64,000 nt of DNA from an uncultured candidatus Porisulfidus sp. Its GTDB lineage: Bacteria > Pseudomonadota > Gammaproteobacteria > Poriferisulfidales > Oxydemutatoraceae. A program made the translations under genes and the position numbers. The DNA lies in contig OZ244052.1 of the NCBI GenBank assembly GCA_965215125.1, positions 1,408,001 to 1,472,000 on the forward strand. The letters run 5' to 3'. Every line of letters begins with the position of its first letter. Position 1 is the stretch's first letter. The notes under the pieces were generated by a model. It saw only the letters and a list, made by a program, of their open reading frames with translations, searched no databases and was not told the DNA's origin. Positions 1 through 64,000 of this stretch are shown here, piece by piece.

Positions 1-5
1 GTCGG

Positions 6-1601
6 ATGCAACACAGTTTCAGGTCGGAGAACTTACAAGCGAGAGATCGCGTTGCGATTATGCTCGCAAACGGCGTGGACTGGGTTGTGTTTGACCAAGC
101 GGCACTGGGTTGCGGATTGATCACCGTGCCGCTTTATAATCACGACAACGCCGGCAATGTTGCCCATATCTTAAAAGATTCGGGTGCTAAGTTGTTATTT
201 AGCGATGCGACGCGAATTGAGAGTTTGGTTTTAGATGATTTGCCGGAATTACAACGCGTGGTTTCTATAGACAAAAAAGTGGATAACGAACCCCGATGTG
301 TGCGTGTGTCGGACTGGGAAGCCGAGGAGGACGTGCTACTTCCCGACGAGATAGACGGTGAGGCACTTGCGTCTATTATTTATACTTCGGGGACGACCGG
401 ACCGCCTAAAGGCGTGATGCTCACTCACGCCAATATCCTAAAAAACGCGCAAGCGGCAGCAACCGTTGCGAATATAGGCAACGACGACTTGTTCTTGTCC
501 TTTTTGCCGTTGTCTCATTCTTTCGAGCGTACCGCCGGCTACTATATGACGATGTGGGTCGGTGCCAAAGTCGCTTTTTCTCGGTCTTTGCAGCAGATTA
601 AATCGGACTTGCAAGACATCAAGCCGACGGTACTTATTTCGGTGCCGCGCCTCTACGAACAGATGTACGATCGTCTGACGACATCGCTATCGCAACGCCC
701 CTTGCCGATACAAAAATTATTTCAATTTACGGTGGCACTCGGCTGGTACCGCAGGTCTTCGCTATTTGCAAGACTGATTAGCTCGCCGATATGGCCGATT
801 ATGGATCTGTTGTTTGCAAGCAAACTCAGACAAGTCTTCGGTGGGCGTATGCGCTATACGATTAGCGGCGGCGCACCGTTGGATCCGGCATTATCCAAAT
901 TGTTTGCGGCACTGGGTGCGACGATCTATCAAGGCTACGGTTTGACCGAATCTTCTCCTATCGTTTCGGTTAACTTTCCCGACCTTGCCATAGGCAGTGT
1001 CGGCAAGGCATTGCCGGGGGTGGAAGTTAAAATCTCCGAAAACGACGAGTTATTAGTGCGTGGCTCTAATGTAATGCAAGGTTATTGGCGGCTTCCCGAT
1101 AAAACCGCCGAGGCTATAGACGACGAAGGTTGGTTGCACACCGGCGACCAAGCGCGACTAGATCAAGCGGGTCGTTTGTATATTACCGGCAGAATTAAGG
1201 AAATTATTGTATTGAGCAATGGCGAGAAAATTGCTCCCGCCGATATAGAACATGTGCTGGTACACGATCCACTATTTCAGCAAGCGATGGTTCACGGCGA
1301 GGGGCGTGCATTCTTGATTGCCCTTTTGGTGCTTGATCAAGAGGCGATAGCCCGTTATCTAAAGACACACCCGACCTTGGCTGCCGATACCGAACTGTCG
1401 TCTACTCGTCTACGGACGGCATTGAATAAACATGTCAATCGGTTGATGGATGCCTTTCCCGCTTATGCCAAAATACGCCGCATCGTTTGTTTGACCGAAC
1501 CGTGGACGATTGAAAACGGTTTGCTCACGCCGACACTAAAACTAAAACGCGCCCGAGTCGTTGAACGCTATCAAGAGCAAATAAATCAAGCGTATGAGTA
1601 G
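6..1601 (+). CDS. Long-chain fatty acid-CoA ligase (AMP-dependent synthetase), probably 5'-truncated by the window edge
   Basis: YTSGTTGPPKG AMP-binding motif, YQGYGLTE, GWLHTGD, C-terminal LTPTLKLKR. Confidence 0.9.
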   Translation: MQHSFRSENLQARDRVAIMLANGVDWVVFDQAALGCGLITVPLYNHDNAGNVAHILKDSGAKLLFSDATRIESLVLDDLPELQRVVSIDKKVDNEPRCVRVSDWEAEEDVLLPDEIDGEALASIIYTSGTTGPPKGVMLTHANILKNAQAAATVANIGNDDLFLSFLPLSHSFERTAGYYMTMWVGAKVAFSRSLQQIKSDLQDIKPTVLISVPRLYEQMYDRLTTSLSQRPLPIQKLFQFTVALGWYRRSSLFARLISSPIWPIMDLLFASKLRQVFGGRMRYTISGGAPLDPALSKLFAALGATIYQGYGLTESSPIVSVNFPDLAIGSVGKALPGVEVKISENDELLVRGSNVMQGYWRLPDKTAEAIDDEGWLHTGDQARLDQAGRLYITGRIKEIIVLSNGEKIAPADIEHVLVHDPLFQQAMVHGEGRAFLIALLVLDQEAIARYLKTHPTLAADTELSSTRLRTALNKHVNRLMDAFPAYAKIRRIVCLTEPWTIENGLLTPTLKLKRARVVERYQEQINQAYE

Positions 1602-2964
1602 ATTGTTCGTTAGTGCCACGCATAAATCGTCGGGCAAAACGATATTTACCACCGCCTTAATCGCATTGCTCAAAGCCCGAGCGGCGAACCCCACACCCTA
1701 TAAAAAGGGACCCGACTATATAGACCCACAATGGCTATCCGCAGCGGCGGGTGGCACATGTTATAACCTTGATTTCAATGTCCAATCAAACGACGAGATC
1801 GTTGCGATGGTGGCGGACAAGTCGCCGCCGGGAACAACCGCAGTGATAGAAGCGAACAAAGGTCTCTACGACGGTATTTCTTTAGACGGCAGCGACAGTA
1901 ATGCGGCACTTGCCGAAATACTCGGTTGTCCGATCTTGCTGGTCGTCGATTGCGAGGGCATGACACGAGGCATTGCCCCGTTGTTGTTGGGCTATGAAAA
2001 TTTTGTCCGCGAATTGTCCATAGGCGGTGTGATATTGAACCGAGTAGGCGGCTCCCGCCACCAAGCAAAACTCATCGCTGCGGTGGAACGATACACCGAT
2101 ATACCGGTCATGGGTGCCGTTATGAAAGATAAAGCCTTATTACTGCCCGAGCGGCATTTGGGTCTTATTCCCGCCAACGAAGCAACCGGCACATCATCGT
2201 TTATTGAAACCCTATCGGAGTGTATCGCACCGCAAATAGATCTGGAAAAGATTATGCAACTTGCGGCGCAGGCGACACCGCTTGCGCCTACTCGCAATAA
2301 ACACCAAAAGCCCGATGCGGACATACGTATCGGTGTGTTCAAAGACTCGGCATTTAACTTTTATTATCCGGATGATCTGGAGACACTTGAACATTGCGGT
2401 GCGGAATTAGTCTTTATCAATAGTCTGACAGATAACCGACTGCCGCCGATTGACGGGTTGCTCATCGGTGGCGGTTTCCCCGAAACCCAAGCGGGTGCGC
2501 TCGAAGCAAATCGGGCATTACGTCATGCAGTCGGCGAGGCGATAGAAGACCGCATGCCCGTCTATGCCGAATGTGGTGGTCTGATGTATTTGACCGATAG
2601 TATTCATTGGCAGGGTCGGCGTTTTGAAATGTGCGGTGTGATAGATGCCGATACGCAAATGTACGAAACACCGCAAGGCAGAGGATATGTTGAGTTGAAC
2701 GAAAGCGGCGAGACGATATGGGGTGGGGGAGGTGAGGACAACACGAGTCATGTGATCCACGCGCACGAGTTTCATTATTCTCGTCTTGTTGACATGAAGC
2801 AAAGTTATCCTACTGCATATAAAGTCTCCAGAGGCGTGGGTTTGGGAAACGGGCGCGACGGCATCGTCTATAAGAATCTATTGGCGGCGTATACCCATCA
2901 GCGCAACGCGTGCGGACGTTGGGCAGAACGGTTTAGCGATTTCGTGCGAACTTGTACGAGTTAA
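1594..2964 (+). CDS. Cobyrinate a,c-diamide synthase family (CbiA/CobB; possibly DsrN siroheme amidase)
   Basis: SSGKT P-loop, KKGPDYID, ERHLGL, glutaminase AECGGLMYL and HEFHYS. Confidence 0.85.
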   Translation: MSRLFVSATHKSSGKTIFTTALIALLKARAANPTPYKKGPDYIDPQWLSAAAGGTCYNLDFNVQSNDEIVAMVADKSPPGTTAVIEANKGLYDGISLDGSDSNAALAEILGCPILLVVDCEGMTRGIAPLLLGYENFVRELSIGGVILNRVGGSRHQAKLIAAVERYTDIPVMGAVMKDKALLLPERHLGLIPANEATGTSSFIETLSECIAPQIDLEKIMQLAAQATPLAPTRNKHQKPDADIRIGVFKDSAFNFYYPDDLETLEHCGAELVFINSLTDNRLPPIDGLLIGGGFPETQAGALEANRALRHAVGEAIEDRMPVYAECGGLMYLTDSIHWQGRRFEMCGVIDADTQMYETPQGRGYVELNESGETIWGGGGEDNTSHVIHAHEFHYSRLVDMKQSYPTAYKVSRGVGLGNGRDGIVYKNLLAAYTHQRNACGRWAERFSDFVRTCTS

Positions 2965-3128
2965 TTCCCCTCCTGTGGAGGGGTGGCAGGCGCAATAGAA
3001 TCGCCGATTGAGCCAGTAGGTCAATCGGCGTAACATTGTGCAGAACCTTGATACATAGTACAAAATGTAAAGCCTTTCTATGGGGTGGTCGCCGCGTATT
3101 CTGCACAAGCATAGTATCGGTACATTCC
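2965..3128. repeat. Composite palindromic intergenic repeat (REP-like)
   Basis: CCCCTCC-tgt-GGAGGGG hairpin plus CGCCGATTGA...TCAATCGGCG hairpin; same modules recur >10 times in the window. Confidence 0.85.
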
Positions 3129-3134
3129 AAACGC

Positions 3135-3189
3135 ACCATCTTTCTACGACCTCACACCGTCTATCTAATATTTACTACCGTTCGTCGGA
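3135..3189 (+). promoter_or_regulatory. Putative LytTR (AlgR-like) binding array
   Basis: ACCATCTTTC (3135), ACCGTCTATC (3156), ACCGTTCGTC (3177) at exact 21-bp spacing; last is the AlgR consensus. Confidence 0.55.
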
Positions 3190-3291
3190 TTGCCGAATCC
3201 TGCCTAATAGGCATCGGAATATATTTTTCCCCTACAGCACATCTTGCTTTAGAAAGATGTTTATTTATAATTTAACAATAGGAGAAAAGAG

Positions 3292-3522
3292 ATGAATATA
3301 ACTAACGAAAAACTATACGAAATGATAGTTGAAATAAGAGCCGACATGTTAACCTTCAAGGCCGAGGTAACATCCGAGATAGCGGAAATAAAAGCTGCCC
3401 AATCGGAACTTCGTGCAGACATTAGTAAATGGGGCGTTGCATTATTCATCGGGAGCATCGTCGCAATGACCTCGATTATCGGCGTGTTCTTGGCAAGCGT
3501 CATGTTGACGGTGGCGAAGTAA
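3292..3522 (+). CDS. Small coiled-coil protein with C-terminal TM helix (DUF1640/CCDC90-like)
   Basis: AGGAG RBS; heptad-like EIAEIKAAQSELRADI followed by KW and a hydrophobic tail. Confidence 0.6.
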   Translation: MNITNEKLYEMIVEIRADMLTFKAEVTSEIAEIKAAQSELRADISKWGVALFIGSIVAMTSIIGVFLASVMLTVAK

Positions 3523-3676
3523 GGACTAGGCTTACATTTGAGAACCGTCCGAAACGCAACATGACTCGCAAAATTCTAACTGCCACGCACGCCCTGATTA
3601 CGGTTCCCTAAACTAGGGTAAACGCAGTAATTTTGCCGGCGTAATACATGCAGAAGGAGGGGGAATAAACTACCCC

Positions 3677-4817
3677 TGTACAATGCCAGATACATATTGG
3701 ACTCTTTAGAACCTAATCTTTCCACTAGGAAAAGTACTTTTCCTAGTGGAAAAATACCTCTTAAATCAAAGTAGCCGACATGCAAAACCAGCACATCGGC
3801 TACCGCATTACAGGTTTTTATAAAATAGCCTCTTTTTCCAACAAAACGGAGGCTATGATGGCAACAGATGCCAAACAAAAACTTAATGCATTAGAATTTT
3901 GGAACAAACACGGCTTAAACGCAACCCAAGACTTTGTCGGGGTGAGCCGTTCCACCCTATACCGCTGGAAAAAGTGCTTTGACGAGGGCGGTGTATCCGC
4001 TTTGCGAGACGCAAGTAAAGCACCTCGGCAGCATCGTCGCCGTAATTGGTCTACTCACATCAGCGATGAGATTAGGCGACTGCGACACAGCTATCCGAAT
4101 ATGGGTGCGCCGAAGATTTATTACTTCTTAAAGCCGTGGTGTGATGCACGCGAACTGCAGTGTCCGAAGCCGCGCACCATTGCACGGTTGATTGCCGATG
4201 CATCCGACAACATGCGCTGTTCGCCCCCTAAACTCTCTAAAAGAAAACACAAATGCAAGACTTCTCAACCACGCAACCGTCTCAGCAAAGATGCCAAAGC
4301 GCAATTTCCCGGACACTGCGTGGCTATGGATACTATCCATTATTTCGTTAATCGAACACGCTATTATCTGTTCACTGCGATTGACCACTACAGCCGTTTT
4401 GCCGTTGCCATTACCTGCCGACGCGCCCACAGTAAAAATGCTGCGACATTCGCAAGATTGGTGGACACGGTATTCCCCGGCAACCTCTCTCAAGTACTGA
4501 CCGACAACGGGAGCGAGTTTGCCGGCGACTTCGAGGCTTATCTACAACGACACAACATTAAACACTGTTATACTTATCCTCGTTGCCCGAAAATGAATGC
4601 CATAGACGAGAGATTTAACCGTACCATTCAGGAGGAGTTTGTAGCACATCATGAGGATATTTTAGTGACCGATTTAGCACAATTTAACGACGTATTATTT
4701 GAGTATCTCGGGCGGTATAACTTCAGGAGACCGCACCAAAGTCTAGCCTATAAAACACCGGCACAACAGCTTGCTTCCTTTTGTCCCCATTTGTCCAATA
4801 TGTCATGGCATCGTACA
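3677..4817 (+). mobile_element. IS481-family insertion sequence
   Basis: TGT...ACA ends with imperfect IRs (TGTACAATGCCAGATACATATTGGAC vs revcomp TGTACGATGCCATGACATATTGGAC), ACCCC direct repeat at 3672-3676 and 4818-4822; HTH + rve DDE (MDT, TDNGSEF, ERFNRT); likely transposase start 3855. Confidence 0.9.
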
Positions 4818-4859
4818 ACCCCTACAAATGATAAACAATATGGTTTATACTATGCGGTT

Positions 4860-6074
4860 ATGTTTGATGTATTAACAGGCTACGGATTGTGGCAGTTGGA
4901 TTGGTGGGGATATATAGTCGTTGCATTAGTCCTGACCCATTTGACGATTATTTGTGTCACGCTTTACTTGCATCGTTCGCAAGCGCATCGGGCGGTTGAT
5001 TTTCATCCCGCGGTGTGCCACGCCATGCGTTTTTGGTTGTGGCTGACCACCGGGATGAAAACAAAAGAATGGGTATCGGTACACCGAAAGCACCATGCCA
5101 AGTGCGAATCCGAAGACGACCCGCATAGCCCGGCTGTAAAAGGGATACGCTTGGTATTATGGCAGGGTGCCGAACTTTATTCCGAAGAAGCAACCCATGC
5201 CGATACGCTGAAGGTCTATGGGTGCGGCACACCGGACGATGCTATAGAAAAGAATCTTTATAGCGGTTGTAGCGATTTCGGTGTTCTGGCATTATTGGCA
5301 ACGCACTTTGTACTATTCGGTTTTTACGGGGTCGCAATATGGGCGACTCAAATGTTGTGGATACCTTTCTTTGCCGCCGGTGTCGTTAACGGCATAGGAC
5401 ATTTCAGAGGTTATAGAAATTATCCTACGGACGATTACTCGACTAACTTTTCCAATCTAGGTATTTTGATAGGCGGAGAGGAATTACACAATAATCATCA
5501 TGCTTATCCTAGTTCGGCGAAACTGTCGGCAAAGTGGTGGGAGTTTGATATAGGCTGGTTTTACATTTGCATACTACATCGGTTAAAACTTGCTACCATA
5601 TTGCGTTTGGCACCAATCCCTTCTCGCAAACATAAGACAGATAAAAATCTGGATTTAGACACTGCCAAAGCACTTTTTGAAAGCCGCTTACATGTGACCT
5701 ACGAATTTGTCAACAAGGTGCTGAAGCCGGTATTACAAGCCGAGCTTACGAAGGCGGACGACGCTTGTCATCAGATGCTAATGCGTGTCAAACATATTCT
5801 GCCTAAACATCGTAATCATGTTAGTGTCAACGAACACGCAATACTCAACGAAGCTCTACTGAAAAACGAAACCTTAAAATTGGTTTGCGACTTTAGGCAC
5901 CAACTGCACGAACTGCTGTATGTGATAAAACATAAGGATTATCACAACCTCAAAGAAGCCCTATGTGAATGGTGCCGGCAGGCGGAACAAAGTGGTATTG
6001 AGACGCTTATAGAGTTTGCGCAGATGATGCAAGGCTATACCCTCAAACCGTCGGTCGCGCAAATAAAATACTGA
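4860..6074 (+). CDS. desA: Delta-9 fatty acid desaturase (DesA type)
   Basis: His boxes HRSQAH, HRKHH, HNNHH; TM segments; own ATG at 4860 in frame with the upstream transposase. Confidence 0.88.
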   Translation: MFDVLTGYGLWQLDWWGYIVVALVLTHLTIICVTLYLHRSQAHRAVDFHPAVCHAMRFWLWLTTGMKTKEWVSVHRKHHAKCESEDDPHSPAVKGIRLVLWQGAELYSEEATHADTLKVYGCGTPDDAIEKNLYSGCSDFGVLALLATHFVLFGFYGVAIWATQMLWIPFFAAGVVNGIGHFRGYRNYPTDDYSTNFSNLGILIGGEELHNNHHAYPSSAKLSAKWWEFDIGWFYICILHRLKLATILRLAPIPSRKHKTDKNLDLDTAKALFESRLHVTYEFVNKVLKPVLQAELTKADDACHQMLMRVKHILPKHRNHVSVNEHAILNEALLKNETLKLVCDFRHQLHELLYVIKHKDYHNLKEALCEWCRQAEQSGIETLIEFAQMMQGYTLKPSVAQIKY

Positions 6075-6087
6075 GCTGTAAAGGCAA

Positions 6088-6193
6088 ACCATCCCTCTCC
6101 ACAGGAGGGGAATGTACCAACACTGTACCTTGTGCGAAACCCCGGCAACCACCCCGTCAGGCTGCGCCTGCCACCCCTCCACAGGAGGGGAAT
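6088..6193. repeat. Composite palindromic repeat copy
   Basis: accaccccgtcaggctgcgcctgccacccctccacaggaggggaat, reverse orientation of the family consensus. Confidence 0.8.
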
Positions 6194-6216
6194 AATGGTT
6201 TCAACAGGCGATGTTA

Positions 6217-6375
6217 TCACTTGATTTTGGCTTCTTTATAGATTACATGTTTGCGGACGGTCGGGTCGAATTTTTTCAGTTCCAGTTTTTTAGTGCCTGC
6301 CGTCTTTTTGTTTTTGGTTGCGGTGTAAAAATGGCCGCTACCGGCACTGGATACAAGTTTTATTTTCTCTCGCAT
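6217..6375 (-). CDS. rpmG: 50S ribosomal protein L33
   Basis: Read manually: [17 protein letters not shown]...[19 protein letters not shown]; directly downstream of rpmB. Confidence 0.95.
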
Positions 6376-6390
6376 TATAATCTCCCTGGC

Positions 6391-6615
6391 TTATCGTTTT
6401 TTGATATCGGCGAGGACTGCGTCTATTCCTTTTTTATCAATCAAGCGCAATCCTTTAGACGACACTCGCAAGCTAATCCATCGTTTTTCACTCTCCACCC
6501 AGAAGCGATGGGTTTGCAGGTTGGGTAAAAAACGCCGTCGCGTTTTATTATGCGCGTGGGACACATTGTTACCGCTCAAGGGCTTTTTCCCTGTTATTTG
6601 ACAAATTCTAGACAT
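6391..6615 (-). CDS. rpmB: 50S ribosomal protein L28
   Basis: [33 protein letters not shown]. Confidence 0.97.
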
Positions 6616-6746
6616 TAATATTTTCCCACAAAGGGCGTATCATAGCATAAATAAAGGGATTTCGGAGTTTTTTAGTTTGAAGTTTAATTGCTAAATTGCT
6701 CTAAAAAAGTATAATTTAATAAATTTTAACAAAAAGGAGATTTCTA

Positions 6747-7346
6747 ATGGTTAATGATTGGAGACTAGAAGGTCAATATTTTGAATCATGCAACTGTGAT
6801 TTAGTTTGTCCCTGTATATTTTTAAGACCCCCCACCCAAGGATTCTGTAAAGCGATGGTGGGTTGGCAGATTGAAAAAGGCTATATGGATGATGTGGATT
6901 TATCGGGGCTTAATGTAGGTCTTTGGTTGTATGCTCCGGGTCTTATGACCGAAGGCGGTTGGCAGGTCACGCTCTATATAGACGAGCGAGCCGATGCTCA
7001 GCAAGCAGAGGCATTACAGAAGATTTGGGGTGGCACAGTCGGAGGGCATCCTGCGGTTATTGCCGGATTGGTCGGAGAGATTAAAGGCGTACATTCGGCA
7101 AAAGTGGATATCACATATACCGACAAGCAAAAAACCATGAAGATCGGCGATTACGGCGAAGTCAAGGTAAATGCGCTAGAAGGAGCCGAAGGCAAACATG
7201 TGTCGGTAGAGAACCATCCGCTTGCTATTGCCCCCGGTTTCGCAGCAACCGTTCATCAATCCGAATATATCAATTATAGCCATAACGAGGAGTTCCAATG
7301 TGCCGAGACCGTCGGTCTAGCTTCTGCTTTCGTATATCAATCTTAA
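6747..7346 (+). CDS. DUF1326 domain protein
   Basis: W.LEG.YFESCNC...CPC motif, IDERA...Q.EAL. Confidence 0.8.
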   Translation: MVNDWRLEGQYFESCNCDLVCPCIFLRPPTQGFCKAMVGWQIEKGYMDDVDLSGLNVGLWLYAPGLMTEGGWQVTLYIDERADAQQAEALQKIWGGTVGGHPAVIAGLVGEIKGVHSAKVDITYTDKQKTMKIGDYGEVKVNALEGAEGKHVSVENHPLAIAPGFAATVHQSEYINYSHNEEFQCAETVGLASAFVYQS

Positions 7347-7426
7347 TAAGTGATCATAAGAGTATGCATGTTGCAAAGATTGTCTAATAAAAAAAACAGG
7401 TGGCACTCGCCTTTCCCTCCTCTGCT

Positions 7427-7959
7427 ATGGAAACGGCATTTCCTGAATTCAAAGTTAAGAGCAGAAGCAGATTTCTGCGAACCCTCTTTATGCTGGTGTT
7501 GACCTTAGCCGTTGCTATAGGTTCACAATCTGCTCTGGCACAAACGGCACCCTGCACTTTGACCGACATAGACCGAGACGACGACGGTCTGATAGAGATA
7601 TGCGATTTGGAAGGATTAAACGCAATCCGCTATCAGATGGACGGCACCGGCTATAAAGCAAGCGGAGGGGCAACAAAGATTACCGCAGGTTGCCCTGCGG
7701 ATGGATGCAGAGGCTATGAGCTAACTAGAGACTTAGACTTTAATGACGATGCAAGTTATCGTAATGCATCGGCGAACAAACGCAGATGGACTACGAGAGC
7801 AGAGTGGCAGCCGATTGGCAATTCCTCCTCTAACGCTTTTAGGGCAACTTTTGACGGCAACGGCTATACAATCTCCAATCTGCTGATTAACAGAGGTGGC
7901 ACCAATTATGTAGGCTTGTTCGGTTCTACGAGAAGCGGGGCTAAAATTATTAATCTTGG
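7427..7959 (+). pseudogene. Secreted GLUG-like surface protein, truncated by IS3
   Basis: Signal peptide, DIDRDDDGLIEI, YELTRDLDF, WQPIG, FDGNGYTISNL, GLFG; frame runs into IS3 left end at 7960. Confidence 0.7.
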
Positions 7960-9172
7960 TGACGTTCTCCCTAAATTTATTACCAATGTTAAAGTCGGTT
8001 TTTCCGATAAACTAGAGAAGTTAAAAACATTACAGGAGAACTTAACATGAAGAGAAAACGTTTTAGTGAAGAACAAATCATTAAGGCATTAAAGTCAAAT
8101 CAAGCCGGCATGAAAGTAGTCGATATCTGTCGTGATCTAGGCATCGCCGAACAGACATTTTATCGCTGGCGCAGCAAGTATAATGGCATGGAAGTGGCAG
8201 AAGCTAAACGCCTGCGAGAGCTTGAAGCCGATAATAGCAAGCTCAAGAAGCTATTGGCTGAATCGGTGATGCAGTGTGAAACACTCAAGGAGGTATTATC
8301 AAAAAAGTGGTAAAGCCGGCGCAACGCAAGCAGATTGTCAAAGATCTAGTGAGCGCGGGTCGGCATAGTGAACGCACTGCGTGTGCCCTTGCCAGTATTA
8401 GTCGCACTGCATATCGCTATCAGGGCAACCAAGCCGATAAAGATCGTCAACTGGAAGTTGCGTTATTGGAGAAGGCAAAGTAGTATCCACATTATGGCTA
8501 TAAGATGTTGCATGCGCTTTTGAAGAGCGAAGGCCGGGTCGTCAATGTGAAGCGTACCTATAGGCTTTATAAGAAGCTCAGGCTTGAATTGAGAACCAAG
8601 AAGTGCAAGAAGCTGTGTCATCCGCGTAGCGTGCCGAAAACACCGGCTAGGGTGAATGAGTGCTGGTCAATGGACTTTGTGCATGACCAGTTCAACGACG
8701 GCAGATGCTTTCGGGTACTGAACATAGTAGATAACTTCAGCCGTGAATGTGTCGGACAGATTGTTGATGTTTCGATTACCGGTCAACGCATAGCAAATTA
8801 TCTATCCGAATTGATAGAACGGCTCGGCGTAAAGCCGGCACGCATCGTCTGCGACAATGGCACCGAGTTTAGATGCAAGGCGATGTTCCACTGGAGCCGA
8901 GACCGGCAGGTGGAATTGGACTTTATCCAACCCGGCAAACCGACCCAGAATGCCTTTGTAGAAAGTTTCAACGGCAAGTTCCGAGACGGTTGTCTGAACC
9001 AGTTCTGGTTTCGTTCAATAAAAGAGGCGAGAGAGATTATAGAAGCCTGGCGAATAGATTATAATGAAGTGCGTCCGCACAGCGCATTGGGTTATCAACC
9101 TCCGAGTGTATTTGCGGAGGCTATAGCATGAAAACTAACTTTGTAGATGGTAATAAAAATGGGGTAACGTCA
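7960..9172 (+). mobile_element. IS3-family element (orfA 8047-8313; orfB to 9131) with a nonsense codon in orfB
   Basis: TG...CA ends with IRs TGACGTTCTCCCTAAATTTATTACC / revcomp TGACGTTACCCCATTTTTATTACC; A6G frameshift site 8301-8307; WSMDF, DNGTEF, ESFNG; in-frame TAG at 8481-8483; no target duplication. Confidence 0.9.
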
Positions 9173-10132
9173 CACGAAATCCGTGTAAGAAACGATTGGA
9201 AACGGCAGGAAATAACGGCTTTGATGGCAATGCCGTTCAACGATCTTTTATTCAAGGCGCAAAGTATTCACAGGCAATTTCACGACCCGCAAAAAATACA
9301 GATCAGCACTTTGTTATCGATTAAAACAGGAGGATGTCCGGAAGATTGCGCATATTGTCCGCAAAGTATCCGCCACGATACCGGCTTGAGTCCCGAGCGT
9401 TTGTTGGATACCGCAGAAGTGCTCGAGGCGGCGAAGCGCGCTAAAGAAAGCGGTGCAGATAGATTCTGCATGGGGGCTGCATGGCGATCTCCAACCGATA
9501 GAAATCTAGAGCGTGTCGCAGAAATGGTGGAAGCGGTCAAAGCTATGAATTTGGAGACTTGTGCGACATTGGGCATGTTGAGCGAATCACAAACTCGTAG
9601 ATTAGCAAGCGCGGGTCTTGATTATTACAATCATAATTTGGACACCTCGCCGGAATTTTACGGCAACATTATTACGACACGCACCTATGAGGAACGGCTT
9701 AAGACGCTAGATCGTGTAAAAGCGGCAGGTATAAAAGTGTGTTGCGGCGGCATACTCGGTATGGGTGAATCTCGCGCCGAACGCGTCGGGTTGCTTTGTC
9801 AACTGGCAAACCTTGAAACGCATCCCGAATCGGTACCGATTAATCTATTGGTGCAGGTGAAAGGCACACCGCTCTATGGTACGGAAGCCTTGGATAGTTT
9901 AGAGTTTGTGCGCACTATCGCAACTGCGCGTATCGTAATGCCTAAGTCGTGGTTGCGGCTCTCTGCGGGTCGTGAATTCATGTCCGAAGAAATGCAGGCT
10001 TTGTGTTTCTTTGCCGGAGCAAACTCTGTTTTTTACGGAGAAAAATTATTGACTACCGCCAATCCCAAGGCGGAAAGTGATATGGATTTATTCAAACGGC
10101 TTGATTTGCAGACAATTTCCGCACACGGATAA
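9128..10132 (+). CDS. bioB: Biotin synthase
   Basis: CPEDCAYC radical SAM motif, YNHNLDT, PESVPIN, AGANS; first 15 codons lie inside the IS3 end. Confidence 0.93.
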
Positions 10133-10156
10133 GTCATTCTACAACCGCGATACTCG

Positions 10157-11344
10157 TTGAAAAATCTACATTCTATTATTGCCCATCAACATAATCACAA
10201 TCTTTACCGCAAAAGGCATGTCGGTTTGGGGTGTAAGGGGGCTTTACGCGTATGGAACGGGCAAGAGGTCTTATCTTTCTCGAGCAATGACTATTTGGGG
10301 CTTGCAAGTGATCCCTATGTTGTGAATGCTTGTATGGAGGGTGCGCGTCTATACGGAACCGGTGCCGGTGCCTCTTGTTTGGTTGACGGCTATACAAAGG
10401 CACATCAAATACTTGAAGAGTCTTTGGCAAAATTTGTCTCTAGAGAGCGGGCGTTGGTATTTTCCGGCGGTTATATGGCTAATTTGGGCATATTGACAAC
10501 ATTGGCGGATAGGCATACCGCAATTTACGAAGATAAATTAAATCATGCATCGCTTGTCGATGCTGCTTTACTGTCGCGCGCAAACTTATGCCGTTATGAA
10601 CACGGCAATGTCGAATCTCTGCGCCGAAGCCTAAAACAGGAGAAAAAAGACGCGATTGTCGTTAGCGATGCCGTGTTTAGCATGGGTGGGGATATTGCGC
10701 CATTGACCGAGTTATCCGATATGTGTGCCGAACACTCCGCAACTTTGGTTGTGGATGACGCGCACGGCTTCGGTGTGTTGGGTGCTTCGGGAAGCGGTAG
10801 CCTTGAACACTTCGGGTTGAACCAACAACAAGTGCCGGTGGTGATGGCAACTTTGGGCAAAGCCTTGGGGGCTTTCGGAGCCTTCGTTGCCGGTAGTGAT
10901 GATTTAATAGAGGCTTTGATACAAAAGGCACGTACCTATATCTACACAACCGCATTGCCACCCCCGGTTGTTTGTGCTGCACAAGCGAGCTTGGAAATTA
11001 TCCAAACCGACGATACCTGTCGCAACACATTGCATCGGAATATCAATTTATTTAGAAATATGGCGGCCGAATATGAAATTCCTTGCTTGGATTCAACTAC
11101 TGCGATTCAAGGCATCGTCGTCGGAGACGCTAAATCGGCAATGGATTTAAGCGATGCTCTACTCAAGGAGGGTTTGTTGGTTGTTGCGATACGCCCGCCC
11201 ACCGTGCCGGATGGGACAGCTCGTCTTAGAATTATGCTATCTGCGGCGCATCGACAAGCCGATATTGAGCACCTCGTTAAAAGCATAGCCGGACTATTTC
11301 ATAAACCGACATCGCATCATCGCGATAATGCCTCTTGTCTATAG
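10157..11344 (+). CDS. bioF: 8-amino-7-oxononanoate synthase
   Basis: SNDYLGL, NHAS, DDAHG, TLGKA, IRPPTVP. Confidence 0.93.
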   Translation: MKNLHSIIAHQHNHNLYRKRHVGLGCKGALRVWNGQEVLSFSSNDYLGLASDPYVVNACMEGARLYGTGAGASCLVDGYTKAHQILEESLAKFVSRERALVFSGGYMANLGILTTLADRHTAIYEDKLNHASLVDAALLSRANLCRYEHGNVESLRRSLKQEKKDAIVVSDAVFSMGGDIAPLTELSDMCAEHSATLVVDDAHGFGVLGASGSGSLEHFGLNQQQVPVVMATLGKALGAFGAFVAGSDDLIEALIQKARTYIYTTALPPPVVCAAQASLEIIQTDDTCRNTLHRNINLFRNMAAEYEIPCLDSTTAIQGIVVGDAKSAMDLSDALLKEGLLVVAIRPPTVPDGTARLRIMLSAAHRQADIEHLVKSIAGLFHKPTSHHRDNASCL

Positions 11345-11387
11345 CTTCGGATTCGGCTATGATACGCATTTAATTCTAAATCTTATG

Positions 11388-11591
11388 ATGAAAGCAGATA
11401 TACACCCCGAATATAAATATGTCGATGTGACTTGTAGTTGCGGCTGTAAGTATAAGGTTCGTTCGACTTATCCGGAAAAACAGATGACGGTTGAGGTTTG
11501 TGCAGCCTGCCATCCCTTTTATACAGGCAAGCAGAAAATTTTAGAAAGTGCCGGTCAAGTTGACAAATTCCGCAAGCGTTATAATCGTTAA
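11388..11591 (+). CDS. rpmE: 50S ribosomal protein L31 (Zn-binding type)
   Basis: MKADIHPEY, CSCG, CAACHPFYTGKQK. Confidence 0.96.
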   Translation: MKADIHPEYKYVDVTCSCGCKYKVRSTYPEKQMTVEVCAACHPFYTGKQKILESAGQVDKFRKRYNR

Positions 11592-12378
11592 TGTATCGCG
11601 TCGCTTAAGCTACGCTTTATTTTTCTCCCTCTTTATTTTAAGTTTTTCCGTCGCATCCGGTGCCGAAAAGGATTCGTGTACATTGCAAACACCGAATCAT
11701 CGGGTATCGGTGCGCTTTGTCAACGACGGCGACACCTTGACCTTAAACGATGATAAACGCATACGAATTATCGGCATTAACGCACCGGAGATCGGCTATA
11801 AAGATAAACCCGATCAACCTTTAGCCGTTCGCGCTAGAGAACGGCTGCGCGCATACCTACATAACGATCACGCATTCATCGTTTACGATGAAGATCGTTA
11901 TGATAAATACGGCCGGGTGTTGGCTCATGTCTTTGACGAGCAAGGCAATAATGTGGCCGCAGAGCTCATCCGAGCGGGCCTGGGTTTTGCAATCAGTATT
12001 CCTCCTAATTTACGCTATCGCGATTGCTATCGCAATGCCGAACAGCGTGCTCGGCGCACCGAGCAGGGTGTTTGGGCAGAACCTTATTTCACCCCGATCG
12101 CAGCCGACAAATTAAAATATAGCGGCTTTAACCGAGTATCGGGTTGTATACAAAGGGTCAGGAAATACCGCGATAAAAAATATCTTTATTTGTCAGACCG
12201 TTTTCGTTTTTTGATACCGCAACAAAATGAAATTTATTTTGAGACCGAGGCAACGCCGATAATTTTTGAAAAAGGTCTTTGTTTGATAGTAACAGGCTGG
12301 GTTTATAACCAACATTCGTATAGAACGATGAAGCTGTTGCATCCCGATTCGGCATACATTTATACGCCGAACATTTGA
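11548..12378 (+). CDS. Thermonuclease (SNase-like) family protein; true start probably near 11591
   Basis: DGDT, IRIIGINAPE, DKYGRVLAHV; signal-like hydrophobic N-terminus. Confidence 0.85.
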   Translation: MPVKLTNSASVIIVNVSRRLSYALFFSLFILSFSVASGAEKDSCTLQTPNHRVSVRFVNDGDTLTLNDDKRIRIIGINAPEIGYKDKPDQPLAVRARERLRAYLHNDHAFIVYDEDRYDKYGRVLAHVFDEQGNNVAAELIRAGLGFAISIPPNLRYRDCYRNAEQRARRTEQGVWAEPYFTPIAADKLKYSGFNRVSGCIQRVRKYRDKKYLYLSDRFRFLIPQQNEIYFETEATPIIFEKGLCLIVTGWVYNQHSYRTMKLLHPDSAYIYTPNI

Positions 12379-13289
12379 AGCCGATGAATAGCGATACACA
12401 ACTCTATCTGATTGATGCAAGTATTTATGTATTTCGGTCTTGGTTTGCACTGTCCGACACCGTTTGCAACACCGAAGGGCAACCCGCCAATGCAGTGTAC
12501 GGTTTTTGCGACTTTGTGCTAAAACTGCTGAATCAAGTAAAACCTACACATATAGTCTTTGCTTTTGACGAGAGCTTGGATACCTCGTATAGAAACGATA
12601 TTTATCCGCCTTATAAAGCGAACCGAGCCCCCGCTCCCGAAGAATTAAAAAGTCAGTTTGCACAGTGTAGAGAATTTCTAGCTGCTACCGGACTTAGCGA
12701 AATTGCATCAAACTACTATGAAGCCGATGATTTAATCGGCACTTTGGCTCATCGAGCGCATCAACGAGGACAGTCGGTAGTCATTGTCAGCAGAGATAAA
12801 GATTTAACACAGCTGTTGGAGGGTGATGATATATGGTGGGATTACAGTCAGGATCTTAAATTAGGTTGTCAAGGGGTATTTGATAAGTTCGGGGTGTTGC
12901 CGGAACAAATCCCCGACATGCTGGCGATTGCCGGGGATCCCGTAGACAATATACCGGGTGTACCGGGGATAGGACCTAAAACAGCGACAGAATTAATCCG
13001 CCATTTTAATTCTATTGATCGGTTATTGTCCGAGGTAGGGCGTATCTCCGATGTTGGCATTCGCGGGGGGCAGCGTATTGAAGGTTTGGTAAGAGAGTAT
13101 AGAGAGACTATAAAATTATCACACCGCTTGGCTACAATTTGTAGGGATGTTTCATTGCCCGAAGCCTTTAATACGCAGCCTAGCGAAGCCGACACCGATC
13201 GACTGGAGGCACTATTCACATTATTGGGTTTCGGTGTATATCGCAAGCGACAATGGACTGATTGTTTAGCAACATTGTTGGCTGTCTAA
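12375..13289 (+). CDS. 5'-3' exonuclease / flap endonuclease (ExoIX-like)
   Basis: LIDAS, YKANR, EADD, SRDKD, GDPVDNIPGVPGIGPKTA H3TH motif. Confidence 0.9.
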   Translation: MKPMNSDTQLYLIDASIYVFRSWFALSDTVCNTEGQPANAVYGFCDFVLKLLNQVKPTHIVFAFDESLDTSYRNDIYPPYKANRAPAPEELKSQFAQCREFLAATGLSEIASNYYEADDLIGTLAHRAHQRGQSVVIVSRDKDLTQLLEGDDIWWDYSQDLKLGCQGVFDKFGVLPEQIPDMLAIAGDPVDNIPGVPGIGPKTATELIRHFNSIDRLLSEVGRISDVGIRGGQRIEGLVREYRETIKLSHRLATICRDVSLPEAFNTQPSEADTDRLEALFTLLGFGVYRKRQWTDCLATLLAV

Positions 13290-13303
13290 GCGTAATAAAT
13301 AAA

Positions 13304-13377
13304 TGGGCCCGGCAGGATTCGAACCTGCGACCTAAGGATTATGAGTCCCCCGCTCTGACCGACTGAGCTACAGGCCC
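13304..13377 (-). tRNA. tRNA with CAT anticodon, most likely tRNA-Ile2 (lysidine)
   Basis: GGGCCTGTAGCTCAG...CTCATAA...GTTCGAATCCTGCCGGGCCCA; lies downstream of rpoD like E. coli ileX; CCA not encoded. Confidence 0.88.
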
Positions 13378-13444
13378 TTGGATATAGGCTAAATGATAAA
13401 ACTGTCTTTGCGTTATCGCAATAGCAAATTGTTTAATATGGTTC

Positions 13445-15232
13445 TCAATCGGAGTCCAGAAAACTACGAAGCAACGCCGCTTTAGAAGGTTGGCGCAATT
13501 TTTTCAGTGCTTTCGCTTCTATTTGGCGTATTCTTTCGCGTGTAACGTCAAACTGTTTCCCTACTTCCTCTAAGGTGTGGTCGGTGTTCATGTTGATACC
13601 GAACCGCATTCTCAAAACTTGCGCTTCTCTGGGGGTGAGCCCGGTCAACAAGCCTTCCATAGCGTTTTTTAAGGCATCACTGTATGCGTTTTCGTCCGGC
13701 AATTTTATATTTTCATCGTTGATAAATTGTTCAAGCTGAGAGTCATTATCATCACCCACAGGTGTTTCTAAAGAAATCGGTTCTTTGGTTACCTTAATTA
13801 CCTTGCGCACTTTATCCTCGGGCATACTCAATGCTTCTGCCAGTTCGTGAGGTTTGGGTTCTCGTCCGAGTTCTTGAATAAGTTTGCGGGTTGTACGATT
13901 AAATTTGTTAATCGTTTCTATCATATGTACCGGAATACGTATAGTACGTGCTTGATCGGCTATCGAACGCGTAATCGCTTGACGTATCCACCAAGTGGCG
14001 TATGTCGAGAATTTATAGCCGCGACGATATTCGAATTTATCAACAGCCTTCATTAAGCCGATATTACCCTCTTGTATGAGATCCAGAAAATGTAATCCGC
14101 GATTCGTATATTTTTTGGCGATAGAAATGACCAATCGTAGGTTAGCCTCTATCATTTCTTTTTTAGCACGCCGTGCTTTTGTTTCTGCGGAACCGACAGC
14201 GAGATTGATTTTCTTGATTTCGGCGATAGAAAGGCCGGTGTCTTCTTCGATTTGAATCATTTTGTTCTGCCCTCTCAATATTTCGTCTTTATAAGGGCGC
14301 AAAGATTTACCGTATTTTGATCGTAATAGATTCAGACCTAGGGTATAACCGATTTTATCTTCTTTAGTACGTTCTATGAAGTATTTTTTGGGTATCTTTG
14401 CCTTTTTGACGCAAATATCGAATAGCACGCGCTCTGTCGTATTGATACGCTTATTATAAGATTTTAATTCTTGGTTTAGAGCTTCGTTGACAAAGGGAGT
14501 AAGATTGAGTTCCAACAACAACCCTGACATTCTCTGACATAATCTAGAGTACGCTTGGGGGGAACTGCGTACCGATTTCAGTCTAGATCGTCTATAAAGT
14601 CTTTTTAAGAATGCCAGATGTTGTTCTAAATCTTCGGTGTCAATTTCCTCTTCTTGGAAGTCGGGATCCATCATTTCCATACTATCCATTTTTTTGGTCT
14701 CTTCTACCGAAATCTCGCATTCTTCCCAAAAACCGTTCGCTATTTGCTCTCTAATATCACCATTTTTATATTTTTCATAGATATCCAATAATACAGCGAT
14801 TGCCGGTGGGAAAGTTCCCAGTACCGAGCGTACCTTGTCCATGCCTTCTTCGATACGCTTGGCGATTTCCACTTCTCCTTCACGGTTCAGCAAATTGACT
14901 GCCCCCATTTCACGCATATACATACGAGTAGGATCGGTTGTTCCTCTTAATTCGTGATTGGTATGCGTCAATGCTCTGGTGACTTCTTCGGCAGGCATTT
15001 CAACTATTTCATCGTTGTTGAGCAATAATTCGTCTTCGGAGGGTAACTTTTCGACTATCCTGACACCGGCTTCGTTGAGTACCGATATGATATCTTCAAT
15101 TTGCTCCGCTTCAACGATATCGTTGGGTAGATGATCGCTGAGTTCGGCACAACTTAAGAAACCGCGTTCCTTGCCTTTAGTAATAATCTCTTTATTTAAC
15201 TTAAATTGTTTGGTTTTGGATGATTTTGTCAT
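13445..15232 (-). CDS. rpoD: RNA polymerase primary sigma factor
   Basis: [45 protein letters not shown]. Confidence 0.97.
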
Positions 15233-15377
15233 AATTCCCTCGCATTAAATTGAGAGACGGATTATACCACGAAACTATAATCAAATGACGCACCGTTTAA
15301 GATTAGCATAAGTATCACACTGGTACATTCCCCTCCTGTGGAGGGGTGGCAGGCTTTGCCTGACGGGGTGGTTACCG

Positions 15378-15632
15378 GGGGCTGTTGAAAAAGTATTTCA
15401 TACAATGTAGGGGCGGACTTGCATCCGCCCGTAACGCGTTACATCTGCACGATTTATACATTCATTCACTCGATTTATGGAAACCAAAACCATACGGCGC
15501 AAGCGGTTGGTGTCGTGCAGAACGGTACTTAAGGGCAGACACACAGGTCTGCCCCTACGGCTTGGTGGTTATTATAAATTCACGGCGCAAAGCGATTGGG
15601 TTCTTGCAAAACAGGACTTTTTCAACAGCCCC
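15378..15632. mobile_element. MITE with IS1182/IS5-like terminal inverted repeats, nested in a palindromic repeat
   Basis: 17-bp perfect TIR GGGGCTGTTGAAAAAGT / ACTTTTTCAACAGCCCC; internal GTAGGGGC...GCCCCTAC REP-like hairpins; flanks reconstitute the repeat family. Confidence 0.7.
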
Positions 15633-15680
15633 GCCGTGTCTGCACAAGTACAGTCTCGGTATGCGTCACCCAATTATGTA

Positions 15681-16472
15681 TCAGTTCAGTAATAAATAAC
15701 CCCCCCAACAGACTAATAGAATACCGGCAATATTTCGAAGCAATGTGCTTTGTGGAAAAATTTTCTCACACAATACAAATATAGATAGTATAGCCATCCA
15801 TAAGATATTCATTGCGCCTACCGAAAACATAATTGCCATCAATGCCCAGCAACAACCGACGCAGAACAAACCATAATGCCACCCCATATAAATAGCCCCC
15901 CGGTGTCCTTCGCGCCATCGTTCTATGAAAAAGCCGAGTGGCGATCTGCACTGCCTAAGGCAGGCTTCTTTAAGTGGAGTCCATTGATAAATACCGGCGA
16001 GTACCAAAATACCACCACTCAATAGTGGATTGTTCGTTTTCATCGCACTATCCAGCACCCCTGCCATTGATAAACCCGATTGAGTTAACGCAAACAATAG
16101 GCTACATGTAATCCATGCGGTTAGATAAGCCATAACAAAGATATAAGTTTTCACATAAGGTTGTGCATGCGCCTTTTTGCGTTGATTAAATGCAGCGAAT
16201 ATCGTTGTCGCCGGCAATATGCCGGGTAGCATCATTGCAGTCATCATCACCGACCACATTAGGAATAAAATCAAAAAATCATATAGAGTCAATCTATACC
16301 CGAAGTCGCTTTGCGGCATGCTCATCATGGACATGTCCATTCGGCTATGTTGCTCTGCCATGTTTAGCAAATAAAGCCACGATACGAGCATCACAGCGAT
16401 GACTCCTATATAAACTATACTTTTATCTTTGTGGCTGAGCGATGTCAAAGTGTTATGTGTTTGAAGGTGCAT
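15681..16472 (-). CDS. DUF2182 predicted metal-binding membrane protein
   Basis: MW..MM.AMMLP, YQWTPLK.ACL..CRSP, CVGCCWALM, EK. Confidence 0.85.
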   Translation of the reverse strand: MHLQTHNTLTSLSHKDKSIVYIGVIAVMLVSWLYLLNMAEQHSRMDMSMMSMPQSDFGYRLTLYDFLILFLMWSVMMTAMMLPGILPATTIFAAFNQRKKAHAQPYVKTYIFVMAYLTAWITCSLLFALTQSGLSMAGVLDSAMKTNNPLLSGGILVLAGIYQWTPLKEACLRQCRSPLGFFIERWREGHRGAIYMGWHYGLFCVGCCWALMAIMFSVGAMNILWMAILSIFVLCEKIFPQSTLLRNIAGILLVCWGGYLLLN

Positions 16473-16574
16473 TGTCTTTTAATCCGTTTATGGTCATGGG
16501 ATGGCATCGGTACCTTAAATTATAGATTACAATAATCTCTCAGCAAATAATGATTATACAAAATTGACGGTTCA

Positions 16575-17897
16575 ATGAAACATTCCGAAGCATTATATCG
16601 GCGCGCATGTTTGTCTATCCCCGGAGGAGTCAATTCTCCGGTTCGGGCATTCAAAGCGGTTGGCGGCACGCCACCCTTTATCAAAAAAGCCGAGGGTGCG
16701 AACCTCTACGACGAGGACGGTAATCGTTATATAGATTATGTGGGTTCATGGGGGGCTATGATTATGGGGCATGCCCATCCCGAGGTGCTTGCGACAGTGA
16801 CACAGGCAGCATCAAACGGATTAGGGTTCGGTGCCTCAACCGAAATTGAAACTCGATTGGCGGAAAAAATCAAAATACATCTTCCCTCTATAGACTTGCT
16901 ACGCTTAGTTAATTCAGGCAGCGAAGCTGTTATGAGTGCTATACGCTTGGCGCGTGGTTATACCGGGCGTGATCGGGTCGTCAAGTTTGACGGTTGTTAT
17001 CACGGGCATAGCGATGCGATGTTAGTCGGTGCCGGTTCGGGCTCTTTGACTTTAGGTGTTCCGAACTCGTCCGGGGTGCCTGTAGGATTCGCATCGTTGA
17101 CTACGACGATACACTACAACGATGTGGAGCAGGTTCAATCGGTGTTTGAGCAAATAGGAGAACAAATTGCTGCTGTTATCGTTGAGCCTGTTGCCGGCAA
17201 TATGAATTTCGTACCGGGGAATGCCGAGTTTCTAAAAACCCTGCGTCGATGCTGTGATCAATACGGTGCATTACTTATTTTTGACGAGGTCATGAGTGGC
17301 TTTAGGGTTTCAATCGGAGGGGCGCAAGCCGTTTATCAAATTAAGCCCGATTTAACCGTGTTAGGAAAAATTATAGGTGGTGGAATGCCGGTAGGGGCTT
17401 TCGGAGGTGCCGGAGAGATTATGGAACATATTGCTCCACTCGGTTCGGTTTATCAGGCCGGCACCTTATCGGGTAATCCGGTGGCTGTTGCCGCCGGCTT
17501 AAAGACTCTAGAGTTGCTTTGTAGCGATGGTCTCTTTGAGCGTATAGAACAAACCACGCAAGCGTTGAGACGAGGTTTATCGGATTGTGCCGCCGAAGTA
17601 GGGTTGGACTGTTATAGCGACTCTATGGGGGCTATGTTCGGTTTTTTTTTAGGGGTGGCGCAGAAAGTAGAAAATTTAAGCCAAGTGCGTTATTGCGCAA
17701 CGGGTGATAACGGAGAATCGTTTAAGCGTTTTTTCCATGCTATGCTTGATGCCGGAGTTTATTTGCCGCCGTCACCATACGAGGCATGCTTTGTTTCGGT
17801 AGCACACGATGCGGAGGTTTTAGAACAGACTCTAAAAGCCGCCAAGCAAGCATTCCTCTCCGAAAAGGGGAAGACCACCCCGTCGGGCGAAGCCTGA
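16575..17897 (+). CDS. hemL: Glutamate-1-semialdehyde 2,1-aminomutase
   Basis: IPGGVNSPVRAF, FDEVMSGFR, GKIIGGGMPVGA, QAGTLSGNP. Confidence 0.96.
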   Translation: MKHSEALYRRACLSIPGGVNSPVRAFKAVGGTPPFIKKAEGANLYDEDGNRYIDYVGSWGAMIMGHAHPEVLATVTQAASNGLGFGASTEIETRLAEKIKIHLPSIDLLRLVNSGSEAVMSAIRLARGYTGRDRVVKFDGCYHGHSDAMLVGAGSGSLTLGVPNSSGVPVGFASLTTTIHYNDVEQVQSVFEQIGEQIAAVIVEPVAGNMNFVPGNAEFLKTLRRCCDQYGALLIFDEVMSGFRVSIGGAQAVYQIKPDLTVLGKIIGGGMPVGAFGGAGEIMEHIAPLGSVYQAGTLSGNPVAVAAGLKTLELLCSDGLFERIEQTTQALRRGLSDCAAEVGLDCYSDSMGAMFGFFLGVAQKVENLSQVRYCATGDNGESFKRFFHAMLDAGVYLPPSPYEACFVSVAHDAEVLEQTLKAAKQAFLSEKGKTTPSGEA

Positions 17898-17936
17898 CGA
17901 GGTGGTTACAACGCGCCAGACTTCGGCGATAGATGC

Positions 17937-18137
17937 CTAAGGTTTTGATCCAACTTCCTGATGTGCATCCGCCACTATCTCCATCGCGATTTTCATATAA
18001 TTTTCGCTATAACCATGAAGCTCGGATTGCTCATCGGGGGAAAAATACTCCTGCATTGAGACACCTGTATTCTGCTCTTTTTCAATGAACTTTTTTTGCA
18101 TTTCTATCAACTGCTTGATTTTTTCTTGCTTGGTCAT
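17937..18137 (-). CDS. Small hypothetical protein
   Basis: 66-aa helical ORF with AGGT RBS-like site; family not assigned. Confidence 0.6.
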   Translation of the reverse strand: MTKQEKIKQLIEMQKKFIEKEQNTGVSMQEYFSPDEQSELHGYSENYMKIAMEIVADAHQEVGSKP

Positions 18138-18328
18138 GTCTTTTACCTATATTCTGAATTAAAATATTGAGGTGTTAATAATAACAGAAATCAGCGATAT
18201 TTTCAGAGGAATGTGCCGCAACGACATAGGCTCACGATACTTGCATCTATTGTGGCTTGTGTATAATAATCAGAACAAAATTCCTAGTTTTGGGGAAATC
18301 ATATATTGAAAAATTAAAAGAGGGCTTT

Positions 18329-19279
18329 ATGAGTAATCTAAAACTTTTCAAATTGAACAACAACAAAGCTGAAGAATTAACAGCAGTCTCTTTTGCTTTG
18401 GAGAAACCTTTGCAGACTTTGATAGAGCATAACTTGGAAGAGATATTCGGTATTAAATTTTTAGCTAAGGAATATTCTACGGGTAAAGAACATAGAGGAC
18501 GTATCGACACACTCGGCATAGACGAGGATAATTGTCCCGTGATTATTGAATACAAACGCTCGGAATCCGAGAATGTGATCAATCAAGGGCTCTTTTATCT
18601 TGACTGGCTGATGGATCATAAGGCTGCATTTGAACTTTTGGTTCTGAAAAAGCTCGGTAAAGATCATATCGAAGAAATAGAATGGTCGGCTCCGAGGCTT
18701 TTGTGTATTGCCAATAATTTTAAGAAATATGACGAGCATGCGGTAAAACAAATAAACCGCAATATAGAACTGATTAGATACAGAAAATTCGATGAGGATA
18801 TGCTTTTATTTGAGTTGGTTAATTCACAAACCGCAACCGGGCGCATAGAAACAGATAATAGAAAAAAGAATACGACTCAAAGGATTTTCGAGGAAGCAGA
18901 TAACAAAAGAAGTAATAGGGGACAGAAGACTTTTAGTGAGTGTTTAGAGCAGGCGGATTCAGAGTTAACGGATTTGTATCATTCTATTGACGATTTGATC
19001 TTGGATCTTGGCGATGATGTGCAGGTAAAAGAACTGAAACATTATAAGGCATACAATAGAATTAAAACCTTCGTTCGCTTGAAAATAAAACCTCAAGCTA
19101 GGCACATTCTGCTTTATTTGAGACTAGACCCTGCAAAAGAAAATTTAGAAGATGAATTGTTAAAAGATGTCGGGAGTATCGGCCACTATGGTGCCTGCGG
19201 CTTAGAATTAAAAATATCAACTACCGATGATTTTGAACAGAGAAAAGCCTTAATCATCAAGAGCTATGAAATGGTCTAG
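18329..19279 (+). CDS. NucS/DUF91-like PD-(D/E)XK endonuclease with C-terminal DUF5655-like domain
   Basis: GRIDTLGID...IIEYKR, NQGLFYLDWL; C-terminal GHYG.G.LE; low GC. Confidence 0.8.
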   Translation: MSNLKLFKLNNNKAEELTAVSFALEKPLQTLIEHNLEEIFGIKFLAKEYSTGKEHRGRIDTLGIDEDNCPVIIEYKRSESENVINQGLFYLDWLMDHKAAFELLVLKKLGKDHIEEIEWSAPRLLCIANNFKKYDEHAVKQINRNIELIRYRKFDEDMLLFELVNSQTATGRIETDNRKKNTTQRIFEEADNKRSNRGQKTFSECLEQADSELTDLYHSIDDLILDLGDDVQVKELKHYKAYNRIKTFVRLKIKPQARHILLYLRLDPAKENLEDELLKDVGSIGHYGACGLELKISTTDDFEQRKALIIKSYEMV

Positions 19280-19443
19280 ACATACAGAAGTGTCCGCACG
19301 AACCTAACCGCTGTGCGCCACTAATTACCTAAACCACCGGTAGATAGTATGGATGACCAGCTTTGCTGAAAGTTGGTTAAACTTTCATTTTAGTTCCCCT
19401 CTTAAGAGGGGTTTAATTAACCACTAAACAAAGGAGGTCATCC

Positions 19444-20592
19444 ATGACTAGTATACTGTATGTTGGCATTGAAGTTGATGATAATCGTTTCACTGCCACA
19501 GCCATTTCTAAACACAATAATTATCATTCCATTAAAACTCGCCCGGACTTTGCATCATTGCATAAGGCAATCACCAAAATCGCTTTGCCGTATGAACAGA
19601 TTAGGGTCTGTTATGAAGCAAGCTATTTAGGCTTTTCGTTAAAGCGACAATTTGATGCGGTGGGCATTCACTGCGATGTGATTGCGCCGTCGCTGATCCC
19701 GGTGCGCCCCTCGGATCGCATCAAGACTGATCGGCTAGATAGCGTTAAGCTGGCTGAATACTACCGACAAGGTATGTTGAAAATCGTCCACGATATTGAT
19801 ACTGAGAGCGAAGGTCACCGACAACTCATTCGTGGACGCCAACAAGTGGTCAACACCTGCAAGATCTATAAACTGCAGATTTTGTCGTCGTGCCGTTATC
19901 GCGGGATTAGTTATCGCACCAGTATGCGGGCTAAGAGCTATTGGACGAAGCAACACATGGCATTCTTAAAGCGGTTGCTAGTCGACGACAGTTTAGATAA
20001 GTATTTCCGCCTCGATTTAGAGAACAAGCTGTATCTATTGGAGACGCAACAAGGGGTTATCAGACGCTATGAGAACGATATACATCAGTTAGCGATATCC
20101 GAGCCGTATCGTCGGGCGGTCGGCTATTTATGTTGTATCAGAGGCATTGCCGAGTTGATTGCCATGACGCTGATTGTTGAGATTGGCGACATCGGTCGGT
20201 TTGTCAAGGCGCGTCATCTGGCCGGTTATGCCGGTTTCAGTATCAGTGAGTATAGTTCCGGTGGCAAGAGTCGCAAAGGGGGTATTACCGGGATGGGCAA
20301 CAAATACATCCGCACGGTGTGCGTGGAAGCCTGCCAGTTGGCGGGTAGACGCTATAGCGTGAATAAGGCATTGCGTGCCCGACGCACCGACCAAGACCTA
20401 GTGGCTATAGAGATAGGCGACCGTTGCATGAAGCGTTTGTATAAGAAGTATCAGACGATGTATCATGCCAACAAACCATTCAACAAGATTAAGGTGGCGT
20501 GTGCCAGAGAACTACTCGGTTTTGTGTGGGAAGCCTTGCGTGCTGCCCAGGCCGCTGAAAACGCATTGCACGCCGCACCGGTGGTTGAGTAA
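19444..20592 (+). mobile_element. IS110-family transposase
   Basis: YVGIEV, CYEAS, KTDRLD, SSGG...GITGMGNKYIR, VACARELLGFVW. Confidence 0.9.
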
Positions 20593-20749
20593 GCTCGTTA
20601 AGCAAGAGGCTGCCAGATAGAGTTCTGAGGGACCGAGGGAGTTGAAGCTAAAGTCAATGACAAGTTCCGAACTTAGATGATGCCTTATTAAAAGTCAAGT
20701 TATTTTATTCGTTTTTTATCTCCGTTTTATATTTTTTCTGAGTATCAAT

Positions 20750-21630
20750 TTAGGACGCAGATACGCAACAATAATTCAGGTCAAACGGTTTCTTGTGCTT
20801 GAGTATTCCGTAAATGATACGCGTCAGTTTATGGGCGCAAGCAACAATAACCTGCTTTTTGGTTAAATCCGGACGCGCCGGCTTAACTGGTCGGCAAACG
20901 CACGGATGATTGGGTTATGAACCCGTGCCGAGAGTGCCGCCATAAATAGGGCGGTGCGCAGGTGTGCATCGCCAATTTTAGAGATGTGCGCCTTCGCCTC
21001 GTAGTTGCCGGACTGCTTGAGCATCGGGGTGATGCCGATATAGGCGGCAAGTTGCTTTGGGTGCTGAAACGTATTATCATCAAAAGCTGCACATAGGGTG
21101 GCTGCGGTTTGAGTTCCGATTCCAGTAATGGAGCAGAGCAACTGGTGATGCTGTGTGAGTTGTTCGTCTTCAGCGATGATTTCGTAAAGTAAGGCGTCAC
21201 ACTCATGGATTTGCTGCTGGAGGTGTTCCAGTTCCGCAGCTGCCTTCTTTTTGAGTTGCATACTGCGCAGCGTTTTTGCACAGTTGCTTAACTGCGTATG
21301 GGACTTGGTTAATTGGCGACGCCATTTCAGTGTATCTCTCAAGGCGAATACCGCTTCGGTCGGCTTTTCCCAGTCTTGAATATCACCGACTGCAAATGCG
21401 AAGCGTGCGATGAGTTGCGCATCAACGCCATCGGTTTTATTGCGCATACCCAGCGTTTTGCGGTAGCTTGCGACCTGTACAGGTGGCGCAATCGTGATGG
21501 GATGTTGGTCATAGCTTTCCATGCATAGGTCTAGCTCAAAACCGCCGGTTGCCTCAACGCAGAGGCGACACTGTTGCGCACCATGCTCGGTAGCCCAAGA
21601 TAACAGCTGTTTAATGCCTTGTCCGTCCTG
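20750..21630 (-). pseudogene. Degraded IS110-family transposase (N-terminus missing, frameshift near 20875)
   Basis: CVEATG, KTDGVDA, QSG...ISKIG; tail KKQVIVACAHKLTRIIYGILK continues in another frame to about 20750. Confidence 0.8.
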
Positions 21631-21905
21631 CAGCGTGTCTCCTCCGACTTCCTAGGCACTGCATCTACCTAAGCGTTTATCTTATATCAAATAAGCCGGG
21701 GTTTAATATATCTGTCTGCCCTTAAGTATCGTCCTGCACAGTCGTAACCGCTTGCGCCGTATGGTTTTGGTTTCCATAAATTAACTGATGTACGATTTTA
21801 TTTGTGCAAACGCAGCGCGTTTGAGTTCTGCATAATGTCACGCCGATTGACCTACTGGTTCAATCGGCGGCTCCATCTTGCCCCTACAGGCATCAATCAG
21901 CAATA

Positions 21906-22856
21906 CTACTCGGTGGTTCCGTTCTTTAGCTGTTTAATCTCGTCAGCAGATAAACCCGTGACTTCGGAAATCAACGAAACCTTCAGGCCTTTTTGCAACA
22001 TATTCAAAGCAATTTCGTGATCTCTTTTTACTTTACCTTCAGCCAACCCTTCAGCCTTGACTTCTTCCATGATCTCTTGCTTTCTCACATGGCGTTCCCA
22101 CTCTTGTCTTTCTAACAATATAGCGTTCCAATACTCCCTATTCTCTTTTGATACTTTCTCTAAATGTTTTAATGCCATCTTCGTCTCTCCATCTTGCGAT
22201 AAATGCTTTACTTGCTCAGCCGTCAATTCCGCCGAGTGCTTGATAATATAGCACCACCTATCCGTCATATCAACCAACTCAAAGTGGCTTTTATTGAACT
22301 TGTTCAATTCCACTATCACCAACCCAAAATCCTTAGTCAATTCCTTATGCCGATGCTTACGCAGAGTGATTGTGGTCTCGTTTATATAGTCCTCTTCATC
22401 AAACACCGTGAACCGGGTAAACACCAGTAAGTAGCTCGGATCAATCTGATCAAACTTTTGCCCACGCTTCATACCATAAGAGTGCAACTGCACCCAATAA
22501 GCCAACATTCTACTAAAGAGGTCCTTTTGAGAATAGCCTTGCATCTCTATGTCGATATTCTCACCGCTATTTAATTTGACATGGAGGTCTAGCACTACTT
22601 GTTTGCCACCCGGTGTGTTCGGTGGGATAGAGCTATCCTGCAGATGTAGCTTATCGCCCGATTGGCTTTGTTGATTTGCGGTTTTGGATACAAGGTTGAA
22701 TATGCCGGGATTGAATGTCATCATATCCGGCGCATTATCGGGGGTCGGCAGGAAGCTCTTAATCAACGAGGACAATACTTGCTTATTGCTTGAGAAGTAT
22801 CGCTTAAAGGAAATATCTTTTGTCAAGTCTAAGTATCCGAGATGTTTTTCATCCAT
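21906..22856 (-). CDS. Rpn family PD-(D/E)XK nuclease/putative transposase, copy 1
   Basis: DISFKRYF, LDLHVKL...IDIEMQ, ELNKF, EG..EG tail, IALNML...ISEVTGLS. Confidence 0.88.
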   Translation of the reverse strand: MDEKHLGYLDLTKDISFKRYFSSNKQVLSSLIKSFLPTPDNAPDMMTFNPGIFNLVSKTANQQSQSGDKLHLQDSSIPPNTPGGKQVVLDLHVKLNSGENIDIEMQGYSQKDLFSRMLAYWVQLHSYGMKRGQKFDQIDPSYLLVFTRFTVFDEEDYINETTITLRKHRHKELTKDFGLVIVELNKFNKSHFELVDMTDRWCYIIKHSAELTAEQVKHLSQDGETKMALKHLEKVSKENREYWNAILLERQEWERHVRKQEIMEEVKAEGLAEGKVKRDHEIALNMLQKGLKVSLISEVTGLSADEIKQLKNGTTE

Positions 22857-23347
22857 AGTAAATCTTCTATAAATTGGGTGTAAAACATCTACCCTAAACT
22901 CGGTATTGAGTAGGGTGGGAAAAAAATGGATGAATGGTAGTAAATACAGGTTGAACGGTATATTAGAGGGTGATATTTCCTTGCGAAGGAGAGGAATATC
23001 CACCCTAAAGGTGCCTTAAGAATACTTTTTCAACAGCCCACGAAGTGTCTGCACTGATCAATTCCCCTCCTGTGGAGAGGTGGTCGCAAAAGTGTTTGCA
23101 CGATTATAGTGTTGGTCCATTCCTCTCCTTCGGAGGGGTGGCCTATGCATTTTGCAATGTATGCGTTTAGCAATCATGTTCAGGTTCTGCATAATGTCAC
23201 GCCGATTGACCTACTGGATCAATCGGCGGTTCTGTTCAGCCTGACGGGGTGGTCGCCGAAGTGGGACTGTTGAAAATAGAAAGGTCGATTGACTTACTGG
23301 TTCAATCGGCGGCTCCATCCTGCCCCTACAGGCATCAATCAGCAATA

Positions 23348-24310
23348 CTACTCGGTGGTTCCGTTCTTTAGCTGTTTAATCTCGTCAGCAGATAAACCCG
23401 TGACTTCGGAAATCAACGAAACCTTCAGGCCTTTTTGTAACATGTTCAAAGCAATTTCGTGATCTCTTTTTACTTTACCTTCAGCCAACCCTTCAGCCAA
23501 CCCTTCTGCCTTGACTTCTTCCATGATCTCTTGCTTTCTCACATGGCGTTCCCACTCTCGTCTCTCTATGGATATAGCGTTCCAGGCATCTATATCCTCT
23601 TTTGATATTTCCTCTAAATGTTTTAATGCCATCTTCGTCTCTCCGTCTTGTGATAAATGCTTTACTTGCTCAGCCGTCAATTCCGCCGAGTGCTTGATAA
23701 TATAGCACCACCTATCCGTCATATCAACTAACTCAAGGTGGCTCTTGTTGAACTTGTTCAATTCCACTATCACCAACCCAAAATCCTTAGTCAATTCCTT
23801 ATGCCGATGCTTACGCAGAGTGATTGTGGTCTCGTTTATATAGTCCTCTTCATCAAACACCATGAACCGAGTAAACACCAGTAAGTAGCTCGGATTAATC
23901 TGACTAAACTTTTGTCCACGCTTCATACCATAAGAGTGCAACTGCACCCAATAAGCCAACATTCTACTAAAGAAGTCTTTTTGTGAATAGCCTTGCATCT
24001 CTATGTCGATATTCTCACCACTATGTAACTTGACATGGAGGTCTAGCACAACCTGTTTGCCACCCGGTGTGTTCGGTGGGATAGAACTATCCTGCAGATG
24101 TAGCATATCGCCCGATTGGTTTTGTTGATTTGCGGTTTCGGATGCAGGGTTGAGTATGCCGGGGTTGAGTATCATCATATCCGGCGCATTATCGGGGGTC
24201 GGCAGAAAGCTCTTAATCAATGAGAACAGTACCTGCTTATTGATCGAGAAGTATCGCTTAAAGGAAATATTTTTTGTCAAGTCTAAGTATCCGAGATGTT
24301 TTTCATTCAT
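23348..24310 (-). CDS. Rpn family nuclease, copy 2
   Basis: Near-identical to copy 1; NISFKRYF, IDIEMQ. Confidence 0.88.
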   Translation of the reverse strand: MNEKHLGYLDLTKNISFKRYFSINKQVLFSLIKSFLPTPDNAPDMMILNPGILNPASETANQQNQSGDMLHLQDSSIPPNTPGGKQVVLDLHVKLHSGENIDIEMQGYSQKDFFSRMLAYWVQLHSYGMKRGQKFSQINPSYLLVFTRFMVFDEEDYINETTITLRKHRHKELTKDFGLVIVELNKFNKSHLELVDMTDRWCYIIKHSAELTAEQVKHLSQDGETKMALKHLEEISKEDIDAWNAISIERREWERHVRKQEIMEEVKAEGLAEGLAEGKVKRDHEIALNMLQKGLKVSLISEVTGLSADEIKQLKNGTTE

Positions 24311-24660
24311 AGTAAATCTCCTATAAATTGGGTGTAAAACATCTACCCTAAACCCGGTATTGAGTAGGAGGAGAGACAAATGGATGAACGGTAGTAAATA
24401 CAGGTTGAACGGTATATTAGAAGGTGATATTCCCTCGCGAAGGGGGGGAATATCCACCCTAAAGGTGTCTTGAGAATACTTTTTCAACAGCCCACGAAGT
24501 GTCTGCACTGATCAATTCCCCTCCTTCGGAGGGGTGGCCTATGCATTTTGCAATGCATGCGTTTAGCAGTCATGTTGAGATTCTGAACAAAGTCACGCCG
24601 ATTGACCTACTGGTTCAATCGGCGGCTCCATCCTGCCCCTACAGGCATCAATCAGCAATA

Positions 24661-25635
24661 CTACTCGGTGATTCCGTTCTTTAGCTCTTTAATCTCGTCA
24701 GCAGATAAACCTGTCAATTTTGAAATCTCAGAAACCTCATAATTCTCTTGCAACATATTCAAAGCAATTTCGTGATCTCTTTTTACTTTACCTTCAGCCA
24801 ACCCTTCAGCCAACCCTTCAGCCAACCCTTCTGCCTTGACTTCTTCCATGATCTCTTGCTTTCTCACATGGCGTTCCCACTCTCGTCTCTCTATGGATAT
24901 AGCGTTCCAGCAATCTATATCCTCTTTTGATATCTCCTCTAAATGTTTTAATGCCATCTTCGTCTCTCCGTCTTGTGATAAATGCTTTACTTGCTCAGCC
25001 GTCAATTCCGCCGAGTGCTTGATAATATAGCACCACCTATCCGTCATATCAACCAACTCAAGGTGGCTCTTGTTGAACTTGTTCAATTCTACTATCACCA
25101 ATCCAAAATCCTTAGTCAATTCTTTATGCCGATGCTTACGCAGAGTGATTGTGGTCTCGTTTATATAGTCCTCTTCATCAAACACCATGAACCGAGTAAA
25201 CACCAGTAAGTAGCTCGGATTAATCTGACTAAACTTTTGCCCACGCTTCATACCATAAGAGTGCAACTGCACCCAATAAGCCAACATTCTACTAAAGAAG
25301 TCCTTTTGAGAATAGCCTTGCATCTCTATGTCGATATTCTCACCGCTATTTAATTTGACATGGAGGTCTAGCACAACCTGTTTGCCACCCGGTGTGTTCG
25401 GTGGGATAGAACTATCCTGCAGATGTAGCATATCGCCCGATTGGTTTTGTTGATTTGCGGTTTCGGATGCAGGGTTGAATATGCCGGGGTTGAGTATCAT
25501 CATATCCGGCGCATTATCGGGGGTCGGCAGAAAGCTCTTAATCAATGAGAACAGTACCTGCTTATTGATCGAGAAGTATCGCTTAAAGGAAATATCTTTT
25601 GTCAAGTCTAAGTATCCGAGATGTTTTTCATTCAT
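24661..25635 (-). CDS. Rpn family nuclease, copy 3
   Basis: Near-identical to copy 2, with a different C-terminal HTH-like segment (ENYEVSEISKLTGLS). Confidence 0.88.
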   Translation of the reverse strand: MNEKHLGYLDLTKDISFKRYFSINKQVLFSLIKSFLPTPDNAPDMMILNPGIFNPASETANQQNQSGDMLHLQDSSIPPNTPGGKQVVLDLHVKLNSGENIDIEMQGYSQKDFFSRMLAYWVQLHSYGMKRGQKFSQINPSYLLVFTRFMVFDEEDYINETTITLRKHRHKELTKDFGLVIVELNKFNKSHLELVDMTDRWCYIIKHSAELTAEQVKHLSQDGETKMALKHLEEISKEDIDCWNAISIERREWERHVRKQEIMEEVKAEGLAEGLAEGLAEGKVKRDHEIALNMLQENYEVSEISKLTGLSADEIKELKNGITE

Positions 25636-26049
25636 AGTCAATCTCCTATAAATTGGGTGTAAAACATCTACCCTAAACCCGGTATTGAGTAGGGGGAGAG
25701 ACAAATGGATGAACGGTAGTAAATACATGTTGAACGGTATATTAGAAGGTGATATTCCCTCGCGAAGGAGGGGAATATCCACCCTAAAGGTGTCTTGAGA
25801 ATACTTTTTCAACAGCCCCCGAAGTGTCTGCACTGATCAATTCCCCTCCTTCGGAGGGGTGGCCTATGCATTTTGCAATGCATGCGTTTAGCAGTCATGT
25901 TGAGGTTCTGAACAAAGTCACGCCGATTGACTTACTGGCTCAATCGGCGGCTCTATTCAGCCTGACGGAGTGGTTGTTGCGTGGGACTGTTGAAAAAACA
26001 TCCACGAATCGTAGGGACAGGTACATTCCCCTCCTGTGGAGGGGTGGCA

Positions 26050-27858
26050 CCCTAATTCCGCAATAGACCACCTGCAAAAGTCCGTAATCTCTTATGTTGC
26101 AACACTCTCATGCATATTCCCAATTCACCCATTAGGTGAAACATAATTATTACTAATTTTTTACATAAAACTCTGTACAACGCCTTATTTTTTTGTTACT
26201 ATTTACCAATTAATAACTTCGGAGGTATTATGTCAAAACAAAAAAATCAGCACAATCAATCATCGTATACGCTAGCTACCACCCACCAGAAATTGACCTC
26301 TCGTTGTGGTTTGTTGGCATTGATTAAAGTGCTCAAAGCACTACAACTTAAGCCACAAGCAGACACTGTGTTTGCGGCACCGGGTAGCAATCGTGGCTAC
26401 CGCAATGGCGACATTCTAACGAGCTTCATCTTGATGCTCAACGAGGGTGCGAGATGCCTTGAGGATGTCTGCCATTTACACACCGAAAGGGTGTTGCTTA
26501 AGCTGGGAGGTATTAACAAGATACCGGGAGCAGACACTTTGGCGAGGTGGTTGAAACGCCATGGTCAAGCCGGTGCCGGTTTAGTTCACCAGCTCAATCG
26601 CACGGTGATTGCCAAGACCCTGAAGTTGTGGAAAGTAAAGCATGTGACTTTGGATATTGATGCGACTACTATTTTGACCGAGAAAGTCGGTGCTAAATGG
26701 ACGCGTTTTAAGGAGCGTGGTTTCATGCTAATGGTCGGCACGCTAGCTGAAGTGGGTCAAGTCATCGCCGTTGAGTTGCGCCACGGCAATGTCTCCCCGA
26801 ACTTTGATAATATCGGTTTCATCAAGACCTGCCAAGCACAGTTGCCGAGTGGCGTAATACTCAAGCGGGTGCGTATCGACTCGGCAGGGTATCAACAAGC
26901 AATCATTGAATATCTAGTAGCTCAAGGAATAGAGTTTGTTATTCGTGCGCCGATGTACCCGTCAATAGCGCAAGCGATTGCTGGTCTGTCGGAAGCAGAC
27001 TGGCGACCATTGCGATTAAGCGACGGCAGTTTATCACCCCACGACTATGTGGCTCGCTGCACTTATCAGATGTATCGCAGCAACCTCGTATTTACGCTAG
27101 TCATTCAACGCCGCCTCAAGAGCGAAGCCGCCCGACAGTCTAACCAACCGGAGTTGTCGGGACTGTCTGAACAGCTGCGCTATCAACCCGACAAGTATGA
27201 CTATCGTGTGATTGCGACTAACATCAACGGGCTAGACGATGCACAGATTGTACATGAGTATAATCAACGCGGTGAGCATTCCGAAAACCGCATTAAAGAA
27301 CTCAAATCGGATTTTGTTGCCGGTCGTTTGCCGTGTAGTGATTTTGCTGCCAATGCTCTGTATGTTTGTGTGTGTGCTTTAGCCTACAATGTGTTCGCAC
27401 TGATGCGTGCCGGCTTAGCTAAACAGTTTCGTTCCTCTAGAGCCCCGACGCTCAGGGTCCGCCTGTTTGGTTTAGCGGCGAAGATTGTACGACAGGGTCG
27501 GCAATGGAAGCTCAAACTACACGAAGTGCATCGTAGTTTATTGAGTGGAGTTTTCTCAGACCTTGATGAGACTATCGGCAAGCTATTGCCGGATATGCGA
27601 TACCCCTTGCTACATTAACTAGCCACCTTATCTCTTCATTACTCATAAGGCATCAATCAAAGTAGATGCCATGCCCCAGCATACCCTAATACTAGAGATT
27701 AGAGTACTTTGATGCTTCATTTAGCTCTCAATAGGAGTTTATCTCCCGTCACCGAGCAATGATGTGGCATTCAGTTTCGGGTTCAGGCGATTGCCCTGAT
27801 AATTTAGCAGTAAATTATCCATCACATGCAATTTTCATGCTCTATTGAGAAATTAGGG
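26050..27858 (+). mobile_element. IS1380-family element (transposase 26230-27618)
   Basis: IRs CCCTAATTCCGCAATAGA / revcomp CCCTAATTTCTCAATAGA; TGGCA duplication at 26045-26049 and 27859-27863; LDIDAT, RIDSAG, YNQRG.SENRIKELK. Confidence 0.92.
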
Positions 27859-27930
27859 TGGCAGGCGCAGCCTGACGGGGTGGTTGTGTTGTATCTGTAC
27901 TATTTATTCATTTATCCAATTTAGTCGCCG

Positions 27931-28713
27931 CTACCCATTAATCTTTTCGTCAAAGAAATCCTTAATCCTTTCTTTATTCGCTGCCAAACTAGAAAACTGC
28001 CGGCCGCAAACATCCGTTAAACGAGCCAAAACTTTGCGGTTGATGGTTTCTTGATCCTCAAAAATTGCCATGCTAGAACAATCAAGGTTCCATTTTTCGT
28101 GTTGCAGAATAGTAATCGTTGTATCACGGCATTTGTCGTCGTTGCCTATGGCATATATGTGCAGAGGGTGAGACATGCCGTTGACCCTGCAATCTACTTT
28201 ATATTTTCCTTGAGGATCCTTTGCTTCCTCCTTATAATCAAATTGGGCTCTTTCTTTGGCAACCGATTCACTAATAAAAGATTTGAAATCCTCCATAAAT
28301 GTAGACCTCACTATCTCTCGGCTGAGATAAGAAACATCGATAATACTCATCAGACACTGAATGAAATTGTAGAGGGTGTTCCCTGCATTGGAAATTTCAT
28401 CAATCGTAGCAATAAGTTCCCCTTCTATTTCTTTAACACCATATTTTTCCAAAGAGTTTTCTATAATTTCATTACGGTTTCCGCTATCTAGAGAAGACAA
28501 GTCCATATAGTAGCTCATGTGCATATAGGTATGTCCCTCGTCCGTTATAATCCAGCTACCTGATTCATTTGTCTTTAATATAACAACAAAGTGATCTCCG
28601 TCGTCAAAATGAAAAGGGGTAGCTATTTGATAGTTGTTATCCCCATGTGGAAAAAGTTCAACCGACTCGGCGACGGATTCCTTGAAAGATTTCTGTATTG
28701 ATTCCGTATTCAT
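27931..28713 (-). CDS. DUF1828 (+DUF1829-like) domain protein
   Basis: I.TPF.FDDGD, ITDEGHT, RSTFMEDF. Confidence 0.75.
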   Translation of the reverse strand: MNTESIQKSFKESVAESVELFPHGDNNYQIATPFHFDDGDHFVVILKTNESGSWIITDEGHTYMHMSYYMDLSSLDSGNRNEIIENSLEKYGVKEIEGELIATIDEISNAGNTLYNFIQCLMSIIDVSYLSREIVRSTFMEDFKSFISESVAKERAQFDYKEEAKDPQGKYKVDCRVNGMSHPLHIYAIGNDDKCRDTTITILQHEKWNLDCSSMAIFEDQETINRKVLARLTDVCGRQFSSLAANKERIKDFFDEKING

Positions 28714-28802
28714 TAGAACATCTCCTGTTGTTCTTCAATTTCCCCCTCTATTTTACAATCTTCAAAAAGGCATTCAAAGCCCCCCTTAAGGGTGTTTCGC
28801 CA

Positions 28803-29774
28803 TTATGGTTCATCCGATGTTTTGCCTTTGTACGCCGATTTTCTATCGGCGAGCATTTGACATATTAGTTCTTTAGACACTGCTGCTTTATCTTCTAAAA
28901 TAGTTTCCTTCACGGCATCGTAGCAGGCTTGCACAATTTCGGCATGGCTTAGGTCTTTGGTTTGAGAAACAAGCTCTTCTACCTTCAAGCCACCTAAAAA
29001 TGAGGCGAGTCTATTTTTGATTAACTTCTCCGTCTCTTGTTCGGAGGGAAGGTCGTAATACAGGATGTCGTCAAACCTACGGAATAGTGCTTGGTCCAAC
29101 AAACCCATATTGTTTGTAGCGGCAATAATGATGCTTTCGGAGTCGTCGTTTTCTATGAATTGCAAAAACGCATTCAGCACCCGCCGCATTTCGCCTACAT
29201 CATTATCCCGTCCCCTCTCGGCACCAATGGCATCAAATTCATCAAAGAGAAAAACCCCTATGGATTCACCGATGACATCAAAGACCTGCCTTAACTTGGC
29301 ACTGGTCTCCCCCATATATTTGGTCACGACCTTATCCATTTGGATACTATGGAGCGGTAAATCAAGCTCCCCGGCAATCACGGAAGCGGTCATCGTTTTT
29401 CCTGTCCCGGGAGGGCCTGCCAATAAAATCTTCCTTCTGTTAGTCATGCCGTGTCTTAGTAATTTATGCTTCTGATAATATTCTCTAAGCACTTTATCTA
29501 TTCTTTTCCTAAGATCAGGTTTTAAGACAATGTCCGCCAACCGATTACTAGGTTGCGACGATATAACAAAATCTCCCAAGTCTTTGTGCAGACTAATGAC
29601 CTTGAGGTTCGGGCTTCTTTGTTTGTCTATAATGTTGCGAATATCTCGGGCAAGGTTGGTGTGTCCCTTGTGCGCCTCGGAAGCCGCAACCTGCAAAGCG
29701 ATAGTCAAGAACTGCTCGTCCTCATTCAGTAGGTGGGACTTTATTAAAGATTTAATTTGATTTGCCGTTGCCAT
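28803..29774 (-). CDS. AAA+ ATPase of the IetA type (normally paired with an S8 peptidase)
   Basis: MATANQIKSL...ALQVAASEA..GH, GPPGTGKT, FDEFDAIG..R...NDVGEMRRVLN, LFRRFD. Confidence 0.82.
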   Translation of the reverse strand: MATANQIKSLIKSHLLNEDEQFLTIALQVAASEAHKGHTNLARDIRNIIDKQRSPNLKVISLHKDLGDFVISSQPSNRLADIVLKPDLRKRIDKVLREYYQKHKLLRHGMTNRRKILLAGPPGTGKTMTASVIAGELDLPLHSIQMDKVVTKYMGETSAKLRQVFDVIGESIGVFLFDEFDAIGAERGRDNDVGEMRRVLNAFLQFIENDDSESIIIAATNNMGLLDQALFRRFDDILYYDLPSEQETEKLIKNRLASFLGGLKVEELVSQTKDLSHAEIVQACYDAVKETILEDKAAVSKELICQMLADRKSAYKGKTSDEP

Positions 29775-29854
29775 TTTATATACCAATAGGGGTTTCTTTT
29801 GAGGGGTATTGTATCAAATCCATAGTGGCAATAAAACCAACCCGTCGTGTATGG

Positions 29855-31384
29855 TTATGATTTTCCGTACTTAATTTTTGATCGTTTTATGTCAATACTT
29901 CTGTCCTGTTTCTTCGCCTCAGCCTTGAGCCACTGTTCCCACTCCTGATAACGCTCTGTCCTTGGTCCGAGTATTACCTCGTTAAACCTAAAATTCTCTG
30001 GAGCTTCCACATAGAAACGCGGCGGGATACTTTCCGCGTCAACCTCAACTTTAGATTCTGAAGTCTCATCCTTTTCACCATAACGCAACTGGATAACACG
30101 GACCTCCTTTTCCTCACTATAATGATTCTCTTTGAATAGAAAGCGAATACTATCCAGTAACTCGCAGACAAGTCGCCGCAATGCACCTTCTGTTTTATTT
30201 TCTTCTTTTTGTAATATATTATTCATAGACTTATTTATGGTTCTGATTATATCCGTTATTTTTTCAAGATCATCTTTTGCTTTATTCTTTTCTTGTACTT
30301 TACTATTTGTAAATTTTTCTTCTTTGAATTGATTTTCTGGTTCTTTAAATTTTTTCTCTAGATCATTTTTGTCTAGAAATTGCCGTACTGTATTCCTTAT
30401 TCTTTCTGCTTTTACATTTTCTATAAATTGCTTTATACTTTCAAGTTGACCTGCTAGTGCTTCTAATTTTTCTTTTAGTGTATCACCTAACTCTTCTCGG
30501 TAGCGTATTTCATATAAAACCAAGTTCTTGTCCATAAAGCCAAGCTCTAATGGGACATACTCCGAAAAGCATTCCTTATTACTAAAAATTAAACAGGCAC
30601 CAGCTGCTTCTTCGTTATTATGCTTTCCATAAGTTCGCCATAAAAACAACTTGTCTTTTTGTTTGTTTCCTTCTTCAAGCTGAACAAAACTACCGATATA
30701 GGCAGGTGAGCGATAAGACTCTTTATCCTTGTAAAACCACTCCGCTATGTCTCCCTCTGTGTCTACCCAATATTCGCTCATTATTTTAAAGAATATTTGC
30801 CCTTCCTCAGGGTCATTCATATAGTCCGTGTTGTAAAGCCGAAAGTGATTTCTTGCATTGGAAAGAGTTTTAAGTACATGAAGAGAGGTGTAATGAGCAA
30901 TTTCAGATTTCTCTTCACAAAAAAGTTCTTGCCGTATTACCCAAACCGTGATGCACGACATGCTATAGATTTCAAAGGCTGTGATTTTTTGATCTGTTTT
31001 CAGATTATCCATCACTGAAATCTGTGATGCGATATAAACAACTGGATCGTAAAATTTATCAGGAGAACCATGTTTTATTGCTGCCTCAAAATTATTAAAC
31101 GCAAGCCTATATTGTTTCCGCCGAAAATAGATCTTACCGAGAAAGCAATACGCATCTGCATATTCAGGATTTAGTTCTACTGCTTTATCAAAATTATCAA
31201 GCGCAAGAGTAAGTTCGTCTTTTATTGTGTAGGCAAAACCTAAATAATAGTGCGCCACCGCTTGATCGTGGGGTTTTTCTTCAAGACCAATGAGTTTAGT
31301 GGCTACTGGAATTAATTCAACCCACTTTTTCTCCTTCCGAAGTTGATTGGCTTTTCCCCTTAGGTTTTTTATTTTTTCATCCAT
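29855..31384 (-). CDS. TPR-repeat protein with DUF2971-like C-terminal domain
   Basis: TPRs (FDKAVELNPEYADAY); HYTS, YMNDPEEG, LWRTYG, FKENHYSEEKEVR, ILGP. Confidence 0.75.
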   Translation of the reverse strand: MDEKIKNLRGKANQLRKEKKWVELIPVATKLIGLEEKPHDQAVAHYYLGFAYTIKDELTLALDNFDKAVELNPEYADAYCFLGKIYFRRKQYRLAFNNFEAAIKHGSPDKFYDPVVYIASQISVMDNLKTDQKITAFEIYSMSCITVWVIRQELFCEEKSEIAHYTSLHVLKTLSNARNHFRLYNTDYMNDPEEGQIFFKIMSEYWVDTEGDIAEWFYKDKESYRSPAYIGSFVQLEEGNKQKDKLFLWRTYGKHNNEEAAGACLIFSNKECFSEYVPLELGFMDKNLVLYEIRYREELGDTLKEKLEALAGQLESIKQFIENVKAERIRNTVRQFLDKNDLEKKFKEPENQFKEEKFTNSKVQEKNKAKDDLEKITDIIRTINKSMNNILQKEENKTEGALRRLVCELLDSIRFLFKENHYSEEKEVRVIQLRYGEKDETSESKVEVDAESIPPRFYVEAPENFRFNEVILGPRTERYQEWEQWLKAEAKKQDRSIDIKRSKIKYGKS

Positions 31385-31638
31385 AATAGAAAATTTGATA
31401 CATTCATTTTCAGGTTATGACAGCTTATACGGTAATTCACAAAATACGATTCCCGTCTCTGTTTATTTCTTTGTGGTTTACAAACTACTTGTATCGCAAG
31501 CAAAAATGGTAAGTTTTTTATTCGTTTCGGAAGCTGCAAGTGACATTAACGACAGGGATTTTGGTAATAAAGAATGATGAGGCAACAAATACAGCAAACC
31601 ATCAACGCCTAAGAATTTTTATATTTAGCATAGTAGGG

Positions 31639-33687
31639 TTATTTCTTAGTTGGAGGTTTCGCAATTAATCTCTCTAGTTCATCTTTAACATTTTTTTCTA
31701 TCATTTCAAATCTAGCTGACAAAAATTTATTTAAATTATAGGATCCGTCTCTATTTATAAATTTTCTCTCTGTTGGCACAGGGATCATATTTTTTTCACA
31801 ATTTAGTTGACTCTTATCCGTATAATCGCTTACTCTCTGTATTTTCGAGTTCGCGTTTTGGCTGATGATGACTTTATTCAGCACACTGTTTACAGGATGC
31901 TCTTTATTGCTCCTAAGTTTTTTTGATTCAGTACCCTCCTGATCTGCTATTTCATTAAGTGGGATAATATGATGTAGACTTTTGTCGAGATCGATATTCT
32001 CTTTTGCAAAGTAATGGGCGGCTAATGGAGTGGGTTGCTTTTTTAAGTTTAAATCCCATGGCTTTCGTGATAGTACATACTGAGTAATAGCTTTATCCAA
32101 TTGTGGTTGCCTGCTATACTCTCTTGTTCTAATCAGAGATTCTTTATCGGAATAGCCCACGGCTTGAAAGATTGTGTCAAATCTATCATAAAACTTTTCA
32201 TGGAAATCTTTGTGTTCAATAATTGTGTTACTATCTTTAATCACCCTAGTTGATTGCTTTTCACGGTAGCGTCCACAAAATATTGATGTCCAGTACCAAA
32301 ACTCTATTTTATCTACATCTTTTCTGGTGGGTTTATTTTCATGCGCAATAAAAAACACAAATAATGGAACGACTAGCAACTCGTATGGTATATCCTTTAG
32401 CTTTACTATCCCACAACGAAAGTGTAAAAATTGTAATACTGAAAATAAGATTGTTACTGTTTCTTTCCAGTTGTCATATATCTCTTCTGCGGTTAACTTA
32501 AGCAAGTAATTTTCTTTGATATATTTATCAGATAGATTATTGTGAAGTCCATACGTATTTTTCAGGTTGCAAATTGCTAGGCAATTTTTAAATACTTTTT
32601 TGAATATTTTTTGAGGAATATTATCTTCCTCATTCCAAATGCCCATGTCTTCGGCATCAAAGCTATCTTCACTGTTATATATTGCTTCCTTTATATGCTG
32701 TGATGGTTTGCACAGTTGTCCTATCTTTTCTGTTAAATTTACATTTTTATTATTTTCTTTACGGCAAAGTGCCATTCTGGCTACGAGTAAATCGTAAATA
32801 TCTAATTTTTCCCCGCCTCTATTGACCTGTTCAAAGATATATATACCAACTTCCATACCAGTTTGCCCTTTTAGGATGATGTTGGGAATTGTAGTTTTTA
32901 ATGTCATATTTTCTAAAAAAGTTATAACTTTTGTTACCCATGTATCTATTTTCTCTTCGTTCTCGTCTTTTTCTTGTTCTGCAATATATTTATTATCTGC
33001 AATACGTTTTAGTATTTTTCTCAAGAGATATGGTTTTGTACCTAAAAGATATAATGGCACTAACTTCTTAGAGACCGCCTCATTTATCAGGTCAACTTGT
33101 GGGCTATCAGGATGGTATTCCGTCTTTTTTGTTTTCTGTACTTTTTCGTGCACTATATATTTTTCAAAATCCTCTGGGCTGAATGGTTTGCCGTCTTTAT
33201 GGATTTCCTTAAAATCTAGGTTTTTTATACCCCAAATATCATTCTCGTCTTCACTACCTAAGTCAATTTTTAGGCACCATCTATAACGTAGTTGTGAGGG
33301 CAAATCTTTAAATAAATCATGCCAGCTATCTTTTTGTAATTTTTCAACTTCCTCTTCAGAAAATAAATCACAAAACATGGATTTTAGGGTTGATATTCTT
33401 TGTTGTCCATCTAGTAGAAATGTGCATTCATCTCCCTCTATTTTTGGTTCAAATTCTCTAAAGCAAAGTGGTCGGCTAGCATAAGATTTTTTTGTGTCCT
33501 TTAATAATAAGATGCTACCAATTGGTATTCCGGCGAGCATTGATTGTAGGAGGGATTTTTGCTTTTCTTTGGCATCCCATACGAAGTCTCTTTGAAAGTG
33601 TGGAAGTACCAATGAAAATTTTCCAGCGTCTTCAAGGAAATCTTCTAATGTACGCTTGTCATCATATTCATATTTTCTTCTATTCAT
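31639..33687 (-). CDS. DUF262 (GmrS/SspE-like) protein with HNH-like C-terminal motif
   Basis: LPHFQRDFVW, PIGSILL, LDGQQR, FEQVNRGG; C-terminal HHIIP...N...N. Confidence 0.8.
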   Translation of the reverse strand: MNRRKYEYDDKRTLEDFLEDAGKFSLVLPHFQRDFVWDAKEKQKSLLQSMLAGIPIGSILLLKDTKKSYASRPLCFREFEPKIEGDECTFLLDGQQRISTLKSMFCDLFSEEEVEKLQKDSWHDLFKDLPSQLRYRWCLKIDLGSEDENDIWGIKNLDFKEIHKDGKPFSPEDFEKYIVHEKVQKTKKTEYHPDSPQVDLINEAVSKKLVPLYLLGTKPYLLRKILKRIADNKYIAEQEKDENEEKIDTWVTKVITFLENMTLKTTIPNIILKGQTGMEVGIYIFEQVNRGGEKLDIYDLLVARMALCRKENNKNVNLTEKIGQLCKPSQHIKEAIYNSEDSFDAEDMGIWNEEDNIPQKIFKKVFKNCLAICNLKNTYGLHNNLSDKYIKENYLLKLTAEEIYDNWKETVTILFSVLQFLHFRCGIVKLKDIPYELLVVPLFVFFIAHENKPTRKDVDKIEFWYWTSIFCGRYREKQSTRVIKDSNTIIEHKDFHEKFYDRFDTIFQAVGYSDKESLIRTREYSRQPQLDKAITQYVLSRKPWDLNLKKQPTPLAAHYFAKENIDLDKSLHHIIPLNEIADQEGTESKKLRSNKEHPVNSVLNKVIISQNANSKIQRVSDYTDKSQLNCEKNMIPVPTERKFINRDGSYNLNKFLSARFEMIEKNVKDELERLIAKPPTKK

Positions 33688-33705
33688 AATTAATAATCCT
33701 ACTTT

Positions 33706-34512
33706 CTATAAACTACATATCGTGCAAGACTGATTTTCATCGTCTTGTCCGTCTTCTATTAAAATCTCTTGCCATGAGCGAGTGTCTTTTTTACTACATG
33801 CTTTCCGTTTTGCGCTATTAGCTAAAATTTCGTCCTTCCGTTCCAGTAATTCTTCCAGGCTGATTCCTCTAATCCATGTATATCTATTCTTCAGTCCGTC
33901 AAATCTTTTGTTCACATCTTTTTCCATTTCTACGGCTCTTTGGAATAAATCCGGATGTCTTTCGTGAAGTCCCAGCCATTCCTCGTAGCGTTGGAAAAAG
34001 CAAAAAAAGCAACCGGAACGAGAACGCCATTCGTAATATTCAGGGATACCAACTGTCTCCTCCAATATATTGAAAATATCTTTTCTGACCAAGCCATCTT
34101 CAATAAACGGATACGCTGCCTTTATGTTGCTTTTAAGGCTTAAATAGCCGTCTCTAAATTCATCTGCTCGAATACCGACATAAGTAATTGCTTCATCATT
34201 GCCGATAAATTCTTCTAATGGTTTGATTTTCATATCTTTGGTGCACCATCTTCTTGTTGCTTGAGGGAGCATATTGTCGTGCATTTTGAGAAGGTGCAGG
34301 AAATCTCTATCGCCGCCTAATCTTTTAATTGGTTTGCCGAGATAGGTTTCTAATTTATCCAAAAAGGTATAGACCTCAGGCAGTTCCATACCGGTGTCGC
34401 AAAAGAAATACTCTATATCCGGCACCTTATCTTGCTGTTTGAGATAAATCGCTAGAGCCGCACTGTCTTTTCCTCCCGAGAGCCCTAGCAGGTGTCTAGT
34501 TTGTTCACTCAT
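33706..34512 (-). CDS. PAPS reductase family protein (SspD-like)
   Basis: SGGKDS PP-loop, RWCT, RSRSGCFFCFFQ, C-terminal CxxC. Confidence 0.85.
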   Translation of the reverse strand: MSEQTRHLLGLSGGKDSAALAIYLKQQDKVPDIEYFFCDTGMELPEVYTFLDKLETYLGKPIKRLGGDRDFLHLLKMHDNMLPQATRRWCTKDMKIKPLEEFIGNDEAITYVGIRADEFRDGYLSLKSNIKAAYPFIEDGLVRKDIFNILEETVGIPEYYEWRSRSGCFFCFFQRYEEWLGLHERHPDLFQRAVEMEKDVNKRFDGLKNRYTWIRGISLEELLERKDEILANSAKRKACSKKDTRSWQEILIEDGQDDENQSCTICSL

Positions 34513-34556
34513 TACATTTTGCTGATGCTAATTTTTCAAAAGATTGTAACACATAT

Positions 34557-37500
34557 CTAGTTTTTTTTCTTTTGGTGATTAGTTTGGTTCTTATTCAGAG
34601 TCGTATTGTTGGCTAAATCCTGCAGTAAATCAACGACAATACGATATTGTTGTTCGACTGACACATTATTTAGATTTTCTTTCATTAGGTTTTTAATTTT
34701 CTCCTCATCGTGGTTAAGTTTACCCTTCCGGTGGTATTGCTCTATCCTATATAAGTTTAGTAATAATTTACTATGTTCCAGTATCTTTTGTTGGACGGTG
34801 GCAACAGTGTCATCATTCCACTTTGTCGGTTGTGTATAAGCAATATGGGTTAGGATTCTTTCAAAATAATTATTAGTATCGCTATGGTCGGTTGCAATTT
34901 CTCGGATAAATCTTTTTGTTTCTTTATCCAAATCGTAGTTTTTTAATGTGTTGCCATACTTAACAAGTTCGTTTTTAATTTGTTCTTTATCTTGTGTATT
35001 TATCGTTAGCTTTTGCGCTATTAAATTAATTTGTTTGGCAAGCATTTTAGGATAGGCATCTTTTATCTCTTGCAATGCTATTCTTAATTTAGTTCCAAAG
35101 CCTTGTATTTTTTTGCCGGTGAAGCCACAAGCTGACGGCAACTTATTGAATAGCAGGTCTTGTGGGCTTTTATTATTCTTAAATGTAGCTATAACTTTTT
35201 GTGCTATATCTGATATTTCTTGTGTTTGTCCTGTATACGGTGGAAGTTCTCTTATAAATAGAGCAATGGCTCGAAATATAGCTTGTGCGTTAGGCGCGGA
35301 ACCATTTAGTAAATGTGTTTCGTACTCTTGCATCAATTCTTGATTTAGTCCTTTAATCTTAAACTGCTGAAAAGTAAAAGTATCCGGGCGCTTCAGGAAT
35401 CTCTCTAAATGTTGCTCGGTAAAAAAGGGAACATAAATTCTATCTTCATAAATTGCTATTTCATCTTGGTTATACAGATAATTTGCTATATAAAAAATAG
35501 GCAAGACCGGCTTTTTTATGCCGAACGGCGGTGCGGTCAAGATTTCATCTAACTCTAATAAACACTTTGGTTGTTCCTTTGTTTGTTCAAAGAATCTATC
35601 TATTTCGTTCCAGACCCCTCTACATTTTCCATTTGCCGGACGACGGATTTGCCATTTGCAATTTATCTTTTTGTGTATCTCGTTTTCTTTAATGATTGCA
35701 ACATACATGCCTTTCTCTGCCGGGTATTTCTCAATAGCTAAGTCTTCTTTGTCGTGGTGCTTTAGCAGATGCAATAGTAATTTTCTGCGCCCTGCATTTG
35801 CTTGTGCTGATGGATTATCGCGATTAATTAATTCGTTTTTTATAGTAGGTGCATCGGGGTAGACGCTTTCTAAAGTTTCCGATAATAATGTTTGTACCGC
35901 TCTTTTATTGTTGCACTTCGTTTTTTTTGCTTTGTTATACCATAGACACTTTTCAGGATTTTCTAATATCTTATTAAACTGAATGTGTTCTTTTTGTTTT
36001 GCATCAATAAGGTACTGAATAAATTCACGATGAATAATGGGATCGTTTTGAATGATATTGTTCTGCCTTTCTATATTTTCTAAAGCAATACGGTATTGGG
36101 CAGCGGTTCTTATGTTTTTGCTATTATCAATCAGGACGCAAATATCTTGTTCGCCGAAATACTTGATGATTTTATTTTGAAATATATTCTTGTCTTCGTT
36201 ATTAAAGTTAAAGCAAAAGATTATTCTTGGTTTGTTGTTTTGGGGATTTATGTTGACATATTGATCGGCGTAGATAAAAACAGGTTCAAAATAGAATAAA
36301 CTATGTTTTTCTATAGAATAGCGTTTGGCAACAAAAGGTAAGAACACCTGATTTTTGTTTAGATGTTCTGCAATATTGACGGTTGTTAATTGAGTTAGCT
36401 GTTCCTCTATAGCTTGGTTCAAGTCAAAGTCGCTACCTTGCCAGACTCTATATTCACCGTTAAATTTACGATAAGTAATGATTGATTTATCTAATAAGAG
36501 TTTAGTATTTTTAGTGTAGTTTTTATCGCACAGTCCCAATATAGTTTTTGAAGCGATGATATGACTATTCGCGATATTAAACAAGGCGATTGTTTTTAGT
36601 AATTGGATTTCTTTTGCAGAGGCGTTTGCTATCCTTTCTAATGCGATCCACACTTCGGATAATGTTCTACTCGTGTGAAAGGTATTAGATAGTGTTTCAC
36701 TATTGATAAAGTAATCGTAAATATGATGAGGGTAAATAAAATCTCCCGGTGCTAGATTGCGCATGGTTTGTGTTAGTGAAAATGATTCATCACTTCCTAG
36801 ATAGTTAAACAATGTGCGTTCGTTTTGGGCAATCTTCTGACACAATATAGGAAGTAATAACAATGTTAGCGGATGCAAAGGATAGCATTTGACAAATAGC
36901 CCATTTGCCGTTTTTTCAGTGAGAGAGGGAGGGAGAATCTCATATTTTTTTAGTTTTTTAGTGATAGCTTGAATATCGCTGGTAATCTTTTTTTGGGTTT
37001 TAGACGAGAGCTTTTGATTAAAAACTTGGGCGATAATCGGTAGAGATTCTGCTGTTGTATCAACAAACGATAAGGTTTGATAACGGCCTTGTATTTTTAT
37101 CCATTCGTTTTTTAATTTGCTACTGAGGTTTTTCCCATACTGTTCAAAAGATTGATGTAGCAAAACAAATAATAGGATGTTTGCATCACCGGTTTGATGT
37201 GTTTCCTCCGCTAGCACTTGTAGCAAAAAAATGTCATCGTTTTCGTGCCGGGCTGTATATTCTAAAAATTTTCCGAATTCGTCAATGATGATCAACAAGC
37301 CCTTGCTGCCCGCTTGTGCAAGTTCCATGCGTATTTTTTTTATTAGATTCAAAATTACCTTAGTGCTTATTTCATCGGATTTTAATAGCCGGTTGATAGT
37401 TCTATGGTGATTTTGATGTTTAAGTTTTAGGCTTTCATAGTAAGGTGTAATACTGATCTTCAGTGCCTCTAAAAAGGATCTATTAAGCGGAGCCGGTGTG

Positions 37501-37847
37501 CCGGATAGCAATATATTGCAATAACCTTGTGAATTATTAAGGTGTGTTTCAACTGATTTTTTTAGTGTTGACGGTACTTTTTGAATTGCTTTTTGATCGT
37601 TATTGAGTAAGTGAGATAAATAGACGGCAAACGATGATTTCCCTGATCCGTATGGTCCGATAATTGAAAAGGCTTTGTCGCTATTGGCACCATTCCGGCA
37701 AACATTCATCACATTGCGGATCGCCTGTGTAGCATTATTGGTCAGAATATAATGGTTGAGTGTCTCTTCATTCAACCAATCCCTTTCTATATTAACCGAG
37801 CGGGATAATTCCGATTTGATACTTATGAATTGATCAAGTTTGTCCAT
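34557..37847 (-). CDS. Large P-loop ATPase (SspC-like)
   Basis: RSVNIERD, GPYGSGKSSF, IIDEFGKFLE, YPLHP, QNERTLF, PPFGIK; between DUF4007 and PAPS reductase genes. Confidence 0.8.
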   Translation of the reverse strand: MDKLDQFISIKSELSRSVNIERDWLNEETLNHYILTNNATQAIRNVMNVCRNGANSDKAFSIIGPYGSGKSSFAVYLSHLLNNDQKAIQKVPSTLKKSVETHLNNSQGYCNILLSGTPAPLNRSFLEALKISITPYYESLKLKHQNHHRTINRLLKSDEISTKVILNLIKKIRMELAQAGSKGLLIIIDEFGKFLEYTARHENDDIFLLQVLAEETHQTGDANILLFVLLHQSFEQYGKNLSSKLKNEWIKIQGRYQTLSFVDTTAESLPIIAQVFNQKLSSKTQKKITSDIQAITKKLKKYEILPPSLTEKTANGLFVKCYPLHPLTLLLLPILCQKIAQNERTLFNYLGSDESFSLTQTMRNLAPGDFIYPHHIYDYFINSETLSNTFHTSRTLSEVWIALERIANASAKEIQLLKTIALFNIANSHIIASKTILGLCDKNYTKNTKLLLDKSIITYRKFNGEYRVWQGSDFDLNQAIEEQLTQLTTVNIAEHLNKNQVFLPFVAKRYSIEKHSLFYFEPVFIYADQYVNINPQNNKPRIIFCFNFNNEDKNIFQNKIIKYFGEQDICVLIDNSKNIRTAAQYRIALENIERQNNIIQNDPIIHREFIQYLIDAKQKEHIQFNKILENPEKCLWYNKAKKTKCNNKRAVQTLLSETLESVYPDAPTIKNELINRDNPSAQANAGRRKLLLHLLKHHDKEDLAIEKYPAEKGMYVAIIKENEIHKKINCKWQIRRPANGKCRGVWNEIDRFFEQTKEQPKCLLELDEILTAPPFGIKKPVLPIFYIANYLYNQDEIAIYEDRIYVPFFTEQHLERFLKRPDTFTFQQFKIKGLNQELMQEYETHLLNGSAPNAQAIFRAIALFIRELPPYTGQTQEISDIAQKVIATFKNNKSPQDLLFNKLPSACGFTGKKIQGFGTKLRIALQEIKDAYPKMLAKQINLIAQKLTINTQDKEQIKNELVKYGNTLKNYDLDKETKRFIREIATDHSDTNNYFERILTHIAYTQPTKWNDDTVATVQQKILEHSKLLLNLYRIEQYHRKGKLNHDEEKIKNLMKENLNNVSVEQQYRIVVDLLQDLANNTTLNKNQTNHQKKKN

Positions 37848-38697
37848 AGTATTTTTTTAGATAAGCTAATGCTTTTCTCTTGCTTGAAATGTGTAGTTGA
37901 AAGATTCCGGCATCTTCTCTTAGTTGATAATCTTTGGGATATTTGCATATTAAATCTTCTAAGTAACTAATCAAATCATCCTCCGATATTTTCAGTACTT
38001 TGTTTAGTGCTAATTGGTTTCCGTACATTAATTCCTTAACCGGGATGATGTTTTTATCCGGGAAATATTCTCTGATGGCGTAGGCGATCACTTCTATAGG
38101 GATTTGCTTTTTTTTAGGCTGCAGAAAATGATACCTACCGTCATGGTACTCTATTAGCTTAAGCAAGGATAACGGTGATTCCAACATGTCGTCTATTCTA
38201 GTTTGATTTGATTTATGCGGTGCGTACATTCTTAAAATAACGCTAATATCCATTTTCACGGTACTCTCCGACGCTTGTATATTCGGGTTCGTTGCTATGA
38301 ATTCTTGTAACGCAATAAACGCTTCGTCGGTTGTGAAATTTGTCTTATGAAAATGATTAAACAGCCAATAAATAGAAGTCGATAGTTCCTTATTTTGTGA
38401 AAGTTTTAGATGTAATAGCCATAGTGTTGCATCATCCTCTAAGTAGGGGTCAAACTCTCCGAGTAATTTTTCACCGAAATCAGTAATGTTTTTATGATTG
38501 ATAATATCTGTTGCTTTTAACCAATAAGAAATGGAGTCGACCATATTTTTCCCGACACCTAAAGTAACGGTTGCATCATTCAAAGAAAAAATATCAGGAT
38601 TTTGCCTAAACGCTCTGAATCCTTTGGTGAGCCAGCCGTAGCGTAGCGGGAAAGAACCGTGGCGACCAAAAGTATATTTACTGAGAGTGGGATTCAT
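37834..38697 (-). CDS. DUF4007 family protein (SspB-like)
   Basis: F.RH.SFPLRYGWLTKG, LGVGKNMV.SI.YWL, DPYLED..TLWLLH. Confidence 0.88.
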   Translation of the reverse strand: MNPTLSKYTFGRHGSFPLRYGWLTKGFRAFRQNPDIFSLNDATVTLGVGKNMVDSISYWLKATDIINHKNITDFGEKLLGEFDPYLEDDATLWLLHLKLSQNKELSTSIYWLFNHFHKTNFTTDEAFIALQEFIATNPNIQASESTVKMDISVILRMYAPHKSNQTRIDDMLESPLSLLKLIEYHDGRYHFLQPKKKQIPIEVIAYAIREYFPDKNIIPVKELMYGNQLALNKVLKISEDDLISYLEDLICKYPKDYQLREDAGIFQLHISSKRKALAYLKKYYGQT

Positions 38698-38957
38698 GCT
38701 TGACCATTTTACCGCTTGTCTTTACTGTTGGCAAAAATTGGTTTTTTTGTATCGTTATCAAGGCGTTTATAGCGGTATGCTTAATAGCACAGACACATAC
38801 CAGATTTCTGACAGTTTTGGGCAAACAACATATAGTGAGGAGAGAAAATGAGGGAAGCAAGCAAAAGACATTAGTTTAGTATTGTTAAGCATCAGATAAT
38901 TGTTTGCCATTATACTTGGCTGGCTCAGCAGATATTACAATGTTTTCGCTTTAAGGA

Positions 38958-39956
38958 TTACTCCCCCAACCTTTCCATAATCACTGCCTTCACATCCGCC
39001 GGTGTGATCTCGGCAATTTTGTTCAGGTCGTTTTTGTCGTCGGTGGGTTGTCCTTTGCAGAGTACTTTTACGCGTTTGCCTATGGGTTTCCAGCGCCCGG
39101 GGTGTTGGGGGCGGACGGGTGCGTATAGGCCTATGGTGTTGATGCCGGCGGCGGCGGCGAGGTGTAGGGGGCCGGTGCTGTTTGCCACGAGGCAGTCCGA
39201 TTGTTCGACGATGTTGATGTAGTCGGCTAAATTGTGTTGTGCGGTAAAGTTGGTGACATGGGGGAGTTCAAACAGCTGGGGGCAGGTTTTCTGCATATAT
39301 TCTTTTTCGCCTTGCGTGCCGCTTAGTATCACATTGAAGTGTTGTGGATCGAGTATATCGGCGAGCCGATGGTAGTGTTCCAGTGGCCATTCCGGTGCCG
39401 AGCCTTTTGATTTGGGATGCAAGATGATGTTGTGTTTGGTATCGGAGATAACATCGGGGACGGGGCGGTTTTGTTCTTTGCGCCATCCGTAATAACGATA
39501 TAGTCCGTTTATGTCGGTGGGTTCTTCGATTCCTAATGCCGGCAAAAAAGAGGTAACTAATTGTGTTTCGTGTAGGTTGACGGCGCGTTTTTTTAGGAAG
39601 GCTCTGCGATTTGCATATAGCCAATAATACCATCTTCTTGCCATGCCGACGCGAATGGGTATTTTTGCTTTCCACGCAGCTTTTGCTATCTCCAATTTTG
39701 GGGAGAGCAGCAATATCGCGTCCGCATCGGCTTTGCTCAAGTCCTTAAATTTGTTCCAGTTATAAAACTTATCTATAAAGGTGCTTTTTTCAATGATAGC
39801 TCTAGCGTATTCGGTGAGTCCTAGAAATGCGATTTTGACATTCGGGAGATTAGCTTTTAATATCCCTGCTAGAGGTAGGGTTAAAACGGCATCGCCTATC
39901 CTAATTTCGGTTCGTGCGATTAGGATTTTTTTTATTTTGGCAAGTGGGGGATTCAT
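38958..39956 (-). CDS. Glycosyltransferase family 9 (heptosyltransferase-like)
   Basis: IGDAVLTLP, ILHP.S.GSA.EW, NSTGPLHLAAA. Confidence 0.88.
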   Translation of the reverse strand: MNPPLAKIKKILIARTEIRIGDAVLTLPLAGILKANLPNVKIAFLGLTEYARAIIEKSTFIDKFYNWNKFKDLSKADADAILLLSPKLEIAKAAWKAKIPIRVGMARRWYYWLYANRRAFLKKRAVNLHETQLVTSFLPALGIEEPTDINGLYRYYGWRKEQNRPVPDVISDTKHNIILHPKSKGSAPEWPLEHYHRLADILDPQHFNVILSGTQGEKEYMQKTCPQLFELPHVTNFTAQHNLADYINIVEQSDCLVANSTGPLHLAAAAGINTIGLYAPVRPQHPGRWKPIGKRVKVLCKGQPTDDKNDLNKIAEITPADVKAVIMERLGE

Positions 39957-40065
39957 GTTTGATTTATTGGTGTCGTTTGTGGCTATCGTGGTTTTACAAA
40001 CATCAAATTCTACTATGAATTCAATGGATGAATGTATAAATTATGTTGGTGTGGTGGGTTTGTTA

Positions 40066-40238
40066 ACCACCCCTCCGAAGGAGGGGAATTAGCTAGTGCA
40101 GAACCTTGACGACCACCCCGTCAGGCTACGCCTACCACCCCTCCGAAGGAGGGGAATGTACCGGCACTGCACCTTGTGCATAATACGCAGCGACCACCCC
40201 GTCAGGCTGCGCCTGCCACCCCTCCGAAGGAGGGGAAT
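40066..40238. repeat. Tandem copies of the palindromic repeat
   Basis: Three accccTCCGAAGGAGGGGAAT hairpins, two with gaccaccccgtcaggct.cgcct.cc. Confidence 0.85.
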
Positions 40239-40306
40239 AGGCCGGTTTAGTTGGTTAGTCCCTCAAGCAATACTCTTACCCGTACTTGTATTAAAGTGCT
40301 TGCTAA

Positions 40307-41410
40307 TCAAGGTCTGACATAGTCTGCATTTGGAACAAGATATAGTTCATCCTTTATCACACTTAATGGATTTTCTACGAAACCTATATGTTCTCCTTCT
40401 TCGTTATATCTATTTAAGCACTCAACAGATAGTCTTCCTAAACCATGCTCAAAGTCAGGGCCGGCAGGTCCCATGTCCACTGCACAGCTTTTAACTATTG
40501 CCACAGCAGTGACTGCGGCCTGCAGATCCGTCATGGGTTCTTGCCACTCATACTCGGGGTAGTTTCTTATGAAGTATGAAACTGCCCAAATGACACCACC
40601 CATGTATGCAGTTGCAAGTGATGTTCCTGCACCTGGTACATTTGGAACTTGGTATGGTCCGAGTAAGCATAGATTTTTTGCTTGTGTCCCGCAGACACTG
40701 GCTCCTTGTATACTTCGTACTGCACTAGCACCCGGGCAAGAATACCGACTTGCTCTATATATTCTACACAAATCAGAGGGGAATACATTATCCGGGTCAG
40801 GGTATTTGCAGGCACGAAGCCATCCACTATAATCATACCCACCAGCCGCTAAAGGGAAAGGTAGGTTTCTATAGTCATGATTTTCACTTACAAGACCTCT
40901 AAGTGTTTTACTAGGAGAATTTCGATCTCTGTTTCCCGTACCGGTGACAACAACAGCTTGAACATTTTCAAAGTCAAATGGAGTTTCTGGAAAACGATTC
41001 ATAAAATTGAAAGTATTCGCCACAGTAGCCACAGCCCCGGGGAAGAGGTTGTCATATACATCTCTTCTACTTATTCCTAGATATTGAAAAACCTCACCGG
41101 CGACAAGGGGATTTAATATACTTCTTTGAAATGCCGGGTGTCCATATATACCACCACTAGTTTCAAGAGAAAACATGGTAGTAGTAGTTTCACCATAGAT
41201 ATGGAAGTTCTCTTTATTCCAATCAAGGATTTTATGAATACCGGTAAGTCGATTTAGACAATTGTTCCCGGCTCTGTTTTCATCGGAACAATAGTCATCA
41301 AACCAGTAGGGTTTAGGGCCATAGGTGCAGGCGAAAGAATCTTGATTTTGAGCAAAGACTTCTGCGCAGGTACAAACCAGCAGAGAGAACAAAAGTATTT
41401 TTTTCATCAT
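40307..41410 (-). CDS. Secreted S8 (subtilisin-like) peptidase, divergent
   Basis: Signal peptide; ILD, YGHP, GTGN, GTSLA; D.G..GPD...G.GRL. Confidence 0.6.
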   Translation of the reverse strand: MMKKILLFSLLVCTCAEVFAQNQDSFACTYGPKPYWFDDYCSDENRAGNNCLNRLTGIHKILDWNKENFHIYGETTTTMFSLETSGGIYGHPAFQRSILNPLVAGEVFQYLGISRRDVYDNLFPGAVATVANTFNFMNRFPETPFDFENVQAVVVTGTGNRDRNSPSKTLRGLVSENHDYRNLPFPLAAGGYDYSGWLRACKYPDPDNVFPSDLCRIYRASRYSCPGASAVRSIQGASVCGTQAKNLCLLGPYQVPNVPGAGTSLATAYMGGVIWAVSYFIRNYPEYEWQEPMTDLQAAVTAVAIVKSCAVDMGPAGPDFEHGLGRLSVECLNRYNEEGEHIGFVENPLSVIKDELYLVPNADYVRP

Positions 41411-41519
41411 GAATTATTTAATGGTTAAAAGAAATAAGAGCATGTGTTATAGGTGTTGAAGTATTGAATAAGAGATTATAGCTGAATAAGCATTTGCACA
41501 TTATATTTTTACGGGAGGG

Positions 41520-41719
41520 CGGGTGAGCCTCGCCTGCCACCTCTCCATAGGAGGGGAATGTACCGACACTGTAGTTTGTGCAGAATACGCTGCGACCACC
41601 CCGTGGAAAGGCTTTACATTTTGTAATATGTACTAAGATCTGCACAATGTTACGCCGATTGACCTACTGGCTCAATCGGCGGTTCTGTTGCGCCTGCCAC
41701 CCCTCCACAGGAGGGGAAT
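41520..41719. repeat. Composite palindromic repeat copy
   Basis: Reverse-complement of the 2965-3128 copy. Confidence 0.85.
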
Positions 41720-41722
41720 GGA

Positions 41723-42655
41723 TCAAATCATGCGCAACGAGGCGTTATTAATGTTATATCCGTTTGCGAGGGTGGCAGCGGGCATGGGTTTACCGCCGGC
41801 TAATTGTACTTCTAAAAGTTCCAAGACACCCTCGCCGCATCCTGCAAAGACTTTGCGCTTAGTGGTTTTGAGTCGTGCGGTTTCCATATTATTTTCGCAG
41901 ACGCGTGCCGACCATATTCTCAATATCCGTTTGTCTAAATAGGTTTGTGCAATAGGCCACGGATTATAGGCGCGGATTTTGTATGCGATATGTTGTGCCG
42001 AGTTGTTCCAATCAATCCATGCTTCTTGTTTTTTAAGTTTGGGGGCATAGGTGATGCCTGTTTCGGGTTGCTTGCGTGCTTGTTTTATGCGAGTGTGTAT
42101 TTCGTCGTCGTTATGTTTTAGCAAGCTGCCGATTTCCCGAGCACTCAATGTAGCGAGTTTTCTCTCCAAGCTGTGGGTCGTATCGTCCTCGCTAATTGAA
42201 CATCGGTATTGGTTGATGACGGGACCTGCGTCAAGTTCGGTGACTGTGCGCATTAGGCTGATCCCGGTTTCGGTATCCCCGGCTTCAATTGCTCGGGCGA
42301 TGGGTGCGGCACCGCGCCAACGCGGTAGTAGCGAAGTATGAATGTTGACACACCCTATAGGCAGACTTGCAAGAACTTCATCGGGTAATAACATGCCGTA
42401 GCTCATTGTGATCATCAGGTCTGCTTGCAGGGCGGTGATGTTATTTATAGTCTGTGGTGTGTAGGTTTCGGGTTGCATTACCGGCAAGCCGTGTGTTAGG
42501 GCTTCCTGTTTGATGGGGCTTTGGCGTTGTTTCAAACCTCTGCCGGCGGGTCGATCCGGTTGGGTGAGAATTGCGGCGATGTCGTGTTTAGACGATACAA
42601 CGGCGTGTAATACCGGCAGTATAAACTCGGGTGTTCCGGCAAAGATAATTCTCAT
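41723..42655 (-). CDS. fmt: Methionyl-tRNA formyltransferase
   Basis: MRIIFAGTPEF, TQPDRPAGRG, NIHTSLLPRWRGAAPI. Confidence 0.96.
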   Translation of the reverse strand: MRIIFAGTPEFILPVLHAVVSSKHDIAAILTQPDRPAGRGLKQRQSPIKQEALTHGLPVMQPETYTPQTINNITALQADLMITMSYGMLLPDEVLASLPIGCVNIHTSLLPRWRGAAPIARAIEAGDTETGISLMRTVTELDAGPVINQYRCSISEDDTTHSLERKLATLSAREIGSLLKHNDDEIHTRIKQARKQPETGITYAPKLKKQEAWIDWNNSAQHIAYKIRAYNPWPIAQTYLDKRILRIWSARVCENNMETARLKTTKRKVFAGCGEGVLELLEVQLAGGKPMPAATLANGYNINNASLRMI

Positions 42656-42687
42656 CGGGTATGCTCGCTTGATGAAACACCTCAGCG

Positions 42688-43227
42688 TCAATCAAGCGCA
42701 TAAGGAATTTTGTCTCGTTTGGGTATTTGACCGGTGCGTTTGATTTCTCTGACTTTTTCCAAAACCAGTCTGCGTTTTTCGGCAGAGAGGTAATCGACGA
42801 AGAGTTTACCTTGCAGGTGATCCATTTCGTGTTGTATGCAGACGGAGAGCAAGCCTTCGGCTTCAATTCGTATCGGTTTTCCAAGCTCGTCTTGTGCTTC
42901 AACGACAATGCGTTCAAAGCGCTGTATATCGGCGAAAATGCCGGGTACCGAGAGACAACCTTCGTTCATTATTTCTTGTCCGTTTGCTTCGGTGATTTTT
43001 GGGTTGACTAAGCAAATCGGTTGGTCTTGATCTTGAGAAGTATCCGCAACCAGTATAGATTTTTGAATATCCACCTGTGTTGCCGACAAACCGACACCAT
43101 CGGCATCATACATCGTTTCCAGCATATCGTTTTTGATGCGTATGATTTCCTTGTCAAAGACCTCAACGGGTGCAGCCTTTTTACGAAGGCGCGGGTCGGG
43201 GTAAGTGATTATCGGTAGCTTGGCCAT
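42688..43227 (-). CDS. def: Peptide deformylase
   Basis: GVGLSATQ, EGCLS, QHEMDHL. Confidence 0.97.
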   Translation of the reverse strand: MAKLPIITYPDPRLRKKAAPVEVFDKEIIRIKNDMLETMYDADGVGLSATQVDIQKSILVADTSQDQDQPICLVNPKITEANGQEIMNEGCLSVPGIFADIQRFERIVVEAQDELGKPIRIEAEGLLSVCIQHEMDHLQGKLFVDYLSAEKRRLVLEKVREIKRTGQIPKRDKIPYALD

Positions 43228-43449
43228 AAAAGCGATTATACATTACTTGGGTGTCGTACAGATAGTGAGCGATGTTAATTGATGAGGAGGGGAATGTACC
43301 GGCACTGCACTTTTTGCAGAATACGCTGCGACCACCCCGTCAGGCTAACGCCTGCCCCCTACGAGGAGGAGAATTGTTCGCCTCTACACATGTCGGTTAC
43401 ATTGTGGTTCCATTTTTCAATAGTCCAAAATGAATCGGTACCGCAAAGC

Positions 43450-43504
43450 ACCGAAATATCTAGTGTCGGTACCTTCCGTCGGATATTAGCTACCGTTCGT
43501 CGGA
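43450..43504 (+). promoter_or_regulatory. Putative LytTR (AlgR-like) binding array upstream of the T4SS cluster
   Basis: ACCGAAATAT (43450), ACCTTCCGTC (43471), ACCGTTCGTC (43492) at 21-bp spacing. Confidence 0.55.
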
Positions 43505-43578
43505 ATGTCCGGAACTCGTTATACGGGTTGGGATACCCTGTTTGCATGAGTAATTTCAAACTGCACAGGAGTATAAAT

Positions 43579-44088
43579 ATGAGCGACTATATTAAATATG
43601 TATTGACCTTTATCGTGTTGGGTGCACATTCCGTTGCTGCGAATGTCAACACAAAAATCGATGTATCTTCGGATATTGCCGTCTGCATCGCAACCGCCGC
43701 ACACCAGTACGAATTAGACCCGTTGTTGCTGTTAGCCGTTAAATATGTAGAGACTGCCGATAGAACGGATACACCTATTCGCTACAACAAAAACGGTTCG
43801 TGGGACATTGGCTTGATGCAAATCAACTCGGTATGGAAGGACACACTCGATCGGCACGGTATCAGTTCTGCCGACTTGGAAATCCCTTGCAAAAATATCG
43901 CAGTGGGTGCGTGGATATTGGCCGACAAGATTAAGCAGAAAGGTATCTGGGAGGGCGTGGGTTCGTACCATTCAAACACGCCGCACTTGTCGCAAAGGTA
44001 TAGAGACAAAGTCAAGGCGGTTTGGGATGAGTTAAATAAGCTCAAGTGGTCTTTGGGCGAAGGGCTGGACAGCCGAAGCACGCAATGA
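43579..44088 (+). CDS. Lytic transglycosylase (VirB1/PilT-like)
   Basis: AGGAG RBS; VET catalytic Glu, DIGLMQINS, VGSYHS. Confidence 0.88.
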   Translation: MSDYIKYVLTFIVLGAHSVAANVNTKIDVSSDIAVCIATAAHQYELDPLLLLAVKYVETADRTDTPIRYNKNGSWDIGLMQINSVWKDTLDRHGISSADLEIPCKNIAVGAWILADKIKQKGIWEGVGSYHSNTPHLSQRYRDKVKAVWDELNKLKWSLGEGLDSRSTQ

Positions 44089-44098
44089 AGCAGACTCA

Positions 44099-44872
44099 TT
44101 GTATGCGAGTGGGATGGTGAAAATGGGTATAGGTATCATAGCACCTCGTGCAGAGTCTATATCAAAAGCTAAGATTGCTTTGGGTGGTGCCATCGTTATT
44201 TTCGTAGTTGCAACCGTTGCTATTTTTATCGGCTTTCAATCGGAGATACGACCGTCTACCGACGGCAACATCGAGATCGGGTTTGAGACTATGAACGAGA
44301 CACCTACGGTTTATCCGTACGACAACTTTGATAGCAGTGCCGGCATAGAGGCCGATAACACAGTTAGTGTTTCCGATTTCGGCAACCGTCTGGATGCTGC
44401 AGACGAGCGTTTGAGTTCGATCGAACAATCGGTATCGCAGATGCAGTCGGAGTTATCGCATGACAGAGAGATCGGCGCGGAAACATTGCAAGGTTTATAT
44501 TCGCAAGTGCAATCCTTAACAGGTCGGGTTGCGGCGTTGGCAAGTGCCGACGACACTTTAGATGCCTCCTTGAAGCAGATCAAAACCGTCATGCAAAAAA
44601 TGCAAGTAGATCAACATCAAGATTCGCGAAACGAATTGCCGGTTGCCGGGTTGAAGTTATTAAGTGTTTCTATTTGGGACGACGGTGCGGTGGCAATCGT
44701 ATCTTTGGGCAACAGAAAAACCGGTTTGTCGGTCGGTAATTTTTTCGCCGGTCTAAAAGTTGAAGACATATCGGTTGCCGAGCAATCGCTCACTTTATAC
44801 GAACCTGCCACCGATAGGCTCTACACGCTTTATGCAGACGCAATCGTTTATAAGGAGGTTCACACGCAATGA
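44099..44872 (+). CDS. ICE-type membrane-anchored coiled-coil protein
   Basis: N-terminal TM, coiled coil, beta-rich C-terminus; lies before the TIGR03759-like gene as in MPF-G clusters. Confidence 0.55.
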   Translation: MYASGMVKMGIGIIAPRAESISKAKIALGGAIVIFVVATVAIFIGFQSEIRPSTDGNIEIGFETMNETPTVYPYDNFDSSAGIEADNTVSVSDFGNRLDAADERLSSIEQSVSQMQSELSHDREIGAETLQGLYSQVQSLTGRVAALASADDTLDASLKQIKTVMQKMQVDQHQDSRNELPVAGLKLLSVSIWDDGAVAIVSLGNRKTGLSVGNFFAGLKVEDISVAEQSLTLYEPATDRLYTLYADAIVYKEVHTQ

Positions 44873-45255
44873 TAATAAAACAACGCGTCAAGCTATATTT
44901 AATCGCCGGGCTATCCGCAGCGGGTATGTTGCTCTTTATGTTCGGTGCATCTTACAGCACAGTCAATTTCCGCAGTCTGGAATTGAGTCCTTTGCAGAAA
45001 AATCAAATGCATCATCTAGGCTTGCAAGAATCCGAGATGCGCGAGTTTTTGCTCAAGCGAGAGATATACAAGGGTTATATAGACACCGATAGACTGTCGC
45101 CCCACGAAATATTGGGGATACTATCGGAGGACGAAGCCGAACGGCGGCAATACGCACGAGCGGCAGCGCGTATCCGTTCACAGCTGATAGACAACACCAG
45201 AAATTTTGAGACGCTTTATTTACAGGAAGTGTCTCGTTTATCAACCCCGGGCTAG
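44869..45255 (+). CDS. TIGR03759-like (PFL_4693) ICE protein, short form
   Basis: GL...E...F, LSPHEILGI....EAERRQYAR. Confidence 0.65.
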   Translation: MIIKQRVKLYLIAGLSAAGMLLFMFGASYSTVNFRSLELSPLQKNQMHHLGLQESEMREFLLKREIYKGYIDTDRLSPHEILGILSEDEAERRQYARAAARIRSQLIDNTRNFETLYLQEVSRLSTPG

Positions 45256-45281
45256 CCCGGCATAACTTAAAGGAGATTATT

Positions 45282-45872
45282 ATGTTTTCAAAATTAAATC
45301 TATACATCGTTGCTTTGTGTGCTTTTTTGATGACGGTACCGATAGGGGCGCAACCGGTACAGGATTCCACCGACTTGCCGAAGATGCAAGAGGGTGACTT
45401 CAAGGCGATCAAACCTACAGAATCTGTGTCTACCTTGACGAAGGCGAATATTAAGGAGATCTTCAAAGGGTTACAAGCCACAGTAGACAATAGTGGAGAT
45501 TACAGTGCCTATCACGAAGATTTGCAATATAAAGTGATAGAACATTCCGGTAATCTGGCAATCCAAAAATATACTCCGCGCGTGACATGTTCTAAATACC
45601 TGAACCCACAGGGCATGGCTATGTGTTCGGCAGATAACAAAGCATTAGCAGGAAAGACTTCTGTCGCGTGTGTTATTCCCAAAGGAACTAAATCGTGTAA
45701 GAGCTCTAAAGGAGGGTATTACGAACTAACTTTGAGCGGCTTAATAGTAGCGGAAAGCTATGTCCGATGTTCCTATGTTCCGATAAGTCCGGGTGCTCAA
45801 AGATTATATTGCGGTTATGAGCCATATCCGCAAAAGGTTTATATATGGAACGCACCGGTTGTAGCACGATGA
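45282..45872 (+). CDS. Secreted Cys-containing hypothetical protein
   Basis: AAGGAG RBS, signal peptide, six Cys in the mature part. Confidence 0.65.
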   Translation: MFSKLNLYIVALCAFLMTVPIGAQPVQDSTDLPKMQEGDFKAIKPTESVSTLTKANIKEIFKGLQATVDNSGDYSAYHEDLQYKVIEHSGNLAIQKYTPRVTCSKYLNPQGMAMCSADNKALAGKTSVACVIPKGTKSCKSSKGGYYELTLSGLIVAESYVRCSYVPISPGAQRLYCGYEPYPQKVYIWNAPVVAR

Positions 45873-45953
45873 GGCGGCATTGTGCTCCGTTATTTTATCG
45901 GCGGATGTTGACAGTGCGTTCCGGTTTGGGCTTTAGAGATAGGAATCGTTTTT

Positions 45954-46457
45954 ATGCGTTGCGCACCGTGGTTTCACCCAAGAGGCTTTGCAAAGAGAAT
46001 AGTGGCGGATATTCGCACGCACATCGTACTGCTAGCGATGCTACTAACACCAATAACGATCGCCGGTTGCCACGCGCATCACGGCATGTCCTTTGAACAG
46101 GATAGACCGATGAACACGAGTGTAGAGCAAGATTTTTTTCGGCAGCCGTTGGTGCCGCAACAAGCGGCGATGCAGTTGCAGTCCGATCGTGTTTTGCAAG
46201 CGGATCATACCGAAGAGGAAAGCTACTTAAAAAATATCGTGCAGCTGCTGGAGCAATCCAAAATGCTGGCGGCGAATGCCGAGCGGCAAGTACAACCGCA
46301 GCAACGCAAGCTATTCAATTACGGTGCTTTTGAGATAGACATAGATACCGTCATCTTCGCGATCAAACGCTATCTTGCGGCAGACGATTATACGCCGCGC
46401 GGCTTTCAGGCACTGCCGCCGGCTCGATTAAAGGCTCGCTACTCCGATGTTGAATAG
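45954..46457 (+). CDS. RAQPRD-family ICE protein
   Basis: E...L..IV.LL, FNY.....DI..V...I.RYL....PR; position at head of MPF-G core. Confidence 0.65.
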   Translation: MRCAPWFHPRGFAKRIVADIRTHIVLLAMLLTPITIAGCHAHHGMSFEQDRPMNTSVEQDFFRQPLVPQQAAMQLQSDRVLQADHTEEESYLKNIVQLLEQSKMLAANAERQVQPQQRKLFNYGAFEIDIDTVIFAIKRYLAADDYTPRGFQALPPARLKARYSDVE

Positions 46458-46704
46458 CAGTTATAACGGCGACGCTTTTTTATCCGCCAGCGGCATTTCC
46501 ATGGGTGACTTGGAGTTGTTGTTTTCTACGGTGTTGAGCATTTTAATTTTTATAGGGTTCGTTGCTAGGTTGATGAGGTTGCGTAGAGGGTTGCAAAACG
46601 GTGTGTTGTCCGAGGCGGGTTTTTTGTTCGGAGTGTTGCATGCATTGACTTTAATCATTTTGGTTATGGCTTTTATTCATTATTTGGTTTCAACCCGGCT
46701 ATAG
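46447..46704 (+). CDS. TIGR03758-like (DUF3262) small membrane protein
   Basis: AF..ASG, two TM helices, synteny. Confidence 0.65.
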   Translation: MLNSSYNGDAFLSASGISMGDLELLFSTVLSILIFIGFVARLMRLRRGLQNGVLSEAGFLFGVLHALTLIILVMAFIHYLVSTRL

Positions 46705-46711
46705 GTGTTTT

Positions 46712-47065
46712 ATGTCACGGATTAAATTATTACTTCAAACTACGCTCGGCATGATTGCGCTGTTGTCGCTGTGGTCGGCAGCGCAGGCACAACTGCCGAC
46801 CCCGCCGAGTTTCGGCGGCGGTAGTAGCGGTGATTTTTGGGAGTATTTCAGGAATGCGCTGATAGCGATTTTCACGGTGGCTGCGGTGGCTATGCTGATT
46901 ATTGCGGTACTGGGTGCGAGCGGCGGATTATTGAATGCGCTGAAGAAGGGGCGTGAGCAGGGCGAGTGGGGGCATTTCGCAGTTACGGTTATTGCGACGA
47001 TTTTGGTTTTGGTGCTGATTATCTTCGGCACAGTCCAGATTATTCAGTATGTAAACGAGATATAA
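46712..47065 (+). CDS. TIGR03745-like (DUF2976) putative pilin
   Basis: Signal, AQAQLPTPP, two TMs separated by G.WG.F. Confidence 0.72.
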   Translation: MSRIKLLLQTTLGMIALLSLWSAAQAQLPTPPSFGGGSSGDFWEYFRNALIAIFTVAAVAMLIIAVLGASGGLLNALKKGREQGEWGHFAVTVIATILVLVLIIFGTVQIIQYVNEI

Positions 47066-47068
47066 AGC

Positions 47069-47422
47069 GTGGATATTAGCGTGGAGATTGATATGAAGCC
47101 TGCCGATTTCTTAGACGACGAACCGTTGATGTTAAAAGGTTGCACAGGTTCGGAACTGAGCTTTGTGATTGTAGTTGCCGTCATCGTATGGCTGTTGCTA
47201 TCGGCTCTGCTGAGCTTTGTATTTTGGAATATATTTGTAGGGCTTATTGTGTTTATGGTGATGACACCTTTCACGGTGTGGTTGGTTGCCGTTTGGTATA
47301 GCCGTCTCAAGCGTAGCCGTCCTAGACATTGGCATTTACAATACTTGGCGGATCGCTTTTATTGGACCGGCTATTTTCACCAATGCCGACATGTCGGCAA
47401 TTTCAAAGCCACCGGATCTTAG
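47069..47422 (+). CDS. TIGR03750-like (DUF3487) conjugative-region membrane protein
   Basis: L..EP...KGCT.SEL, two TMs, RLKRSRP. Confidence 0.78.
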   Translation: MDISVEIDMKPADFLDDEPLMLKGCTGSELSFVIVVAVIVWLLLSALLSFVFWNIFVGLIVFMVMTPFTVWLVAVWYSRLKRSRPRHWHLQYLADRFYWTGYFHQCRHVGNFKATGS

Positions 47423-47426
47423 GCAA

Positions 47427-48080
47427 ATGAATCGTTACCACTCGGCAGAAGCCAATTTGGTTGCACACATTAAGACCTTGAGGCTGATCGGTGCGGGTTT
47501 GTTCGCCGTATGTCTGCTACTACTCGCTGCGGTGTTTTGGGTTGCAAGAGAGCATCGTTTATCGTTGCCTCCCGAGTTGCGTTTCGGTTCCAAGCTCACC
47601 ACCGGCACGATAGAACCGCACGAGATTTATTTGTTCGCCGGTTCGGTTTATCAACAAATTTATTTGTGGTTGGAAGACGGCAGCAAAGATTTCACCGGCA
47701 ACATACAAAGGCTTCGTTATTTGATAACCGATGATTTCCATCGTTTCTTAATGCAGAAAAACAACGATTTGGCTAAGCGCGGAGAGCTCAAGGGGCGTAG
47801 ACGCAGTTTGCAACCGGCAAACATCTACCAGCACAGCTTGGTTCGCCGGACCGCCGGGAACGCATGGCTCGTGCAGTTGGATTTGATATTGAACGAGAGC
47901 TTGAACGGCATCAAAATCAAAGACGGCATCACCATTCGCGAACATATTCCGGTAGTCTACAAAGATATCAACTCGGCGTATAACCCATGGGGTTTGTTGC
48001 TAGATGCGCCGGCAAAGCCGTTGATTCGTATTCCTGCCGGCGATGTTGAACAAATACAACAGGTTAAAGGAAGTAAGTAA
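47427..48080 (+). CDS. TIGR03746-like (DUF2895, PFL_4703) protein
   Basis: AHI.TLR, PPELR.GS, FA..V.QQI..W..DG..D, GEL..R.R, NPWGL.LD. Confidence 0.82.
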   Translation: MNRYHSAEANLVAHIKTLRLIGAGLFAVCLLLLAAVFWVAREHRLSLPPELRFGSKLTTGTIEPHEIYLFAGSVYQQIYLWLEDGSKDFTGNIQRLRYLITDDFHRFLMQKNNDLAKRGELKGRRRSLQPANIYQHSLVRRTAGNAWLVQLDLILNESLNGIKIKDGITIREHIPVVYKDINSAYNPWGLLLDAPAKPLIRIPAGDVEQIQQVKGSK

Positions 48081-48931
48081 TGATGCGCGAAAATTTCTTT
48101 ATCTTTCTGCTGTTGTTGGCAAACAATTATCTGCACGCCGGTGAGACACTACAAATTGTTTATAAAGACGAGCCTATTCAAGTGCAGCTACGGGTCGGAA
48201 GCGAGCGACGTTTTATGCTGAAATCGGCAGCATCGGTCAAGGTCGGCATACCCAGATCGTTGCGTAATAAATTATCGGTAACCACGATAGGCTCACAGGT
48301 TTGGTTGCTTGCCGAGCAAAGTTTTGAAGACCAAAAAATCATTTTCAAAACATCCGACACCGAGATGCCCGACACCAAGATAGTGCTGATACTCGGTGCC
48401 GGCTATGACGATCCACCGGGAGAACCTATTTTGTTAAGTACCGATACCGGCACCGCGACATCTCAAGTCGAGGTTGCCGATTCAAACTGCGATATCGGTA
48501 TGGTCGAACTCGCTCGCTATGCGTTGCAATGGGCTTATGCGCCGCGCCGGTTATTAACCGGCAACCCGTGCATTACCGCAACCGATTACCCCAAAGATCT
48601 CCTAGATATTATGCGCTGCTTGAGGGTCAACGAACCTATTTGCGGCGGCGGGGTAATTGCCAAACCTGTTGCGGCGTGGCGGACTACCCAACTTTATGCG
48701 ACTTTGCTGGAACTTAAAAACACCTTGCAGACCACCGTTGCCTTAGACCCTCGCACAATCGTCGGAAACTTCAAAGCGGCAGCACTCGCACATTCTAAAC
48801 TGGAACCTGCGAATACCGAGAAGTCGGTGACTGCGTTGGTCGTTATCGGCAATAAACCGTTGCGCCGTTCCATTCCCGAATCGCGCTGGTTGGATAGAAC
48901 ACCGACCGATGCGCGCACACCTAAACTTTAA
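48080..48931 (+). CDS. TIGR03749-like (DUF3438, PFL_4704) protein
   Basis: PI.V.L.VG.ER, L.RYA.Q..YAP.RL, P.AAWR, LDPR...G. Confidence 0.82.
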   Translation: MMRENFFIFLLLLANNYLHAGETLQIVYKDEPIQVQLRVGSERRFMLKSAASVKVGIPRSLRNKLSVTTIGSQVWLLAEQSFEDQKIIFKTSDTEMPDTKIVLILGAGYDDPPGEPILLSTDTGTATSQVEVADSNCDIGMVELARYALQWAYAPRRLLTGNPCITATDYPKDLLDIMRCLRVNEPICGGGVIAKPVAAWRTTQLYATLLELKNTLQTTVALDPRTIVGNFKAAALAHSKLEPANTEKSVTALVVIGNKPLRRSIPESRWLDRTPTDARTPKL

Positions 48932-48938
48932 GGATACG

Positions 48939-50255
48939 ATGAAGACCAACCCCTTAGTTTATATTCTGATTGCGGTCATCGGCATTGTCGCACTGCTGAT
49001 GTCGCTGGCAAACGTTCAAGACGATGATTTTTCGGACTCGCAAACTACTTCGTCCGAACCGTCGCAATCGCCCGGTTATCCGGCGGAAGATAGCGACAGC
49101 CCTTCGGAAGCCGTTAAGGCAGTAGGTTCTCAGATCAATGCACTGCGAAAAGACCAATCGGCTTTTAAGGAGCAAATCAATCAAACAGTGAGTCGAATTC
49201 ATAACGAGTTGCAAACACTGCACGGCGAGATTAGAAAACTCGCAAATCGGCAGAACAGCACTGCCCGTCAAATCAATGTGCAGCAAACGAATATACCCGA
49301 GCGTGTCGGCAACCGGCAACCCGATATATCGAAACCGGGGGATGAGCCGATTGCACCGTACCACGAGAAGGTACCCGATTATTCGCCGTCGGGTGTTTCA
49401 ACGCAGCCTGCTTGGTTATGGATAGAGGATCAAAGTGTCATAACACCCGATGACGATGGATCGGAACATCTTGCCGGTGGTGTGTCCGAGTATTTGGATA
49501 TAGATGCGATATCGGCAATCGCGGCATCCGACGACGAGGTGGTGGCACACACCATTCCGCCTGCCACCGTCATACAAGGTGTCACATTGACCGCAGCGAT
49601 AGGACGTTTGCCGGTGCGCGGACAGTTGAACGAACCCTGGCCGATTAAAGTTATCAGCACGATGGAAGGTTATGCACCCAACGGTTATGCCGTTGATGCC
49701 GCACGGATGATTTGGGACGGCAGGGCATTCGGCGACGCTAATTTTGAATGTGTGCGAGTTGTTTTGACGCGGGTCACGGCAGTTTTGCCGGGCAAAGTAG
49801 TCAGTTTTGTGGAAGCCTCCGATAGCGAAAAAGGCTTGGGGTATTTGAGCGACGCTTACGGTCATCCTTGTCTTAAAGGCAAGCTGGTTAGCAACGCTGC
49901 TAAGCAAATGACCGCCGAGGCGATTTTGGGTATTGCACAAGGCATAGGCGAAGGTTATGCCGACACCCAGCGTACTCGTACGGTCAGCCCCGAAGGCAAC
50001 ACCATAGAGCGTGTTACCGGTGAAGAAGTGCGAGTGCTCATCGGTCAAGGCTTTGCCAGATCGGTCGGCAATGTCAGGAATTATTTGGCATCCAGATACG
50101 ATGTATGGGATGCGATTTATGTGCCTCCCGAGCGGGAAGTAGTAATCAATGTAGACCAACCGTTGGAGTTTATTTATGACAGTAATAAAAAGCTATACGA
50201 TGTTTCAGCCTTTGCTTTTAAGGTCGGTGATGATACTGGCACTCGTCTTGATTGA
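48939..50255 (+). CDS. TIGR03752-like (PFL_4705; VirB10-like) protein
   Basis: N-terminal TM, coiled coil, TIP, TA.IGR.P..G, G.A.GD....CV, GYLSD..G.PC..G, DAIYVPP. Confidence 0.8.
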   Translation: MKTNPLVYILIAVIGIVALLMSLANVQDDDFSDSQTTSSEPSQSPGYPAEDSDSPSEAVKAVGSQINALRKDQSAFKEQINQTVSRIHNELQTLHGEIRKLANRQNSTARQINVQQTNIPERVGNRQPDISKPGDEPIAPYHEKVPDYSPSGVSTQPAWLWIEDQSVITPDDDGSEHLAGGVSEYLDIDAISAIAASDDEVVAHTIPPATVIQGVTLTAAIGRLPVRGQLNEPWPIKVISTMEGYAPNGYAVDAARMIWDGRAFGDANFECVRVVLTRVTAVLPGKVVSFVEASDSEKGLGYLSDAYGHPCLKGKLVSNAAKQMTAEAILGIAQGIGEGYADTQRTRTVSPEGNTIERVTGEEVRVLIGQGFARSVGNVRNYLASRYDVWDAIYVPPEREVVINVDQPLEFIYDSNKKLYDVSAFAFKVGDDTGTRLD

Positions 50256-50559
50256 GGGGTGCGGTTCCAAATTGCCGGGTCACGATGGCAACCGCCGCCC
50301 GATGTTGGAATTATATAGGGCGCATAGTGCGAGTGCGAACGGCATTGACGGGAAATTGCGCCACGGTTCTGCCGATTTAACCGCTTATACCAGAGATGCA
50401 AACAACGAATTGGAAGTGCTTTTTCCGTTGTTGCCCAACCCCAAGATCGTTTTATTCGTATTCCCGCATATCGTTAAAGGTGCGCCGGTGCCGGGTTATG
50501 CAACCGGTTTCAGCTTGTACGAGAAAGATCATTACGCACTGCCTGCAGAGCATTTCTGA
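50176..50559 (+). CDS. TIGR03751-like conjugative-region lipoprotein (start probably 50200 or 50230)
   Basis: Lipobox-like EGC, YTR.A.NE....FP.LPNP....FVFPH, PVPGY.T.F..YE..HYALP.E. Confidence 0.85.
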   Translation: MTVIKSYTMFQPLLLRSVMILALVLIEGCGSKLPGHDGNRRPMLELYRAHSASANGIDGKLRHGSADLTAYTRDANNELEVLFPLLPNPKIVLFVFPHIVKGAPVPGYATGFSLYEKDHYALPAEHF

Positions 50560-53360
50560 TGTCTATTTTTAATTTGTGGGAAAAGCATTTCGGTCTTTAT
50601 AGAGGCGACAGGGAAGAGATGCCCGCTTATGTTCCTAAAGATGTAGCTCCTTATTTTTATTGGGACGGTAGCGGGCAATCTCATCTCAAGCAGCGAGATT
50701 ATCTGAAGGTTGCCGACCCCGGACAGAAAAGCCGATGCCTTTATTCGGCACCGGGGTTTTTGGATTATCTAGGTCCGCGTGCCGACCTCAACGGCTGCGA
50801 TATTTTGCTGAGAAATCTAAGCAATGTGGGGCGATTTTTTGAACTAATACCGGCGGGTATCGAAGGACAATCGGATGCTTATGTGAAGGCATTATTCAAT
50901 AAGGCGGTGCCGGCTTTTTCCAATGTGATACCGGAGAACGAAAAGCATCTATGGTTTTTGCAGTTCTTCTTGGAAGACGAAGCCTCGCTCGATTCGGTTC
51001 ACGAACAGCTAAAGGCTTATGTCGGCAAGCAATTGTCGGAAAATAGGTTCACGCAGAGCTGGCTGGAGCAGTTGCGTATGCATTTGGAGCAAGCGAGCCA
51101 ACCGCAAGGTTTGTTCTTTGACCGGCAGGTTTCCGGGGGTGTATGGCGCGCCCGCATACGCCGAGTGCGTCTTTGTTTGTGGCGCGACGGTGGCAACGAC
51201 AAAGAAGGCGATGCGATAGCGGAAGTATCCGAGAAATTAAAAAATGCTCTGGCGCAAGCGAATATCAAGTTGATTGCCGATACGCCGGCAGGTTTGTGTC
51301 GTTGGTTGACACAATGGTTTGCTCCGACATCTGCCGACGATGCTCGGCCTTCGCCTTCGCAGTGGCAGACTGCACAAGTCGGATTCGGTTTGCTCGACGA
51401 CGACATGGGTGATTTGGTGAGATGTGCGTGTCAGGGTGTTTATCCGGGTAGCGACGCAAACGGCAACTGGTATTTTCGCAAACAAGCGACGCGCTTCGTT
51501 TGTTTTGATGGCTTGGTGGACGAACCTGCCATCGGCGTGTTGACCGCCGAACAAAAGGTAGGAATACAACGACGCGTGCTGTGGGACAATATGCCGCCCG
51601 GCACCACCTTGTCTTTGACGATACAGTTCTGTTCTCAAACCGAAATTTCCGAGCATATACGACAACTGATGCAAAACTCCAAAGGGGGTTCGGCGGAAGC
51701 CAATGCCAAATACGAGATGGCACACCGCGCACAAGAATATATGGCAGCCGGTCATAAACTTTATAGGGTCTACGGTGGTGTCTTCGTGCGCGGCGAGGAT
51801 GTGGAACGATTGAAATCCAATGCGATACAAGCTACATCTATTTTGAATGCACATGGCTTGCGTGTCGTGTTGCCGCAATACGATCTGATTGCCCAGGATT
51901 GTTTTTTGCGCGCTCTGCCTTTTTCTTACGACCGCAACCATGATCGTAGACCTTATATACGTCGTAGCCGACTTTGGTATAGCGAGCATATCCAGCGCAC
52001 CGCGCCGGTTTGGGGGCGTAGCACCGGCACCGGCAACTCCGGATTTTTGTTTTGGAATAGAGGGGCGCAACCGCTCACTTTTGATATTTTGAATCCCGAC
52101 GATAGAAAACGCAATGCGCACTTATTGATGTTAGGACCTACCGGATCGGGCAAAACGGCAACGTTGATCTATATGTTGCTACAGTTGATTGCGGTACACC
52201 GCCCGCGGCTTTTTGTCATTACTTCGTTGCCGACTTTCGGTTTGTTTGCCCAATATCTAGAAAGTCTGGATGTGTGCGTCAACTATGTACGTATCGGCGA
52301 GATGGATGTGAGCTTGCCGCCGTTTTCGGACGCGCATAAATTGTTGCTTTCGGTGGACGACGACGGTGCCGACGGACGCGATGCAGACGATGTGTCGCAC
52401 GATCGTTTAGCCGAAATGGAAAGCATCGCCAAGCTGATGATCACCGGGGGCGATGCACGCGAGGAGGCGGATCTGAGACGCGCCGATATGAACATGATTA
52501 GGCGCGCGATCATCATCGCTGCCGAGACCACCCAACGCCAAAATCGGCAAACCAGAACCTCCGATGTGGTCGCTGCGATGCGCGCTTTGGCAAGCGGTAA
52601 ACAAAGCGGCGAAGAGATATTACTGGACGCTTCGTCTGCGAGCAAACTCATTGCGTATGCCAATGCGATGGATTTGTTTTGTCAGGGCATGACCGGGCAG
52701 ATATTTAATCGCGAAGGTAGCTTGTGGCCGGATGCCGATGTTACGGTGATAGAGTTGGGATGCTTTGCCAAAAAAGATTATCAAGCACAGCTATCGGTTG
52801 CGATTTTGAGCTTGCTCAATCAAATCAACGAGACTGCCGAGCGTAGTCAATACGAGGACCGACAGCTACTCACCGTAATAGACGAAGCCCACATATTGCT
52901 TAAGAACCCATTGGTTGCTCCGATGCTCAACAACATTATGGCAATGTGGCGGACTTTCGGGGCTTGGCTGTGGTTGGCAACGCAGACATTGGCACAATTT
53001 CCGGAGCATGCCCGAGAAATGTTGAACCAACCGGAATGGTTGATTACGCTTTCTATGGATCAAGGTGAAGTCGAGCAGGTTGCTCGCTTTAAGCATTTAT
53101 CCGAAGACCAGAGGTCGCTGTTGTTGTCGGCAAAAAAAGCGTCGGGCGACTATGTGGAAGGTGTGGTCGTCTCCGATGTATTGCTGACTTTGTTTAGGAG
53201 TGTCGTGCCTGCTTTGTCGTTGGCATTGGCACAAACCGAAAAATCCGAGAAGGCGGTGCGTGCCGAATTGATGAGGCAACATCGCTGTAGCGAATTGGAT
53301 GCGGTTTACCGAATCGCAGCGGCTATTAAACAAAAACGTGCCGACGGAGGTGTACGATGA
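50559..53360 (+). CDS. VirB4-like conjugative transfer ATPase (TIGR03744, PFL_4706 family)
   Basis: FWNRG..P..FD, Walker A GPTGSGKT, Walker B IDEAH, MWR.FGAWLWLATQ, LALAQTEK.EKA.R. Confidence 0.92.
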   Translation: MSIFNLWEKHFGLYRGDREEMPAYVPKDVAPYFYWDGSGQSHLKQRDYLKVADPGQKSRCLYSAPGFLDYLGPRADLNGCDILLRNLSNVGRFFELIPAGIEGQSDAYVKALFNKAVPAFSNVIPENEKHLWFLQFFLEDEASLDSVHEQLKAYVGKQLSENRFTQSWLEQLRMHLEQASQPQGLFFDRQVSGGVWRARIRRVRLCLWRDGGNDKEGDAIAEVSEKLKNALAQANIKLIADTPAGLCRWLTQWFAPTSADDARPSPSQWQTAQVGFGLLDDDMGDLVRCACQGVYPGSDANGNWYFRKQATRFVCFDGLVDEPAIGVLTAEQKVGIQRRVLWDNMPPGTTLSLTIQFCSQTEISEHIRQLMQNSKGGSAEANAKYEMAHRAQEYMAAGHKLYRVYGGVFVRGEDVERLKSNAIQATSILNAHGLRVVLPQYDLIAQDCFLRALPFSYDRNHDRRPYIRRSRLWYSEHIQRTAPVWGRSTGTGNSGFLFWNRGAQPLTFDILNPDDRKRNAHLLMLGPTGSGKTATLIYMLLQLIAVHRPRLFVITSLPTFGLFAQYLESLDVCVNYVRIGEMDVSLPPFSDAHKLLLSVDDDGADGRDADDVSHDRLAEMESIAKLMITGGDAREEADLRRADMNMIRRAIIIAAETTQRQNRQTRTSDVVAAMRALASGKQSGEEILLDASSASKLIAYANAMDLFCQGMTGQIFNREGSLWPDADVTVIELGCFAKKDYQAQLSVAILSLLNQINETAERSQYEDRQLLTVIDEAHILLKNPLVAPMLNNIMAMWRTFGAWLWLATQTLAQFPEHAREMLNQPEWLITLSMDQGEVEQVARFKHLSEDQRSLLLSAKKASGDYVEGVVVSDVLLTLFRSVVPALSLALAQTEKSEKAVRAELMRQHRCSELDAVYRIAAAIKQKRADGGVR

Positions 53361-54670
53361 AAGCGAGCATTTTAAGGAAGTTTATTTGTGGGCTTTGTGT
53401 GCCGTTGCTGTTTGCAACCGCCGACTTAAACGCACAGAGTAACTTGATTGACAACCTCAAGGATTATATAGAGTTTAGCTCAAACCGATCGCCGCCGGCA
53501 CCGCCTAGAGAAAGCAGTCTTTATGTGGGTGCCGAACTTAATCTGGATGCACGGCTTGCGTGCAGTAAATTCGATCCTAAGCTGTCGGTGGATTATGCAC
53601 TCACCGGGCTTAAAGAAACGATGAGCACGATAGAATCTATACCCAAAACGGTAATCTCGTCGTTGCCGGGCGTGGTGTTTTGTCGCGCCTTGCCGGGTGT
53701 TTGCGAATTGGCACAAGAATATACCGCGCGTTTTGAAAATCGTTTTAATCTTGCCGTTAAAAGCTGCGAGCAGATGATTGCCGATGCAACGCAAGGGCGC
53801 AACCCGTATCAAGATGTTTTTAATGCGACCGTTGAAAACGCATGGAATCGGGGGCAACAAGCAAATAAAACGCCGGCGCAAGTGCAGGAGGAGATGTCAG
53901 AGGCTAAAGATCAAGGCATCACTTGGGTCGGCAACGAGAAACACGGCGGGCGCGGGCAACGTCAAATTAGACCGGTGAGACACACCATCGCCGCCGGTTG
54001 GTGCATTGCCAACGGTGAGACCCACACCGATTGCGAGACCTCAGCGGCGGAAAATCAATATACTAAAACCTGGCGTGCGGTTAGCGAATTGAAGCAATGG
54101 ATTACCGATATCGTCGGCGATATCGGCTTTTGGATTTATCGAGGCGCGCCGGCACCGCAAAGCTATCCGGGTTTGGGTCTCAATGCCAAAGTCAGCGAAC
54201 GCGAACCATTGATCAAAGCAAAGCTGGAACAGTTGGTACAAACACCGGCGGATCAAATCTATGATATAGATCCGCAGGATCTGGAGTTCCTAAGTTCAAG
54301 CTCGCAAGAAATGTTGCCACAAATAGTGGCAGCTTTACAGGTTGATCTAGATAAGGCGTGGTTATCGGAACGGCTTGCCAATGAAATCGCATCTGCACAG
54401 GTTTTGGACGAGGCTTTGCTTGCCCGACGGTTATTGCTGATAGGTTCTAAGGAACCCAATCTCTATAAGCACAAGAGATTTATCTCCGAAGAGGTGGGGC
54501 AAGCGATAAAGCGTCTGGAAGACGAGATCGATCAGTTGTTGATGGAAGCCGAAGCGCGCGGCAAAGTTGTCTCGGATTTGGTCATCCGTATTCTGGAAAG
54601 AGCGGAGCAAAGACAAAGCGCACGCAACGATATCTCGCCCGATGTGCCGCACACGCGCCTACAGCCGTAA
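53357..54670 (+). CDS. TIGR03755-like (PFL_4711) ICE protein
   Basis: C.KFDP, SLP.....RA.PG, KSCE.M, GITWVG...GG..Q..I, PG.GL, RLA.EIA, ARR.LL.G..EPN. Confidence 0.82.
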   Translation: MKASILRKFICGLCVPLLFATADLNAQSNLIDNLKDYIEFSSNRSPPAPPRESSLYVGAELNLDARLACSKFDPKLSVDYALTGLKETMSTIESIPKTVISSLPGVVFCRALPGVCELAQEYTARFENRFNLAVKSCEQMIADATQGRNPYQDVFNATVENAWNRGQQANKTPAQVQEEMSEAKDQGITWVGNEKHGGRGQRQIRPVRHTIAAGWCIANGETHTDCETSAAENQYTKTWRAVSELKQWITDIVGDIGFWIYRGAPAPQSYPGLGLNAKVSEREPLIKAKLEQLVQTPADQIYDIDPQDLEFLSSSSQEMLPQIVAALQVDLDKAWLSERLANEIASAQVLDEALLARRLLLIGSKEPNLYKHKRFISEEVGQAIKRLEDEIDQLLMEAEARGKVVSDLVIRILERAEQRQSARNDISPDVPHTRLQP

Positions 54671-54685
54671 CAGGCATGATGTGCG

Positions 54686-56098
54686 ATGAGTGTCAGCCTG
54701 TCGGTATTTTCGGAATGGGAGCGAGCATTCACACTGTACGGTTGGCTGCTCAATAATTTTTTCACCGACATTTTATTTTCGTCGGGTATCGTGTTGGCAG
54801 TTATGATCGTCGCATTGTTCTCCGCTTGGTATAAGACGGCAGGTGCGGGCGGCGGAGATAAAGACACCAACCGCTCGCTGGAGATGCGCACGGTAATTGC
54901 CGTGCTTGTTTTGCTATTCGCTTTTTTTCCGATCTTCAGGATTGATGCAGTACAGGTTTTGGATCTATCGGGCGGCTGTCAAGAATACGGCAAAGGTACG
55001 GCGTTTGAGGAGATGACCGTCTTCGAGGACTTAAAACAAGAATTGATCGCCGACACCGACAATGTAAAAATCCCGTTGTTTTGGGCGTTGATACACAAAG
55101 TAGGTGCCGGCATTTATTATCAGATACTTGACGGGTTGGATTGCTTCACCGATTGGCGCGCAGTAGAGACCATTATCAGAACGAACAAGATACAAGACCC
55201 GGCGATATTGAGCGAATACTATCAATTCGCATCCAAATGCTACGGGCAGGCGCGCTATCAATATCAAACCATAGGCTATCGAGGCGGCGGTGTGCCGCCT
55301 TCGGCGGATGACCTTGCCTATTTGGGTAGCCGTTATTATTTAGATACACCGAGCTATTACGATGCTTTTCTATTACCGACTCGACTGCAACGTTGGCAAC
55401 CCAATTTGGTGAGAAGCTGCTCGGCGTGGTGGCTAGGAGACGGAACGAATAAAGGGTTGAGGGAGATTTTGTTGACGCAGGCAACGGCACAACTACCGCC
55501 TGTAGAAACGGCAGGTATTTTAGGATCGGGTTCACGCGATGTAGAAGATCGTATTATCAAAGCGATGCTCAAATCAAACCCGCTGGAACTCGGTCATTCG
55601 GGCGCGGCGTATTCCGCTGCCGCTAACTCGGCTCAATCTTCGGCTAAGGTTTTACATGTCGGGGATGCGGCTTATATGTCGGGTTCGGGCTTGACAGGTT
55701 TGTCCGAGCAAGTGTCGGCAGCTTTCAATCACACTTATTTACTCAAGCGTATTGCTTCATACATACAACCGATTATTTTACTGGCACTGTACTTTTTTAT
55801 CCCTGTGTTTTTGCTCGCAACCGGCTTAAGGTTGATAGGTGTTCTGTATTATGCGGCATGGATTTTAGGCATCCAAGCGATGCCGATGATCTATGTTTTG
55901 GTGGCGGCATTGGATGCCAAAGTGACCGAGAGCCTTTATCGAGGGATCGGTCTGTTCAATGTCACTATGGATCGCTTGATTATCGCTTATGTTTTTTCGT
56001 ATTTACCGCTGATTTTTTCTGCTGCCTATTTCATAGTGCTGGTTTTGGCAATCAAAAAAGGTTCGGCACTCATAGAACATCATCGGGCAATCGCATGA
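54686..56098 (+). CDS. TraG N-terminal-domain membrane protein (MPF-G)
   Basis: LYGW, K.PL.W...H, I.DP.....Y.F...CY..AR, GS.YYL..P.YY, C..WW....GLR..L. Confidence 0.82.
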   Translation: MSVSLSVFSEWERAFTLYGWLLNNFFTDILFSSGIVLAVMIVALFSAWYKTAGAGGGDKDTNRSLEMRTVIAVLVLLFAFFPIFRIDAVQVLDLSGGCQEYGKGTAFEEMTVFEDLKQELIADTDNVKIPLFWALIHKVGAGIYYQILDGLDCFTDWRAVETIIRTNKIQDPAILSEYYQFASKCYGQARYQYQTIGYRGGGVPPSADDLAYLGSRYYLDTPSYYDAFLLPTRLQRWQPNLVRSCSAWWLGDGTNKGLREILLTQATAQLPPVETAGILGSGSRDVEDRIIKAMLKSNPLELGHSGAAYSAAANSAQSSAKVLHVGDAAYMSGSGLTGLSEQVSAAFNHTYLLKRIASYIQPIILLALYFFIPVFLLATGLRLIGVLYYAAWILGIQAMPMIYVLVAALDAKVTESLYRGIGLFNVTMDRLIIAYVFSYLPLIFSAAYFIVLVLAIKKGSALIEHHRAIA

Positions 56099-56107
56099 AG
56101 CTACTGA

Positions 56108-56418
56108 AAAAGTATTTCATGCACCGTAGGGGTGGCAGGCGCAATAGAACCGCCGTTTGTTGCAGTAGCACAAACGGCGTGACATTGTGCAGAACCTTGA
56201 CACATAGTACACATGTAAAGCCTTTTCATGGGATGGTTGTGGTGTATCTACACAAGTACAGTATCGGTACATTCCCCTCCTTCGGAGGGGTGGCAGGCGC
56301 AGCCTGACGGGGTGGTTGTGTCGTATCTGCACCGATTCATTCCCCTCCTTTGGAGGGGTGTCAGGCGTAGCCTGACGGGGTGGTTGTGTCGTATCTGCAC
56401 GATTTATACATTCATTCA
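56108..56418. repeat. Composite palindromic repeat inserted inside the T4SS cluster
   Basis: Two TTCCCCTCCTT(C/T)GGAGGGGTG..AGGCG.AGCCTGACGGGGTGGTTGTGTCGTATCTGCAC units plus the 5' module seen at 2965-3128. Confidence 0.85.
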
Positions 56419-56449
56419 TCGGCCCCACGGTTATATATTGGGTGCGTTG

Positions 56450-56890
56450 ATGCTGTGCGCGACTGCCGCCGGCGATGCGGGTTCGGTGCAGGATACTATC
56501 TCGGCATCGGCGACTGTTCGTATCTATAGCATAAAACCGAGCGAAATCTCAGGTATCTCGCGATTAAAGCAAGAACCGTCAATCTCCGATATACGGGTCA
56601 TAGATCTCTCGGTGATTCCCAAGATGGAGGCGGTGTTCGGTGCGTATGCAAACAACGAAATGAACGACTCGTCTATCGCCGAGATTAAAGCCTTGATTGC
56701 GCGATTGCCGCGCATACAGCTACAGGCATTAGCCGATGCACAAATGAACCTTTTTGATTTGCAGACTCGGTACGATGTTGAGATTGACGATCTTCCGGTG
56801 GTTGTTTTCGAGCAAAACAAAACCCGCTCTTTATACAAAGGCAACGATGTCTATCAAGGATTTCTACGATGGCAGCAATCAAAAAGATAA
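56450..56890 (+). CDS. TIGR03757/DUF1525-like ICE protein (start uncertain)
   Basis: V..L, Y.V..LPVVVF, Y.G.DV; directly upstream of TraU-like gene. Confidence 0.6.
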   Translation: MLCATAAGDAGSVQDTISASATVRIYSIKPSEISGISRLKQEPSISDIRVIDLSVIPKMEAVFGAYANNEMNDSSIAEIKALIARLPRIQLQALADAQMNLFDLQTRYDVEIDDLPVVVFEQNKTRSLYKGNDVYQGFLRWQQSKR

Positions 56891-58035
56891 GCAAATATAC
56901 GTTAATCACTTGTGTGTGGTTATGCTGCGCATTGCCCACACAGAGCTTAGCGGGTTTTAATACCGCACAGTTGATATATAGATCCATGCAAGTCAAGTGT
57001 TTGGATTGGCAAATCATCGGTTTGTGCTTTTGGTTGAAGTGTAGCCCTAAGTGCAGTATTAGAATCACTCCTAAAATATCACACTATCTACCCGACCTTA
57101 CGGTTACCAATAGTGCCGGTCAATGTCCTTGGCAAGAAGCGACATTGCTGTCGCTGAAGTCGCCGGTGAACATCGTCTCTCAACTCGCTGCAAAAGCAGT
57201 CGGTGGCAACCCCGGACAAGGTGGACGGTTGGGTCGCTATGCGATGAAGTTCAAAGACGCTATGGTAATAGGCAACCCCGCCGCTGCATTAGGTTCTAGA
57301 TTTAATGTGCGCTTTTTGTGTAAAAGTCAAAGCAAGCCGATGCATATCTATTTCAATTCCAGACAGGGACTCAATGTTCTGACCTGGCGCGGCATCGACT
57401 TAAGTTCATTGCATGGCGTAGGCGGTACCGACTTGGACAGGATAGAAAGCTGGAAGCCCGGCAGCCGCATGGTCGGTAGAAGCGAGTCGTTGAACAATGG
57501 AATCATCGGCAACCTACCGATACTCGACAACGGTTGGGGAAGCATCTATCCGAGACGAGGCACCGTTTTAAACCCGAACGATGTCAAGGCAGGGGCAGTG
57601 ATTGCTCAACGAGCGATTGAAATCGTTGTCCGCAACCCCGACGGCTATCAAAACATCACCTCTGCCGAGGTTCACGACGACGAACAATGGGAACTGTGGG
57701 GAGATTCCGATGCCACAAGCTATCAACAATGCCACGCCTCGGGTGGGCAATGGCAACAAGAGATGCAAGATACGGCATTGGCGGTTAGCGGCCGATGTGT
57801 GCAACAACGCTCAGTGCAGCAACGCGATGTCGGCGACGAAGCAACCGACCGCTGGCAAATGATTTACCCCCAAGTAGAAAACGAATGTAGCTCGTTTGAC
57901 GAGCGCGCGCAACAAAAAGACGACTGGTCGGCAGGCAAAGCCTCCGCAGAGGCAGCCTACGGCTATAACTTCTGGCAAAAATATAAATGTTGTATCCCCG
58001 GAAGCGGTCGCTATCTATTCAGCATGGAGTGGTAG
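56869..58035 (+). CDS. TraU family (TIGR03756) protein
   Basis: CLDWQIIGLCFWLKC, HYLPD, IGNP, WG.IYPR.G, AV.AQRA, WQM.YP, W..Y.CC...G. Confidence 0.88.
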   Translation: MAAIKKISKYTLITCVWLCCALPTQSLAGFNTAQLIYRSMQVKCLDWQIIGLCFWLKCSPKCSIRITPKISHYLPDLTVTNSAGQCPWQEATLLSLKSPVNIVSQLAAKAVGGNPGQGGRLGRYAMKFKDAMVIGNPAAALGSRFNVRFLCKSQSKPMHIYFNSRQGLNVLTWRGIDLSSLHGVGGTDLDRIESWKPGSRMVGRSESLNNGIIGNLPILDNGWGSIYPRRGTVLNPNDVKAGAVIAQRAIEIVVRNPDGYQNITSAEVHDDEQWELWGDSDATSYQQCHASGGQWQQEMQDTALAVSGRCVQQRSVQQRDVGDEATDRWQMIYPQVENECSSFDERAQQKDDWSAGKASAEAAYGYNFWQKYKCCIPGSGRYLFSMEW

Positions 58036-58058
58036 TACATAGTATTCCCCTCCTGTGA

Positions 58059-58580
58059 ATGTCTAAGCAAGTCGGCGGTCGCAGTAGGGGTGTCGCCAGA
58101 ATAAGACCCGGTCAACCAGATTATCAAGACAACGGGTTACTCAGTGTAAAAGACTATCCTCGTGAATTGTTAGGCGAAGCACCTAAGGTTTTAGTTGGTG
58201 CAAAATCTTTAGAAAGTGCGCTAGAAAAAGTTGATGAATTTCTTTTAAGAGGACAAGAATGGAGAAGAGTTAATACACCACATGAACCAGTTATTATTCA
58301 CCGGCAATATATTCGCCATATATTGATGAAGCGAAGCCATCGGAGAGAAAGGTTTATTAACTGGATAATACCCACATTGACTGACCCGAATGAAATTTGG
58401 TTGACTGAATATAAAAATGGTTTCCGCCGTCACTTTATTAAGCTTTTTAAGGATAAAAAAAATATGCTGGTGATTGCTCAAGAGAACCTAAATGGTAGCT
58501 TGTTTTGGAACGCAATACCAGCAAGCAGAACAGGCTATATTGATGGGAGAAGGAAAGGTAAGCTGTTGTATAAAAAGTGA
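58059..58580 (+). CDS. PBECR2-like (Barnase/EndoU/ColE5/RelE-fold) nuclease
   Basis: HI...R...RERF...I.PTL.DP.EIW, RRHFIK, YID..RKGKLLY; resembles C-terminal extensions of phage MuF proteins; lower GC than the T4SS genes. Confidence 0.65.
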   Translation: MSKQVGGRSRGVARIRPGQPDYQDNGLLSVKDYPRELLGEAPKVLVGAKSLESALEKVDEFLLRGQEWRRVNTPHEPVIIHRQYIRHILMKRSHRRERFINWIIPTLTDPNEIWLTEYKNGFRRHFIKLFKDKKNMLVIAQENLNGSLFWNAIPASRTGYIDGRRKGKLLYKK

Positions 58581-58678
58581 GGGCTATGGGACGTCTAACC
58601 CAAATGGTTAGGCACTTGGTAGTAGCGGGATTATGTAAGCGACCTAACTCTGATAATCCAACTCGCAAAGCCCTCACT
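58572..58678 (-). ncRNA. Candidate ~100-nt structured small RNA convergent with the nuclease gene
   Basis: 10-bp closing stem (58576-58585 with 58669-58678), two internal hairpins, extended -10 TGgTATACT at 58690-58682, T5 run after the stem. Confidence 0.5.
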
Positions 58679-58760
58679 AAAAGTATACCACATAGTCCGC
58701 CCGAAACGCCTTGTATCGGCACACAAAACATTCATTGATCAGAATTTATGGTCATCTACC

Positions 58761-59201
58761 TTAAGGGCATTTATTGCTATCAAGTAGCTTTATCTGTGTT
58801 TTATATTGATAGATTTTTCCACCGATAATTTTAGAGTTCTTAAAATCATTCATTAATGGCTTGTCGTGTGTTACCAGTAATTTAGTATTGGATGCTTTAG
58901 CCAAAGCCAGAATGGGAAAGTCTTCCTCATTGGACTCGAAATCAATATTGTTATTGTTTAGTTCTTTTTCGGCTTGTTCTAAGTTTTCAGGGGGTATTGT
59001 TTTGATAATCTTTTTCTTTTTGTATCCCACTAAGAGACGAGTAAATTTAAAGTTTTTTTTGTACTCACCCCAGAAATTATCATTTTCAGGCGGAGAGATT
59101 AACTTTATTTTTTTCTCCTCTATGCGTTGCCTTAGTGGTTTCATGTCCTCGGTCTCGTTAATATAATTTACAATCATATTAGTATCTATAATCACGCACA
59201 T
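58761..59201 (-). CDS. PIN-domain-like protein
   Basis: IIDTN, D..ILALA, LLVTHD..L..DFK. Confidence 0.7.
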   Translation of the reverse strand: MCVIIDTNMIVNYINETEDMKPLRQRIEEKKIKLISPPENDNFWGEYKKNFKFTRLLVGYKKKKIIKTIPPENLEQAEKELNNNNIDFESNEEDFPILALAKASNTKLLVTHDKPLMNDFKNSKIIGGKIYQYKTQIKLLDSNKCP

Positions 59202-59203
59202 AG

Positions 59204-60604
59204 TTAATCTTTCCAGCCCAATAATTTATGGCTTTCCGATAAGAAGAAATCATGGTAACTATCGGGCGGGTGGTCCTTAAAGTTGCCTTGTTTATCAAAA
59301 CACAGATTGTGGACATCTACATCTTTACCTTGTGCTTCCAAATAGATCAACGAGACATCCTCCGGTTGTATGTTGCCTTTCATGATATCGATGCAGGCTC
59401 GATTAACCATGTAATCGCTGTGTGTTTCTATAATAAAAGTATGATCTTTTTGTTTTGCCAATGTAGCCAATAATGATATGAAAGCCGCTTGGGCTTTAGG
59501 ATGCAAATGTACTTCCGGCTGCTGCATTAAAAAAACATGTTTTGGCAAAATAATCTTTTTCTGTGTCAGTATGCGCACAAGCAAAGGTAGTATCTGACTG
59601 ATACCATAACCCACATCTATCAGATTCGTGGATGTCCCTTTTCTAATTTTAAGTTGTAATTGAAACGGGTCGCTTGATGAGCTACTAAATTTCCTTACTG
59701 TAATGTCGGTAAATAAGCCGGATGTTGTGCCGAAATCTTTAAGTTTTTGACATAGTTTTTTCCAATTTTCAGGTTTTTTAATGCTTAAATCTCTAAGTAT
59801 TAGAGGAATCTCGCTACCAATTGAGGTTTCAGTGTCGCTCAAAGGATCGTAGGTTCTTTGAGGTTCAGAGCGGATAGGTGCGAAACTAGAACATTGAAAG
59901 TGGAAACGTAATGACCGATAGAAATTTTTCTCCCTAATAAATTCAATAAATTGTTTTTCCTCAGGACTAAGTTCTTCTTTTTCTTCTCTAACTTCAGAAC
60001 TAAGTTCTTCTTTTTCTTCTCTAAAATGACGATATCTGAAATAACGAGTATAGTGATATATTTCACGCATTATCACATGAAAAAATGAGCGATGCTGATA
60101 TTCTTCTAAAAGGATAGTGAAAATTTTCTTGGAATTATGCTCTTCAATTTTAATTTCCAATGTTTCATTGTCTCTGGCAGTGCCGGCATTAAGAAATATT
60201 ATCTCCCCATCATCAAAAATAAAGTGAACCTTTGTTTCGACAAGGTTCGTGCCATTGACTTGTTCGCTGAAAGTAACCAGCAATTCACATTTTGATGCAT
60301 TATCTCTCTCAGGAATCAATTCAAAACCTAATTCAAATTCCTTGTTTTTGGGTCTTGCTCTTCTTGCGATATTTTCAAAGCTTCCCATTTGAAAAGGCTC
60401 TAAGTTGAAGTTTATTGAAGGTTCACCTCTAGGAAAGTAAGTACTTCTCTTGAGATGTTGCACTATCGCTTGAAAACAACCCAAAACAGTTGATTTGCCG
60501 GTGCTATTTTCTCCGACCAAAAAAGTTAATGGCCGTATATCGAATTCCTTCTTGCCTTTGAAGCAACGTACATCTTTTAGTATAAATTTATTAATTTCTA
60601 GCAT
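59204..60604 (-). CDS. ABC/AAA_15-21 type ATPase (DUF3696-like C-terminus)
   Basis: GENSTGKS, DVGYGISQILP, QQPEVHLHPKAQ, ETHSDY. Confidence 0.85.
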   Translation of the reverse strand: MLEINKFILKDVRCFKGKKEFDIRPLTFLVGENSTGKSTVLGCFQAIVQHLKRSTYFPRGEPSINFNLEPFQMGSFENIARRARPKNKEFELGFELIPERDNASKCELLVTFSEQVNGTNLVETKVHFIFDDGEIIFLNAGTARDNETLEIKIEEHNSKKIFTILLEEYQHRSFFHVIMREIYHYTRYFRYRHFREEKEELSSEVREEKEELSPEEKQFIEFIREKNFYRSLRFHFQCSSFAPIRSEPQRTYDPLSDTETSIGSEIPLILRDLSIKKPENWKKLCQKLKDFGTTSGLFTDITVRKFSSSSSDPFQLQLKIRKGTSTNLIDVGYGISQILPLLVRILTQKKIILPKHVFLMQQPEVHLHPKAQAAFISLLATLAKQKDHTFIIETHSDYMVNRACIDIMKGNIQPEDVSLIYLEAQGKDVDVHNLCFDKQGNFKDHPPDSYHDFFLSESHKLLGWKD

Positions 60605-60763
60605 TGTTATCGTTTTAGTTTGTTTGGTTTAGATTGAAAATTCGACAAGTTATCGGTTGCTTAAGTATAAGACTTATACGATAAGTGTGCAAATTATCAT
60701 GCAAATCCAACCCCATACTTCATACCCTATATTCGTGTCAACGCGATATAATACCCGAGTGCT

Positions 60764-60840
60764 CGGGGTATAGCGCAGTCTGGTAGCGCGCCTGCTTTGG
60801 GAGCAGGAAGTCAGAGGTTCGAATCCTCTTACCCCGACCA
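60764..60840 (+). tRNA. tRNA-Pro(TGG)
   Basis: CGGGGTATAGCGCAG...TTTGGGA...GTTCGAATC...CCGACCA; TATAAT at 60747. Confidence 0.96.
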
Positions 60841-60869
60841 TTTATGTATGATGATTGAAATCTGTATGT

Positions 60870-60946
60870 GCGCCTGTAGCTCATTTGGATAGAGCATCGG
60901 CCTTCTAAGCCGAGGGTAGCAGGTTCGAGTCCTGCCAGGCGCGCCA
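60870..60946 (+). tRNA. tRNA-Arg(TCT)
   Basis: GCGCCTGTAGCTCA...CTTCTAA...GTTCGAGTC...GCGCCA. Confidence 0.96.
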
Positions 60947-61009
60947 TAGAGAATTGTTGTCGTTTATGCGGGCAACTACGATGACGCAGATTATAATGGT
61001 TTTAGACAT

Positions 61010-61086
61010 GGTGGGCGTAGCTCAGTCGGTAGAGCGCAGGATTGTGGCTCCTGAGGTCGTGGGTTCAATCCCCATCGTCCACCCCA
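61010..61086 (+). tRNA. tRNA-His(GTG)
   Basis: G-1, GTGGGCGTAGCTCAG...TTGTGGC...GTTCAATC...CCCCA. Confidence 0.95.
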
Positions 61087-61123
61087 TGTCGGTATTGTTC
61101 GCTATCGTTAAGAATAGAACTAC

Positions 61124-61187
61124 CGATTGAGCCGGTAGGTCAATCGGCGGTTCTGTTGCGCCTGCCACCCCTCCGAAGGAGGGGAAT
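61124..61187. repeat. Palindromic repeat copy between convergent tRNAs
   Basis: ccgattgagccggtaggtcaatcgg and cccctccgaaggagggg hairpins. Confidence 0.8.
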
Positions 61188-61216
61188 GGTTAGTTCCTCT
61201 GAAATCGCCGGGGAAG

Positions 61217-61292
61217 TGGCTCCTCGGGACGGGCTCGAACCGCCGACCTAGTGGTTAACAGCCACCCGCTCTACCAACTGAGCTACCGAGGA
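61217..61292 (-). tRNA. tRNA-Asn(GTT)
   Basis: TCCTCGGTAGCTCAG...CTGTTAA...GTTCGAGC...GAGCCA. Confidence 0.96.
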
Positions 61293-61331
61293 ATGTCGAA
61301 TGTGGGTATTCTAACATGCCCCATTATCTTT

Positions 61332-61598
61332 TTATTCTTTGCTTTTATTTCTTAAACGATCTCTAAGATCTATAAAAGCGTTTATTGATTTCAATATGAT
61401 GTATATGACAGAAGCTAATAAACCGAGCAAACCAAGTCCGGTAATGATAGCCGAAAGAATTGGGTGTTCTAACGATGAACCGAATAGCGTTGCTAGCATG
61501 GCGAAGCCTCCTAGTATTATCAGCAATACTAGATCGGCTAAAATGTTAGTTTCTCTTGGTAATGGAAACTGTGGTTGGTTTAAGACCGCTTTTTCCAT
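61332..61598 (-). CDS. Small two-TM hypothetical protein
   Basis: 88-aa ORF with two hydrophobic helices and a basic tail. Confidence 0.55.
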   Translation of the reverse strand: MEKAVLNQPQFPLPRETNILADLVLLIILGGFAMLATLFGSSLEHPILSAIITGLGLLGLLASVIYIILKSINAFIDLRDRLRNKSKE

Positions 61599-61608
61599 AG
61601 GAAGGATA

Positions 61609-62802
61609 TTATCCGGTTAAAAATTTTCCGATTCTGTCAACGGCTTTTTGTAGTTCTTCGAGGCTCACTGCGAGAGAAAGTCTCAAGTGATTTTCTATGC
61701 CGAAGGCGATGCCCGGTACGGTGCTGACATAGCTCTGGTTTAGCAGTTGCTCGGCAAGTTCCAGGTCATCCGACACATCGGGATGGTGAGCAATAGCTAC
61801 CGAGAAATCGGCAAAGGCATAAAAGCTACCTGCAGGTGTAGGCACTGTGACTCCATCCATGTTATTCAATTCGGAAATTAGGTAGTCGCGTCTTTCGGTA
61901 AAGGCATCTCGCATCGTATGGACATCGTCCAAAGATCCCTCCAGTGCCGCTTGCGATGCTGCCTGCGAGATAGAACAGGGGTTGGAGGTGCTTTGAGATT
62001 GTATTTTTTTCATCGCAGCAATCAATTCGGCGGGGCCGGCAGTCCATCCGATTCGCCAACCGGTCATAGAATAGGCTTTGGAGACACCGTTGACGAGGAC
62101 ACATTGTGAGTAGAGTTCGGGGCATACATTGAGAATATTGCAGAATGCTTGATTGTCAAACACAAAATGTTCGTAGATATCGTCGCTACAAATAACCACT
62201 TGCGGGTGTTTGACCAATACCTCGGCGAGTGCGCTTAATTCGTCTGCATCGTAGACACTGCCCGAAGGGTTGTTCGGGCTGTTTAAGATTAGCATCTTCG
62301 TACGCTCGTTGATGTGTTGTTCTAATTGCTCGGCGGTGATTTTGAAGCCTTGCTCCGAAGTAGTTTCAACACTAACCGGCACGCCATCCGCGAGCTTGAT
62401 AATGTCGGGGTAGCTAATCCAGAAAGGGGCGGGCATGATAACTTCGTCGCCTCTGTTCAGAGTAGCTTGACATAGGTTGTAGAGGCTGTGTTTGGCTCCG
62501 CACGAAACGATGATTTGATTACTTTCATAATCCAATTTGTTGTCGCGTTTCGTTTTAGTTGCGATCGCTTCCTTGAGTTCGGCCACACCGTCGACGGCGG
62601 TGTAGCCGGTCTTATTTTGCGCAATCGCTTCGCATGCAGCTTGTTTGATATGTTCGGGTGTAGGAAAGTCGGGTTGACCTACGGCAAGGTTGGCGATGTC
62701 TTTACCCTGCAAACGCAATTTATTGGAAAGCGCAGAGATGCTGAGGGTTTTAGAAGGACTAATTTTTGAACTTCGTTCCGAAATGATTTGCATAGATTCC
62801 AT
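61609..62802 (-). CDS. Class I/II PLP-dependent aminotransferase (aspartate aminotransferase-like)
   Basis: GQPDF.TP, NSPNNPSG, DDIY, SKAYSMTGWRIG. Confidence 0.93.
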   Translation of the reverse strand: MESMQIISERSSKISPSKTLSISALSNKLRLQGKDIANLAVGQPDFPTPEHIKQAACEAIAQNKTGYTAVDGVAELKEAIATKTKRDNKLDYESNQIIVSCGAKHSLYNLCQATLNRGDEVIMPAPFWISYPDIIKLADGVPVSVETTSEQGFKITAEQLEQHINERTKMLILNSPNNPSGSVYDADELSALAEVLVKHPQVVICSDDIYEHFVFDNQAFCNILNVCPELYSQCVLVNGVSKAYSMTGWRIGWTAGPAELIAAMKKIQSQSTSNPCSISQAASQAALEGSLDDVHTMRDAFTERRDYLISELNNMDGVTVPTPAGSFYAFADFSVAIAHHPDVSDDLELAEQLLNQSYVSTVPGIAFGIENHLRLSLAVSLEELQKAVDRIGKFLTG

Positions 62803-62890
62803 GTTTAGCTTTGTGGGGAAGTGTAAAGTATAAGCTATTTTAATATCAAATAGCTATTAGTTTGCTTAAAAATCGGGGTTTTAGAATCGC

Positions 62891-64000
62891 TTAAAATAAA
62901 AACCGCAACTTCAAACGCCACACATGTATATCTCGCTCGGCATCTCCTCTGAGTGCAAAGGCTCTGGACGGGTCGATGACATTGCCGTTCGGGTCTAAGC
63001 CGATATCGTTCAAAGGGTTGCCACCGGTTCCACGATGTTCGGTTTGGGTAAAAAAGTTGAAATTCAAATCATCCATTAGCTTGATGTATTCGTAGCCTGC
63101 CAAAAATTCTATATGGTCGTTGATGCGTTTTTTAGAGCCTATATAAAAGGAGGCAGCCTCATCAAAATTGGCTGTAAATATAGGTGTACGGTCGCCTGCC
63201 ACGATATCACGTATAAAAGCACTTGTGCCTCCCGCACCGTCGGTATCTAAGTAGGAGAGCCGCGAACTTATACTCCAGTCTTGTGGTAATCTACGAGTCC
63301 AGCTTAGATTAACCCCCAATGCCTGTGATGAATCGGTACGTGCAGTGCGTTCCCTAGCCCGAGGCACATCTATGAAATTACCTGTTTGTATTTTTCCGTG
63401 TCTGGCGTGGCTTGCAAACAGTTCTGCACTCCATGTGGAATTTCCTGCGTTATAGACAAAATATGGATTGAACGCGTGCAGTGGCGCGTAGTTCCTTTCT
63501 TCTACCGGGAAATAGGCAAGACCGTAACGCAAATAAGACATATTAATGCCGAGTTGCCACCATTGATCCTGCCGGGTTTCGGTGCGGTAGCTAATGCCGC
63601 CGAATATGTTAGGACCTTGTGGTCTGCTGTAGCTACTACGGTAGCTAAAGAAAGGATTGTACGGGTCGCGCGTATAAGCGAGGTGGTAGGAGAACGAACC
63701 TGTATTGTATTTCGGGCCGTCGCCGTACCAATAGATTCCATGCCTGCGGGTGCCTATGCCAAGGGGATTACAAACATAACCTGTCGGCCGTCCGGTGCCA
63801 TCATCCCAATAGGTATAGCCGCTGAAATAATAGGTTGCAATAGACCGCTCGACCACGGGCAGTGTATCTAAGGCAGCAATTTTTTCCAGCCCGAAAGGTG
63901 CTTTGTCATACCCTACTCTTAAAGTTCCGTGTTGAAACTCGGATTCTATAAAGAGCCTATCCACATATTCAAGCCGCTGACCGTACCCGTTATTACGACG
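62891..64000 (-). CDS. Outer-membrane beta-barrel protein, partial (continues past window end)
   Basis: Alternating amphipathic strands rich in Tyr/Gly; C-terminal LKLRFLF. Confidence 0.6.
   Translation of the reverse strand, partial: RRNNGYGQRLEYVDRLFIESEFQHGTLRVGYDKAPFGLEKIAALDTLPVVERSIATYYFSGYTYWDDGTGRPTGYVCNPLGIGTRRHGIYWYGDGPKYNTGSFSYHLAYTRDPYNPFFSYRSSYSRPQGPNIFGGISYRTETRQDQWWQLGINMSYLRYGLAYFPVEERNYAPLHAFNPYFVYNAGNSTWSAELFASHARHGKIQTGNFIDVPRARERTARTDSSQALGVNLSWTRRLPQDWSISSRLSYLDTDGAGGTSAFIRDIVAGDRTPIFTANFDEAASFYIGSKKRINDHIEFLAGYEYIKLMDDLNFNFFTQTEHRGTGGNPLNDIGLDPNGNVIDPSRAFALRGDAERDIHVWRLKLRFLF

What the first reader, a model, noticed from the sequence alone, without database searches (positions are those of the whole stretch)
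43579..58035. Stand-alone MPF-G type IV secretion cluster without coupling protein, relaxase or integrase: a possibly domesticated secretion machine
Seen: an apparently intact, tightly packed set of MPF-G genes (transglycosylase, TIGR03759-like, RAQPRD, pilin, 03750/46/49/52/51, VirB4, 03755, TraG-N, DUF1525-like, TraU) between def and a nuclease/ATPase-PIN block next to the 5' side of a tRNA cluster. I find no TraD-type coupling protein, MOBH relaxase, integrase, ParA/topoisomerase or tRNA-derived att repeat. Known: in ICEHin1056/pKLC102/PAGI-type ICEs the coupling protein sits between the transglycosylase/TIGR03759 block and RAQPRD. Inference: the channel has been kept after losing DNA-transfer functions and may serve protein export, adhesion or DNA uptake/release. 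Host repeats inside it and a shared upstream regulator motif fit long residence.
Basis: partly seen in the sequence, partly recalled or inferred. Interest (0 to 1): 0.8.

Follow-up and report, generated by a model that had tools for sequence, protein, structure and literature searches.

The report
Domesticated conjugation machine without DNA-transfer genes
A sponge-symbiont bacterium keeps a complete conjugation-type secretion machine in its chromosome but has lost every gene needed to send DNA through it, and a fast-changing secreted protein now sits where the DNA-coupling motor used to be, which suggests the machine was turned into a cell-contact organelle.

Summary
Window 43579-58035 carries 17 intact, collinear MPF-G (ICEclc/ICEHin1056-type) type IV secretion genes between def-fmt and a tRNA cluster. 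The closed 2.22 Mb genome (99% complete) has no coupling protein (T4CP), no TIGR03747 partner and no relaxase of five MOB families. It has only three distant tyrosine recombinases, and the cluster has no att-like repeat.

The cluster is not decaying. All 5 species genomes of the genus carry all 17 genes, 4 of them at def-fmt, with dN/dS 0.04-0.25, like def and fmt. One congener also carries a true ICE whose cluster is collinear. The stand-alone cluster differs from it by lacking MobH, TraD and TIGR03747.

The TraD slot holds a genus-specific secreted, six-cysteine beta-barrel protein. Its mature part is a hypervariable cassette (57-68% nucleotide identity against 87-96% in the flanks), and its alleles are discordant with the species order.

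Two other sponge-symbiont lineages keep relaxase-less MPF-G clusters at housekeeping sites, but with a distant T4CP gene.

My reading is an exapted, T4CP-independent surface or pilus machine. Domestication is well supported; the exact function is inferred. I found no RNA data. Novelty: new variant of a known kind.

The parts
43285..43360 (.). Dispersed host repeat upstream of the cluster, about 18 genome copies
   Evidence: blastn-short against the genome; direct-repeat family D3
43579..44088 (+). Lytic transglycosylase (VirB1-like) with a signal peptide
   Evidence: Pfam SLT E=7e-10; NCBIfam IagB/TrbN-like; the longer ORF from 43279 runs into the repeat, and an in-frame stop in G003 lies in that extension
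44099..44872 (+). N-terminal TM plus coiled-coil protein, TraP/IcmG-DotF-like
   Evidence: NCBIfam TraP E=5.7e-5 and IcmG/DotF E=0.005; one TM-like segment; a DotF-like protein holds the same slot in the G004 ICE
44869..45255 (+). TIGR03759-like small protein
   Evidence: NCBIfam TIGR03759 E=1.8e-6, 27.5 bits, below the cut-off; phmmer E=1.3e-4 to the plasmid TIGR03759
45282..45872 (+). Genus-specific secreted protein with six invariant cysteines and a small beta-barrel fold, lying in the T4CP/TIGR03747 slot; its mature part (about 45401-45800) is a hypervariable cassette
   Evidence: No Pfam or NCBIfam match; 24 homologs, all 181-196 aa, at 53-69% identity; 23 of them were aligned (51-69% identity to the window protein); AF2 mean pLDDT 79.9; nucleotide identity drops to 57-68% against 87-96% in the flanks; allele order discordant with the species order
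45954..46457 (+). RAQPRD-family protein
   Evidence: Pfam PF09686 E=2.3e-8; NCBIfam TIGR01690 E=5.4e-9
46447..46704 (+). Two-TM protein in the TIGR03758/DUF3262 slot
   Evidence: Two TM-like segments; DUF3262 E=0.083; phmmer E=0.002 to the plasmid TIGR03758
46712..47065 (+). TIGR03745/DUF2976 candidate major pilin (VirB2-like)
   Evidence: signal peptide plus 2 TM; dN/dS 0.08-0.09; role taken from ICEclc Table 1, PMC10018362
47069..47422 (+). TIGR03750/DUF3487 (VirB3-like)
47427..48080 (+). TIGR03746/DUF2895 (VirB8-like); the listed ORF starts at 47286, and the likely start is near 47427
   Evidence: Pfam E=2.6e-40; relatives align from residue 45-51 onward
48080..48931 (+). TIGR03749/DUF3438 (VirB9-like)
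48909..50255 (+). TIGR03752 (VirB10-like, TrbI domain)
50176..50559 (+). TIGR03751 lipoprotein (outer-membrane complex)
   Evidence: NCBIfam E=6.8e-21; lipobox-like sequence
50559..53360 (+). VirB4-class ATPase, the only ATPase of the cluster; its GPTGSGKT and DEAH stretches are invariant (I name these as Walker A and Walker B from recall)
   Evidence: TIGR03744 855.5 bits, above the cut-off of 520.6; invariant columns G526-T533 and D775-H778; dN/dS 0.08-0.09
53357..54670 (+). TIGR03755 periplasmic protein
   Evidence: NCBIfam E=1.1e-66
54686..56098 (+). TraG_N polytopic inner-membrane protein (VirB6-like)
   Evidence: Pfam E=3.5e-19; 5 TM-like segments
56105..56420 (.). Cluster of high-copy palindromic host repeats inside the operon
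   Evidence: Up to 181 genome HSPs per position; summed contig depth 12401/15648/5219 in this bin against about 330/465/175 elsewhere; families D4 and D6
56450..56890 (+). Unknown 146-aa protein in the slot where ICEs carry TIGR03757/DUF1525
   Evidence: Position only; no HMM support; conserved in all 5 genomes
56869..58035 (+). TIGR03756/TraU-like periplasmic protein
   Evidence: Pfam TraU E=1.8e-20; NCBIfam E=1.1e-47
58059..58580 (+). PBECR2 nuclease-domain protein: accessory, low GC, not part of the core machine
   Evidence: Pfam PF18810 E=3.6e-20; found in G000 and G003 only; GC3 0.33 against 0.50-0.60 for the machine genes

Best explanation
This is a conjugation machine of the MPF-G class that came from an integrative conjugative element and was then domesticated by the ancestor of this sponge-symbiont genus. 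The relaxase (MobH), the coupling ATPase (TraD), its membrane partner (TIGR03747), the integrase and the att sites were lost. All envelope-spanning and pilus-assembly parts were kept: transglycosylase, pilin, VirB3/6/7/8/9/10-like proteins, TraU-like and TIGR03755 proteins, and VirB4 as the only ATPase.

Shown here: (1) the genes are intact, (2) they are fixed in the genus, (3) they are under purifying selection, and (4) the DNA-transfer genes are absent from the genome.

Inferred: because T4CP-deficient F-like systems still assemble pili (established knowledge, recalled), the machine most likely still builds a channel and pilus but cannot recruit cytoplasmic DNA or effectors. It would therefore work as a T4CP-independent contact or adhesion organelle toward host cells or other bacteria. 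The hypervariable secreted six-cysteine beta-barrel protein in the former TraD slot would be its exposed, specificity-determining or exported component.

The confidence of 0.5 is for the whole statement. I put about 0.8 on 'functional, non-conjugative, domesticated' and about 0.4 on the pilus/contact mechanism with the variable protein.
For: All 17 MPF-G genes are intact. The in-frame stops flagged lie outside the true coding regions.

The closed genome (1 contig, 99% complete) lacks the DNA-transfer genes:
- T4CP families TIGR03743, PF12696, PF02534 and PF10412 give nothing or P-loop-only matches in FtsK, a HerA-like protein, ExeA, DinG and UvrB.
- tblastn with three T4CPs of relatives has its best hit at E=0.67.
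- A custom T4CP HMM built from 12 T4CPs scores best on FtsK (24.5 bits).
- There is no TIGR03747 homolog by tblastn.
- Relaxase families TIGR03760, PF07514, PF03432, PF08751 and PF03389 are not found.
- Only 3 Phage_integrase matches exist, all far away.
- No att-like repeats were found.

Positive control: the same families detect TraD (748 bits), MobH (205 bits) and TIGR03747 in the ICE of congener G004.

That ICE is collinear with the window cluster except for MobH, TraD and TIGR03747.

Conservation: VirB4 is in 5 of 5 genomes of the genus and in 0 of 14 genomes of the other five genera of the family. All 17 genes are in all 5, and 4 of 5 sit at def-fmt.

Selection: dN/dS is 0.04-0.25 at dS 0.15 to above 2, like def (0.12-0.15) and fmt (0.13-0.22).

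Composition: GC3 of 0.50-0.60 lies within about 2 sd of the genome mean, 0.476 +/- 0.063.

Contigs of 3 runs from 2 studies cover the cluster with 0-4 differences per listed piece.

The variable protein: signal peptide, 6 invariant cysteines and variable loops; a sharp-edged low-identity cassette; dS between G000 and G003 of 1.4-1.8 against 0.2-0.3 in the neighbouring genes; and an allele order discordant with VirB4.

ICEclc genetics: IceD4 and the TIGR03747 protein are both essential for transfer (PMC10018362, Table 1 passages).
Against: There are no expression data; no listed sequencing run is on record as RNA. No pilus or adhesion assay exists. These genomes are metagenome-assembled, so a plasmid-borne T4CP outside the chromosome cannot be excluded. 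The fold of the variable protein gives only generic small-barrel matches (best Z 5.8; no Foldseek hit at E<=0.001), so its role is a guess. Loop dN/dS is 0.44-1.07, not clearly above 1. A cluster of host repeats lies between TraG_N and the next gene, and in G002 an 11 kb insertion splits the operon, so single-operon expression is not guaranteed. Every NCBIfam match except VirB4 is below the curated cut-off.
Confidence: 0.5

Rival explanations
1. Ptl-like exporter. The machine exports a Sec-delivered periplasmic substrate across the outer membrane, as the T4CP-less Bordetella Ptl system does with pertussis toxin (recalled knowledge). The substrate would be the hypervariable 196-aa protein encoded in the operon.
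For: The 196-aa protein has a signal peptide and disulfide-type cysteines and lies inside the operon. No T4CP exists to recruit cytoplasmic substrates. The hypervariability suggests extracellular exposure.
Against: There is no similarity to any known exported toxin or effector. Full retention of the pilin and pilus-assembly genes is not needed for a pure exporter. Nothing shows secretion.
Confidence: 0.15
2. ComB-like DNA uptake or DNA release. A T4CP-less, VirB4-only T4SS imports environmental DNA to ComEC, as in Helicobacter pylori. This exaptation is cited in PMC3548315 (passages).
For: ComEC is intact in 5 of 5 genomes of the genus. VirB4 is the only ATPase of the cluster, as in ComB (the ComB composition is recalled). 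The unk196 cassette alleles are discordant with the species order, which fits exchange of alleles between species, so DNA exchange occurs in the lineage.
Against: The genome has four secretins, including an MshL-like one next to an ExeA-like ATPase. I did not identify the systems they belong to, so a conventional type IV pilus route to ComEC may exist and a T4SS route would then not be needed. DNA release as in Neisseria needs TraD and a MobH relaxase (PMC3548315), and both are absent here.
Confidence: 0.1
3. Effector-translocating T4SS whose coupling factor I failed to see. It could be a non-homologous or very divergent coupling ATPase (for example the HerA-like ATPase at G000:C1:1356035-1358239), or a T4CP on an unassembled plasmid.
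For: The two sister symbiont lineages do pair a relaxase-less MPF-G cluster with a distant T4CP-like gene: 14 of 16 genomes in genus g7 and 23 of 25 Arenicellales genomes. Metagenome-assembled genomes can miss plasmids.
Against: Four T4CP families, three tblastn queries and a custom HMM all fail in a closed chromosome. PF12696 is negative in the 4 of 5 genus genomes without the ICE. The T4CP partner TIGR03747 is gone too. The HerA-like protein has no predicted TM anchor by eye and was not examined further.
Confidence: 0.12
4. A helper machine used in trans by mobilisable elements or ICEs that bring their own relaxase and T4CP.
For: A true MPF-G ICE circulates in the genus, in G004.
Against: That ICE carries its own complete T4SS. 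G000, G001, G002 and G003 have no MobH relaxase or T4CP at all. In G000 the other four relaxase families are negative as well.
Confidence: 0.08
5. A decaying ICE remnant with no function.
For: DNA-transfer genes have been lost, and host repeats and (in G002) an 11 kb island have been inserted within the cluster.
Against: All 17 genes are intact in 5 of 5 species at synonymous divergence up to saturation, with dN/dS 0.04-0.25, equal to def and fmt. VirB4 (76-96% identity) is more conserved than fmt (70-89%) across the genus.
Confidence: 0.03

Closest known systems
MPF-G / GI-type T4SS of ICEs (ICEHin1056, ICEclc, pKLC102/PAPI-1 family), and the MPF-G ICE in congeneric genome G004
   Same: It has the same protein families in the same order: TIGR03745, 03746, 03749, 03750, 03751, 03752, 03744, 03755, 03756, RAQPRD, TraG_N and SLT. 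In the VirB4 tree the stand-alone clade is sister to the G004 ICE copy (99 SH-aLRT, long branches). An AU test rejects the alternative grouping (p=0.018; the group was named after the tree was seen).
   Different: It has no TraD T4CP, TIGR03747, MobH relaxase, integrase, att sites or type IVb pilus genes. It sits at a fixed chromosomal position and is inherited vertically in the genus. A new hypervariable secreted protein occupies the TraD slot. Guglielmini et al. [quoted passage not shown]
T4CP-less MPF-T systems: Bordetella Ptl, Helicobacter ComB, Bartonella Trw, Brucella VirB (composition recalled; ComB and exaptation as cited in PMC3548315)
   Same: It is a chromosomal T4SS that lacks VirD4 and a relaxase and is kept for a non-conjugative job. 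VirB4 is the only ATPase, as in ComB.
   Different: It belongs to a different MPF class (G, not T), with no sequence relationship beyond VirB4 and the core folds. None of those functions has been shown here. PMC3548315 states that only MPFT and MPFI systems had been shown experimentally to deliver proteins as of 2012.
Relaxase-less MPF-G clusters of genus g7 ('Ca. Porisulfidus'-labelled, GC 62%) and of Arenicellales-labelled symbiont MAGs, found here
   Same: VirB4 is 40-44% identical. The cluster is embedded between housekeeping genes (rluD-pgeF and rhodanese-purH in g7) and is present in 15 of 16 g7 genomes searched. A MobH relaxase match occurs in 0 of 16 g7 genomes and 1 of 25 Arenicellales genomes.
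   Different: They keep a T4CP-like gene elsewhere in the chromosome (between dapB and carA in g7). TraU lies before VirB4. They have no RAQPRD, no detectable SLT and no homolog of the 196-aa variable protein.

Membership tests
MPF-G (GI-type) type IV secretion system | VirB4 of the TIGR03744 (PFL_4706) class | tested here: met
   855.5 bits against a cut-off of 520.6; the only such gene in the genome
MPF-G (GI-type) type IV secretion system | MPF-G-specific accessory families (TIGR03745, 03746, 03749, 03750, 03751, 03752, 03755, 03756, RAQPRD) in the canonical order | tested here: met
   All are matched at E 7e-7 to 1e-66, but every one is below NCBIfam's curated cut-off. The order is collinear with a Pseudomonas plasmid and with the G004 ICE.
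Integrative conjugative element (self-transmissible) | Type IV coupling protein (TraD/VirD4) | tested here: not met
   Searches are negative in a closed genome; positive control in the G004 ICE
Integrative conjugative element (self-transmissible) | Relaxase (MOBH or another MOB family) | tested here: not met
   TIGR03760, PF07514, PF03432, PF08751 and PF03389 all give no match. MOBV, MOBC, MOBT and MOBB profiles were not searched.
Integrative conjugative element (self-transmissible) | Integrase with flanking att repeats | tested here: not met
   The genome has 3 Phage_integrase matches, none within 350 kb of the cluster. The only direct repeats across the locus are dispersed host repeats. Serine and DDE recombinases were not searched as ICE integrases.
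Integrative conjugative element (self-transmissible) | TIGR03747/DUF4400 membrane protein, essential for ICEclc transfer (PMC10018362) | tested here: not met
   tblastn with two TIGR03747 proteins has its best hit at E=0.87. No family-profile search of the genome was run.
T4CP-independent T4SS (Ptl / ComB / Trw / Brucella VirB type) | A complete channel without VirD4, kept under selection | tested here: met
T4CP-independent T4SS (Ptl / ComB / Trw / Brucella VirB type) | Descent from MPF-T (VirB-like) components | tested here: not met
   VirB4_CagE scores 83 bits against a cut-off of 643, and the accessory proteins are of the MPF-G families
T4CP-independent T4SS (Ptl / ComB / Trw / Brucella VirB type) | A demonstrated non-conjugative function (toxin export, DNA uptake or adhesion) | not testable with these tools
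   No RNA run is listed and the organism is uncultured
Effector-translocating T4SS (Dot/Icm- or VirB/D4-like) | A coupling protein that recruits cytoplasmic effectors | tested here: not met
   Same calls as for the T4CP row above. It is met in the sister lineages g7 and Arenicellales.

The most novel reading that the evidence does not exclude
Sponge-symbiont gammaproteobacteria have, at least twice independently, converted MPF-G conjugation machines (until now regarded as almost exclusively ICE-borne) into vertically inherited host- or cell-contact organelles. In this genus the conversion went furthest. The coupling ATPase and its membrane partner were replaced by a secreted, disulfide-locked beta-barrel protein whose hypervariable alleles are exchanged between species. 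That would make it a swappable specificity module on a T4CP-independent type IV machine, a kind of T4SS not yet described. If so, part of the 'ICE machinery' enrichment reported for sponge microbiomes (PMC12659273, passages) would reflect these organelles and not gene transfer.
Probability: 0.35. Interest if true: 0.85.

Novelty: new variant of a known kind. Interest (0 to 1): 0.72.

Why it matters
Relaxase-less T4SS are known as repeated exaptations of conjugation. However, the experimentally understood cases are of the MPF-T and MPF-I classes (PMC3548315), and MPF-G is described as almost exclusively ICE-borne (PMC3158045).

This finding is a natural experiment. A genus-wide, selectively maintained MPF-G machine can be compared with a still-mobile ICE in a congener, so one can see exactly which genes were removed (MobH, TraD, TIGR03747) and which gene was put in their place.

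It gives three things. It gives testable candidates for how uncultured sponge symbionts touch their host or their neighbours. It gives a defined variable protein to localise. It also warns that counts of 'conjugation genes' in symbiont metagenomes should not be read directly as evidence of gene transfer.

My searches of the held paper library found no paper describing such a system: 'MPFG'+'symbiont' gave 2 papers, neither on this topic; 'MPF-G'+'symbiont' gave 0; 'sponge, symbiont, type IV secretion, Arenicellales' gave 0; 'Porisulfidus' gave 4 and 'Oxydemutator' gave 1, none listed as being about T4SS. Subscription papers and supplementary files were not searchable.

Tried and rejected
- Expression: the look-up of sequencing runs listed no RNA holder, so nothing can be said about transcription.
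- Promoter and terminator scan: promoters were at chance (24 found against 26.4 expected) and terminator-like sites were mostly inside genes, so the scan was uninformative.
- Empty-site test: beyond def in five sister-genus genomes and in G002 there is neither a T4SS nor the window's right-hand flank, so synteny is too scrambled to define an insertion site.
- Fold of the 196-aa protein: Foldseek against PDB gave no match at E<=0.001. VIA-align wide gave a best Z of 5.8, only generic 8-stranded barrels (avidins, fHbp, TbpB C-lobe), below the level the tool calls meaningful. The ESM Atlas gave no usable hit.
- PF02534 over the genus gave 0 of 5, but it also misses the G004 ICE TraD, so it is a weak test for TraD-type T4CPs.
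- The DUF1525 label for 56450-56890 is unsupported.
- Pfam and NCBIfam give nothing for 40307-41410.
- Earlier scan notes by place ('near') and by words gave nothing relevant.
- I did not run a complex prediction, because I claim no specific binding pair.
- One search failed on a formatting slip (regions and files given together) and was re-sent.

Full report
**What is there.** The window is G000:C1:1408001-1472000 of a single-contig 2,220,706-base genome, 99% complete, GC 46%. Between def-fmt (minus strand, 41723-43227) and a tRNA-Pro/Arg/His/Asn cluster (60764-61292) lie 17 tightly packed plus-strand genes. Pfam and NCBIfam assign them to the MPF-G (ICEHin1056/ICEclc-type) type IV secretion families:
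- SLT transglycosylase
- a TM/coiled-coil TraP/DotF-like protein
- a weak TIGR03759 match
- an unknown 196-aa ORF
- RAQPRD
- a 2-TM protein in the TIGR03758 slot
- TIGR03745 pilin
- TIGR03750, TIGR03746, TIGR03749, TIGR03752
- TIGR03751 lipoprotein
- VirB4 (TIGR03744; 855 bits, cut-off 520.6)
- TIGR03755
- TraG_N
- an unknown 146-aa ORF
- TIGR03756/TraU-like

Only VirB4 exceeds its curated cut-off, so the set is divergent. The order is nevertheless collinear with an annotated Pseudomonas veronii plasmid. For roles (VirB2/3/6/7/8/9/10 analogues) I rely on Table 1 of the ICEclc study, of which I read passages (PMC10018362).

**What is missing.** On that plasmid and in ICEclc, the coupling protein TraD/IceD4 and the four-TM protein TIGR03747 lie between the TIGR03759/SLT block and RAQPRD. 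Both are essential for ICEclc transfer. In the window that slot holds only the 196-aa ORF. Genome-wide searches gave the following.
- TIGR03743 and PF12696 find nothing.
- PF02534 and PF10412 give only sub-threshold P-loop matches. I read these out as FtsK, a HerA-like ATPase, an ExeA-like protein, DinG and UvrB.
- tblastn with the T4CPs of three relatives has its best hit at E=0.67.
- An HMM built from 12 T4CPs of relatives, run over all 3,460 stop-to-stop frames of at least 100 aa, scores best on FtsK (24.5 bits) and on VirB4 itself (19.2 bits).
- tblastn with two TIGR03747 proteins finds nothing better than E=0.87.
- Relaxase families TIGR03760, PF07514, PF03432, PF08751 and PF03389 give no match. 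MOBV, MOBC, MOBT and MOBB profiles were not run.
- There are three Phage_integrase matches, at 0.26, 0.86 and 1.83 Mb, none near the locus at 1.45 Mb.
- The only direct repeats spanning the locus are members of dispersed host repeat families.

**Not a wreck.** VirB4 is present in all 5 species genomes of the genus (77-100% identity). It is in 0 of 14 genomes of the other five genera of the family. tblastn maps all 17 genes, full length, in G003, G001 and G004 at the same def-fmt position. In G002 all 17 are present too. There, an insertion of about 11 kb separates TIGR03752 from TIGR03751, and def-fmt lies on another contig.

Three in-frame stops flagged by my script lie in an over-long N-terminal ORF extension or in the last few codons. 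Pairwise Nei-Gojobori dN/dS for the machine genes is 0.04-0.25 (VirB4 0.08-0.09). That matches def (0.12-0.15) and fmt (0.13-0.22), at dS from about 0.15 to saturation. VirB4 is more conserved across the genus (76-96%) than fmt (70-89%).

GC3 of the machine genes (0.50-0.60) is within about two standard deviations of the genome's long ORFs (0.476 +/- 0.063). The adjacent PBECR2, PIN and AAA_15 genes (0.32-0.37) are clearly foreign.

Logan contigs of three runs from two studies cover the whole stretch with 0-4 differences per listed piece, at the same summed depth as the def-fmt flank. Some of these runs may be the source sample.

**Where it came from.** G004 has a second MPF-G locus (VirB4 49-51% identical). 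It carries type IVb pilus ATPases, SLT, a MobH relaxase (205 bits, cut-off 200), a DotF-like coiled-coil protein, a 131-aa protein, TraD (748 bits), TIGR03747, RAQPRD and onward. A tyrosine recombinase lies downstream. This locus serves as a positive control for my searches and also shows the ancestral state. The stand-alone cluster is the same string of genes minus MobH, TraD and TIGR03747.

In a quick LG+G4 tree of 53 VirB4 sequences, the five stand-alone copies form a clade (100 SH-aLRT). That clade is sister to the ICE copy (99), though the branches are long. An AU test disfavours grouping the stand-alone clade with the other symbiont clusters to the exclusion of the ICE (p=0.018; the group was named after I had seen the tree). 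Plasmid MPF-G VirB4s are only 35-37% identical.

**The protein in the TraD slot.** The 196-aa ORF has a signal peptide and no family match. Among 5.8 billion proteins it has 24 homologs, all 181-196 aa and 53-69% identical. I aligned 23 of these 24 with the window protein and left out P0008, the 181-aa one; identity to the window protein is 51-69%. In the alignment, six cysteines and the N-terminal third are conserved and the inter-cysteine loops are variable.

AlphaFold2 on that alignment gives mean pLDDT 79.9, above 90 for residues about 50-190. The model is a small beta-barrel with one helix. Fold searches give only generic barrel matches.

Nucleotide identity between G000 and G003 is 87-96% along the cluster but falls to 57-68% in 45401-45800, with sharp edges. 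Synonymous divergence in this gene between G000 and G003 is 1.4-1.8, against 0.2-0.3 in the neighbouring genes. The nearest allele to G000 is that of G001, and the nearest to G003 is that of G004. This is the opposite of the VirB4 and fmt order. I read this as allele exchange or long-lived allele classes, which is typical of exposed proteins. dN/dS in the loops is 0.44-1.07, so positive selection is not shown.

**Wider pattern, outside the finding.** Records labelled 'Ca. Porisulfidus', 'Ca. Oxydemutatoraceae' and 'Arenicellales bacterium' carry VirB4 at 40-44% identity. Papers name the first two as sponge symbionts (passages in PMC12988363 and PMC11685487).
- In sister-family genus g7 (GC 62%), 15 of 16 genomes have the cluster. 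In most loci examined it lies between rluD-pgeF and rhodanese-purH.
- 14 of 16 g7 genomes have a T4CP-like gene of 519-523 aa far away. In the three loci I fetched it lies between dapB and carA.
- 0 of 16 g7 genomes have a MobH relaxase.
- In 25 Arenicellales-labelled genomes, 23 have a distant T4CP-like gene of about 820 aa, and 1 has a weak MobH match.

So relaxase-less, chromosomally anchored MPF-G machines recur in these symbionts. The window's genus is the only one of the three lineages without any T4CP. The pattern search behind one search used two peptide motifs from this clade, so its host range is biased.

**Function.** The cluster cannot conjugate by the known route. From established knowledge (recalled, not tested here), T4CP mutants of F-like systems still assemble pili. 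T4CP-less T4SS of the MPF-T class serve adhesion (Trw), periplasmic toxin export (Ptl) or DNA uptake (ComB).

Retention of the pilin, the transglycosylase and all TraU/TIGR03755-type assembly factors, plus an exposed-looking variable protein, makes a contact or adhesion organelle my first choice. A Ptl-like exporter of the variable protein is second. DNA uptake is possible, since ComEC is present in 5 of 5 genomes. It may not be needed, because four secretins are present, one next to an ExeA-like ATPase; I did not work out which systems those belong to. An unseen coupling factor, or a plasmid outside these metagenome-assembled chromosomes, cannot be excluded.

**Literature.** Guglielmini et al. 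describe relaxase-less T4SS as frequent exaptations (PMC3548315, section 'T4SS Exaptation' read whole). They also say that MPFG occurs almost exclusively as ICEs (PMC3158045, passages). A 2025 study reports 'ICE machinery' genes enriched in sponge microbiomes and reads this as gene transfer (PMC12659273, passages). A 2016 review notes that T4SS occur in sponge symbionts (PMC4850255, one passage). My searches turned up no description of a T4CP-less or symbiont-fixed MPF-G system.

**Verdict.** The mechanism is inferred. This is a new variant of a known kind (an exapted T4SS), made more interesting by the cassette protein and by the parallel cases in other sponge symbionts.

Noticed in passing
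window 31639-38697 (minus strand): A low-GC (about 35%) SspBCD phosphorothioation defence module: SspB 261 bits, SspC 1201 bits, SspD 330 bits in PADLOC. It is followed by a DUF262/GmrSD_N protein that matches SspE only weakly.
   Followed up: partly
window 28803-31384 (minus strand): An IetA-like AAA+ ATPase (243 bits in PADLOC) lies next to a 509-aa TPR protein, where the usual partner would be the IetS protease. A DUF1828/PDC-M24B-like gene lies at 27931-28713.
   Followed up: no
window 58761-60604 (minus strand): A low-GC pair between the T4SS and the tRNA cluster: an NsnB/AriA-like AAA_15 ATPase (151 bits in PADLOC) and a PIN-domain protein. G001 and G004 carry an additional, 40-42% identical AAA_15 paralog there.
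   Followed up: partly
window 21906-25833 (minus strand): Three tandem paralogs of PD-(D/E)XK (PDDEXK_2) transposase-like genes, flanked by IS110-family and DDE_Tnp_1_4 transposase genes.
   Followed up: no
window 3780-6074 (+): A single 764-aa ORF combines HTH plus rve integrase domains, a fatty-acid desaturase domain and an ISL3 transposase fragment. It looks like a chimeric reading frame across nested insertions.
   Followed up: no
window 18257-19279 (+): A strong match to the candidate defence family PDC-S18 (452 bits), with DUF5655/NucS-like domains.
   Followed up: no
L041 5908-7467 (G036), also L042 and L043: In genus g7 a 519-aa T4CP-like gene (T4SS-DNA_transf 54 bits) sits alone between dapB and carA-carB, far from the T4SS cluster. 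It looks like a coupling protein fixed at a housekeeping site.
   Followed up: partly
G002 contig C14, between TIGR03752 and TIGR03751 (L107/L029 joined coordinates 18362-29391): An insertion of about 11 kb, with ORFs of 977, 192, 401, 598, 318 and 560 aa, splits the T4SS operon. Both halves stay intact. By ORF sizes and order I guess a type I restriction-modification island, but it was not scanned.
   Followed up: no
L026 399-2346 (G003) and L027 9695-10005 (G001): G003 has a duplicated TraU fragment plus a second PBECR2 copy downstream of the cluster. G001 has a short tandem duplication of the TIGR03751/VirB4 junction, which leaves an extra VirB4 N-terminal fragment.
   Followed up: no
G000:C1:1488967-1501344 (17-29 kb beyond the window end): Two secretin genes (585 and 714 aa), the second directly followed by an ExeA-like ATPase. 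By recall this is an MSHA-type pilus arrangement. The genome has four secretins in all.
   Followed up: partly
L033 2652-3302 (g7): The TM/coiled-coil protein at the head of the g7 cluster evolves much faster (33-55% identity between species) than its neighbours (VirB4 67-83%).
   Followed up: no
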